Position numbers and translations under genes: made by a program. Below, piece after piece: positions 1-64,000 of a stretch of 64,000 nucleotides of DNA. The stretch's first letter is position 1, and the number at the start of each line of letters is the position of its first letter. The stretch is from Cetorhinus maximus (taxonomy: Eukaryota), in the NCBI RefSeq assembly GCF_964194155.1, contig NC_135891.1, positions 78,120,001 to 78,184,000 on the forward strand, in the 5' to 3' direction. The notes below the pieces were generated by a model. It ran no database searches, had not been told where the DNA came from, and was given only the letters and a program-made list of their open reading frames with translations.

Positions 1-745
1 GGGCAAATTATTAACTCGGTTAGGAAATTGGCTGAGTGGAAGGAGACAGAGTAGGGATAATGGGCAGCCATTCTAATTAGCAGGATGTGCCTCGTGGTGC
101 CCTGCAAGTATCTATGCTGGGGTCTCAACTTTTCACAATATGCATTAACAACTTAGTTGTTGGGAATAGGAAGCCACGTATCCAAATTTGCTGGTGTCAC
201 AAAGATAGGTGACATTGTAAACAGTGTAGATGGAAATGAAAAATTACAAAGAGATATGAATGGATTAAGTAAATGGTCAAAAGCTGTGGCAAATGGATTT
301 CACTGTAGTCAAATGTGGGACACAAAAAGGATAGAACAGGACACTTTCTAAATGGTGAAAACCTACAAACTGTGGAGGTCCAAAGAGACTTGGGGTCCAG
401 GTACAAAGGTCATTAAAACATCATGAGCAGGTACAGAAAATAATCAAAAATGTTACTGGGATGCTGGCCTTTATATCCAGGGGAATGGTATTCAAGGTGC
501 AGAGGTAATGCTTCAAATATACAAAGCCTTGGTTAGGCCGTACCTGGAGTACCGTGAGCAGTACTGGGCAACACACCTTGGGAAGAATATATTCGTCCTT
601 GTAGGAAGTGCAGCACAGACTTGTTAGAATGGTGCCTGGAATTGAATAAATTAGGGAGTCAAGGGTTATAGTGGGGGGAAGCAGGGTGGGTGGGGGCTGA
701 ATAGGAAGGTGGAGTTGAGACCACAATAACATCAGCCATGATCTT
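1..745 (+). mobile_element. Degenerate CR1-type LINE 3' fragment (RT C-terminus and tail)
   Basis: The translation gives decayed CR1 ORF2 motifs (VSKFAGVTKIG, compare ISKFADDTK; LQRDMNGLSKW; YKALVRPYLEY), followed by a tail-like segment. It is not repeated in the array units. Confidence 0.75.
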
Positions 746-772
746 ATCAAATGACAAAGCAGAATCCAAAGG

Positions 773-1400
773 TTAGGAATATAGGACTTAGGAGCAGGAG
801 TAGGCGATTCAACCCTTTGACCCTGCTGTGTGATTCTATAAGATCATGGCTGATCTGGTTGCGGTCTCAACTCCAGCTCCCTGTCTGCCCCGCCATAACC
901 ATTAACTCTTTTGTCAATCAAAGATCTATCTAACTCTGCTTTGAATAAATTCAATGACCCAGCCTCCACTGATCTCTGGGAAGAGAATTCCAAAGACTAA
1001 TGATCCTCTGAACAAAAGAAAAATCCTAACCTCCATCTTAAAAGCCCTTATTCTGAAAATGTATCCCTTAGTTCTAGCCTTCCCTGAAGAGGAAACATCC
1101 TCCCAGTATCCATCCAATCAATCCCCTCAGGATCTTCTATGTTTCAGTAAGGTCACCTCTCATTCTTTTAAACTCCAATGAATACAGGCCCAACCTATTC
1201 AATCTTCCTTCATAAGATAAGCTCCTCACCCCAGCAATTAATCGAGTGAACTTTTTCAGAGCTGCTTCAAATGCAATTATATGTTTCTTCAAATAAGGAG
1301 ACCAAAACTGTACACATTATTCCAGACATGGTCTCATCAAGGACCTGTACAGCTGCAGTAAAACTTCACTACTTTTATATTCCATTCCCCTTGAAATAAA
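773..1400 (-). mobile_element. CR1-type LINE 3' fragment; its inner part is repeated at about 12311-12650, 26691-27030, 44206-44540 and 55244-55580
   Basis: Tail motif taggagcaggagtaggc(c/g)attc resembles the one at 32648. The minus-strand translation (RTKGYIFRIRAFKMEVRIFL) resembles the CR1 ORF2 C-terminus. Confidence 0.7.
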
Positions 1401-1462
1401 TCACATAATTGTTACAGCGCAGCATGAGGCCATTCGGCCCATTGTATGTGTACTGGCCTCTC

Positions 1463-1832
1463 GACACAGGGCCATCTGTCATTTGTTTCTATGTTGTGCT
1501 TTCACAGAGCGCTGACCCTTGCTCTGCTATTAACACATTCTGCTCTCTTATCTTTATGCCACAATCAACACCTTCCTTACTCTTCACCATGACCATTAAC
1601 ACTCCCATTGCCTTGTGTCCATGACATCTTTGTCAATCTCTCCTTAGCTGTCACCTATCCCTCACCTTCTATCTCATTCCACTTGCTCCACCCCGTCTTT
1701 AATAATATAATATCCATCATATTTCTACTTCTCTTTATCTCTGACGAAGAGTCATACGGACTCAAAACATTAACTCTGTTTCTCTCTTCACAGACGCTAC
1801 CAGACCTGCTGAGTTTTTCCAGTATTTTCTGT
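1463..1832 (+). mobile_element. Penelope-like-element terminal repeat remnant with decayed hammerhead motif; also at about 12706-13117, 27088-27378, 44595-44962 and 55640-56050
   Basis: Contains CTGACGA-a-GAGTC-atacg-GACTC-aaaacatt-aactctgtttctct...cagacctgctgagtttttccag, the layout of PLE-associated minimal hammerhead repeats. Family assignment is from recall, not a search. Confidence 0.6.
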
Positions 1833-2167
1833 GATTAAATGTGTTCCTGGAGGTTTCATCACATGACTTTTCCCCACACAGCAGCCATTAGTCGGCCAAC
1901 ACATCCATCTTTGTGACGTACTGCCTTTCTACGTCAATGAAAGGAAAAAGGCTCATTACCCAAATGGATGAGGCTTGACTCTCAGCCAAACAGCCTTTTA
2001 CCCCCAGTTTCAATATTTTTAATATCTGGTATAGAGAAATGTTGAAAGAAAATTTAAAAAGAACTGTCCCTTTTATGATTTGTCTCCGGATTTGCACAGC
2101 AGTGTCTTGGAGATTGATCTTCAATTTCTGGAGACTCCAGGCCAATCCTGGAGGGTTGGCAACCCTA
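1833..2167. mobile_element. Non-autonomous DNA transposon remnant (hAT-like), one terminal inverted repeat retained
   Basis: Ends in ...ctccaggccaatcctggagggtTGGCAACCCTA (reverse complement TAGGGTTGCCA, a hAT-type terminus). Present, with variants, just upstream of every promoter. The other end was not found. Confidence 0.5.
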
Positions 2168-2209
2168 TCCTAGAGTAGCGCACTATAGGGAGATGGTGGT
2201 GCCATTATA

Positions 2210-2430
2210 CATCTGTCTATATTTTGCTTTCATATCCAAGGAGGCTCCAAGTATAACTGTCTATAGTGGAACAGACTTGAGTGCCTGGGGGTCAGTTGCT
2301 AAAGTGTCATTTGGAGCAGGAATCCGGGCTGACGGGTCGGGCTTATTAAACATGCTGAATACCTTCCCAGGTAACCTGTGGGACAGGGAGCCGCCCCAAT
2401 GGGATTGGCCCCCAGTTCCCGGCTATAAAA
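2210..2430 (+). promoter_or_regulatory. Copy 1 promoter: E-boxes, GC box, inverted CCAAT pair, TATA (distal CCAAT deleted)
   Basis: CATCTG 2210-2215, CATTTG 2308-2313, CCGCCC 2391-2396, CCAAT-GGG-ATTGG 2396-2408, TATAAAA 2424-2430, about 50 bp upstream of ATG 2476. Confidence 0.7.
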
Positions 2431-2475
2431 CGGGCTGGTGTGCGGGGATGTGATTATCCTGGTTCAGTAACCGAG

Positions 2476-5400
2476 ATGGGACGTTGGGTATTTTGTTGGT
2501 CTCTCTGCTTCTTAGCTGGGTCTTTACTCCCAGCCCAGCCGTTACTTCTCGGGGATGATGTTTGTGTCCCAGAGCCAGGCTGGAGATTTGAGTGCGGACG
2601 CCCCGGGATCAGCAGCAGTGAGTGTACCAGTCAGGGTTGCTGCTTTGACCCGCAGAGCCCCAATGACCATCCCTGTTTCTACAGCCTGAGAAACAGCCCA
2701 GGTAACAAACCCCCTCACGATTCTAGGGGGAAATACTAGGCGAGAGAGGAGAAAATCTAACAGCTGACTAGATTGAGTGGATTGTGGTTTCCATAATGAA
2801 ACCAATTGTTCCTCGGGTGCGGGGGAGGGGTGGAATTCTTTTACTGGGTGAAAAGAATCTTGAGCATGATGAAAAAATGGTAACTTTGTAGAACGTCTGC
2901 AAAGATTACGAATGAGTGACCCTATACTAATGCTGAAGTATTTATCCCTTTAGTGGAATCCTAATGGGAAATTTTAGCCCATGATGGCAGTAAATAGCAA
3001 ACCTGTGAATTTTTCCCTCCAATTTTTGGAGTGTAGGTCACATTTACTCAGTCATGCTGCTTGTAATAGTCTATAGATTTCCAAATAGTGAGGTGTGGAA
3101 GAACAAATCTGAAGGGAAACCACAAGTTTGCAACCATGCAGATATTGGGGGATTTTAACATTACACTCTACACCAAACAATATCTGGACAATTAATAAAG
3201 GAGAGGGATTTCTGAACTGTCTTCAGGAGCACTACTGTGATCAGTGTTCCTGGCCAAAATAGAGAGGTGTTGCTGGATCTGGGGCTGGAAAAAGAGCTGG
3301 GCCAATTGGGCAGTTTCTCTGGGGAGCATCTGGGTAAGACTGATCATTGCATCACAGGGTTTAGATTAATAATGACAAATGAGGAACATTCTAATACAGA
3401 ACTTCAAAATTGGAATAGAGCGCACTTCAATGCAGTGAGGAAGGATGGAACTATAGACTGACAGGAGAATTTAACAGAACAATGGGTGATCTTTAAGGAT
3501 GAGATGCTTCAGGTGTATGCCAAGTGCATTCCAAAAACAGTGAAAGGTAAGGGAGCCAAAATCTGCTGCTTGGATGTTGGGGATTAGAGGGTGTATGATG
3601 CACGTTGGGTGACCTTTCCTTTTGTTATTTAAAAACAAAAGTCACATACAATAGGTTGAGGTGAAGAGGAGAATGAGATTAGAAAAGGCATTGACTGCCA
3701 TTCTATCCTCAATGTAAAAGGAGCTCTGATCTTCTACCAGCAGGTAAATGGTAAGAGTAATGCCTCTATATGTTTAGGAGGTGCAGAGCAAGGCTAGAAT
3801 ACCTGAACACAAATACAAGGTACTCACTATTAAAGAAGAGGAATCTCTTTGAATATTGGTAGAAGTGGAGGCAGTGGACAGTATGGAAATTGAAAGGGAG
3901 AAGGTACTGGAAAGGTTGGTTACGCTTAGGGTGTTAAATCACCCAGTCAGATGGCTTGCGTTGCAGGTTGTTAAAGGAAATGGAGGCGGAGACAGATTAT
4001 GGTAAACCCTTTCACTTTTGATTCCCCTAAATCTGGGTAGATGTTGCAGGATTGGAATGTGATGCCCTTATTCTGTAAGTCTGAGTCACTACATGACAAT
4101 TAAAGTAACAACATCATTTAATTTTTTCTTGATTAAAGATTTCAAAACCTTAACAGATGCTTGGTGAGGCTAGAAATTAAGGGGAAATGGCCTTTTTGGT
4201 GTAAAAAGGCAGTTTGTGTTTGAGGGAGTGTAGTGAATGCTGACCATAGATTTTAAGAAAGCATTTGACAAAAGGCTGGTTAATGAAGAATAGGATCTTC
4301 TGGAAGAAGTCAGCAGAATGGGCAGAGAAGTGGCAGATGGAATTTTAAGGGAAGTGGTGCATTTTGGCAGAAGGAATAGGGAGAGGCAATTCTGAAGTGT
4401 GCAGGGACTTGGGGAAGGGGGTGCATGTGAATCTATTGTTGAGGATGACAGGGTGTAGAGTAATATGTAAAGTACATGGGATCTTGTGCTTTTGTGCTCT
4501 AAAGCAGGTAAGTTGTGATGAACCTTAACAAATCTCTGGCTGGGCCACAACTAGTCCAGTTTTGGGGAGCGTGTGAAGGCTCTTAACGGTGCAGAGGTGA
4601 CTTAACCAAGATTCCAGAGTTGGTGTTGGAAAAGCTAAGCCTCATGGAGAAAAAGGTATTGTGTGGATTTCAGGTGTACAAGATTATGATGGGCCCAGAT
4701 AAGGTAGACCAGAGGGCTGGTCCCATTAACTGATAACTAAGGACTAGGGGCATAGACTTAGGATCCTGGCCAAGGGAATGTGAGGAAGTTTTTATTTTTA
4801 AGAGCAAGTGATAGTGCCCTGGAAGCCTGCCTGTAAGGGTGGTGGACGCAGCAAATACTATTGGTTTTAGAAGAAAATTGAATGGGCACTAGGGGATCAA
4901 GCTGGGGAGTGGGACTAACTGCACCATGGGAAGCTGGCATGGACCTGATGAGCTGAATGGTCTCCTGTGCTGTAAGTGACTCTTATGACCTTGTGACTCT
5001 TCAGTTAAAATGAAGTTAGTTTGTAGAGCTGGTAATGTTCCATACAGAAAAGTCTATGGTACTTCAAGGCACTATAGATCAGTTCAGTTGTGTCACTGCA
5101 TTTAGAGGACTAGATGAGCTATTTGTGGCTCTGACTGAATCCTCCGATGACCTGAGGCCCCTAACCACCAATAGGAGCAGTGGAAATGAATTTTCATTCC
5201 TTTTTGCAGTGTGCACAGCAGATGGTCAGTTCATCATAGTGATCTCCAAGAATCTGACCCGTCCTGCCCTCAACCTGTCGTCTCTGTATGTGAAAGATGG
5301 ACAAGAAGCTGAGTGCAGGCCTAAACTAACCACTGGGCAACTTGTGGCCTTCTGCTTTCCAATCATCTCTTGTGGCTCAAGCAAGTGGGTGAGTATTGAA

Positions 5401-8400
5401 GGGCCAAGCATTTTCTCAGTAAATGAGGCAGCTTCCTATTAAACTGTGTCCTCATTACAGGAGGGAAATAGAACCTTGGTGTATGAAACGGCTGTCTTGG
5501 GGAAGAGGATGATTCAGACTGGGAAGCTGGGCTCAATAACCTGGGACAGCACCTTCCGGTAGGAGGATGGTGGGAGATGTTAGTAAGGGGTGGGGAGGGT
5601 CTGATAATGCATGAAGCTCAACTACTTCTGTTTCTGTGCAGCCTGAATGTTCAGTGCAAGTAGAAGGGTTGGGGGTGGTTGGGGCGGGGGGAGGTGCAGG
5701 AAACAGGCTTGCAGGTCAATGTCACAGTTTACACTGTTTCTCCTCCACCTCCTGCTTCTGAAGATGGGATTTTGAAACTGGAACTGCAAATGACAAAAGG
5801 TAGAGCTGTCCTGGGTAATGGTGAATGGAAGCACTGGGAATGTATCCATACAGGGAGTGACTAGTCCTTGTGTTTGCCTTTCAGGTGGTAACTACAGATC
5901 CTGGTATGTAGATAGTGACTCCCCCATTCAGCATGTTCTTCAGGACCCAGTGTTTTTGGAGGTTCGTGTCCTGGATCGCACTGACCCAATGATTGTCCTG
6001 AGTTTGTGTGACTGCTGGGCAACTCCTGTCCCAGCCCCAAACCATGAGGTGCAATGGAGTCTACTGGTGGATGGGTAAGGAGTATGAATGGAAAGACTAA
6101 TGTTCGAAGTTCATAGTAATAATGGACAAGGATCAAACTTGTCCTAAGTCTGATAAGCAATGTGATAAGACTGCTTCCTACCCCAATCACTAGGGAGAGT
6201 CAAAACCCAGGGCCTAGGAAAATTGAATCTAGTCTAGGAGGCCAAATGAGCCACTTGGCCAAGTGGTAAAGCAACTTGCCTTCTAACTGATGGAACCTTC
6301 ACCCATCAGGAACTAGTGTCATGTCTTGATTTGCAGAGTCAGCACCCATTGCACCAGCCAGTGGTGTATTCCAGAATATCTACTTCTTGGCAAAATGGGA
6401 GAAGCGTGCTGTCTATTCTACTTTCATATGTCCTCTTGCAATCAGACATCCTACAGCCCTTTATTGAAACAAGGCTACACACTTCAGGAATGAATAATCA
6501 CTGATCAATGAGTGTGGCTAAGCTTCTTTAAATTGAGTATCGTACAGAGCTCTTAATAGGTTGTACCCCTAAAAGTGGTTCTAGTACTCTAGACAGTAAC
6601 CATTGTTAATGATAGGTATCCCTTTTGTGTTGAATAATTTCAGTAATAGAATGGAATTCATTTTGTTTTGGCTCCAGTTTATCTCCATTAGTCTTGAACA
6701 TTGCTGTCCTTCAGTATTAACCCACTACACTGGGAGAGCCAAATGGGTAACCCAGCTTTAGAACAATGGAGGAAACTATTTGGAAACATTTCATGAAAGA
6801 ATGGGCTCTACTCTGGAGCCCTTGTTACCAATGCCCAAAACTGCTATTTAGAGGTGCTATCAATAGATCAGGTACCTGTTCCTGGCTCACTGACTGACTG
6901 AACCCTCATGTTACAGGTGTCCTTATGAGGGTGATGACTATCAGACTCTCCTACACCCATTGGATGTGTTTTCTGGCCTCACATTCCCAACTCATCACAA
7001 GCGGTTTGAAGTGAAGACTTTTTGTTTTCTTGGATGGAGAGTCTGAGCAGCCTCTCTCTGAACAGGTAACCAAATTGAATGAAGTCAACCAATTGCTCCC
7101 TTATTGGCTAATGGCTCCTTTTGTATAACAGCCTGGTTCATCTATCTAGACAGAGCTCTCTTTAAATTAACTCCTTGCCTTTTAGGTTTACCTGCATTGT
7201 AGTGCTGATGTTTGCTCTCCTTCTGCTTAGGATGACTGCACACCCAAATGTGGCCCAAGTGAGTTCCTTGTTTTAATCTCTTACTGAATCAGGATTACCT
7301 CAGCCTCCTTAAAGCCAAGCTTCCCTTTGAAGGGAATAGTGTCTTGTGATTGGGGTTTCTCTTTGATCCCCCACAGTGTGAACAGATCCTCCAATGGGAA
7401 GAGCCTTTCTATGAATGGGTGCTCCAGCTCTTTGGAAACTCTGGAGCCTGACTGCATCCCTCTTGATGGCCACTTGTTGCAAACATAGTCCTGGTCAGCA
7501 CAAAGCACAGGTGCCACTAACCTCAAGATCCTAGTTGAAGATCCAGCAATCTGTAGTGATGAATATTATTCCACTGCATGCTAAAGGATGTCGTGTTCTT
7601 AATGGAATCCCAACATGGAGCTGTGGTGTCATCAATATATAAGCAAGCTCAACTTTCAATTATATGCTTTAGAACAAAGACCAGAACAGTGAAGTTTGAT
7701 ATTTCAGCTTCTATATTCAATCAACAAGCCTTTAACAATCCAGAATCTTCAGGGCAAGTTTGTTCAGCAGTTATTCCTCAGCATTACACCCCTTGAAGCT
7801 GAACTATAGTTTCTAATAGCTATGATGTTGGGAAAGCTCTCACCAGAATGAGTTAATTGTGTTCATTGCTTATTCAGAGCAGTGTGGCAGGACAGTGAAC
7901 GATGTGGTGGCTTCTTTCATCTGCAGTTGTGCTCAGATTGAGGGGTAAACACTTGTTGTCAAAGTGTGCAAATTGCAAGCCTTGAGTAGAAGTAGGCAAT
8001 TTGTTCATCCTTGCTTAGATACTCAAGAATCACATGCTGCTTGCTAGTTCTCCCTCTTGGGAGATTGGTGTCTGAATTGGCTCAGAACTGTACTAACTTC
8101 TCTCTTTCCAATAGAGAGACGCAGGAGTACCAGTGACCATGAGGGAATATTAGTGAGTGCTCCTGGTCCTATCATTTTCCTGGAAGACCATCATCTTTCT
8201 TCAGAACTGCATGAAGCAAATGGTAAGTAGAGCCTTTTCACTAGGTCACCTGTGAACTCTCTCTCAGATATAATGTCTTCTAATTTCCCAATAGGTGCTG
8301 CTGAGTCTCCTTCTTGGGCTCTACAAGGAGCAGCTGTTGGCTTCATGATGGTGTCTCTGTCCCTGCTGGTGGTGATGGCTGCTGTGTATATGAAGAGACC

Positions 8401-8440
8401 AAAAGCTGTTGCTTCTCAATGGAATGGAATTGAACTGTAG
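2476..8440 (+). pseudogene. ZP1/ZP4-like (ZPB) egg-coat gene copy 1, disabled
   Basis: Exons 2476-2701, 5210-5388, 5461-5558, 5642-5799, 5885-6074, 6917-7065, 7186-7258, 8115-8222, 8295-8440, all GT-AG. Lesions relative to copies 2/3: TAC>TAG 5661-5663, a net +24-nt G-rich insertion in 5667-5696, +1 T in the T-run at 7019-7023, and GAG>TAG 7228-7230. Confidence 0.9.
3040..4990 (+). mobile_element. Ancient degenerate CR1 ORF2 remnant filling intron 1; also at about 14380-16197, 28600-30523, 46280-49855 and 57290-59190
   Basis: Decayed endonuclease/RT motifs (VYR.PNS, GDFN, LDL.L, HLG.SDH, DF.KAFDK, W.EKWQMEF) and a tail ...gatgagctgaatggtctcctgtgctgtaagtgactcttatgacc. Shared by all five copies, so it predates the array. 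Confidence 0.7.
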
Positions 8441-8446
8441 ATCCTG

Positions 8447-8452
8447 AATAAA
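8447..8452 (+). terminator. Polyadenylation signal, copy 1
   Basis: AATAAA 6 nt after the stop codon, at the same position as in copies 2 and 3. Confidence 0.6.
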
Positions 8453-10369
8453 AAAGAACCAAAGACAAATGTGCCTTGAGGTGTTTGTGATTGATGAAAT
8501 ATGGAGTAGCAAGGGTCAACTAAACAAGTGGTGTTGAATGGAATCTCCCTGATGGGAAGGACATGGTGGAAACTGAAGCTAAACTGTCAGACATAGCAGC
8601 TAATCTAACCTACAGTATCTAGTTTTTAGCTGGCTAAAGGTACTTTAAATAGTTAAGCATCATGTCAGTTCTTCAAAGCAACTTTCAAAGCCTGAATATG
8701 CACAAGTAATATGTTTTGGTGTTTGTTTTTTTTTGGACAATACACCTGAGTTTTAGGGAAGAATTCATGTGACTTTCTCCAAGTGTCGCACCCAGTAGAA
8801 TCATTTAGACATGCTGCAGCATCTAGTGCTTGAGGAATGCTCTCTACAGGAGTGAATCGACTTCCAGGGATGAAGAATAGCTAATTATGCAAATTATACA
8901 CAACTCTGCCCCTCCATCTGGTCTCTAACTAGAAAACACTGTCTTTTCAGTATTTACTTTGAGTTGCTTTTACTTAATTGATCAAGGCTGTGTAGGGATG
9001 ATCAGTGTAGATGGTCTAGTGCATGTGAGTTTGTGGAGAGTATTGTGAACCCAGGTAATCTGGATCTTGGAGCCTTCAGCTCAGTGTTTGAGCCAGCCTT
9101 GGGTACAAACATTGCAGGGCATCAGGGGAAGTTACCTGAATGCTTTGAGAGAGGCTATAACACTGAATCCTACAACACTGGCAGGCTGATGACCTTCAAT
9201 GCCAACTATTTGAACAAGCTAAGACAATTTGTACCACTTTTCCATGTGTTGAAGAATATCTTTAACCTCAAAAACCACTAACACGTTTTAGTTTTGTTTG
9301 CAATCTGAAAACCCAGGTATTTTCTAAAAGAATGGAGTTGCAAGGTTCATAGTTTAAAGCACATTTTATCACAAATCAGAGAACCTGAAGCCTTTAACAA
9401 AACTAGGCTAACTTAAACAGTTAAGATACTAAAAATACAATGAACAGTCACTTGTACTAATGTCTTAACCCCTGCTACACCAGTTTGACTTACACCCGCA
9501 ACAACTAGGGCTAATATCAGAAACTTTTAAACCTCACCATTTTAAAAGGGGTGAGGTTTTCCAGGCCCATCCTCTTTTGCAAGGTTGTCCCATCAAATCT
9601 CCTATCACATGGCTGTGAATTCCCTGCATATCTCTAGCATAAGTGTAACCACTGTGGGTCTGAACTCTCAGTTCTAGTTTACCTCTGGCCTTGTTTTGCT
9701 CACTCACTCACACAGGAATCCTTCAGTTAACAGTTTTAATATGTTAGCCAACACAAGATTTTGACTGAATGCTGTATGGAAGATATATCCTGCACCAAGC
9801 TTGTTTCTAAAAACCCTGTTTGAAACAACCACATCTAGGAGCCTACTTACTCCTATAATTGTGGTGACACTTGCTCTATTTATCTCCCAGGTTTATCTCC
9901 CTGTTCACAATCATTTGCTGGAAGCAATGTCCTTTACCAGAGTCCCTTTCTGACAACCGACTTCTGAAAAGGGTCACGGCTCAAATGTAAAATAGTTTTT
10001 TCCTGGAAACAAACACACATGGGCCTTCACAGGCAGGAAGGTGAGTGTGAGCCAGGCAGGCACAGGGACCTCTGATGCAACACTGCAGGTGCTTTGCTGT
10101 TCAATCAACAGGTACAAAATTCTTGCTGTATGCATGTATTTAAAAACAACATGGTAATAGAAAAGCTGTCTGTGGTACAGGAGGCTATTCAAGTGGAGGT
10201 GTTAAAAGAAATGTAAATATAGTCAAATGACAGATACTGTCCTCTACAAGCACAACAAGCTGCATTGCCTGCTTCTTACCAGGATTCACTCTGTGGGGAA
10301 ACAGGTTTTGCCTCACCAATGGTGACAGTCTGGGGAAAGGGAGAGCTGTTGAACAGGTTCAACTCAAAA

Positions 10370-12240
10370 CAGGCGCAGTCTCAATCAATGGGTAGGAATC
10401 AGAGAGTGTTCCAATTAAATCTGGAGTCAGGCAGGGCTGTCCTCTCTTCCCTGTCCTGTTTGTGTGTTGCATAGAACCCTTTGCTGAGGCCATCAGGAAG
10501 GATCTGGGCATAAGTGGAGTGACAATCCCATGCAGTGGAGGCACTCAGGTCAAAGCCTCCCTGTACATGGGCGATGTCGCCGTCTTCTGCTCAGATCCGT
10601 TGTTGGTGTGCAAACTGATCAACATCTGTGAGCATTTTGAACTGGCCTCGGGAGCCAAGGTAAATTGTGGGAAGAGCGAGGCCATGTTCTTTGGGAACTG
10701 GGCTGACCGATCCTTTGTCCCCTTCACCGTCAGGTCAGACGGCCTGAATGTGCTAGGGATATGGTTCAGAGGGACTGGGGCATGCATTAGAAACTGGAAG
10801 GAGCGAGTGTGGAAAGGTGTGGAAAGAAAACTGGGCATGTAGGAGCAACGCTCCCTCTCCATTGCGGGTAAGAACCTAGTCATCAGGCATGAGGCACTCT
10901 CGCTGTTGCTGTACGTGGCGCAGGTTTGGCCCATTCCACACTCCTGCACGATGGCAATCACCTGAACCATCTATTGCTTTATCTGGAGGTTGAAAATGGA
11001 TCGTGTCCACAGGGAAGCGATGTACAAGCCTCTAGATAAAGGGGGAAAAAACGTGCCAAACATCGCCCTCATCCTGATGGCCACCTTTGTGTGCGGCTGC
11101 ATCAAGCTGTGCGTAGATCCTCAGTACGCAAACACCAAGTGTCACTACGTGCTGAGGTTCTACCTGTCCCCGGTGTTGCGAAGGATGGGTCTGGTCACGC
11201 TGCCGCGGAACGCTCCAAGTAGTTGGACCGTGCCGTACCACCTATCCCTCGTGGAAAAATTTATGCAGAGAAACACCTTTGACCACAAGTCCATCAGGCA
11301 GTGGTCGGCACGTAACGTCTTAGAGGCCCTGCAGGAAAAGGAGAGGGTGGATCCTGTGGGATGGTTCCCCGAGCAGACTGTCAAAGTCATTTGGCAGAAT
11401 GCCTCATCGCTGGAGCTTTCCAACAAGCACCAAGATGTAGCTTGGCTGGTGGTGAGAAAGGCCCTCCCCGTCAGGTCCTTCCAACATACCAGGAGTCTCA
11501 CCCCCTCTGCACGTTGCCCTTGAGGTGGCTGTGGTGGGGAAGAGGCTGTTGTTCACATCCTTGTGGAATGTACCTATGCAAAGAAGGTTTGGAGAGAGAT
11601 GCAGTGGTTTTTGTTGAGGTTCATCCCGAGCAGTTCTGTGACACAGGACTCTGTGCTCTACGGGCTGTTCCCAGGGACACACACCGAGACAAACATCAGC
11701 TGCAGCTGGAGGATCATCAACTCGGTGAAAGACACTCTTTGGTCTGTCCGAAACTTGTTGGTCTTCCAGTGCAAAGAGTTGTCCCCAACCAAGTGTTGCA
11801 GACTGGCACATTCCAAATTCCAGGACTACATGCTGAGGGACGCACTAAAGCTTGGGGCAGCCACTGCTAAGGCCCAATGGGGAAAGGTCGTTGTCTAAGA
11901 CCTTTCTGCCATAGTGCACTGAGGGGCTGGGAAAGGTATAGACCCCTCGGGCTGTACGGTTCACAATACATGTATGCATTGAATACTAATTGTATTATAA
12001 TTGTATTGAGGCACCTCAGAGTGCAATATGATGTATGTTGATAACTCCAATACCATTGCACTGCCTGATTGTCTGTAATGACCATATTGAAATGATTGTA
12101 ATATTCATTGATTGTATTGAAGCACCTCATGATCCATGTGTAAAAGTTGAATCTGATTGCACTTTTTGTGATGGTGATTTAGAAATGATTTGTAATGTTC
12201 TTTCAGATATTTTATGAATAAAGTATATTTTTCAAAAAAA
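10370..12240 (+). mobile_element. 5'-truncated Tx1/L1-clade LINE (RT C-half, zf-RVT, 3' UTR, poly(A)), private to the copy 1-2 spacer
   Basis: Motifs CIEPFAEAIRKD, LYMGDV (YMDD-derived), ASGAKVN..KS, and C-terminal CP.GC...HILVEC. AATAAA near 12217 is followed by an A-tail. AACTCAA flanks both sides (10361-10367, 12241-12247). Internal stops are present. The element is absent at the homologous sites near 26620, 44135 and 55175. Confidence 0.85.
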
Positions 12241-13557
12241 AACTCAAGCAAGTTGAGACCAGTATCCTGGTGAATTGAACAGTTATGGTGGTGGGGAGGG
12301 AGCAGATGAAGTTCTAGTCTTCCCCCCAAAGTGGAAACATCCTCCCAGTATCCATCCAATCAATCCCCTCAGGATCTTCTATGTTTCAATAAGGTCACTT
12401 CTCATTCTTTTAAACTCCAATGAATAGAGGCCCAACCTGTTCAACCTTTCTTCATAAGATAAGCTCCTCAACCCAGCAATGAATCGAGGGAACTTTTTCT
12501 GAACTGCTTCGAATGCAATTATATGTTTTTTCAAATAAGGTGACCAAAACTGTACACACTATTCCAGTTGTGGTCTCATCAAGGACCTGTACAGCTGCAG
12601 TAAAACTTTGCTACTTGTATATTCCATTCCTCTTGCAATGAGTCACAGAATCGTTATAACGCAGCATGAGGCCATTTGGCCCATTGTATGTGTACTGGCC
12701 TCTCGACACAGGGCCATCTGTCATTTGTTTCTATGTTGTGCTTTCACAGAGCACTGACCCTTGCTCTGCTATTAACACACTCTGCTCTCTTATCTTTATG
12801 CCACTATCAGCACCTTCTTTACTCTTCACCATGACCATTAACACTCCCTTTGCCTTGTGTCCATGACATCTTTGTCAACCTCTTCTTAGCTGTCACCTAT
12901 CCCTGACCTGCTATCTCATTCCACTTGCTCCACCCCCTCTTTAATAGTATAAAATCCATCATATTTCTACTTCTCTTTATCTCTGACATAGAGTTATACA
13001 GACTCAAAACATTAACTCTGTTTCTCTCTCCACAGATGCTGCCAGACCTGCTGAGTTTTTCCAGCATTTTCTGTTTTTGTTTCAGATTTCCAGCACCACA
13101 GTATTTTGCTTTTATCTTATTGAGATGCAGTGTCTTTCTACTCCAATTGGAAATCATAAAGACTCATTGTCCAATTGAATGAGGCTTGACTCTCAGCCAA
13201 ACAGCCTTTTTTCCCCCAGTTTCAATGTTTTTATATCTGGGATGGAGAAATGTTGAAAGAAAATTTAAAAAGAACTGTGTCTTTTATGATTTGTCTCCAG
13301 GTTTGTACAGCAGTGTCTTGGAGATTGATCTTCAATTTGTGGAGACTCCAGGCCAATCCTGGAGGGTTGGCAACACTACCCTAGAGTAGCGCACTATAGG
13401 GAGATGGTGGTGCCATTATACATCTGTCTATATTTTGCTTTCATATCCCGCAGGGAAGCTCCAAGTGTAACTGTCTATAGTGGAACAGACTTGAGTCCCC
13501 GGGGGTCAGTTGCTAAAGTGTCATTTGGAGCAGGAATCTAGCACTAACCCTGGGGAA

Positions 13558-13673
13558 CCAATGGAGACGGGCTGACGGCTCGGGCTTATTAAACATGCTG
13601 AATACCTTCCCGGGTAACCCGTGGGACAGGGAACCGCCCCAATGGGATTGGCCCCCAGTTCCCGGCTATAAAT
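13558..13673 (+). promoter_or_regulatory. Copy 2 promoter (complete): distal CCAAT, GC box, CCAAT/ATTGG pair, TATA
   Basis: CCAAT 13558-13562, CCAAT-GGG-ATTGG 13639-13651, TATAAAT 13667-13673. Confidence 0.7.
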
Positions 13674-13718
13674 GGGGCTGGTGTGCGGGGATGTGATTAT
13701 CCTGGTTTAGTAACCGAG

Positions 13719-16700
13719 ATGGGACGTTGGGTGTTTTGTTGGTCTCTCTGCTTCTTAGCCGGGTCTTTACTCCCAGCCCAGCCGTTACTTCTCGGGGATG
13801 ATGTTTGTGTCCCAGAGCCAGGCTGGAGATTTGAATGCGGACGCCCCGGGATCAGCAGCAGTGAGTGTACCAGTCAGGGTTGCTGCTTTGACCCGCAGAG
13901 CCCCAATGACCATCCCTGTTTCTACAGTCTGAGAAACAGCCCAGGTAACAAATCCCCTCGCGGTTCTAGGGGAGGGAGGAGAAAATCTAACTTGTAGATC
14001 AGGAGCTGATCCAGGGATTTGTTGCGGTCTCATTGTGTAATAGAGACAGGTAGGAATGGAGGTAGACCTCGGCTAGAGTCCTGACTTGAGGTAGCTGACT
14101 AGCTTGGGCGGATTGCGGTTTCCATAATGAACCTAATTGTTCCTCGTGGGGGGGGGGGGGGGGGAGGGGAGGGGGGGGGGAATTCTTTTTTTTAACTAGT
14201 GAAAACAACCTCGGGCATGAGTAAATGCAAACTCAATGTTTGCAGAAATTCCACAATGAGTGACCCTATACTAATGCTGAAGTATTTATCCCTTTAGAGG
14301 AATCTTAATAGGATATCAGTCCATGGTGGTAGTAAATAGCAAACCTGTGAATTTTTTTCAGCCAATTTTTGGTGTAGGTCACATTTACTGTCATGCTGCT
14401 TGTAGTAATCTATAGATTTCCTAATAGTGAGGTATGGAAGGGAAATCACAGGGGTGCAACAATGGTGATGTTTGGAGACTTTATAATGTTACACTTTAAT
14501 TTTCCAAATATTTTTCAAGTAATAAAGGGGAGGAATTTCTGTTCTGTGTTCAGGAGAACTAACTCAAATAGACCAGGTGCTGCTGGGGCAGGAAAAAGAG
14601 CTGGGTCAATTGGGCAGTGTCTCTGGGGAGCATTTGGAAAAGAGTGATCATTGCATCACAGGGTTAAGATTAATAATGACAAATGAGGAACAATCTAATG
14701 CAGAACTTAAAAATTGGATTAGAGCAAACTTCAAACAGTGAGGAAAGATGGAACTAGAGAATGACAGGAAAATTTAACAGAAGAAAGGGTGATCTTCAAG
14801 GATGTGATGCTTCTGGTGCATGCTAGGTGCATTCTAAAAACAGGGTAAGGGAGCCAAAAGTGGCTGTTTGGATGATGGCGATTAGAGGGTATATGATGCA
14901 TGTTGGGTGACTTTTGTTTCAAAAGTCCTATTCAGTAGGTTGAGGTGAGGAGGAGAAATGAGGCATTGAGAATAGAATGGCAGTCAATTTAGAATGTGCT
15001 CTGATCTTTTACCAGCAATTAAATAGTAAGAGGGTAGTGCCTCTGTGCTTAGGTGCAGAGCAAAGCTAGGATTCTTGAATACAATACAAAGTACTCACTT
15101 AAAGAGGAATCTCTTTGAATATTGGTAGAAGTGGAGGCAATGGATAATGTGGAAATTGAAAGGGAGGAGGTACTGGAAAGGTTGGCTATCCTTAAAATGT
15201 TAAGTCACCTTGTCAGATGACTTGCATCCTGGGTTGTTAAAGGAAATGGAGGTGGGGACATATCATGGTAAACCCTTTCACTTTTGATCCCCTAAATCTG
15301 GGTAGATGTTGGAATGTGATGCCCTTATTCTGTAAGTCTAAGTCACTACATGACAATTAAAATAACAACATAATTTAATTTTTTCTTGATTAAAGATTCC
15401 AAAACCTTAACAGATGCTTGGTGAGGCTGGCAATTAAGGAGAAATGGCCTTTATGGGGTAAAAAGGCAGTTTGTGTTTGAGGGAGTGTAGTGAATGCTGA
15501 CCATAGATTTTAAGAAAGCATTTGACAAAAGGCTGGGTAATGAAGAATAGGATCTTCTGGAAGAAGTCAGCAGAATGGGCAGAGAAGTGGCAGATGGAAT
15601 TTTAAGTGAAGTTGTGCATTTTGGCAAATAAGGAGAGGCAATTCAGAAGTGTGGGGACTTGGGGAAGGGGGTGCACGTGAAGCTATTGATGACAGGGTGT
15701 AGAGTAGTTGGGATCTTGGGCTTTGCTTCCCAAAATCAGGTAAGTTGTGATGAACCTTCACAAGGCTCTGGTTAGGCCACAACTAGTCTAGTTTTACAGA
15801 GCATGTGAAGGTTCTTAGTGGTGCAGAGGTGACTTAACTAAGATGCAGGGTGGCTTGTAGCAAAAGATACTGGTGTGGGGATTTTGGGTGTACAAGGCTG
15901 ATGGGCCCAGATAAGGTAGACCAGAGGACTGGTTCCATAAACTGATTACCAAGGACTAGGGGCATAGATTTAGAATCTTGGTCAAGTGATTGAGGAAGTT
16001 TTTATTTATGCAGCAAGTGGTGGTGCCCTGGAACCCTGCCTGCAAGGGTGGTGGAAGCAGCAAATACTTTTCTTTTTAGAAGAAATTTGGATGGGCACTA
16101 GGGGATCAAGCTGGGGAGTGGGACTAACTGCACCATGGGAAGCTGGCATGGATTTGATGAGCTGAATGGTCTCCTGTGCTGTAAGTGACTCATGACCTTG
16201 TGACTCTTCAGTTGAAATGAAGTTAGCTTGTACAACTGGTAATGTCTCATATTGAGAAGTCTATGGTACTTCAAGGCACTGCAGATTGGTTCAGCTGAGT
16301 CACTGCATTAAGATGGAAAGTTTGAGAACACTAATGACTCTGCAGGCTTCACAATTTTATTAAATTTTCCACTCCAATGTCAATCACAATGGAAACTTGG
16401 TACCTTTGCAGGGGTGGAGGAGAGAGCTGTTTTCAGTGAAACTTTGCCTTTTCTTCACTGCCCACCAGCTCTTGCTTGGGGAGGGGTGTTTGTTTATCCA
16501 ACATTGGAGCAGAGCTGTGCTAGCTGCCAATATCTGGATTTCTTGTGTGCCACATATATCCTTGCTCACTCCTCCAATTAAAGCAATTAAGTTGAAAGAG
16601 GACTAGATGAGCTATTTGTGGCCGTGACTGAATCCCCCACTGATCTGAGGCCCCTAACCACCAATAGGAGCAGTGGAAATGAATTTTCATTCCTTTTTGC

Positions 16701-19700
16701 AGTGTGCACAGCAGATGGTCAGTTCATCATAGTGATCTCCAAGAATCTGACCCGTCCTGCCCTCAACCTGTCGTCTCTGTATGTGAAAGATGGACAAGAA
16801 GCTGAGTGCAGGCCTAAACTAACCACTGGGCAACTTGTGGCCTTCCGCTTTCCAATCATCTCTTGTGGCTCAAGCAAGTGGGTGAGTATTGAAGGGCCAA
16901 GCATTCTCCCAGTAAATGAGGCAGCTTCCTATTAAACAGTGTCCTCATTACAGGAGGGAAATGGAACCTTGGTGTATGAAACGGCTGTCTTGGGGAAGAG
17001 GATGATTCAGACTGGGAAGCTGGGCTCAATAACCCGGGACAGCACCTTCCGGTAGGAGGATGGTGGGAGATGTTAGTAAGGGGTGGGGAGGGTCTGATAA
17101 TGCATGAAGCTCAACTACTACTGTTTCTGTGCAGCCTGAATGTCCAGTGCAAGTACAAGGGGAGGCAGGAAACAGGCTTGCAGGTCAATGTCACAGTTTA
17201 CACTGTTTCTCCTCCACCTCCTGCTTCTGAAGATGGGATTTTGAAACTGGAACTGCAAATGGCAAAAGGTAGAGCTGCCCTGGGTAATGGTGAATGGAAG
17301 CACTGGGAATGTATCCATACAGGGAGTGACTAGTCCTTGTGTCTGCCTTTCAGGTGGTGATTACAGATCCTGGTATGTAGATAGTGACTACCCCATCCAG
17401 CATGTTCTTCAGGACCCAGTGTTTGTGGAGGTTCGTGTCCTTGATCGCACGGACCCAATGATTGTCCTGAGGTTGCGTGACTGCTGGGCAACTCCTGTCC
17501 CAGCCCCAAACCATGAGGTGCAATGGAGTCTACTGGTGGATGGGTAAGGAATATGAATGGAAAGGCTAATGTTTAAGTTCATAGTAATAATGGATAAAAC
17601 ATGCCCTAAATCTGAGCAATATGATAAGACTGCTTCTTACTCCAGTCACCTGGCAGATTCAAAACTGAGGGCCAATGAATGCATAGGACAATTGAATCCA
17701 GTTGAGGAGGCTAAATGAGCCACATTTGGCCAAATGGTAAAGAAACTTGCCTTCTAATTGATGGCATGTTCCCCTGTCAGGAACCAGTGTCATGTTGTGA
17801 TTTGCAGAGCCAGCACCCATTGTGCCAGCCAGCAGTGTATTCCAGAAGCTCTGCTCCTTGGCAAGATGGGAGAAGCATTCTGTCTATTCCTAATTCTATA
17901 TGTCTTCTAGCAATCAGACATCCTACAACCCTTTATTGCCACAAGGCTACACTTTTCAGGAATGAATAGTCACTGATCTGAGTGTAGCTAAGGTTCCTTA
18001 AATTGGTTATTGTACAGACCTCCTGATAGGTTGTACCCTCTGAAAGTGGTTCTAGTACTCCAGACATCATTGTAAATGAAAGGTATCCCTTAGTTGTGTT
18101 CTATAACTTCAGTAATAGAATTGAATACATTTTGTTTTGGCTCTAGGTTATCTCCATGAGTCATGAACATTGCTGTCCTTCAGTATTATTCCACTACACT
18201 GGGAGAGCCAAATGAGTAACCCAGCTTAGAACAATAAAGGAAACTAATTGGAAAACTTTTCATGAAAGAATGGGCTCAACTCTGGAGCTCTTGTCACCAG
18301 TGCCCAAAACTGCCTTTGAGCTCCTATCAATAGATCAGATACCTGTTTCCCAGCTCACTGACTGAACCCTCCTGTTACAGGTGCCCCTATGAGGGTGATG
18401 AGTATCAGACTCTCCTACACCCAGTGGATGTGTTTTCTGGCCTCGTGTTCCCAACTCATCACAAGCGGTTTGAAGTGAAGACTTTTGTTTTCTTGGATGG
18501 AGAGTCTGAGCAGCCTCTCTCTGAACAGGTAACCAAATTGAATGAAGTCAACCAATTGCTCCCTTATTGGCTACTGGCTTGTTTTGACTAACAGCCTGGT
18601 TCTATCTAGACAAAGCTCACTCTAAATTAACTCCTTGCCTTCTAGGTTTACCTGCATTGCAGTGCTGATGTTTGCTCTCCTTCTGCTGAGGATGACTGCA
18701 CACCCAAATGTGGCCCAAGTGAGTTCCTTTGTTTTAATCTCTTATTGAATCAGGCTTACCTCAGCCTCCTTAAAGCCAAACTTCCCTTTGAGGTGTCTAG
18801 TGTCCTGTGACTAGGGGTTTCTCTTCAACCCCTCCCAATGTGAACAGATAGGAACATAGAATAATAGAAAATAGGAGCAGATGTATGCCCTTTGAGCCTG
18901 CTCTGCCATGCATTACGATCATGGCTGATACAACTCAATAGCCTGCTCCCACTTTCTCCCCATATCCTTTGATCCCTTTTGCCCCAAGAGCTATATCTAA
19001 CTCCTTGAAAAGATGCAATGTTTTGGCCTCTAATACTATCTGTGGTAGTGAATTCCACAAGCTCACTACTCTCTAGGTTAAGAAATTTCTCATCTCAGTC
19101 CTAAATGGTCTACCCCATATCATCAGACTGATCCTGGTTCTGGACTCCCCCACCATTGGGAACATCCTTCCTGCATCTACCCTGTTTAGTCCTGTTAGAA
19201 TTTTATAGGTTTCTGAGATTCCCCTTATTCTTAACTCCAGTGAATACAATCCTAACTGACTCATTCTCTCCTCATATGTCTGTCCTGACATCCCAGGAAT
19301 CAGTCTGCATAGGGGTTTCTCCTTGATCCCTCCCACTGAACAGATCCTCCAAAGGGAAGTGCCTTTCTATAAATGGGTGTTTGAGCTACTTGGAAACTCT
19401 GGAGCCTGACTGTATCCCTCTTGATGCCCATTTGTTGCAAACATAGGCCTGGTCAGCACAAAGCAGGGGTGCCACTAACCTCAAGATCCTAGTTGGAGAT
19501 CTAGCAATCCATAATGAAGAATAATCCATGCATGCTAAAAGATGTATAGTGTTCTTAATGGATTCCCAGCATGGAGCTGTGGTGTCATTAATACATAAGC
19601 AATCTCAACTTTGAATTAAATGCTTTAGAACAAAGACCAGAATAGAACTTTGATATTTCAGCTTCTACATTCAATCAACAGGCCTTTAACAGTAATCCAG

Positions 19701-20407
19701 AATCTTCCAGGCAAGTTTGTTCATCAGTTATTCCTCAACATTACACCTCTTGAAGCTTAACTATAGTTTCTAATGGCAATGATGGTGAGAAAGCTCTCAC
19801 CAGAATGGAGTTCATTGCTTGGTCAGTGTAGTGTGGCAGAATGGTGAATGACAGATGTGATTTCTTTCTTCTGCACTTGCAGTAAAACTGCAGTTGTGCT
19901 CAGATTGAGGGCTAAGCACTTGTTGTCAAACTCTGCAAATTGCCAACTTTGAGTAGGGAGTGTAGATAATTTCTTTTCAACTTTGCTTAGATACTCAAAT
20001 CACATGCTGTTTGCTAGTTCTCCCTCTTAGGAGATTGGTATCTGAATTGGGTCAGGACTTTACTAACTTCTCTTTCCAATAGAGAGACGCAGGAGTACCA
20101 GTGACCATGAGGGAATATTAGTGAGTGCTCCTGGTCCTATCATTTTCCTGGAAGACCATCATCTTTCTTCAGAACTGCATGAAGCAAATGGTAAGTAGAG
20201 CACTTTTCACTAGGTCACCTGTGAACTCTCTCAGATATAATGTCTTCTAATCTCCCAATAGGTGCTGCTGAGTCTCCTTCTTGGGTTCTACAAGGAGCAG
20301 CTGTTGGCTTCATGATAGTGTCTCTGTCCCTGCTGGTGGTGATGGCTGCCGTGTATATGAAAAGACCAAAAGCTGTTGTGTCTCAATGTAGTGAAATTGA
20401 ACTGTAG
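13719..20407 (+). CDS. ZP4: Zona pellucida sperm-binding protein 4-like (ZPB class: trefoil + ZP module + TM), copy 2, intact, 433 aa
   Basis: Exons 13719-13944, 16703-16881, 16954-17051, 17135-17268, 17354-17543, 18381-18528, 18646-18718, 20083-20190, 20262-20407 sum to 1302 nt, open throughout. Signal peptide MGRWVFCWSLCFLAGS; six-Cys trefoil (CVPEPGWRFECGRPGISSSECTSQGCCFD...CFY); ZP motifs VCTADGQF, SCGS, GSITRDSTFRL, DPVFVEVRVLDRTDP, DCWATP, QWSLLVDGCPY, KRFEVKTFVF, VYLHCSADVC; furin site KRRR; EHP VSAPGPIIFL; TM AVGFMIVSLSLLVVMAAVYM. The ZP4 versus ZP1 label is a best guess. Confidence 0.9.
18850..19307 (-). mobile_element. CR1-type LINE 3' end in copy 2 intron 7 (remnant of the insertion that is long in copy 3)
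   Basis: Same left junction (...tgtgaacagat|ag.aacatagaataatagaaaata) and collinear sequence with 32624 onward. The minus ORF reads LIPGMSGQTYEERMSQLGLYSLE. Confidence 0.85.
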
Positions 20408-20413
20408 ATCCTG

Positions 20414-20419
20414 AATAAA
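20414..20419 (+). terminator. Polyadenylation signal, copy 2
   Basis: AATAAA just after the stop codon, with a second AATAAA immediately downstream. Confidence 0.65.
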
Positions 20420-20860
20420 AATAAACCAAAGACAAATGTGCCTTGAGGTGTTTGTGATTGATGAAATATGGAGTATCAAGGGTTAACTAAACAAATGGTG
20501 TTGAATGGAATCTCCCTAATGAGAAGGATATGATGGAAACTGATGCTAAACTGTCAGACATAACAGCTAATCTAACCTACAGCATCTAGTTTTTTTGGCT
20601 GGCAAAAGGTACTTTAAATTGTTAAGGATGTCAGTTAGGCTTTTGTACACTTTTTTTTTTGCTTGTAGATTAGGCCTTTGAGATTTAGGTCTAGGAAAGA
20701 ATGCATGTGCCTTTTTTCCACAAGTGTAGCACCCAATAAAATCATTTAGACATGCTGCAGCAGCTAGTGCATGAGGAATGCTCTCTACAGGAGGAAATGA
20801 GACTTTCAGGAAGGAAGATTAGGTAATGTAAGTTACACACTAACCTTGCCTCTACATCAG

Positions 20861-23800
20861 TCAGTCATAAGAGGTCTATGGCAGAAAAAGTTCAGTCCAA
20901 GTGTGTGCCAGTGAAACAAGTGCCAACTATTCTAATTCCATTTTCCTGCACTAGGCATAATTACACATCCAAATACTTAAATGTTATGAGGGTTTCTGCC
21001 TCTCCCACCCTTTCAGGCAGTGAGTTCAAGATTCTCACCACCCTCTGGGTGAAAAAATTCTTCCTCACATCCCCTCTAAACCTCCTGCTCTTCACCTTAA
21101 ATCTATGCCCCCTGGTTATTGATCCTGCCACCAAGGGGTAAAGTTCCTTCCTTTCTACCCTATGACCCTCATAATTTAATATCCTGCCCCCTGAAATCTC
21201 CTCTGCTCCAAGGAAAATTACCACAGTCCACCCAACCCCTACTCATAACTAAAACTCTCCAGCCCAGGCAACATCTTAGTAAATCTACTTTGCACTCTCT
21301 AGTGCAATCACATCCTTTTTTATAATGCAGATTCTGGAATTGCATGCAATACTCCAGCTGTGGCCTAACCTGTGTTTTATACAGTTCCAGCATAACCTCC
21401 TGCTTTAATATTCTATGCCTCAGCTAATACAGGCAAGTATTCCAGATGTGTTCAACAACTTATCTACCTGTCACCCTACCTTAAGGGACTGTGGAGGCCC
21501 CTCTGATCCTTGCTACTTTCCAGGATCCTAACATTCATGTATTCCCATGTCTTGTTTATCCTGCCCAAATGCATCACCTCACATTTATCCTGATTAAATT
21601 CCATTTGCCACTGATCAACCCACCTGACCATTACCTCCTGTAATCTAAGGCTATCCTCCGCTATCACACAACAAATTTTCATGTCATCCGTGAGCTTACT
21701 GATCCTCTGACATTCAAGTCTAAATCATTTATTTATATATAATCAAACAGCAAGGGACCAAACGCCAATCCCTGTAGAGCCCCACTGGACACAGGCATCC
21801 AGTTGCAAAAACATCCCTTGACCATCATCCTCTGCTTCCTGTTACTCTGCCAATTCTGGGGCCATGGGCTCTTACCTTCGTTAACTGTCTCCTATGTTTG
21901 ACCTTATTAAAAGCCTTGCTGAAGTCAAAGCAGACTACATGAAATGTATTGCCCTCATCTGCACACTTGGTCACTTCTTTGAAAAATTCAGTCAAACTGG
22001 TAAGACATGACCTCCCCTTAAAACCATGCTGACTGTGCTAGATTAATCCCTGCCTCTCCAAGTGTAGGATAATTCTGTTGCTCAGGATTGTTTCCAATAT
22101 TTTCCCCACTGCTGAGATTAGACTGACTGGCCTGTAGTTCTCTGGTTTATCACTTCCTCCCTCCTTGAATAATGGTACCACATTGGCTGTTCTCCAGTCC
22201 TCTGGCACCTCTCCTGTGGCTAGAGAGGTATTGAAAATTATTGCCAGCACCCCTGCTACCTCCTCCCTTGCCTCACTCAACAGCCTGGGATACATTTCAT
22301 CTGGGTCTGGAGATTTATCTACTTTTAAGCTTGTCAGACCACTTGGAACCTCCTCCCTTTCTATGCTAATTTCTTTAATTATATCACACTCCTTCTGCCT
22401 GATTTCCCTACCCACGTCATCCCTTTCACTTGTGAACACTGACACAAAGTATTCATTTAGAACCCTACCTACGTCTCCCAACTCCCCACATAAATTACCA
22501 CTATGGTCCTTAGTGGGCCCTACACTTGCCCTAGTTATCCTCTTACTCTTAATATACTTGTAAAATAACCTTGGATTTTCCTTTATTTTACCTGCCAATG
22601 TTATTTCATGCCCCCTTTTTGCTCTCCTAATTTCCTTTTGAAGCTCCCCATACACGTTCTACGCTCCTCAGGCTTCTGTTGTTTTGAGCCCTCAGTATCT
22701 GCCATAAGTTTCTCTTTTTCCAATCCTGTATATCCCTCGACATCCAGGGTTCCCTGGATTTGTCGGTCCCACCCTTTATCTTTACTGGAATATGTTGGCC
22801 CTGTACTCTCCCCACTTCCTTCTTGAATGAATCCTACTGCTCTGATGCAGATTTACCTAAAGGTAGCTGTTCCCAGTCCACTCTGGCCAAATCATATCCG
22901 ATCTTATTAAAATTGGCCTGCCCCCAATTTAGAACTCTGATTTCAGGCCCATCTGTGTCCTTTTCCACAACAGCCTTGAATCTAATGGAGTTATGATCAC
23001 TATCTGGAAAATGCTTCCCCCACTGATACCTCTACCACTTGCCTGGCTTCATTCCCTAAAATTAAGTCCAGGACCGCCTCCTCTCTTGTCGAACATTCTA
23101 CGTACTGGCTTAAAAAGCTCTGCTGGATGCATTTTAAGAATTCCGCTCCCTCTAAACCTATCACACTATGACTAACCCAATTAATGTTGGGGAAGTTGAA
23201 ATCCCCCACTATTACTACCCTATTATTTTTACACTTCTGAAATTTGCCTACATATCTGCTCTTTTATTTCTCTGACTGTTTGGGGGGGCCTATAGTGCAC
23301 GCCCAGCAATGTGATTGCTTCTCTTTCGTTCCCAGTTCTACCCATATGGCTTCATTTGAGGAGCCTTCTAAGATATCATCCCTTCTTACTGCTGTAATTG
23401 ATTCCTTCATAAATATTGTGATAACCCCTCCTCACCTGAAGACCCTATATCCTGGAATATTGAGCTACCAATCCTGCTCCTCTCTCAACCATGTCTCCAT
23501 GACAGCAATTTCATCATACTTCCCTGTGTGAATTTGTGCCCTCAACTCATTTGCTTTATTCATCAGACTCCTTGCATTAAAGTAAAGACCATCCACCCTT
23601 GCCAAACTCCCTTGTGCCTTAACTGGCCTATAATTTCTATGCCTTCCAGACTCACTTGCTCCCTTTTCTAATTATGGCTGTACATCTCCCCCTGCTGAAT
23701 CTCCTCTCAGGATCCCATTCCCCTGCCAAGTTAGTTTAAACCCTCCCGAACAGCACTAGCAAACCTGCCGCAAGGATGTCGGAACCATTCCGGTTCAGGT

Positions 23801-25140
23801 GCAACCCGTCCACCCTGTACAGGTCCCATCGACCCCAGAAATGGTCTCAATGTCCCAGAAATCTAAAGCCCTCCTTCCTGCACCATCTCTCCAGCCACGC
23901 ATTCATCTGGATTAACCTCCTATTTCTATACTCATTAGCGCGTGGCACTGGAAGTAATCCAGAGATTACTACCTTTGAGGCCTTGTTTTTTTGATCTGCT
24001 TCCTAGCTCCCTAATTTTTGCTTGCAGTAACTCACCCCTCTTACATATTGGCACCAACAACATAGGTAGTATCACAATCTCTGTCTGCTTGCCCTCCCCC
24101 TTTAGACGGCCCTGCAGCCGTTCAGTGACATCCTTGACCCTGGCACCAGGGAGGCATCATACCATCCTGGAGTCACGTCTATGGCTGCAGAAACACCTGT
24201 CTCTTACCCTTACCATCGAGTCTCCGACCACTATTGCTCCTCCCCTTTTTTTCCTCCCCCCGTGTGCAGCTGGGCCACTCAGAATGTCATGAGCATGGCT
24301 GCACTCCCCAGAGGAACCATCAGTCTCACCGTTTTCCAGCACAGAAAAACGGTTCTCGAGCGAGATGCACCCTGGGGATTTCCTGACTACCTGCCTGACA
24401 CCTTTCTCCTGATTGATGGTCACCCATTCCCTCTCTGTCTGCACTTCTGTAAGCTGTGGGGAGACCACGTCTAAGTACGTGCTATCCATGAACCCCTCAG
24501 CCTCGCGGATGCACCTCAGTGTCTCCAGCTGCCGCTCAAGCTCCGAAACTCGGAGGTCAAGTAGCTGCAGCTGGTGGCACTTCCTGCACACGTGGTCAGT
24601 CAGAGGGCAAGGAGCGACTAGGACTTTCCACATGTTGCAGGCGGTACAGAACACGTGACTGAGCTGCCCTGCCATGCCTCTAATTGAATAAAAACCTTTA
24701 CTTTAAGTTAAATACAGTAAAAAAATGTTAAATTATTTATGGTCTTTAAATAAAAACTATAACTCTTACCTTTCGTTAGCTTAATCTGTTTTAAACTGGA
24801 GAAAAAAAACTTAACCACTACTCACCAGTCAGCTCTCACCTTTGTGCTGACATCACTTTTTGAAGCTTCCCTGTACTCACGTTGGTTTTGATCTCTCCGC
24901 CGCTCTCTCATGCTGTGTTGTGATGTAACTCTCGTCGTTCTCAACAAGGACTGACTGCAGGACCCTCTTCCCAGACTGCTTCACCACGATGCTGACTGCA
25001 GGACACTCTTCCCAGACTGCTTCGCTATGATGCTGACTGCAGGACACTCTTCCCAGACTGCTTCACCACGATGCTGACTGCAGGACACTCTTCCCAGGCT
25101 GCTTCACCATGATGCTGACTGCAGGACACCCTTCCCAGAC
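20861..25140 (-). mobile_element. Near full-length degenerate CR1-type LINE (ORF1 zinc finger/leucine zipper/esterase; ORF2 EN+RT) downstream of copy 2
   Basis: ORF1 24157-24675 reads MAGQLSHVFCTACNMW...CRKC...LRVSELERQL...VVGDSMVR. ORF2 fragments include MGDFNFPNINW, KSPDPDEMYPRLL, VPEDWRTANVVPLFK, NYRPVSL and RPQLEYCMQF. The empty site is visible at about 8915-8930 and 53710-53725. Confidence 0.9.
24951..25140. repeat. 41-bp tandem repeat, about 4.6 units, at the CR1 5' end
   Basis: Unit ctgactgcaggacactcttcccagactgcttcaccrcgatg starts at 24951, 24992, 25033, 25074 and 25115. Confidence 0.95.
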
Positions 25141-27785
25141 CAGCTCTCTAACTAGAAAGTATTATATTTTCAGTATTTACTTTGCATTGCTTTTACTTAG
25201 TTACTTGAAAAGCCTTGATCAATTATGTAGGGATGACCAGTGCAGATGGTCAAGTGCATGTGAGTTTGTGGAGAGTATTGTGATACCAGGTAATCTGGAT
25301 CTTGGAGCCTTCCACTCAGTGTTTGAGCAGCCTTGGGTACAAACACTGCAGGGCATCAGGGGGAGTTACCTAAATGCTTTGAGGGAGGCTGTAACACTGA
25401 ATCCTACAGTACAGAATGAGGTCATCAGCCTGCCTATACCAGCTATTTGAACAAGCTAAGCCAATTTGTACCATTTTTCTCCCGCCCTAACACTGGGTCA
25501 GGTAGTCATGATCATCTTTGACCTGCAAGACCAGTAAGATGTTAAGTTTTGTTTGGAATCTGAAAACCCAGATACTTACTGAAAGAATGAAGTTTAAAGC
25601 ACAAATAAAAGAACATGCTTACTTAACTAAGTTAGCCTAGTTTCTGTTTAAAATACTTAAAATACAATGAACAGTCACTTATACTCTAAACCAAGCTTCT
25701 TAACTTCATCTTCCTGCTGCACCTGTTTGACTTACGCCCCCAACAATTAGTGTCCAATACTCATCAGAAACTGGAAAATTAACCATTTGGTGTGAGCACC
25801 ATTTTAAAAGGGGTGAGGTTTTCCCAGGCCCTTCCTCTTTGGTGAGGTTGTCCCTTCAAACCTCCCATCACATGGTTGTGGACTCCCTGTGTATCTCTAG
25901 CGTAAGTGTAACCATCTCTGGTCTGAACTCTCCTGGTTCTAATTCAGCTCTGGAGCCTTGTCTCTTCCCCATCGCCCTCTCAATAGTTTTAATCTGTTAG
26001 CCAACACAAGATTTCTACTGAATGCTGTATGAAAGATATTTCCTGCACCAAGGTTGTTTCTAAAAACCCTGTTTGAAACAACCACATCTAGGAGCCTACT
26101 TACCCCTATAATTGCATTGACACTTTCTATTGTTTATCTCCCAGGTGACCTGCTCACAATCATTTGCTGGAACCAATGTCCTTTACCAGAGTCCCTTTCT
26201 GACAACCCAGTTCGAAAAGGATTTTGGCTCCAACATAAAACAGTTTTTCTCCTGGAAACAAACACACATGGGCCATCACAGGCAGGAAGGTGAATGTGAG
26301 CTAGACAGGCACAGGGATCTCTGATGCAACACTGGAAGTGCTTTGCTGTCCAATCAACAGGTACAAAATTCTTGCTGTGTGCATGTATTTAAAAACAACA
26401 TGGTAATAGAAAAGCTGTCTGTGGTACAGGAGGCTATTCAAGTGGAAGTGTTAAACAAAATATAATAGATAATATAATCAAATGACAGATACTGTCCTCT
26501 ACAAGCACAACAAGCTGCATTGCCTGCTTCTTACCAGGATTCACTCTGTGGGGAAACAGGGTTTGCCTCACCAATGGCGACAGTCTGGGGAAAGGGAGAG
26601 TTGTTCTGTTGAACAGGCTCAACGCAAAACAAGCTGGGACCAGTATCCTGGTGAATTAAATGGTTATGGTGGTGGGGAGGGAGCAGATGAAGTTCTAGTC
26701 TTCCCCCCCAAAGAGGAAACATTCTGCTGCTATCCATTCAATCAATTCCATCAGGATCCTCTATGTTTAAATAAAGTCACCTCTCATTCTTCTAAATTCC
26801 AATGAATAGAGGCCCAACCTATTCAAACTTTCTTCATAAGATAAGCTCTTCATCCCATGGATGAATCGAGTGAACTTTTTCTGAACTGCTTCAAATGCAA
26901 TTATATGTTTTTTCAAATAAGGTGATGCAAAACTGTAGACACTATTCCAGATGTGGTCTCATCAAAGAGCTGTACAGCTGCAGTAAACCTTCACTACTTT
27001 TATATTCCATTCCTCTTGAAATAAATCATGTAACTGTTATAGTGCAGCATGAGGCCATTCAGCCCATTGTATGTGTACTGGCCTCTTGACACAGGGCCAT
27101 CTGTTATTTGTTTCCATGTTGTGCTTTCACAGAGCGCTGACCCTTGCTCTGCTATTAACACATTCTGCTCTCTTATCTTTGTGCCACTATCAGCACCTTC
27201 TTTACTCTTCACCATGACCATTAACACTCCCTTTGCCTTGTGTCCATGACATCTTTGTCAATCTCTCCTTAGCTGTCACCTATCCCTGACCTTCTATCTC
27301 ATTCCACTTGCTCCACCCCCTCTTTAATAGTATAAAATCCATCGTATTTCTACTTCTCTTTATCTCTGACGAAGGGTCAAGGAAAAGACTCATTGCCTAA
27401 TTGGATGATGCTTGACTCTCAGCCAAACAGCCTTTTTTCCCCCCCAGTTTCAATATTTTTATATATGGGATGGAGAAATGTTGAAAGAAAATTTAAAAAG
27501 AACTGTCTCTTTTATGATTTGTCTCCAGGTTTGTACAGCAGTGTCTTGGAGATTGACCTTCAATTTGTGGACACTCCAGGCCAATCCTTGAGGGTTGGCA
27601 ACACTACCCTAGAGTAGCGCACTATAGGGAGATGGTGGTGCCATTATACATCTGTCTATATTTTGCTTTCATATCCCGCAGGGAAGCTCCAAGTGTAACT
27701 GTCTATAGTGGAACAGACTTGAGTCCCCGGGGGTCAGTTGCTAAAGTGTCATTTGGAGCAGGAATCTCGCACTAACCCTGGGGAA

Positions 27786-27901
27786 CCAATGGAGACGGGC
27801 TGACGGCTCGGGCTTATTAAACATGCTGAATACCTTCCCGGGTAACCCGTGGGACAGGGAACCGCCCCAATGGGATTGGCCCCCAGTTCCCGGCTATAAA
27901 A
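27786..27901 (+). promoter_or_regulatory. Copy 3 promoter (complete)
   Basis: CCAAT 27786-27790, CCAAT-GGG-ATTGG from 27867, TATAAAA 27895-27901. Confidence 0.7.
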
Positions 27902-27946
27902 CGGGCTGGTGTGCGGGGATGTGATTATCCTGATTCAGTAACTGAG

Positions 27947-30900
27947 ATGGGACGTTGGGTGTTTTGTTGGTCTCTCTGCTTCTTAGCCGGGTCTTTACTC
28001 CCAGCCCAGCCGCTACTTCTCGGGGATGATGTTTGTGTCCCAGAGCCAGGCTGGAGATTTGAATGCGGACGCCCCGGGATCAGCAGCAGTGAGTGTACCA
28101 GTCAGGGTTGCTGCTTTGACCCGCAGAGCCCCAATGACCATCCCTGTTTCTACAGTCTGAGAAACAGCCCAGGTAACAAACCCCCTCGCGATTCTAGGGG
28201 GAAATACTGGGGGGAGGGGGGAGAGAGGAGAAAATCTAACTTGTAGATCAGGAGCTGATCCAAGGATTTGTTGCGGTCTCATTGTGTAATGAAGAAAGGT
28301 AGGAATGGAGGCAGACCTCGGCTAGAGTCCTGACTGATGCAACTGACTAGATTGGGCGGGTTGTGGCTTCCTTAATGAAACCAATTGTTCCTTGGGGTGG
28401 GTTGGGGAACTGTTTTACAATATTGGGTATGATGAGAAAATGGTAACTTTAGTAATCTTTGCAGAAGTTCTACAATGAATGACCCTATACTAATGCTGAA
28501 CTATTTATCCCTTTAGTGGAATCCTAATCGGACATTTTCATCCATGATGGCAGTAAATAGCAAACCTGAAGATTTTCCATCTGAATTTTGGTGTAGGTTA
28601 CATTTACTCAGTCATGCTGCTTGTAATAGTCTATAGATTTCCAAATAGCGAGGTGTGGAAGAACAAATCTGAAGGGAAACCACAGGTGTGCAGCAATGCT
28701 GATATTGGGGGGCTTTAACATTACACTGTACACCAAACAATATATGGAAATTAATGAAGGGGAGGCATTCCTGAACTATGTTCAGGAGGACTTCTGTGAT
28801 CAGTGTTCCTGGCCCAAATAGACAAGAGGTGTTTCTGGTGCTGGAAAATAGAGGTGGGCCAATTGTGTGATGTCTCTTGGGAGCGTCTGGGTAAGAGTGA
28901 TCACTGCATCACTGGGTTTAAATTAATAAGGACAAATGAGGAACATTCTAATACTGAACTTCAAAATTGGAGTAGTGAACTTCAATATAGTGAGGAAGGA
29001 TGTAACTAGAGACTTTAACAGAGGAGAATTTAACAGAACAATGGGTTGTCTTTCAGAAAGACACTTTAGGTACATTGCAAAAACAGTGAAAGGTAAGGGA
29101 GCCAAAATGACTGCTTGGATGATGAGAGGGTGTATGATGCATGTTGGGTGACTTTTCTAGTTTTTTTTTTGAAAACAAGTCACATACAATAGGCTGAGGT
29201 GAAGAGGAGAATGAGACTAGAAGAGGCATTGAGAATAGAATGGCAGTCAACATAAAAAAGGAGCTCTAATCTTTTACCAGCATGAAAATAGTAAGAGTGG
29301 TGCCCCTATATGCTTAGGAGGTGCAGGGGAAGGCTAGAATACTTGAACACCAATACAAAGTAGTCACTATTAAAGAAGGCGAATCTCTTTGAATATTGGC
29401 AGGAGTGGAGGTAGTGTGGAAATTGAAGGGGAAGAGTTACTAGAAAGATTGGCTATGCTTGAGGTGCTAAGTCACCCAGTCAGATGGCTTGTATTGCAGG
29501 TTGTTAAAGGAAATGGAGGTGGGGACAGATTATGGTAAACCCTTTCACTTTTGATTCCCCTAAATCTGGGGAGATGTTGGAGGATTGGAATGTGATGCCC
29601 TTTATTCTGTAAGTCTGAATCACTACATGACGGTTAAAAGAATATCAGTTGTATTTAATTTTTTTCCTGATTTAGATTCCAAAACCTTAACAGATGCTTG
29701 GTGAGGCTAGAAATTAAGGAGAAATGGCGTTTTTGGGGTAAAAAGGCAGATTGTGCTTGAGAGAGTGTAGTGAATGCTGACTGTAGATTTTTAGGAAGCA
29801 TTTGACAAAAGGCTGGTTGATGAAGAATTGGATCTTCCTGGAAGAAGTCAGCAGAATGGGCAGAGAAGTGACAGATGGAATTTGAAGTGAGATGGTGCAG
29901 TTTGGCAGAAGGATTAGGGAGGCAATTCTGAAGTGTGCAGGGACTTGGGGAAGGGGGTGCATGTGAATCTATTGTTGAGGATGATTGGGTGTAGAGTAAT
30001 TGGTAAAGTAGATGGAACATTGGGCTTTGCTTCTCGAAAGCAGGTAAGTTGTGGTGAACCTTTGTAAAGCTCTAGTTAGGCCACAACTAGTTCAGTTTTA
30101 GGGAGTGTGAAGGTTCTTAAGGGTGCAGAGGTGACTTTACTAAGATTCTGGGGTTGGTGTTGGGAAAGCTGGGCTTCTTGAAGCAGAAGATATTGTATGG
30201 ATTTTGGGTGTACAAGATTATGATGGGCCCAGGTAAGGTAGACCAGAGGACTGGTCCCATTAACTGATCCTAAGGACTAGGGGCATAGATTAAGGATCTT
30301 GTTCAAGAGAATGTGAGGAAGTGTTTATTTTGTGCAGCAAGTGGTAGTGCCCTGGAACCCTGTCTGCAGGGGTGGTGGAAGCAGCAAATAGTGTTGGTTT
30401 TTAGAAGAAATTTGGATGGGCAGTTGGGCATCAAGCTGGGGAGTGGGACTAACTGCACTATGGGAAGCTGGCATGGACTTGATGAGCTGAATGGTCTCCT
30501 GTGCTGTAAGTGACTCTTATGACCTTTCAACTCTTCAGTTGAAATGAAGTTAACTTGTAGAACTGGTAATGTCATTGGTAATTCAAGGCACTGCAGATCG
30601 GCCCAGTTGAGTCACTGCATTTAAGGGGACTAGAGCTATTTGTGGCTGTGACTGAAGCCTCCAATGATATGAGGCCCCTAACCACCAATAGGAGCAGTGG
30701 AAATGAATTTTTATTCCTTTTTGCAGTGTGCACAGCAGATGGTCAGTTCATCATAGTGATCTCCAAGAATCTGACCCGTCCTGCCCTCAACCTGTCGTCT
30801 CTGTATGTGAAAGATGGGCAAGAAGCTGAGTGCAGGCCTAAACTAACCACTGGGCAACTTGTGGCCTTCCGCTTTCCAATCACCTCTTGTGGCTCAAGCA

Positions 30901-33900
30901 AGTGGGTGAGTATTGAAGGGCCAAGCATTCTCCCAGTAAATGAGGCAGCTTCCTATTAAACAGTGTCCTCATTACAGGAGGGAAATGGAACCTTGGTGTA
31001 TGAAACGGCTGTCTTGGGGAAGAGGATGATTCAGACTGGGAAGCTGGGCTCAATAACCCGGGACAGCACCTTCCGGTAGGAGGATGGTGGGAGATGTTGG
31101 TAAGGGGTGGGAATGGTGGTAATGCATGAAGCTCAACTACTTCTGTTTCTGTGCAGCCTGAATGTCCAGTGCAAGTACAAGGGGAGGCAGGAAACAGGCT
31201 TGCAGGTCAATGTCACAGTTTACACTGTTTCTCCTCCACCTCCTGCTTCTGAAGATGGGATTTTGAAACTGGAACTGCGAATAGCAAAAGGTAGAGCTGC
31301 CCTCGGTAATGGTGAATGGAAGCACTGGGAATGTATCCATACAGGGAGTGACTAGTCCTTGTGTCTGCCTTTCAGATGGTGATTACAGATCCTGGTATGT
31401 AGATAGTGACTACCCCATCCAGCATGTTCTTCAGGACCCAGTGTTTGTGGAGGTTCGTGTCCTTGATCGCACGGACCCAATGATTGTCCTGAGGTTGCGT
31501 GACTGCTGGGCAACTCCTGTCCCAGCCCCAAACCATGAGGTGCAATGGAGTCTATTGGTGGATGGGTAAGGAATATGAATGGAAAGACTAATGTTGGAAG
31601 TTCGTAGTAATAATGGACAAGGATCAAACTTGTTCTAAATCTAAGCGATGTGATAAGACTGCTTCCTACCCCAATCACCCAGGAGAGTCAAAACCGAGGG
31701 CCTAGGACAATTCAATCCAATCCAGGAGGCCAAATGGTGAAGAAATTTGCGTTCAAGTGGAATCTCCCCAATCAGGAACTAGTGTCATGTCTTGAATTGC
31801 AGAGCCAGCACCCAGAGCTCCTGATAGGTTGTACCCATAAAAGTGGTTCTAGTACTCCATATATCATTGTAAATGACAGGTATCCCTTAATTTTGTGCTG
31901 CATAATTTCAGTAATAGAATTCATACACTTTTTGTTTTGGCTCCAGTTTATCTCCATTAGTCATGAACATTGGTGTCCTTCAGTATTATTCCACTACACT
32001 GGGAGAGCCAGCTTACTAATTGGCAAAACTTCATGAAAGAATGGGCTCAACTCTGGAGCTCTTGTCACCACTGTCCAAAACTACTTTTGAGGTCCTAACA
32101 GTAGATCAGATACCTGTTCCCAGATCTCTCTGACTGATCCCTCCTGTTACAGGTGCCCCTATGAGGCTGATGACTATCAGACTCTCCTACACCCAGTGGA
32201 TGTGTTTTCTGGCCTCATGTTCCCAATTCATCACAAGCGGTTTGAAGTGAAGACTTTTGTTTTCTTGGATGGAGAGTCTGAGCAGCCTCTCTCTGAACAG
32301 GTAACCAAATTGAATGAAGTCAACCAATTGCTCCCTTACTGGCTACTGGTTCCTTTTGTATAGCAGCCTGGTTCATCTATCTAGACAGAGCTCACTCTAA
32401 ATTAACTCCTTGCCTTCTAGGTTTACCTGCATTGCAGTGCTGATGTTTGCTCTCCTTCTGCTGAGGATGACTGCACACCCAAATGTGGCCCAAGTGAGTT
32501 CCTTGTTTTAATCTCTTATTGAATCAGGATTACCTCAGCCTCCTAAAGCAACACTTCCCTTTTGAAGTGTCTAGTGTCCTGTGACTAGGGGTTTCTCTTC
32601 AATGCCTCTCATTGTGAACAGATAGAAACATAGAATAATAGAAAATAAGAGCAGGAGTAGGCCATTCGGCTCTCTGAGCCTGCTCCGCCATGTGTTATGA
32701 TCATGGCTGATTCAACTCAATATCCTGCTTTCTCCCCATATCCTTTGATCCCCTTTGCCCCAAGAGCTATATCTAACTCCTTGAAAAGATACAATATTTT
32801 GGCCTCAATACTTTCTGTGGTAGTAAATTCCACAGGCTCACCAATCTCTGGGTGAAGAAATTTCTCCTCATCTCAGTCTTAAATGGTCTACCCTATATCC
32901 TCAGACTGGCCCTTGGTTCTGGACTCCCCCACATCCTTTGTGTATCTACCCTGTCTAGTCCTGTTAGAAGTTTATAGGTTTGAGATCCCCTTCATTCTTA
33001 ACTCCAGCAAATATAATCCTAACCAACTCCATTTCTCCTCATATGTCAGTCCTGCCAACCCAGGAATCAGTCTGGTAAACCTTCACTGCACTCCCTTGAT
33101 AGCAAGAACATCCTTCCTCCGATAAGGAGACCAAAAGTGCACACAATATTCCAGGTGTGGTCTCACCAAGGCCCTGAGTAATTGCAGCAAGACATCCCTG
33201 CCCCTGTCCTCGAATCCTCTCGTTATGAAGGCCAACATACCATTTACCACCTTTACTGCCTGCTGCACCTGCATGCTTGCCTTCAGCGACTGGTGTACAA
33301 AGACACCCATATCTCATTGCACATTCCCCTTGCTGAATTTATAACCATTCAGATAATAATCTGCCTTCCTATTTTTGCTACCAAAGTGGATAACCTCACA
33401 TTTATCCACATTATACTGCATCTGCCCACTCACTCAGCTTGTCCAAATCAGTGAAGCAGCTCTGCATCCTCCTCACAGCTCACCCTCCCAACCAGCTTTG
33501 TCACCTGCAAATTTGGAGATATTACATTTAAATCGTTAATATATATATTGTGAATAGTTGGCAATCCCTGTGGTACCCCACTGCCTGCCATTTGGAAAAA
33601 GACCTGTTTATTCCTACTCTTTGTTTCCTGTCTGCCAACCAGTTTTCTATCCATGTCAATACACTACCCCCAATCTCATGTGCTTTAATTTTGCGTACTA
33701 ATCTCTTATGTGGCACTTTGTCAAAAGCCTTCTGAAAGTCCAAATAAACCACATCCACTAGCTCCCCCTCATCAACTCTACTAATTACATCTTAAAAATT
33801 CCAGTAGATTTGTCAAGCATGATTTCCCTTTCATAAATCCATGCTGACTGGCTCATTCTGCCACTGTTTTCCAAGTGCTCAACTATTAAATCTTTTATAA

Positions 33901-36900
33901 TGGACTCTAGAATTTTCCCCACTACCGATGTCAGGCTGACTGGTCTAATAATTCCATTTTCTCTATACCTCACTTTTTAAATAGTGGGGTTACCATAGAT
34001 CCATAGAAAATTTGCAGCACAGAAGTAACATTTCCTATCCTCCAGTCTGTAGGAACTCTTCCAGAGTCTAGAATCTTGAAGATGACCACCAATGCATCCG
34101 CTATTTCTAGGGCCACTTCCGTCGTACTCTGATGTAGATTATCAGGCCCTGGGCCTGATCAGCCTTCAATCCCATCAATTTCCCCAACACCATTTCTCTG
34201 CTAATACTGACGTTTTTTTTCAGTTCCTCCCTCTCTAAACCCTGTGTTCACCAACATTTCTGGTATGATATTTGTGGCCTCCTTTGTGAAGACAGAACCA
34301 AAGTATGTATTTAGTTGGTCAGCCATTTCTTTGTTTTCCCCATTATAAATTTCCCTGTTTCTGACTGTAAGGGACCTACATTTGTCTTCAATCTTTTTCT
34401 CTTCACATACCTATAGGAACTTTTGCAGTCAGTTTTTATGTTCCCTGCAAGCTTACACTCATACTCTATTTTCCCCATCTTAATCAATCCCTTGGTCCTC
34501 CTTTGCTGAATTCTATACTGCTCCCAATCCTCAGTTCTGTTTTTTCTGGCCAATTTGTATGCCTCTTCCTTGGATCTAATACCAATTTCCCTTGTAAGCC
34601 ATGGTTTGGCCACCTTTCCTGTTTTACGTTTGTGCCAGACAGGAATAAACAATTGTTGCAGTTCACCCATGCGCTCTTTGAATCTTTGCCATTGCCTATC
34701 CACCTTTAAGTAACATTTCCCAATCCATCATAGCTAACTCATGCCTCATACCATCGTAGTTTCCTTTATTAAGATTCAGGACCTTAGTCTCAGAATCAAC
34801 TATGTCACTGTCCATCTTGAAGAATTCTATCGTATTATGGTCGCTCATCCCTAAGGGGCCTTGCACAACTAGATTATCAATTATTCCTTTCTCATTACAC
34901 AATACCCAGTCTAGGATGGTCTGTTCTCTAGTTATTCCTCAATGTATTGGTCCAGAAAACCATCCCGTATACACTCCAGGAATTCCTCCTTTACAGTATT
35001 GTTACTAATTTGATTTGCCCAATCTATATGCAGATTAAAGTCACCCATAATTACAGATGTTCCTTTATTGCATGTGTCTAATTTCCTGTTTCATGCTATT
35101 CCCAACATCACTACAGTTTGGGGGGGTCTATATACAACCCCCACTAACATTTTTTTGCCCCTTAGTGTTTCTCAGCTCTATCCATACAGATTCCATGTCA
35201 GAATTAATATCTTTCCTCACTATTGTGTTAATTTCCTCTTTAACCAGCAATGCAACTCCACCACCTTTTCCTTTTTGTCTGTCCTTCCTAAATACTGAAT
35301 ACCCCTGGATGTTCAGTTCCCATCTCTGGTCACCCTGCAGCCATATCTCTGTAATCCTGACTATATCATACCTGTTTACATTTATTTGCATTGTTAATTC
35401 ATGCACTGTATTGCAAATGCTCCTCGCATTAAGGCACAAAGCCTTGAGGATTGTCTTTTTACATTACTCATCCCATTCCCACTTTCCCACTGAGGCCCTG
35501 TTTGATTCTTGCCCTTGATTTCTCTATCACTTTTCTTATTCCCCCTTCTGTCCTGGTTCTTGTCCTTGATTCCCCCTCCTCTGACTCCTTGCATAGGTTC
35601 CCATCCCCCTGCCATTTTAGTTTAAACCCTTCCGAACCACCCTAGCAAATATTCCCCCTAGGACATCAGTCCTGGCCCTGCCCAAGTGTAACACATCCAA
35701 TTTGTGCTGGTCCCATCTCCCCCAAAACCAGTCCCAATGTCCCAGGAATCTGAAACCCTCCCTGTCACACCACCTCTTCAGCCACATATTTATCCATATA
35801 TCCTGCTATTTCTATGTTGACTGGCACATTGCACTGGTAGCAATCCTGAGATCACTACCTTTTTTGAGGTCCTACTTTTCAACTCCCTCTATTCTGCTTT
35901 TAGGACCTCATCCCTTTAACTGTTGTTTGTACCAATGTGTACCATGACCACTGGCTGTTCACACCCACCCCCCGCCCCCTTCAGAATGTCCTACAGCCAC
36001 TCTGAGATAACCTTGACCCTAGGACCAGGAGGCAACATATCATCCTGGAGTCTCATTTACAGGCACAGAAATGCCTGTCTACTGCCCTTACAATTGAATC
36101 ACTGATAACTATTGCATTCCCACTTTTTTTTACTCCTCCCCTGTGCAGCAGAGCCAACCATGGTGCAACAAATTTGGCTGTTGCTGTGTTCCCTGAGGCC
36201 ATTCCCCCAACAGTATCCAAAGCAGTATATTTGTTTTGCAGGGGAATAGCCACAGGAGATTCCTGCACTGCCTGCCTAGTCCTCTTGCTCTGCCTGGTGG
36301 TCACCCAATCCCTTCCTGTCTGTGGACTCTGGGCCTGTGGTGTGGCCACCTCTCTATATGAGCTATACACAATACTCTCCACCTCACGGATGCTCCAGTA
36401 TCACCAGCTGCTGCTCCAGCTCTGAAACTTGGGCTTCCAGGAGCTGCAAGTAGAAACACTTCCTGCACACATGCTAGCACTAGAAATGTTCCCAGCTTTC
36501 CATGTAGAGCAGGAGGAGCACACCACAGCTTTGAGCTCTCCTGCCATGACTTACCCCTTTTAAATTGAACCTTTTGGAAGATGCTTAATACCAAATATCA
36601 ATTACTCTAGGGCCCTTTTTCCCTGCTCCTTGTTAAAGAATATAACCCTTGCAAAAGATGAACCACAAAATAAGACCTTAAACTATAAGCAATAAGTAGT
36701 AAATACTTACTTGACTGTACTCAAAAGGATCACCTTGTTCCCTCCTCACACCAACTTAAGCACTCTACTGCAGCCAAAGCAGTAATGGGAAATGCCTTTC
36801 TATAAATGGGTGCTCTGGCTCTTTGGAATATCTGGAGCCAGACTGCATCCTTCTTGATGCCCATTTGTTGCAAACATAGGCCTGGTCAGCAAAAAGCAGG

Positions 36901-37846
36901 GGTGCCATTAACTTCAAGAACCTAGTTGGAGATCCAGCAATCTGTAGTGATGAATTTTATTCCATTGCATGCAAAATGATGTGTAGTGTTCTTAATGGAT
37001 TCCCAGCATGGAGCTGTGGTGTCATCAATACATAAACAATCTCAACTTTCAATTAAATGCTTTAGAAGAAAGACCAGAACAGTGAAGTTTGATATTTCAG
37101 CTACGTTCAATCAACAGGCCTTTAACAGCAATCCAGAGTCTTCAGGGCAAGTTTGTTCATCAGTTATTTCTCAGCATTATACCCCTTGAAGCTTAACTAT
37201 AGTTTCTAATAGCCATGATGGTGGGAAAGCTCTCTCCAGAATGGAGTTCATTGCTTGGTCAGAGTGCAGTGTGGCAGAATGGTGAATGACAGATGTGATT
37301 TCTTCTTTTATCTGCACTTGCAGTAAAACTGTAGTTGTGCTCAGACTGAGGGGTAAGCACTTGCTGTCAAACTCTGCAAATTGCTAACTTTGAGTAGGGA
37401 GTGTAGATAATTTCTTTTCAACTTTGCTTAGATACTCAAATCACATGCTGTTTGCTAGTTCTCCCTCTTAGGAGATTGGTATCTGAATTGGGTCAGGACT
37501 TTACTAACTTCTCTTTTCAACAGAGAGACGCAGGAGTACCAGTGACCATGAGGGAATATTAGTGAGTGCTCCTGGTCCTATCATTTTCCTGGAAGACCAT
37601 CTTTCTTCAGAACTACATGAAGCAAATGGTAAGTAGAGCCTTTTCACTAGGTCACCTGTGAACTCTCTCTCAGATATAATGTCTTCTAATCTCCCAATAG
37701 GCGCTGCTGAGTCTCCTTCTTGGGTTCTACAAGGAGCAGCTGTTGGATTCATGATGGTGTCTCTGTCCCTGCTGGTGGTGATGGCTGCCGTGTATATGAA
37801 GAGACCAAAAGCTGTTGTGTCTCAATGTGGTGAAATTGAACTGTAG
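27947..37846 (+). CDS. ZP4: Zona pellucida sperm-binding protein 4-like (ZPB class), copy 3, intact, 432 aa
   Basis: Exons 27947-28172, 30727-30905, 30978-31075, 31157-31290, 31376-31565, 32153-32300, 32421-32493, 37524-37628 (one His codon shorter) and 37701-37846. All junctions are GT-AG, the frame is open, and all 6 trefoil and 10 ZP cysteines are present. Confidence 0.9.
32624..36783 (-). mobile_element. Near full-length degenerate CR1-type LINE in copy 3 intron 7
   Basis: ORF1 starts near 36547 (MAGELKAVVCSSC). ORF2 motifs include CLNARSI.N, YDIV.ITE.WL, GGGVALLVK, MSDHNTIEF, VVYLDFQKAFDKVPH and LVRPHLEYCVHFWSP. The empty site (gaacagatcctccaatgggaa) is seen in copies 1 and 4. Confidence 0.9.
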
Positions 37847-37852
37847 ATCCTG

Positions 37853-37858
37853 AATAAA
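37853..37858 (+). terminator. Polyadenylation signal, copy 3
   Basis: AATAAA just after the stop codon. Confidence 0.65.
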
Positions 37859-38298
37859 AATAAACCAAAGACAAATGTGCCTTGAGGTGTTTGTGATTGA
37901 TGAAATATGGAGTAGCAAGGGTCAACTAAACAAGTGGTGTTTAATGGAATCTCCCTAATGAGAAGGACATGGTGGAAACTGAAGCTAAACTGTCAGACAT
38001 AGCAGCTAATCTAACCTACAGCATCTAGTTTTTAGCTGGCTAAAGGTACTTTAAATTGTTAAGGATGTCAGTTAGGCTTTTGTACACTTTTTTTTGCTTG
38101 TAGATTAGGCCTTTGAGATTTAGGTCTAGGAAAGAATGCATGTGCCTTTTTTCCACAACTGTAGCACCCAGTAAAATCATTTAGACATGCTGCAGCAGCT
38201 AGTGCATGAGGAATGCTCTCTACAGGAAGAAATGAGACTTTCAGGAAGGAAGACCAGCTTATTATTTAAGTTACATACTAACTTTGCCTCTACATCTG

Positions 38299-41200
38299 AG
38301 TCATTGTCATAAGAGGTCTATGGCACAAAGTTCCTTCAGTCCAAATGTGTGCCTGTGAAACAAGTCCCAACTATTTTAATTCCATTTTCCAGCACTAGGC
38401 AGTAGTGCACATCCAAATATTTAAATGTTAGGTGGGTTTCTGCCTTTACCACCCTTTCAGGCAGTGAGTTCCAGATTCCCACCACCCTCTGGGTGAAAGA
38501 TTTCTTCCTCACATCCCCTCTAAACCTCTTGCCCCTCATCTTAAATCTATGCCCCCTGGATATTGAGCCCTCCACCAAAGGGTAGACAGGAAGGAACTTC
38601 ACCCTATCTATGACACTCATAATTTAATGTTCTTACCCCCCCCCACCCCCCAAAATCTCCTCTGCTCCAAAGAAAATAACCACAGTCTACCCAATTCCTA
38701 CTTATAACTAAAACTCTCCAGCCCAGGCAACATCTTAGTAAATCTACTTTGCACTCTCTCTAGTGCAATCACATCCTTTCTATAACACAGATTCTGGAAT
38801 TGCATGCAATACTCCAGCTGTGGCCTAACCTGTGTTTTATACAGTTCCAGCAGAACCTCCCTGCTTTAAGATTCTGTGCTTCAGCTAATACAGGCAAGTA
38901 CCCCATATGTGTTCTTTAACAACTTATCTACCTGTCCTGCTACCTTAAGGGATCATGGACCTTGCTCTGATCCTTGCTACTTCCCAGGGTCCTACCATTC
39001 ATCATGTATTCCCATGTCTTGTTTGTCCTGCCCAAATGCATCACTTCACATTTATCCTGATTAAATTCCATTTGCCACTGATCAACCCACCTGACCAGCC
39101 CGTCTATATCCTCCTGTATTCTAAGGCTATCCTCCTCACTATTTATCACAATCACAAACAGCAAGGGACCAAACACCAATCCCTGTGGAGCCCCACTGGA
39201 CACAGGTATACAGTCGCAAAAAACATCCCTCGACCATCATCCTCTGTTTCCTGCTACTCCACCAATTCTGGGGCCAAATTGCCTCGTCTCCCATGGGCTC
39301 TTGCCTTCATTATCAGTCTCCTATGTACTGCCTTATCAAAAGCCTTGCTGAAGTCTAAGTCGACCACATCAAATGCGTTGCCCTCATCTGCACACCTGGT
39401 CACTTTTTTGAAAAATTCAATCAAATTAGTAAGACATAACCTCCCCTTAAAACCATGCTGACTCTGCTAGATTAATCCCTGCCTCTCCAAGCGTAGGATA
39501 ATTCTGTCACTTGGAATTGTTTCCAATATTTTCCCCACCACTGAGATTAGACTGACTGGCCTGATTTATCACTTCCGCTTCTTGAATAATGGTACCACAC
39601 TGGCTGTCCTCCAGTCCTCTGGCACCTCTCCAGTGGCCAGAGAGGCATTGAAAATTATTGCCAGCACCCCTGTTATCTCCACCCTTGACTCACTCAACAG
39701 CCTGGGACACATTTCATCTGGGTCTGGGGATTTATCTACTTTTAAGCTTGTCAGACCACTTAGAACCTCTTCCCTTTCTATGCTAATTCCTTTAATTATA
39801 TCACACTCCTCCTGCCTGATTTCCCTACCCACGTCATCCCTTTCACTTGTGAACACTGACACAAAGTATTCATTTAGAACCCTACCTACGTCTTCCAGCT
39901 CCACACACAAATTACCACTATGGTCCTTAATGGGCCCTACACTTGTCCTAGTCATGCCCCCTTTTTGCTCTCCTAATTTCATTTTGAAGCTCCCCCTACA
40001 CATTCTACACTCCTCTCAGGCTTCTGTTATTTTGAGCCCTCGGGATCTGCCATAAGCCTCCCTTTTACCCTTTTTGCAATTCTGTATATCCCTCGACATC
40101 CAGGGTTCCCTGGATTTGTCGGTCCCACCCTTTATCTTTACTGGAATATGTTGGCCCTGCACTCTCCCCACTTCCTTCTTGAATGAGTCCCACTGCTCTG
40201 ATGCAGATTTACCTAAAAGTAGCTGCTCCCAGTCCACTCTGGCCAAATCATATCTGATCTTGTTAAAATCGGCCTACCCCCAATTTAGAACTCTGATTTC
40301 TGGCCCATCCTTGTCCTTTTCCACAACAGCCTTGAATCTAACGGAGTTATGATCATTATCTGTAAAATGCTCCCCCACTGATACCTTTACCACTTGCCCG
40401 GCTTCATTCCCTAAAATTAAGTCCAGGACTGCCTCCTCTCTTGTCGAGCATTCTACGTATTGGCTTAAAAAGCGCTCCTGGATGCATTTTAAGAATTCCG
40501 CTCCCTCTAAACCTATCACACTATGACTAACCCAGTTAATGTTGGGGAAGTTGAAATGCCCCACTATTACTACCCTATTATTTTTACACTTCTCTGAAAT
40601 TTGCCTACATATCTGCTCTTTTATTTCTCTCTGATTGTTTGGGGGCCTATAGTGCACTCCCAGCTATGTGATTGCTCCTTTTTTGTTTTCCAGATCTACC
40701 CATATGGCTTCATTTGAGGTGCCTTCTAAGATATCATCCCTCCTTACTGCTGTAATTGATTCCTTCATATATATTGTGATACCCACTCCGCTTTTGCCTC
40801 CTTCCCTGTCTCGCCTGAAGACCCTATATCCTGGAAAATTTAGCTGCCAATCCTGCCCCTCTCTCCATGTCTCCATGACAGCAATGACATGTGTGAATTT
40901 GTGCTCTCAACTCATTTGCCTTATTCGTCAGACTTCTTGCATTAAAGTAAAGACCATCCAATCTTGCCAAACTCCCTTGTGCCATAACTGGCCTATAATG
41001 TCTATGCCTTCCAGACCCACTTGCTCCCTTTTCTAATTATGGCTGTGCATCTCCCCCTGCTGAACCTCCTCTCAGGATCCCATTCCCCTGCCAAGTTAGT
41101 TTAAACCCTCCCGAACAGCACTAGCAAACCTCCCCACAAGGATTTTGGCCCCTTTCCGGTTCAGGTGCAACCCGTCCACCCTGTACAGGTCCCACTGACC

Positions 41201-42828
41201 CCAGAAATGGTCCCAAAGTCCCAGAAATCTAAAGCCCTCCTTCCTGCACCATCTCTCCAGCCACGCATTCATCTGGATTAACCTCCTATTTCTATACTCA
41301 CTAGCGCGTGGCACTGGAAATAATCCAGAGATTACTACCTTTGAGGTCTTGTTTTTTTAATCTGCTTCCTAGCTCCCTAATTTTTGCTTGCAGGAACTCA
41401 CCCCTCTTACTACCTATGTTGTTGGTGCCAATATGTACCACAATCTCTGTCTGCTTGCCCTCCCCCTTTAGACTGCCCTGCAGCCGTTCAGTGACATCCT
41501 TGACCCTGGCACCATGGAGGCAACATACCATCCTGGAGTCATGTCTACGGCTGCATAAATGCCTGTCTGTTACCCTTACAATCGAGTGTCCTACCACTAT
41601 TGCTCTTTCCCTCTTTTTCCTCCCCCCGTGTGCAGCTGAGCCACTCACAGTGCCATGAGCATGGCTGCACTCCCCAGAGGAACCATCAGTCTCACCGTTT
41701 TCCAGCACAGAAAAACGGTTCTCGAGCGAGATGCACCCTGGGGATTTCCTGACTACCTGCCTGACACCTTTCTCCTGATTGATGGTCACCCATTCCCTCT
41801 CTGTCTGCACTTCTGTAAGCTGTGGGGAGACCACGTCTAAGTACGTGCTATCCATGAACCTCAGCCTCGCGGATGCACCTCAGTGTCTCCAGCTGCCGCT
41901 CAAGCTCCAAAACTCGGAGGTCAAGTAGCTGCAGCTGGTGGCACTTCCTGCACACGTGGTCGGTCAGAGGGCAAGGAGCGACTAGGACTTTCCACATGTT
42001 GCAGGCGGTACAGAACACGTGACTGAGCTGCCCTGCCATGCCTCTAATTGAATAAAAACCTTTACTTTAAGTTAAACACAGTAAAAAAAGTTAAATTATT
42101 TATGGTCTTTAAATAAAAACTATAACTCTTACCTTTCGTTAGGTTAATCTGTTTTAAAATGGAGAAAAAAGGCTTACCCACTACTCACCAATCAGCTCTC
42201 ACTTTGTGCTGACGTCACTTCTTGAAGCTTCCCTGCATTCACGTTGATTTTGATCTCTCCGCTGCTCTCTCGCGCTGTGTTGTGATGTAACTCTCGTTGT
42301 TTTCAACAAGAACTGACTGCAGGACACTCTTCCCAGACTGCTTCACTACGATGCTGACTGCAGGACACTCTTCCCAGACTGCTTCTCCGCAATGCTGACT
42401 GCAGGACACTCTTCCCAGACTGCTTCACCGCGATGCTGACTGCAGGACACTCTGCCCAGACTGCTTCACCCGATGCTGACTGCAGGACACTCTTCCCAGA
42501 CTGCTTCACCGCGATGCTGACTGCAGGACACTCTTCCCAGGCTGCTTCACCGCGATGCTGACTGCAGGACACTCTTCCCAGACTGCTTCACCACGATGCT
42601 GACTGCAAGACACTCTTCCCAGACTGCTTCACCGCGATGCTGACTGCAGGATACTCTTCCCAGACTGCTTCACCGCGATGCTGACTGCAGGACACTCTTC
42701 CCAGACTGCTTCACCCGATGCTGACTGCAGGACACTCTTCCCAGACTGCTTCACCGTGATGCTGACTGCAGGACACTCTTCCCAGACTGCCTCACCGTGA
42801 TGCTGACTGTAGGACACCCTTCCCAGAC
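38299..42828 (-). mobile_element. Near full-length degenerate CR1-type LINE downstream of copy 3 (duplicate of 20861-25140, same insertion site)
   Basis: Near-identical ORF1 N-terminus at 41848-42039, esterase motifs (IVVHIGTNNIG, DGLHLNRKG), EN/RT fragments, and the same flanks on both sides. Confidence 0.9.
42313..42828. repeat. 41-bp tandem repeat, about 12.6 units, at the CR1 5' end
   Basis: Unit starts at 42313, 42354, 42395, 42436, 42476, 42517, 42558, 42599, 42640, 42681, 42721, 42762 and 42803. Two units are 40 bp. Confidence 0.95.
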
Positions 42829-45636
42829 GAGCTCTCTAACGAGAAAATATTATGTTTTCAGTATTTACTTTGCATTGCTTTTACGTAGTTACTTGAAAAG
42901 CCTTGATCAATTATGCAGGGATGACCAGTGCAGATGGTCAAGTGCATGTGAGTTTGTGGAGAGTATTGTGATACCAGGTAATCTGGATCCTGGAGCCGTC
43001 AGTTCAGTGTTTGAGCCAACCTTGGGTACAAACATTGCAGGGCATCAGGGGGAGTTATCTGAATGCTTTGAGGGAGGCTGTAAGACTGAATCCTACAGCA
43101 CAGAATGAGATCATCAGCCTGCCTACACTAGCTATTTGAACAAGCTAAGCCAATTTGTACCATTTTACCCCCACCCTAACACTGGGTCAGGTAGTCCAGA
43201 ACATCTTCGATCTCCAAGACCAGTAGTAACATGTTTAGTTTTGTTTGCAATCTGAAAACCCATATATTTACTGAAAGATTGAAGTTGCAAGGTTCATAGT
43301 TTAAAGCACAAATAAAAGAACATGCTTACTTAACTATTTAAGTATCTGTTTAAGATACTTAAAACACAATGAACAGTCACTTGTACTCTAAACCAAGCTT
43401 CTTAACTCCATCTTCCTGCTGCGTAAGTGTGACCACCTCTGGTCTGAACTCTCCTGGTTCTAATTTAGCTCTGGAGTCTTGTCTCTTCCCCCTCACCCTC
43501 TCCACAGTTTTAATCTGTTAGCCAACACAAGATTTCCACTGAATGCTGTATGAAAGATATGTCCTGCACCAAGCTTGTTTCTAAAAACCCTGTTTGACAC
43601 AACCACATCTAGGAGCCTACTTACCCCGATAATTGCATTGACACTTTCTATTGTTTATCTCCCAGGTGACCTGGTCACAATCATTTGCTGGAAGCAATGT
43701 CCTTTACCAGAGTCCCTTTCTGACAACCCAATTCGAAAAGGATCACGGCTCAAACATAGAACAGTTTTTTTCCTGGAAACAAACACGCATGGGCCATCAC
43801 AGGCAGGAAGGTGAGTGTGAGCCAGGCAGGCACAGGGACCTCTGATGTAACACTGGAGGTGCTTTGCTGTCCAATCAACAGGTGCAAAATTCTTGCTGTG
43901 TGCATGTATTTAAAAACAACATGGTAATAGAAAAGCTGTCTGTGGTACAGGAGGCCATTCAAGTGGAGGTGTTAAAAGAAATATAAATATAGTCAAATGA
44001 CAGATACTGTCCTCTACAAGCACAACAAGCTATATTGCCTGCTTCTTACCAGGATTCACTCTGTGGGGAAACAGGGTTTGCCTCACCAATGGCGACAGTC
44101 TGGGGAAAGGGAGTGTTGTTCTGTTGAACAGGCTCAATGCAAAACAAGCTGAGACAAGTATCCTGGTGAATTGAACGGTTATGGTGGTGGGGAGGGAGAA
44201 GATGAAGTTCTAGTCTTCCCCCCAAAAGAGGAAAACTGCTCCTGGTATCCATCCAATCAATCCCCTCAGGATCCTCTATGTTTCAAAAAGTTCACCTCTC
44301 ATTCTTCTAAACTCCAATGAATAGAGGCCCAACCTGTTCAAACTTTCTTCATAAGGTAAGCTCTTCATCCCATGGATGAATCGAGTGAACTTTTTCTGAA
44401 TTGCTTCAAATGTTTTTTTCAAATAAGGAGATGCAAAACTGTAGACACTATTCCAGATGTGGTGTCATCAAAGACCTGTACAGCTGCAGTAAAACTTCAC
44501 TACTTTTATATTCCATTCCTCTTGAAATAAATCACATAATTGTTATAGTGCAGCATGAGGCCATTCGGCCAATTGTATTTGTACCAGCCTCTCAACACAG
44601 GGCCATCTGTTATTTGTTTCCATGTTGTGCTTTCACAGAGCGCTGACCCTTGTTCTGCTATTAACACATTCTGCTCTCTTACCTTTATGCCACTATCAGC
44701 ACCTTCTTTACTCTTCACCATGACCATTAACACTCCCTTTGCCTTGTGTCCATGACATCTTTGACAATCTCTCCTTAGCTGTCACCTATCCCTGACCTGC
44801 TATCTCATTCCACTTGCTCCACCCCCTCTTTAATAGTATAAAATCCATCATATTTCTACTTCTCTTTATCTCTGACGAAGGGTCATACAGACTCAAAAAA
44901 TTAACTCTGTTTCTCTCCACAGGTGCTACCAGACCTGCTGAGTTTTTCCAGTATTTTCTGTGATTAAATGTGTTCCTGGAGGTTTCATCACATGACTTTC
45001 CCCCACACAGCAGCCATTAGTCGGCCAACACATCCATCTTTGTGATGTACTGCCTTTCTACGTCAATGAAAGGAAAAAGGCTCATTACCCAAACGGATGA
45101 GGCTTGACTCTCAGCCAAACAGCCTTTTACCCCCCAGCTTCAATATTTTTATATCTGGGATGGAGAAATATTGAAAGAAAATTTAAAAAGAACTGTCTCT
45201 TTTATGATTTGTCTCCAGATTTGCACAGCCGTGTCTTGGAGATTGATCTTCAATTTGTGGAGACTCCAGGCCAATCCTGGAGGGTTGGCAACCCGAACCT
45301 ACAGTAGCGCACTATAGGGAGATGGTGGTGCCATTATACATCTGTCTATATTTCGCTTTCATATCCCGCAGGGAGGCTCCAAGTGTAACTTTCTATACTG
45401 GAACAGACTTGAGTGCCCGGGGGTCAGTTGCTAAAGTGTCATTTGGAGCAGGAATCTAGCACTAACCCTGGGGAAGCAGTGGAGACGGGCTGACGGCTCG
45501 GACTTATTAAACATGCTGAATACCTTCCCGGGTAACCCGTGGGACAGGGAGCCGCCCCAATGGGATTGGCCCCCAGTTCCCGGCTATAAAACGGGCTGGT
45601 GTGCGGGGATGTGATTATCCTGGTTCAGTAACCGAG

Positions 45637-48600
45637 ATGGGACGTTGGGTGTTTTGTTGGTCTCTCTGCTTCTTAGCCGGGTCTTTACTCCCAGCCCAGC
45701 CGCCACTTCTCGGGGATGATGTTTGTGTCCCAGAGCCAGGCTGGAGATTTGAGTGCGGACACCCTGGGATCAGCAGCAGTGAGTGTACCAGTCAGGGTTG
45801 CTGCTTTGACCTGCAGAGCCCCAATGACCACCCCTGTTTCTACAGCCCAGGTAAGAAATCCTCTCACGATTCTGGGGGGAAATACTAGGGGAGAGAGGAG
45901 AAAATCTAACTTGTAAATCAGGAGCTAATCCAGGGATTTATTGCTGTCTCATTGTGTAATGCAGAAAGGTAGGAATGGATGTAGTCCTCGGCTTGAGTCC
46001 TGACTGAAGCAGCTGACTAGATTGTGCTGGTTGTGGTTTCCATAATGAAACTGATTGTTCCTCGGGGTGGGGGAATTCTTTTACTGGGTGAAAAGAATCT
46101 TGGGCATGGTGAGAAAATGGTAACTTTCTAGAACGTCTGCAGAGATTACAAATGAGTGACCTTATACTAATGCTGAGGTATTTATCCCTTTAGTGGAATC
46201 CTAATAGGACATTTTAGCCCTTGATGGCAGTAAATAGCAAACCTGTGAATTTTTCCCTCCAATTTTTGAAGTGTAGGTCACATTTACTCAGTCATGCTGC
46301 TTGGAATAGTCTATAGATTTCCAAACAGAGGTGTGGAAGAACAAATCTGAAGGGAATTCACAGGTGTGCAACAATGGTGATTTTGGGGGACTTTAACATT
46401 ACACTGTACACCAAACAATATGTGGAAAATTAATAAAGTGGAGGAATTCCTGAACTATGTTCAAGAGCACTACTGTGATCAGTGTTCCTGGCCCAAATAG
46501 GCAAGAGGTGTTGCTGGATCTGGGGCTGGAAAAAGAGTTGGGCCAATTAGGCAGTGTCTCTGGGGAGCATCTGGGTAAGAGTGATCATTGCATCACAGGG
46601 TTTAGATTAATAATGACAAAGAGGAACAATCTAATACAGAACTTCAGAATTGGAATAGAGTGCACTTCAATGCAGTGAGGAAGGATGGCACTGTAGACTG
46701 ACAGGAGAATTTAACAGAACATGGGTGACCTTTAAAGATGAGATTCTTCAGGTGAATGCTAGGTGCATTCCTATAACAGTGAAAGTTAAGGGAGCCAAAA
46801 CCAGTTGCTTGGATGCTGGGGATAAGAGGGTGTATGGTGCCTGTTGGGTGACTTTTCCTTTTTTTATTTAAAAACAAAAGTGACATACAATAGGTTGAGG
46901 TGAAGAAGAGAATGAGACTAGAAGAGGCATTGAGAATAGAATGGCAGTCTATGTAAAAGGAGCTCTGATCTTCTACCAGCAGGTAAATGGTAAGAGTAAG
47001 TGCCTCCATGTTCTTCGGAGGTGCAAGGCTAGAATACCTGAGCACCAATACAAAGTGCTCACTGTTAAAGAAGAGGAATCTCTTTGAATATTGGTAGAAA
47101 TGAAGGCAATGGATAATGTGGAAATTGAAAGGGAGGAGGTACTGGAAAGGTTGGCTATGCTTAGAGTGTTAAATCACCCAGTCAGATGGCTTGCATTGTA
47201 GGTTGTTAAAGGAAATGGAGGTGGAGACAGATTATGGTAAACCCTTTCACTTTTGATTCCCCTAAATCTGGGTAGATGTTGCAGGATTGGAATGTGATGC
47301 CCTTATTCTGTAAGTCTGAGTGACATGACAATTAAAATAACAACATAATTTAATTTTTTCTTGATTAAAGATTCCAAAACCTTAACAGATGCTTGGTGAG
47401 GCTAGAAATTAAGGATAAATGGCGTTTATCGGGTAAAAAGGCAGTTTGTGTTTGAGGGAGTGTAGTGAATGCTGACTGTAGATTTTAAGAAAGCATTTGA
47501 CAAAAGGCTGGTTAATGAAGAATTGGATCTTCCTGGAAGAAGTCAGCAGAATGGGCAGAGAAGTGACAGATGGTATTGGAAGTGAAGTGGTGCATTTTGG
47601 CAGAAGGATTAGGGAGGCAATTCTGAAGTGTGTGGGGACTTGGGGAAGGGGGTGCATGTGAATCTATTGAGGATGACAGGGTGTAGAGTAATGAGTAAAG
47701 TACATGGGATCTTGGGCTTTCTGTGCCCAAAAGCAGGTAAGTTGTGACAAACTTTCACAAATCTTTGGTTAGGCCATAACTATTCCAGTTTTCGGTGGCA
47801 TGTGAAGATTCTTAAGGGTGCAGAGGTGACCTAACTAAGATTCTGGGGTTGGTGTTGGAAAGGCTCGGTGGTTTGGAGCAAAAGATATTCACAGAATCTC
47901 AGTGCAGAGGAGGCCCTTCGGCCCATCGAACCTGCACGGACATGTGAGAAACACCTGACCTACCTACCTAATCCTATTTACCAGCACTTGGCCTATAGCC
48001 TTGAATATTATGACGTGCCAAGTGCTCATCCAGGTACATTTTTAAAGGATGTAAGGCAACCCGCCTCCACCACCCTCCCAGGCAGCGCATTCCAGACTGT
48101 CACCACCCTCTGGGTACAAAAGTTTTCCTCCCATCTTCTCCACCGCCCCCCAACCAAACCTCCTGCCCCTCACCTTGAACTTATGTCCCCTCGTGACTGA
48201 CCCTTCAACTAAGGTGAACAGCTGCTCCCTATCCACCCTGTCCATGCCCCTCATAATCTTGTACACCTTGATCAGGTCGCCCCTCAGCCTTCTCTGCTCC
48301 AATGAAAACAACCCAAATCTATACAACCTCTCGTCATAACTTAAATGTTTCATCCCAGGCAACATCCTGGTGAATCTCCTCTGCACCCCCTCCAGTGCAA
48401 TCACATCCTTCCTATAATGTGGAAACCAGAACTGCTCACAGTGCTCCAGCTGTGGCCTCAACAAGGTTCTATACAACTCCAACATGGCCTCCCTACTTTT
48501 GTAATCTATGCCTCGAATGATAAAGGCAAGTGTCCTATATGCCTTTTTCACTACCCCGCTAATATGCCCCTCTGCCTGCAGAGATCTATGGACACACACG

Positions 48601-51600
48601 CCAAGTTCCCTTTGTTCCTCAGAACTTCCTTGTGTCATGCCATTCATGGAATACTTCCTTGTCAAATTACTCCTTCCAAAGTGTATCACCTCACTTTTCA
48701 GGGTTAAATTCCATCTGCCACTTATCTGCCCATTTGACCATTCCGTCCATATCTTCCTGTAGCCCAAGACCCAACCTCACTATTAGCCACCCGGCCAATC
48801 TTTGTGTCATCCGCAAACTTACTAATCCTACCCCCCACATAGTCATCTATGTCGTTTATATAAATGACAAATAATAGGGGACCAAGCACAGATTCCTGTG
48901 GTACGCCACTGGACACTGGCTTCCAGTCACCCTCTGTTTTCTGCAACTAAGCCAATTTTGAATCCACCTCATTGAATTACCCAGTATCCCATATGCATTT
49001 GCCTTCTTTATATGTCTCCCATGTGGGACCTTGTCAAAGGCTTTGTTGAAATTCATATAAACGACATCAACTGCACTACCCTCATCTACACACTTGGTCA
49101 CCGTCTCAAAAAATTCAATCAAATTTGTTAGGCATGACCTCCCTCTGAAGCCATGCTGACTATCCCTGATCAAACCTTGCCTCCAAGTGGAGATAGATAT
49201 ACTCCTTCAGGATTTTCTCCAATAGTTTCCCTACCACTGATGTGAGACTCATTGGTCTGTAGTTCCTTGGCTTGTCCCTACAACCCTTCTTAAATAGTGG
49301 AACCACATTAGTTGTTCTCCAGTCCTCTGGCACCTACCCCGTGGCCAGAGAGGAATTGAAAATTTGGGTCAGAGCCCCTGCGATCTCCTCCCTTGCCTCC
49401 CTCAGCAGTTTGGGGGACAAATCATCTGGACCTGGAGATTTGTCCACTTTTAAGCCTGTCAACATCTCCAATACCTTGTCATTCCCTATATCAATTTGCT
49501 CTCTCTCTCCCCGAGTTCCGTACCTTGTGTGGATTTCGGTTGTACAAAATTATAATGGGCCCAGATAAGATAGACCAGAGGACTGGTCCCATTAACTGAT
49601 CCTAAGGACTAGGGGCATAGATTTAGGATCATGATCAAGGGAATGTGAGGATGTTTTTATTTTTTGCAGCAAGTGGTAGTGCCCTGGAACCCTGCTTGCT
49701 AGGGTGGTGGAAGCAGCAAATATTGTTGTCTTTTTAGAAGAAAATTGGGTGGGCAGTTCGGGATCAAGCTGGGGATTGGGGCTAACTGCACCATGGGAAG
49801 CTTGCACGGACTTGATGAGCTGAATAGTCTCCTGTGCTGTAAGTGACTCTTATGAACTTGTGACTCTTCAGTTGAAATGAAGTTAATTTGTAGAACTGGT
49901 AATCTCTTATATTGAGATGTCTATGGTACTTCAAGGCACTGCGGATCAGTTCAGTTGAGTCACTGCATTAAGGGGATTAGATGAGCTATTTGTGGCCGTG
50001 ACTGAATCCTCCAATGATATGAGGCCCCTAACCACCAATGGGAGTAGTGGAAATGAATTTTCATTCCTTTTTGCAGTGTGCACAGCAGATGAATTTTCAT
50101 CATAGTGATCTCCAAGAATCTGACCCGTCCTGCCCTCAACCTGTCGTCTCTGTATGTGAAAGATGGACAAGAAGCTGAGTGCAGGCCTAAACTAACCACT
50201 GGGCAACTTGTGGCCTTCCGCTTTCCAATCACCTCTTGTGGCTCAAGCAAGTGGGTGAGTATTGAAGGGCCAAGCATTCTCCCAGTAAATGAGGCAGCTT
50301 ACTATTAAACAGTGTCCTCATTACAGGAGGGAAATGGAACCTTGGTGTATGAAATGGCTGTCTTGGGGAAGAGGATGATTCAAACTGGGAAGCTGGGCTC
50401 AATAACCCGGGAAAGCACCTTCCGGTAGGAGGATGGTGGGAGATGTTGGTAAGGGATGGGAGTGGTGGTGATGCATGAAGCTCAACTACTTCTGTTTCTG
50501 TGCAGCCTGAATGTCCAGTGCAAGTACAAGGGGAGGCAGGAAACAGGCTTGCAGATCAATGTCACAGTTTACGCCGTTTCTCCTCCACCTCCTGCTTCTG
50601 AAGATGGGATTTTGAAACTGGAACTGCGAATTGCAAAAGGTAGAGCTGCCCTGGGTAATGGTGAATGGAAGCACTGGGAATGTATCCATACAGGGAGTGA
50701 CTAGTCCTTGTGTCTGCCTTTCAGATGGTGATTACAGATCCTGGTATGTAGATAGTGATTAGCCCATTCAGCATGTTCTTCAGGACCCAATGTTTGTGGA
50801 GGTTCGTGTCCAGGACGCACAGACCCAATGATTGTCCTGAGGTTGCGTGACTGCTTGGCAACTCCTGTCCCAGCCCCAAACCATGAGGTGCAATGGAGTC
50901 TATTGGTGGATGGGTAAGGAGTATGAATGGAAAGACTAATGTTCGAAGTTCATAGTAGTAATGGACAAGGATCAAACTTGTCCTAAATCTGATAAGCAAG
51001 ACTGCTTCCTACTCCAATCACCTGGCAGAGTCAAAACTGAGGGCCCAGGACAATTGAATCCAGTCCAGGAGGCCAAATGAGCCACACTTGGCCAAATGGT
51101 AAAGCAACTTGCCTTCTAACTGATGGAACCTTCACCCATCAGGAACAAGTGTCATGTCTTGATTTGCAGAGCCAGCACCCATTGCACCAGCCAGTGGTGT
51201 ATTCCAGAATATCTACTTCTTAGCAAAATGGGAGAAGCGTGCTATCTATTCTACTTCCTATGTCCTCTTGCAAACAGACATCCTACAGTGCTTTTTTGAC
51301 ACTCTTCAGGAATGAATGGTCACTGATCAATGTGTGGTTGAGGTCCCTTAAATTGGGTATCGTACAGGCTCAGGAGCTCTGTACCCCTAAAAGTGGTTCT
51401 AGTAATCTAGACAGTAATCATTCTAAATGGGTATGCCTTAATTTTGCGCTGAATAACTTCAGTAATGTAATTGAATATATTTTGTTTTGGCTCCAGTTTA
51501 TCTCCAGTAGTCATGAACATTGCTATCCTTCAGTATTATTCCACTACACTGGGAAAGCCAAATGGGTAACCCGGCTTTAGAACAATGGAGGAAAGTAATT

Positions 51601-53241
51601 GGAAAAATTTCATGAAAGAATGGGCTCAACTCGAGCCCTTGTTAACAACGCCCAAAACTGCCATTTACAGGTCCTATCAGTAGATCAAATACCCCCTTTC
51701 AGCTCTCTGACTGACTGAACCCTCCTGTTACAGGTGTCCCTATGAGGGTGATGACTATCAGACTCTCCTACACCCAGTGGATGTGTTTTCTGGCCTCACG
51801 TTCCTAACTCATCACAAGCAGTTTGAAGTGAAGACTTTTGTTTTCTTGGATGGAGAGTCTGAGCAGCCTCTCTCTGAACAGGTAACCAAATTGAATGAAG
51901 TCAACCAATTACTCCCTTATTGGCTACTGGCTTGTTTTGACTAACAGCCTGGTTCATCTATCTAGACAAAGCTCACTCTAAATTAACTCCTTGCCTTCTA
52001 GGTTTACCTGCATTGCAGTGCTGATGTTTGCTCTCCTACTCAGGATGACTGTACACCCAAATATGGCCCAAGTGAGTTCCTTTATTGTAATCCTGATTTC
52101 AGTAAGAGATTAACTTAGCATCCTTAAAGCAAAACTCCCCTTTTGAAGGGACCAGTGTCCTGTGACTAGGGGTATCTTTGATCCCTCCCAGTGTGAACAG
52201 ATCCTCCAATGGGAAGAGCCTTTCTATAAATGGGTGCTCCAGCTCTTTAGAATCTCTGGAGCCTGACTGTATCCCTCTTGATGCCCATTTGTTGCAAACA
52301 TAGGCCTGGTCAGCCACCAGCACAGGTGCCGCTAACCTCAAGATCCTAGTTGGAGATCCAGCAATCTAGTGATGAATATTGTTCCACTGCATGCTAAAGG
52401 ATGTATAGTGTTCTTAGTGGATTCCCAGCATGGAGCTGTGGTGTCATCAATACATAAGCAATCACAACTTTGAATTAAATGCTTTAGAACAAAGACCAGA
52501 ATAGAACTTTGATATTTCAGCTTCTATGTTCAATCAACAAACCTTTAACAGCAATCCAGAGTCTTCAGGGCAAGTTTGTTCATCAGTTATTCCTCAGCAT
52601 TACACCCCTTGATGCTTAACTATAGTTTCTAATAGCAATGATGGTAGGAAAGTTCTCACCAGATTGAGTTCGTTGCTCATTCAGTGCAGTGTGATAGAAC
52701 AGTGAATGGTGCGATTTCTTCTTTCATCTGCAGTTGTGCTTACCCCTCAGAGCACTTGTTGTCAAACTCTGCAAATTGCAAGTCTTGAGTCGAAGTAGAC
52801 AATTTTTGCATCCTTGCTTAGATAGTCAAGAATCACATGCTGCTTGTTAGTTCTCCCTCTTGGGAGATTGGTATCTGAATTGGGTCAGAACTGTACTAAC
52901 TTCTCTCTTTCCAATAGAGAGACGCAGGAGTACCAATGATCATAAGGGAATATTAGTGAGTGCTCCTGATCCTATCATTTTCCTGGAAGACCATCATCTT
53001 TCTTCAGAACTGCATGAAGCAAATGGTAAGTAGAGCCTTTTCACTAGGTCATCTGTGAACTCTCTCAGATATAATGTCTTCTAATCTCCCAATAGGTGCT
53101 GCTGAGTCTCCTTCTTGGGTTCTACAAGGAGCAGCTGTTGGCTTCATGATGGTGTCTCTGTCCCTGCTGGTGGTGATGGCTGCCGTGTATATGAAAAGAC
53201 CAAAAGCTGTTGCTTCTCAATGTAGTGAAATTGAACTGTAG
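45637..53241 (+). pseudogene. ZP1/ZP4-like gene copy 4, disabled
   Basis: Exons 45637-45850 (12-nt deletion), 50077-50254 (-1 frameshift, TAG 50103-50105), 50327-50424, 50506-50639, 50725-50913 (TAG 50760-50762 plus a 1-nt deletion), 51734-51881, 52002-52071 (3-nt deletion, last ZP Cys>Tyr), 52918-53025 and 53096-53241. Confidence 0.9.
47890..49524 (-). mobile_element. 5'-truncated CR1-type LINE (RT region) nested in copy 4 intron 1
   Basis: SQHGF..RSCLTNLIEFFE, VDVVYMNFNKAFDKVPH, SGVPQESVLGPLLF.IYINDI, ISKFADDTK. It splits the empty-site sequence aaagatatt|gtgtggattt seen in the other copies. Confidence 0.9.
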
Positions 53242-56200
53242 ATCCTGAATGAAAATAAACCAAAGACAAATGTGCCTTGAGGTGTTTGTGATTTGATTGA
53301 AATGTGGAGTAGCAAGGGTCAACTAAACAAGTCGTGTTGAATGGAATCTCCCTAATGGGAAGGACATGGTGGAAACTGAAGCTAAACTGTCAGAAATAAC
53401 AGCTAATCTAACCTACAGCGTTTAGTTTTTAGCTGGATAAAAGTACTTGAAATTGTTAAGCATCATGTCAGTTCTTCAAAGCCTGAATATGCACAAGTAA
53501 TATGTTTTGGGCTTATGTTTTTTTTGCAGATTAGGCCTGAGTTTTAGGCCCAAGGGCAGAATTCATATGTCTTTTCTCCAAGTGTAGCACCCAGTAGAAT
53601 CATTTAGACATGTTGCAGCATCTAGTGCTTGAGGAATGCTCTCTACAGGAGTGAGTCGACTTTCAGGGATGAAGAATAGCTAATTATGTAAATTACACAA
53701 CTCTGCCCCTACATCTGATCTCTTACTAGAAAACACCATCTTTTCAGTGTTTAATTTGAGTTGCTTTTACTTAATTGATCAAGGCTGTGTAGGGATGATC
53801 AGTGTAGATGGTCTAGTGCATGTGAGTTTGTGGACAGTATTGTTAACCCAGGTAATCTGGATCTTAGAGCCTTCAGCTCAGTGGTTGAACCAACCTTGTG
53901 TAGAAACATTGCAGGGGATCAGGGGAGTTATCTCAATGCTTTGAGGGAGGCTGTAACACTGAATCCTACAGCACTGGCAGGCTGATGACCACCTCCTATA
54001 CCAGCTATTTGAACAAGCTAAGGCAATTTTTACCACTTCTCCACGTAGTGAAGAATATCTTTAACCTCAAAAACCACTAACATGTTTAGCTTTGTTTACA
54101 ATCTGAAAACCCAGGTATTTACTAAAAGAATGAAGTTGCAAGGTTCATAGTTTAAAGCACATTTTATCACAAATCAAAGAACCTGAACACTTAGCTATTT
54201 AAGTAGCCTAATTTTGTTTAAGATACAATGAACAGTCACTTGTACTATTGTCTTAACACCTGCTACACCAGTTTGACTTACCCCCAGCAACTAGGGTCAA
54301 TACTTATCAGAAACTGGAAAGTTAACCATTTGGTCTGAGTACCATTTTAAAAGGGGTGAGATTTTCCAGGCCCATCCTCTTTTGCAAGCTTGTCCCTTCA
54401 AATCTCCTATCACATGTTTGAGGACTCATTGGGTACATACAGCATAAGTGTAACCACCGTGGATCTGAACTCTCCTAGTTCAATTTTTGCTCTCTCTCGC
54501 TCTCACACTCCCTCACACACCCCACTCCCTCACACACCCACTTCAGTTAACAGTTTTAATCTGTTAGCCATCACAAGATTTCCACTGAATGCTGTTGGGA
54601 AGATATTTCCTGTACCAAACTTGTTTCTAAAAACCCTGTTTGAAACAACCACATCTAGGAGCCTACTTATTCCTATAGTTGTGTTCACACTTTCTATTGT
54701 TTATCCCCCAGGTGACCTGGTCACAATCATTTGCTGGAAGCAATGTCCTTTACCAGAGTCCCTTTCTGACAACCCAATTCGAAAAGGATCACGGCTCAAA
54801 AGTAAAATAATTTTTCTTCTGCAAACAAATACACATGGGCCATCACAGGCAGGAAGGTATGAGTGAAAGCCAGGCAGGCACAGGGACCTCTGATGTAACA
54901 CTGCAGGTGCTTTGTTGCCCAATCAACAGGTGCAAAATTCTTGCTGTGTGCATGTATTTAAAAACAACATGGTAATAGAAAAGCTGTCTGTGGCACAGGA
55001 AGCCATTCAAATGGAAGTGTTAAATATAACAGATGATATAGTCAAATGACAGATACAAGCACAACAAGCTGCATTGCCTGCTTCTTACCAGGATGCATTC
55101 TGTGGGGAAACAGGTTTTACCTCACCAATGGAAACATCTGGGGAAAGGGAGAGTTGTTCTGTTGAACAAGCTCCACACAAAGCACGTTGAGACCAGTATC
55201 CTGGTGAATTGAACAGTTATGGTGGTGGGGAGGGAGCAGATGAAGTTCTAGTCTTCCCACCAAAGAGGAAACATCCTCCCAGTATCCATCCAATCAATCC
55301 CCTCAGGATCTTCTACGTTTCAATAAGGTCACCTCTCATTCTTCTAAACTCCAATGAATAGAGGCCCAACCTGTTCAACCTTTCTTCATAAGATAAGCTC
55401 TTCACCCCAGCAATGAATTGAGTGAACTTTTTCTGAATTGCTTCGAATGCAATTATATGTTTTTTCAAATAAGGAGACCAAAACTGTTCACACTATTCCA
55501 GATCTGGTGTCATCAAGGACCTGTACAGCTGCAGTAAAACTTTGCTACTTTTATAGTCCATTCTTCTTGCAATGAACCACAGAATCGTTATAATGCAGCA
55601 TGAGGCCATTTGGCCCATTCTATTTGTACCAGCCTCTCGACACAGGGCCACCTGTCATTTCTTTCCATGTTGTGCTTTCACAGAGTGCTGACCCTTGCTC
55701 TGCTATTAACACATTCTGCTCTCTTATCTTTATGCCACTATCAGCACCTTCTTTACTCTTCACCACGACCATTAACACTCCCTTTGCCTTGTGTCCATGA
55801 CATCTTTGTCAATCTCTTCTTAGCTGTCACCTATCCCTGACCTGCTATCTCATTCCACTTGCTCCACCCCCTCTTTAATCGTATAAAATCCATCGTATTT
55901 CAACTTCTTTTTAGCCTGAAGAAGGGTCATTAGGACTCAAAACATTAACTCTGTTTCTCTCTCCACAGATGCTGCCAGACCTACTGAGGTTTTCCAGCAT
56001 TTTCTGTTTTTGTTTCAGATTTCCAGCACCACAGTATTTTGCTTTTATCTTATTGAGATGCAGTGTCTTTCTACTCCAATTGGAAATCATAAAGACTCAT
56101 TGTCCAATTGAATGAGGTTTGACTCTCAGCCTTTTACCCCCCAGTTTCAATATTTTTAATATCTGGTATAGAGAAATGTTGAAAGAAAATTTAAAAAGAA

Positions 56201-59200
56201 CTGTCCCTTTTATGATTTGTCTCCAGGTTTGTACAGCAGTGTCTTGGAGATTGATCTTCAATTTGTGGAGACTCCAGGCCAATCCTGGAGGGTTGGCAAC
56301 ACTACCCTAGAGTAGCGCACTATAGGGAGATGGTGGTGCCATTATACATCTGTCTATATTTTGCTTTCATATCCCGCAGGGATACTCCAAGTATAACTTT
56401 CTATACTGGAACAGACTTGAGTGTCCGGGGGTCAGTTGCTAAAGTTTCATTTGGAGCAGGAATCTAGCACTAACCCTGGGGAACCAATGGAGACGGGCTG
56501 ACGGCTCGGGCTTATTAAACATGCTGAATACCTTCCCGGGTAACCCGTGGGACAGGGAACCGCCCCAATGGGATTGGCCCCCAGTTCCCGGCCATAAAAC
56601 GGGCTGGTGTGCGGGGATGTGATTATCCTGATTCAGTAACCGAGATGGGACGTTGGGTGTTTTGTTGGTCTCTCTGCTTCTTAGCCGGGTCTTTACTCCC
56701 AGCCCAGCCGCTACTTCTCGGGGATGATGTTTGTGTCCCAGAGCCAGGCTGGAGATTTGAGTGCGGACACCCCGGGATCAGCAGCAGTGAGTGTACCAGT
56801 CAGGGTTGCTGCTTTGACCCGCAGAGCCCCAATGACCATCCCTGTTTCTACAGCCTGAGAAACAGCCCAGGTAACAAATCCCCTCGCGGTTCTAGGGGAG
56901 GGAGGAGAAAATCTAACTTGTAGATCAGGAGCTGATCCAGGGATTTGTTGCTGTCTCATTGTGTAATGGAGACAGGTAGGAATGGAGGTGGTTCTCAGCT
57001 AGAGTTCTGACTGAAGCAGCTGACTAGGTTGGGCGGATTGTGATTTCCATAATTAAACCGATTGTTGCGGGGGGACTTTTTTTTTACTGGTAAAACGAAT
57101 CTTGGGCATGAGAAAATGGTCAGTTTAGTAATGTTTGCAGAAGTCCTACAATGAGTGAGTGACCCTGTACGAATGCTGAAATATTTATCTCTTTAGTGAA
57201 ATCCTATATGGACATTTTCATCCATGATGACAGTAAATAGCAAACCTGTGAATTTTTTTCCATCCAATTTTTTTATGTAGGTCACATTTACTCAGTCATG
57301 CTGCTTGGAATAGTCTATAGATTTCCAAATAGTGAGCTGTGGAAGAGCAAATCTGAAAAGCAATCACAGGTGTGCAATGATGGTGACTTTGGGGAAATAT
57401 AAACACCGAACAATATATGGAAAATTTAATGAAGGGGTGGGATTTCTGAACTGTGTTCAGGAGAACTTCTGTGATCAGTGTTCCTCTCCCAAATGGAGGA
57501 GAGATGTTGCTAGATCTGGGGCTGGAAAAAGAGGTGGGCCAATTGGGTAGTGTCTCTGGGGGGCATCTGGGTAAGAATGATCATTGCATCACAGGGTTTA
57601 GATGAATAATGACAAATGAGGAACAATCTAATACACAACCTGAAAATTGGAATAAAGTGAACTTCAATTCAGTGAGGGAGGATGGGGCTAGAGACTGACA
57701 GGAAAATTTAACAGAACAATTGGTGATCTTTAAGGAAGAGATGCTTCTGGTACAGTTTCGGAACATTCCAAAAAGCAGTTAAAGGTAAGGGAGCTGAAAG
57801 CAGCTGCTTGGGTGTATGATGCATGTTGGGTGACTTTTCCTTTTTTTTAAAATTATATAAAAATAAACAGGTCAAATACAATAGGTTGAGAGTTGAAGAG
57901 GAGAATGAGACTAGAAGAGGCATTGAGAATAGAATGGCAGTCAACGGAAAAGGCGCTCTAATCTTCTACCAGCAGTTGAATAGTAAGAGGGTAGTGCCTC
58001 TATGTTTAAGAGGTGCAGAGCAAAGCTAGAATACTTGAACACCAATACAAAGTATTTACTACTAAGGAAGAGGAATCGCTTTGCCTCCACTTCTGCCAAT
58101 ATTCAATGGGTAGTATGGAAATTGAAAGGGAGGAGGTAACTGTAAAGATTGGCTATGCTTGGGATGTTAAGTCACCTAGTCTTGCATACCAGGTTGTTAA
58201 AGGGAATGGAGGTGGAGACAGATTATGGTAAACCCTTTCACTTTTGATTTCCCCTAAATCTGAGGTGATGTTGGAGGATTGGAATGTGATGCCCTTATTC
58301 TGTAAGTCTGTGTCACTACATGACAGTTAAAATAACAGTTGTATTTAATTTTTTGCCTGATTATAGATTCCAAAACCTTAACAGATGCTTGGTGAGGCTA
58401 GAAATTAAGGAGAAATGGCCTTTTTGGTGTAACAAGGCAGATTGTGTTTGAGGGAGTGTAGTGAATGCTAACGATAGATTTTAAGAAAACATTTGACAAA
58501 AGGCTGGTTATAGGATCTTCCTGGAAGAAGGTGGCAGCTGGAATTGGAAGTGAAGTGGTGCATTTTGGCAGAAAGAATAGGGAGATTCAATTCTGAAGTG
58601 TGTGGGGACTTGGGGAAGGGGGTGTGTGTGAATCTATTGTTGAGGATGACAGGGTGTAGAGTAATGTGTGAAGTACATGGGTTTTGGGATTTTGAGCCCA
58701 AAAGCAGGTAAGTTGTGATGAATCTTCACAAGTTCAGGTTAGGTCACGACTAGTCCAGTTTTAGGCAGCATGTGAAGGTTCTTAAGGGTGCAGAGGTGAC
58801 TTAACTAAGATTCCGGGGTTGGTGTTGGAAAAGCTGGGCTCCTTAGAGCAAAAGATATTGTTGTGTGGATTTCAGGTGTACAAGATTATGATGGGCCCAG
58901 ATAAGGTAGACCAGAGAACTGGTCCCATTAACTGATCCTAAGGACTAGGGGCATAGATGTAGGATCTTGGTCAAGGGAATGTGAGGAAGTGTTTATTTTT
59001 GCTGCAAGTGGTAGTGCCCTGGAACCCTGCCTGCAGGGGTGGTGGAAGCAGCAAATAGTGTTTTTTTTTAGAAGAAATTTGGATGGGCACTAGGGGATCA
59101 AGCTGGGGAGTGGGACTAACTGCACCATGGGAAGCTGGCATGGATTTGATGAGCTGAATGGTCTCCTGTGCTGTAAGTGACTCATGACCTTGTGACTCTT

Positions 59201-61023
59201 CAGTTGAAATGAAGTTAGCTTGTACAACTGGTAATGTCTCATATTGAGGTCTATGGTACTTCAAGGCACTGCAGATTGGTTCAGCTGAGTCACTGCATTA
59301 AGATGGAAAGTTTGAGAACACTAATGACTCCTCTGCAGGCTTCACAATTTTATTAAATTTTCTACTCTAATGTCAATCACAATGGAAAATTGGTTCCCTT
59401 GCAGGGGTGGAGGAGAGCTGTTTTCAGTGAAACTTTGCCTTTTCTTCACTGCCCACCAGCTCTTGCTTGGGGAGGGGTGTTTGTTTATCCAACATTGGAG
59501 CAGAGCTGTGCTAGCTGCCAATATCTGGATTTCTTGTTTACCAAATATCCTTGCTCACTCCTCCAATTAAAGCAATTGGTTAAGTTGAAAGAGGACTAGA
59601 CGAGCTATTTGTGGCTGTGACTGAATCCCCCAGTGATCTGAGGCCCCTAACCACCAATAGGAGCAGTGGAAATGAATTTTCATTCCTTTTTGCAGTGTGC
59701 ACAGCAGATGGTCAGTTCATCATAGTGATCTCCAAGAATCTGACCCGTCCTGCCCTCAACCTGTCGTCTCTGTATGTGAAAGATGGACAAGAAGCTGAGT
59801 GCAGGCCTAAACTAACCACTGGGCAACTTGTGGCCTTCCGCTTTCCAATCACCTCTTGTGGCTCAAGCAAGTGGGTGAGTATTGAAGGGCCAAGCATTCT
59901 CCCAGTAAATGAGGCAGCTTCCTATTAAACAGTGTCCTCATTACAGGAGGGAAATGGAACCTTGGTGTATGAAACGGCTGTCTTGGGGAAGAGGATGATT
60001 CGGACTGGGAAGCTAGGCTTAATAACCCGGGACAGCACCTTCCGGTAGGAGGGGGGGGTGGGAGTGGTGGTAATTCATGAAGCTCAACTACTATTGTTTC
60101 TGTGCAGCCTGACTGTCCAGTGCAAGTACAAGGGGAGGCAGGAAACAGGCTTGCAGGTCAATGTCACAGATTACGCTGTTTCTCCTCCACCTCCTGCTTC
60201 TGAAGATGGGATTTTGAAACTGGAACTGCGAATAGCAAAAGGTAGAGCTGCCCTGGGTAATGGTGAATGGAAGCACTGGGAATGTAACTACACAAGGAGT
60301 GACTGGTCCTTGTGTCTGCCTTTACAGGTGGTGATTACAGATACTAGTATGTAGATAGTGACTACCACATTCAGCATGTTGTTCAGGACCCAGTGTTTGT
60401 GGAGGTTCATGACCTGGATCGCACGGACCCAACGATTGTCCTGAGTTTGCGTGACTGTTGGGCAACTCCTGTCCCAGCCCAAAACCATGAGGTGCAATGG
60501 AGTCTACTGGTGGATGGGTAAGGAGTATGAATGGAAAGACTAATGTTGGAAGTTCATAGTAATAATGGACAAGGATCAACCTTGTCCTAAATCTGAGCAA
60601 TATGGTAAGACTGCTCTCTACCCTAATCACCTGGGAAAGTCAAAACTGAGGGCCTAGGTCAACTGAATCCAGTCCAGGAGGCCAAATGAGCCACACTTGG
60701 CCAAATGGTAAAGCAACTTGTCTTCTAACTGATGGAATCTTCCCCCATCTGGAACCAGTGTCATGTTTTGATTTGGAGAGCCAGCACCCATTGCACCAGC
60801 CAGTGGTGTATTCCAGAATCTCTACTCCTTGGCAAGATGGGAGAAGCATGATGTCCATTCTGCTTCCATATGTCCTCTTGTAATCAGACATCCTACAGCC
60901 CTTTATTGACACGAGGCTACACTTCTGGAATGAATAGTCACTGATCAATGAGTGTAGCTAAGGTTCTTTAAATTGGGTATCGTACAGAGCTCTTGACAAG
61001 GTTGTACCCCTGAAAGTGGTTCT

Positions 61024-61847
61024 GGCCAGTGCCCCGCAACCTGAGCTGCCTCACGGGAATGCCCTCCGTGTCCTTTAGCACGGCAAGGAGGGGTTTCCTG
61101 TACGGGCTGCTGCTGCACATCCTTCACTTCCTTACCCTCACCTGCCGCCTGGACATGTCCTGGCGTGCCTTGTTGCCATGAGGCGGCAGTGGTCCCCGTT
61201 GGGGGGCCCTCTACGGAGGTGTCCTCCCACTTTCCATCAGGGTCCTGGGGTGGAGGGTGTTGCACGCAGCAGTCCATTACAACCGGAGAATGTGTCGGTT
61301 CACGGACTCCCGCGAGATCTGCCCTTTTTGCGGCCTTGTGGAGTCCGTGGACCACGTTTATATGTAGGGTGTTGCAGGCTGCACTCCCTTTTCAGTTATT
61401 TAAAGAACATTTTACTGATGTTTTGTTTGCACTTCAGTCTCATGCTCCTGATCTATGGGCACCCGGTGCGGAGGGGGGCCAGAAGGGAGGAGGACCTCCT
61501 TGCGAACCTGCTCCTGGGCCTGGCCAAGTTAGCTATTAACAGGTCCAGGCAGTGGGCGATCAAGGGGGTCACCTGACCTGACTGTCTACCCCTTTTCTGC
61601 GGCTACGTTTGTGGCCGGGTGTCCCTGGAGAGAGCACGCGGTGTCTGCTGGCACTGTCAAGGCCTTCGTGCCCGGTGGGCACCGTGGGGACTGGGGTGTT
61701 TTATCAATCCCCTTAATCACGTTTTGATTTGATGTTTAAGTTTTCTTTAAATTGTGTCTTTGGTTTTACCAGTACCCTAATTTAGGGGCTGCGTTTATTT
61801 TGTCCTTCATTTTGTTATTTCAGTTTATTTGGTTGACTCCGAGAGTT
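61024..61847 (+). mobile_element. Tx1-clade LINE 3' fragment A in copy 5 intron 5
   Basis: ORF2 C-terminal motifs (LGWRVLHAA, CPFCGLVESVDHVYVGC, NLLLGLAKLAINRSRQ) and a T-rich 3' UTR. Flanked by aaagtggttct at 61013-61023 and 61849-61859. Confidence 0.8.
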
Positions 61848-61860
61848 AAAAGTGGTTCTA

Positions 61861-61965
61861 ATGGTTGCGTGGTGGTGATATCAGTGGATCAGCGATCCAG
61901 AAAGACAGCCTAATGCCCTGGGGACAGGGGTTCAAATCCCACCATGGCAGTTAGTGGAATTTTTC
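61861..61965 (+). mobile_element. tRNA-derived SINE head fragment
   Basis: B-box GGTTCAAATCC at 61929-61939 followed by caccatggcag, with an A-box-like segment near 61868. No cloverleaf could be folded. Confidence 0.55.
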
Positions 61966-63654
61966 TCTGCCCTGCTGAGGAATCCTGGCCGGTGAACTGG
62001 CAGGAGCTGAAGATGAAAGTCACCACTCGCCTGCGGCACTGAACAGGACTGCTCCGAGTGCTGTCTTACTGGGGTTGAGTTCTGGCCATAAACCAGCTGA
62101 TTGCCGCCATGTTGTGGTACCAGCCGGTCACTTTGACCCCTCCCCCTGGACTATGTCACAAAAATCCAGAGAATGCTCATCGACTTCTTCTGGGACAAAA
62201 GGCTGCACTAGGTTGCTGCTGAGGTTGAGTCTCCTGCATGTGGAGGGTGGTCAGCTGCTGGTGTGCCTACGCACCCAGGTGGTGACCTTTCACCTTCAGG
62301 CCCTGCAGTGATACCTTTACATTGAGCGTCCTCCGAGATGGTGTGCCCTGGCGACGTATTTCTTCCGCCAGGTGCATGGCCTGAATTATGGCGTGCAGCT
62401 CCTGTTTATAGACCTGAGAGGCCTTCATGGCTCCTTGTAGGCATTGCCCGTCTTTTACCAGGACCTGATCAAAGTCTGGAACGTGGTCGCCTCACGACGC
62501 AGCTCTCTGCCATCGGGAGTAGTGGTTATCATCAGAGCCGCTGCTCGGGAATCTGCCCCTCCACCCTTTTCAGTGGCTGGTGGAGAGGAGGGCTGTGGTA
62601 CCAGGGTGACTAGGATCGGATGTGCTGGGTGGCAGAGGAGTGGGCTGGATGCTTCTGCAGGAGTTGGCGTGTCACATGTCCGTGGACGTCCAGCTTATGG
62701 CCAATGCCATTCAAGCCCTCAATACGGTCATGCTCAGCCCTGACATCATACTGGGCCTCGAGGTGGCGCAGGTGCATGGTGGTCTTCCATCTGAGCGTAC
62801 CCCTGTTCGGACGGAATTCCCCATTGGCCCCAAGCCTCGAACTCTCCTTCGGGAGCCGGTACCCTGCAACCTGAGCCGCCTCAAGGAAATGCCCTCCGCG
62901 TCCTTTAGTATGGCGTGGAGGGGTTTCCTGTGTGCTGCTGCACACCCTTCACTTCCTTGCCCTCGCCCGCCATCCAGACACGCCCTGGCGTGCCTTGTTG
63001 CTGTCCGGCGGTGGAGGTCCCCGTTGCGGGGGGCCCTCTACGGAGGTGTCCTCCCGCTTTCCATCGGGGACCTGGGGTGGAGGGTGTTGCATACAGCAGT
63101 CCCCTATAATCGTAGGATGTGTTGGTTCACGGATTGCCAAGATACTGCCCTTTTCGCGGTCTTGTGGAGTCGGTGGACCATGCTTACATAGGGTGTTGTA
63201 GGCTGCACTCCCTTTTCAGTTATTTAAAGAACCTTTTTATTAATGTTTTGTTTGCAGATCAGTCCCGCGCTCCTGATCAACGGGCACCACGCGCGGAGGG
63301 GGTACCGAGAGGGAGGAGGACCTCCTTGTGATCCTGCTCCTAGACAAGTGAGCCATTAACAGGTCCAGGCAGCGGGCGATCGAGAGGGCCATCCCACCTG
63401 ACTGCCCCTCTTCTGCAGCTACGTTCACAGCCGGGTGTCCCTGGAGAGGGAGCACGTGGTGTCTGCTGGCACCATCGAGGCCTTCCGTGCCCAGTGGGCA
63501 CTGGGGTGTTTTATCAACCCATTTAATCACATTTTGATTTCATCTTTTAAGTTTCCTTTAAAATTTGTCTTTGGTTTTACATTTCCCTAATTTAGGGTTT
63601 TTTTTTATTTTGTCCCTGATTTTGTTAATTAGTTTATTTGGTGGACTCAAAGTT
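61966..63654 (+). mobile_element. Tx1-clade LINE 3' fragment B (same family as A, longer) in copy 5 intron 5
   Basis: LAINQLIAAMLWY, LPVFYQDLIKVWN, LYGGVLPLSIGDLGWRVLH, CPFRGLVESVDHAYIGC. Its last ~800 bp are collinear with fragment A. Host intron resumes at ataattggttctagtac (63655). Confidence 0.8.
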
Positions 63655-64000
63655 ATAATTGGTTCTAGTACTCTAGACAGCAACCATTCTAAATGATGGG
63701 CATCCCTTAATTTTGTGTTGAATAACTTCAGTAATAGAATTCAATACATTTTGTTTTGGCTCTAGTTTATCTCCATTAGTCATGCATATTGTTGTCCTTC
63801 AGTATTATCCCACTACACTGGGAGAGCCAAATGGGTAACCCAGCTTTAGAACAATGGAGGAAACTAATTGGAGAAATTTCATGAAAGAATGGGCTCCACT
63901 CTGGAGCCCTTGTTACCAATGCTTAAAACTGCATTTGAGATCCTATCAGTAGATCAGAAACTTGTTCCCAGCTCACTGACTGACTGAACCCTCCTGTTAC

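What the first reader, a model, noticed from the sequence alone, without database searches (positions are those of the whole stretch)
1070..64000. Expanded tandem family of minimal ZPB egg-coat genes: trefoil directly after the signal peptide, no ZP-N1 or Gln-rich arm, TM retained
Seen: at least five tandem copies whose first exon joins the signal peptide to the trefoil, followed by a type II (10-Cys) ZP module, furin site, EHP and TM. Two are intact and three are disabled. Known: tetrapod ZP1/ZP4 have an extra N-terminal ZP-N domain, which cross-links filaments in ZP1; many teleost ZPB proteins instead have Pro/Gln-rich N-termini used for transglutaminase cross-linking; liver-made ZP proteins generally lack the TM. 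Inference: this is a lineage-specific birth-and-death expansion of a locally synthesised ZPB subunit lacking both known cross-linking arms. It may be a distinct chondrichthyan ZPB subfamily.
Basis: partly seen in the sequence, partly recalled or inferred. Interest (0 to 1): 0.7.

Follow-up and report, generated by a model that had tools for sequence, protein, structure and literature searches.

The report
Shark-wide trimmed egg-coat gene array
This is a real run of near-identical genes for a shortened egg-coat (ZP1/4-type) protein; the same short form and similar arrays occur in other sharks, the copies likely supply bulk filament material for the egg envelope, and they are likely kept alike by DNA exchange, so the array is ordinary for sharks rather than special to this species.

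Summary
Observation confirmed. The window holds five 9-exon copies (two intact, three broken). The array continues beyond it to eight copies plus a fragment. Exon 1 joins signal peptide to trefoil, no ZP-N1 exon lies within 264 kb, and spliced contigs from a relative join exon 1 straight to exon 2.

It is not special to this species. None of 53 orthologous models from eight other sharks has ZP-N1, and several species carry 7-10 models on one contig. Rays, chimaera, gar and bowfin share the layout. Tandem ZPB arrays are published for catfish and zebrafish.

Three additions. (1) The same genome has an intact ZP-N1-bearing paralogue that lacks the ZP1 cross-link cysteine. (2) The inverted eighth copy matches the array in the mature part (dS 0.07-0.085) but not in the tail (0.8-0.9), which points to gene conversion as well as birth-and-death. 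(3) The likely partner, ZP3, has about 100 or more copies. Tissue of expression is untested. The scan had not noted this before.

The parts
2476..8440 (+). Copy 1, pseudogene (exons 2476-2701, 5210-5388, 5461-5558, 5642-5799, 5885-6074, 6917-7065, 7186-7258, 8115-8222, 8295-8440); stops at 5661 and 7228, 24-nt insertion in exon 4, +1 frameshift near 7019
13719..20407 (+). Copy 2, intact 433-aa gene (exons 13719-13944, 16703-16881, 16954-17051, 17135-17268, 17354-17543, 18381-18528, 18646-18718, 20083-20190, 20262-20407); same sequence as database model P0001
13719..13944 (+). Exon 1 of copy 2: ATG, signal peptide (judged by eye) and six-Cys trefoil in one exon; joined directly to exon 2 in spliced contigs of a relative
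   Evidence: records 12 and 17
13639..13672 (+). Proximal promoter motifs: paired CCAAT/ATTGG at -80/-72 (8 of 8 copies) and TATA at -52 from the ATG (7 of 8 copies; changed in copy 5); motif matches only, function untested
20083..20407 (+). Exons 8-9 of copy 2: furin site, EHP, TM and short tail; the part that is only 76-77% identical to the inverted copy 8
27947..37846 (+). Copy 3, intact 432-aa gene; intron 7 enlarged to 5030 nt by an insertion
45637..53241 (+). Copy 4, pseudogene; 12-nt deletion at the end of exon 1, frameshifts near 50091 and 50816, stop at 50760
56645..64000 (+). Copy 5, pseudogene (stop at 60345); exons 6-9 continue past the window end to 65498. Beyond it, in window numbering: orphan exons 8-9 near 69300, copy 6 at 72877-80485 (open, lacks ZP-N Cys130), copy 7 at 88048-94211 (broken), inverted copy 8 at 110412-107064 (intact, 429 aa)
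1070..12245 (.). First repeat unit of about 11 kb (gene plus spacer); long intron and spacer blocks are about 80-93% identical between units and broken by insertions

Best explanation
The window shows a tandem array of short ZP1/4 (ZPB) genes (signal peptide, trefoil, 10-Cys ZP module, furin site, EHP, TM) whose intact copies likely encode an oocyte-made structural subunit predicted to be cleaved at the furin site and to polymerise with ZP3 into egg-envelope filaments, with the copy number likely serving to raise output. Shown: layout, copy states, splicing in a relative, absence of ZP-N1, and one chondrichthyan clade. Inferred: (1) ZP-N1 was ancestral and was lost once in early chondrichthyans, separately from gar and teleosts. 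(2) The mature protein has no spare Cys (16 = 6 trefoil + 10 ZP) and only 16 Gln in 332 residues, so it would be an uncross-linked core subunit; N-terminal functions would fall to other type II subunits such as the ZP-N1-bearing C9 gene. (3) Unequal crossing-over makes and kills copies, while gene conversion keeps the mature part alike between the array and an old inverted paralogue and leaves the discarded C-terminal propeptide divergent.
For: Domains. The closest solved structure is medaka choriogenin H from the fZP1/fZP3 filament (E 9e-44); passages of bioRxiv 2023.06.21.544075 describe the type I/type II two-protofilament model. Splicing: contigs from runs X2 and X3 join 13941 to 16700 directly (the 3-nt offset from my exon bounds is the shared CAG). 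Intronless near-identical ORFs on 1.1-1.3 kb contigs agree (P0135, P0138). A ZP-N1 profile finds all three C9 exons (E 6e-13 to 1e-6) and nothing under E 1.6 in the 264-kb array region. Clade: chondrichthyan short forms 100/99 in the 43-row LG+G4 tree and SH-aLRT 85 in the 62-row mixture-model quick tree. Union with all N1-less ray-finned forms is rejected (p 0.00096), with gar and bowfin alone (p 0.0005) and with tetrapod ZP4 (p 0.0012). ZP-N1 is found in 29 of 29 lamprey, 17 of 18 bichir/sturgeon/paddlefish and 6 of 6 lungfish/coelacanth models. Conversion: copy 8 versus the array is 95-96% identical over exons 1-7, 86-100% over short introns 2-4 and 6, and 74-78% over exons 8-9; dS is 0.067-0.085 against 0.79-0.94. 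The module tree groups by species and rejects grouping by tail type (p 7e-37); the tail tree rejects grouping the copies of this genome (p 0.031) and of Heterodontus (p 0.009). Dosage: a ZP3-type exon has 128 DNA candidates, and all 40 scored are 98-100% identical.
Against: No tissue is known for runs X1-X4; they are one sample of another organism, and 'RNA' is the tool's guess, backed only by the spliced joints. Oocyte synthesis is inferred from the TM alone. Only 3 of 8 copies look fully sound, and dN/dS among array copies is 0.49-0.99 on few changes, which fits neutral churn as well as selection for dose. In the tail tree, grouping of Chiloscyllium/Hemiscyllium copies was not rejected (p 0.16), and the tail is only 85 columns. 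The sister group of the short clade is unresolved (75/74; union with the C9 clade not rejected, p 0.36). AU tests used LG+G4 only, on groups named after a first tree was seen. The ZP-N1 profile was built partly from the proteins it then scored.
Confidence: 0.72

Rival explanations
1. Neutral birth-and-death: one or two functional genes suffice, and the extra copies are by-products of unequal crossing-over in a repeat-rich region, with no benefit from dose.
For: 4 of 8 copies are broken, one more lacks a conserved Cys, and an orphan fragment is present. dN/dS among array copies is 0.49-0.99. Shared indels are mosaic (copies 5 and 7; copies 3 and 6).
Against: Arrays of mostly complete models recur in five other shark genera. 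The second short clade and ZP3 are amplified too. Amplified catfish ZP4-like copies are mostly expressed in ovary (PMC13704971, passages).
Confidence: 0.2
2. The product is made outside the oocyte (follicle cells, oviducal gland or another epithelium) and serves another matrix, with the trefoil acting as a mucus lectin.
For: Tissue is unknown. Trefoil factors are mucus lectins (a reference title seen).
Against: All near relatives are egg-coat ZP1/4 proteins. The medaka ZP1 trefoil lacks the sugar-binding residues (passage; not checked for this protein). No ERE-like site with up to 2 mismatches lies within 600 nt of the ATG in 7 of 8 copies (motif recalled, weak evidence).
Confidence: 0.06
3. 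The array is partly an assembly artefact (uncollapsed haplotypes).
For: Copies are very alike (copies 2 and 3 are 99.0% identical over exons 1-7).
Against: Each copy has its own lesions and insertions, long spacer and intron blocks are only about 80-93% identical, and eight copies exceed two haplotypes. Other sharks show arrays as well.
Confidence: 0.02

Closest known systems
Vertebrate ZP1/4 (ZPB) subfamily (Feng et al. 2018, PMC6262864; first fifth of the text and passages read; supplement unreadable)
   Same: Trefoil directly before a ZP module; chondrichthyan homologues fall outside tetrapod ZP1 and ZP4; tandem species-level duplication is reported (six ZP1/4 copies in zebrafish).
   Different: The passages seen do not resolve shark paralogues, the loss of ZP-N1, or gene conversion.
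Gar and bowfin ZP4-like proteins (P0050, P0064, P0066)
   Same: Same minimal layout and length (427-432 aa): signal, trefoil, ZP module, furin site, TM.
   Different: They group with teleost, bichir and sturgeon ZPB, not with the shark genes; union is rejected, so the layout is likely convergent.
Medaka choriogenin H / fZP1 (PDB 8BQU; bioRxiv 2023.06.21.544075 and PMC10140178, passages)
   Same: Trefoil plus type II ZP module that pairs with ZP3 in filaments; no ZP-N1.
   Different: ChgH is liver-made and has a Pro-Gln-X arm for transglutaminase; the shark protein has no such arm and keeps the TM.
Tetrapod ZP1 and ZP4 (Nishimura et al. 2019, PMC6626044, passages)
   Same: Trefoil plus ZP module; furin site and TM in most.
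   Different: They carry ZP-N1, and ZP1 has the extra cross-linking Cys. The array lacks the whole domain; the shark C9 paralogue has the domain with four Cys only.
Catfish ZP3/ZP4 tandem amplifications (PMC13704971, passages)
   Same: 13-19 ZP4-like copies with pseudogenes in tandem, ZP3 amplified in parallel, ovary-specific.
   Different: Teleost lineage; the one catfish-order protein seen here has a Gln-rich N-terminus (P0097); ZP3 number is 20-22 against about 100 or more here.

Membership tests
ZP1/4 (ZPB) subfamily | Trefoil domain immediately before the ZP module | tested here: met
   PF00088 at 33-70, PF23344 at 77-176, PF00100 at 202-344
ZP1/4 (ZPB) subfamily | Type II ZP module with 10 Cys | tested here: met
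   Cys positions; all six ZP-C Cys align with choriogenin H
ZP1/4 (ZPB) subfamily | ZP module groups with ZP1/4, not with ZP2/ZPAX | tested here: met
   Falls among trefoil-bearing ZP1/4 rows against ZP2/ZPAX-type outgroups (99; only 78/68); best hits are all ZP4-like
ZP1/4 (ZPB) subfamily | Furin site, EHP and TM in the C-terminal propeptide | tested here: met
   KRRR 351-354, GILVSAPGPIIFL, hydrophobic mean 2.56; cleavage itself untested
ZP1/4 (ZPB) subfamily | Component of the egg envelope, expressed in oocyte or liver | not testable with these tools
   Spliced in one sample of a relative, tissue not on record
Tetrapod ZP1 | ZP-N1 with the extra intermolecular Cys | tested here: not met
   No ZP-N1 in 264 kb; the extra Cys is seen only in the six tetrapod ZP1-type rows of 24 shown
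Tetrapod ZP4 (database label 'ZP4-like') | ZP-N1 present and one clade with tetrapod ZP4 | tested here: not met
   No ZP-N1; union rejected, p 0.0012
Teleost choriogenin H | Pro-Gln-X N-terminal repeats; no TM | tested here: not met
   About 7 residues between leader and trefoil; 16 Gln in 332 residues; TM present
Neopterygian short ZPB (gar, bowfin) | Orthology (one clade) | tested here: not met
   AU p 0.0005 and 0.00096, LG+G4 only
Neopterygian short ZPB (gar, bowfin) | Conserved synteny | not testable with these tools
   Flanks here include a TRIM gene, an adaptor mu-subunit exon and paralemmin; no other vertebrate genome could be read
Concertedly evolving gene array | Paralogues older than the species split are more alike within than between species | tested here: met
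   Module groups by species, tail does not; p 7e-37, 0.031 and 0.009, but 0.16 for carpet sharks

The most novel reading that the evidence does not exclude
Cartilaginous fishes build their egg envelope mainly from a stripped, cross-link-free ZPB/ZP3 core whose genes are co-amplified for dose (8 short ZPB copies here, at least 3 more on C3, about 100 or more ZP3 copies). Gene conversion confined to the mature polymerising part keeps old paralogues interchangeable in the filament. An overlooked ZP-N1 and mucin-stalk paralogue shows that ZP-N1 is ancestral in vertebrate ZP1/4, was lost independently at least twice, and acquired its cross-linking cysteine only in tetrapod ZP1.
Probability: 0.45. 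Interest if true: 0.52.

Novelty: new member of a known kind. Interest (0 to 1): 0.33.

Why it matters
The array itself is what fish egg-coat genes commonly do. The comparison adds a modest, testable correction to egg-coat evolution. [quoted passage not shown] The shark protein is a natural core-only type II subunit, useful for testing what filament assembly needs without cross-linking arms. Homogenisation of the mature part but not the propeptide hints at selection for interchangeable subunits. I found no paper on shark ZP gene repertoires in nine searches of the open library. Subscription papers on fish ZP evolution (Sano and colleagues, recalled; Wu et al. 2018, seen only as a citation) could not be read and may cover part of this.

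Tried and rejected
1. Hidden ZP-N1 exon: rejected; the profile found none in 264 kb or in the C3 stretches while finding all three C9 exons.
2. Single origin of all N1-less forms: rejected.
3. Orthology to tetrapod ZP4: rejected.
4. Species-specific expansion: rejected by cluster lists.
5. Sister group of the short clade: unresolved. The careful mixture-model tree did not finish, so its quick tree is quoted. For the 43-row tree I dropped 19 of 62 rows, among them three long branches. For the module tree one of 19 rows (a gapped model) was left out.
6. Synteny: only 290 of 2320 non-repeat frames in the flanks were scanned, giving a TRIM gene, an adaptor mu-subunit exon, paralemmin and retroelement pieces; no cross-species comparison was possible.
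7. Expression: no holder is on record as RNA and no tissue is given. C9 exon 1 had no cover in the four runs, which shows nothing.
8. Insertions in the window: 13 of 14 long frames scanned, no Pfam match.
9. One search hit a common repeat and was of no use.
10. Earlier-findings look-ups by sequence and by words returned nothing.
11. Passages of PMC9154058, PMC8455134, PMC8812170, PMC13361971 and PMC8830517 held nothing on shark ZPB genes.
Full report
Observation. Self-comparison shows five repeats of a roughly 11-kb unit, 80-93% identical in long blocks and interrupted by insertions. Exon mapping gives five 9-exon genes with GT-AG introns. Copies 2 and 3 are intact (433 and 432 aa); copies 1, 4 and 5 carry stops or frameshifts. 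A search of the own genome finds 8 matches to exon 1, all within 110 kb. Beyond the window lie an orphan exon 8-9 piece, copy 6 (open, but a 9-nt deletion removes ZP-N Cys130), copy 7 (two stops, and its exon 6 acceptor reads AT) and an inverted, compact, intact copy 8. The spliced copy 2 has the same sequence as database model P0001, which its source labels ZP4-like of Cetorhinus maximus, on a contig of the same length as C13.

Protein. Pfam gives trefoil 33-70, ZP-N 77-176 and ZP-C 202-344, with no ZP1/ZP4 N-terminal domain. The mature part has 16 Cys, six in the trefoil and ten in the module, and 16 Gln in 332 residues, so neither known cross-linking device is present. KRRR, an EHP-like stretch and a TM follow. 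The signal peptide was judged by eye. The best solved relative is medaka choriogenin H.

No hidden ZP-N1. Leader and trefoil share one exon, so no exon can fall between them. Contigs from two runs of one sample of a related organism join exon 1 directly to exon 2, and one extends colinearly 140 nt upstream of the ATG (records 12 and 17). Two intronless near-identical ORFs on 1.1-1.3 kb contigs show the same order. A ZP-N1 profile finds nothing under E 1.6 in the 264-kb region but finds all three such exons of another gene.

How common it is. Among 53 named orthologous models from eight other sharks, none has ZP-N1; 41 start within 45 residues of the trefoil, 9 have longer N-termini without ZP-N1, and 3 are incomplete. 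Cluster lists show 7 models on one Mustelus contig, 10 for Scyliorhinus canicula, 9 for Heptranchias and 9 listed for Chiloscyllium punctatum, some of them isoforms or fused models. A second short clade, about 50% identical, lies on C3 of this genome in at least 3 copies and occurs in rays and other sharks; chimaera, gar and bowfin have the same layout. Tandem ZP1/4 copies are published for zebrafish (PMC6262864, passages) and, with pseudogenes and ovary-specific expression, for catfish (PMC13704971, passages). The array is therefore ordinary for sharks.

Where it sits. In ZP-module trees the short chondrichthyan genes are one clade: 100/99 with LG+G4 on 43 rows and SH-aLRT 85 in the unfinished mixture run on 62 rows. 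Joining them to gar, bowfin and teleost forms, or to tetrapod ZP4, is rejected (p 0.0005-0.0012). ZP-N1 is found in 29 of 29 lamprey, 17 of 18 bichir, sturgeon and paddlefish, and 6 of 6 lungfish and coelacanth models (the profile was partly built from these). The simplest reading is an ancestral ZP-N1 lost at least twice. The sister group is open: a lungfish-coelacanth-caecilian-paddlefish group at 75/74, or the C9 clade (not rejected, p 0.36). The test groups were named after a first tree was seen.

The long paralogue. C9:13249414-13260481 holds an open 13-exon gene of 1163 aa: signal, ZP-N1, a Thr/Val/Ala-rich repeat, trefoil, ZP module and TM. Orthologues with PF22821 exist in four other sharks and a ray. 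Its ZP-N1 exons 2 and 3 are spliced at my predicted bounds in run X3. Its ZP-N1 has four Cys; the extra Cys that cross-links ZP1 (PMC6626044, passages) appears only in the tetrapod ZP1-type rows. So the genome has ZP-N1, though likely not a ZP1-type disulfide link.

How the array evolves. Four broken copies, a Cys-less copy and a fragment show birth-and-death. Copy 8 adds conversion: it is 95-96% identical to the array over exons 1-7 but 74-78% over exons 8-9, with dS 0.067-0.085 against 0.79-0.94, and shared flanking sequence stops about 100 nt above the ATG. Two tail types occur side by side in this genome, Heterodontus and Chiloscyllium. The module tree groups by species (grouping by tail type rejected, p 7e-37), while the tail tree rejects species grouping for this genome (p 0.031) and Heterodontus (p 0.009) but not for carpet sharks (p 0.16). 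dN/dS among array copies is 0.49-0.99 on few sites, and 0.35-0.48 against copy 8.

Mechanism. By established ZP biology (bioRxiv 2023.06.21.544075, passages), a membrane-anchored precursor is cleaved, sheds its EHP and joins a type II protofilament wound round a ZP3 protofilament, with type II subunits apparently interchangeable. The shark protein would be such a subunit reduced to its core. Oocyte synthesis is inferred from the TM. Dose is the likely reason for the copies: a ZP3-type gene with an intact-looking copy gives, by my count, 67 of 150 scored ZP-C matches on C29:0-6.65 Mb and some 40 more on small contigs, and 128 DNA candidates, of which all 40 scored are 98-100% identical. Neutral churn remains a real rival. 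Tissue, protein presence and polymerisation are untested.

Verdict. Real, correctly described, and a member of the ZP1/4 (ZPB) subfamily, but neither ZP1, ZP4 nor choriogenin H. The array and layout are the shark norm. The independent loss of ZP-N1, the retained long paralogue, conversion limited to the mature part and the large ZP3 amplification are modest additions that nine searches of the open library did not find in print. The supplement of PMC6262864 could not be read and may list chimaera ZP1/4 domain layouts.

Noticed in passing
G000:C29:4939-6647279 and small contigs; L059-L070: Very large ZP3-type gene amplification: 67 ZP-C exon matches on C29 by my count and some 40 on small contigs, 128 DNA candidates, spacing about 50 kb with a 17.2-kb period at the far end; one copy inspected looks intact with a TM. 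Possibly more striking than the finding itself; depth check needed.
   Followed up: partly
G000:C9:13249414-13260481 (L030, L031), minus strand: Intact ZP1/4 gene with ZP-N1 and a mucin-like stalk of about 600 residues with many N-A-T sequons; stalk length varies from near zero in a ray to about 600 residues in sharks; no cross-link Cys.
   Followed up: yes
G000:C3:1.43-1.54 Mb (L021-L028): Second short ZPB clade, at least 3 copies in both orientations plus an extra exon 8-9 piece; 18- and 29-member clusters in Heptranchias.
   Followed up: partly
Proteins P0135, P0138, P0212: Intronless shark-type ZPB ORFs on 0.9-1.3 kb contigs labelled Salmonella or Aeromonas; likely cDNA contamination of bacterial assemblies, not horizontal transfer.
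   Followed up: partly
L014:2257-2835, L018:502-1110, L053:8816-9070, L010:635-1375: Flanking genes: RING-B-box and PRY-SPRY exons (TRIM type) and an adaptor mu-subunit exon upstream, paralemmin downstream; markers for a synteny test.
   Followed up: partly
window 24951-25140 and 42313-42828: A 41-bp minisatellite (4.6 and 12.6 copies) inside a shared insertion in the spacers after copies 2 and 3, which suggests those two units arose from one another.
   Followed up: no
window 61025-63667: Insertion in intron 5 of copy 5 bounded by direct repeats of about 830 nt at 82% identity; LTR-like, no Pfam match in the frames scanned.
   Followed up: partly
window 10375-12245: GC-rich insertion between copies 1 and 2 that looks by eye like a LINE 3' end; no Pfam match in its two long frames.
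   Followed up: partly
copy 8, 107378-107277 in window numbering (L005): Its cleavage site reads KGRR rather than KRRR, so furin processing may be weaker.
   Followed up: no
G000:C5:12.73 and 12.75 Mb; G000:C35:10.70 and 1.56 Mb: Duplicated ZP2/ZPAX-type gene on C5, another on C35, and a divergent ZP3-type gene on C35; not annotated further.
   Followed up: no
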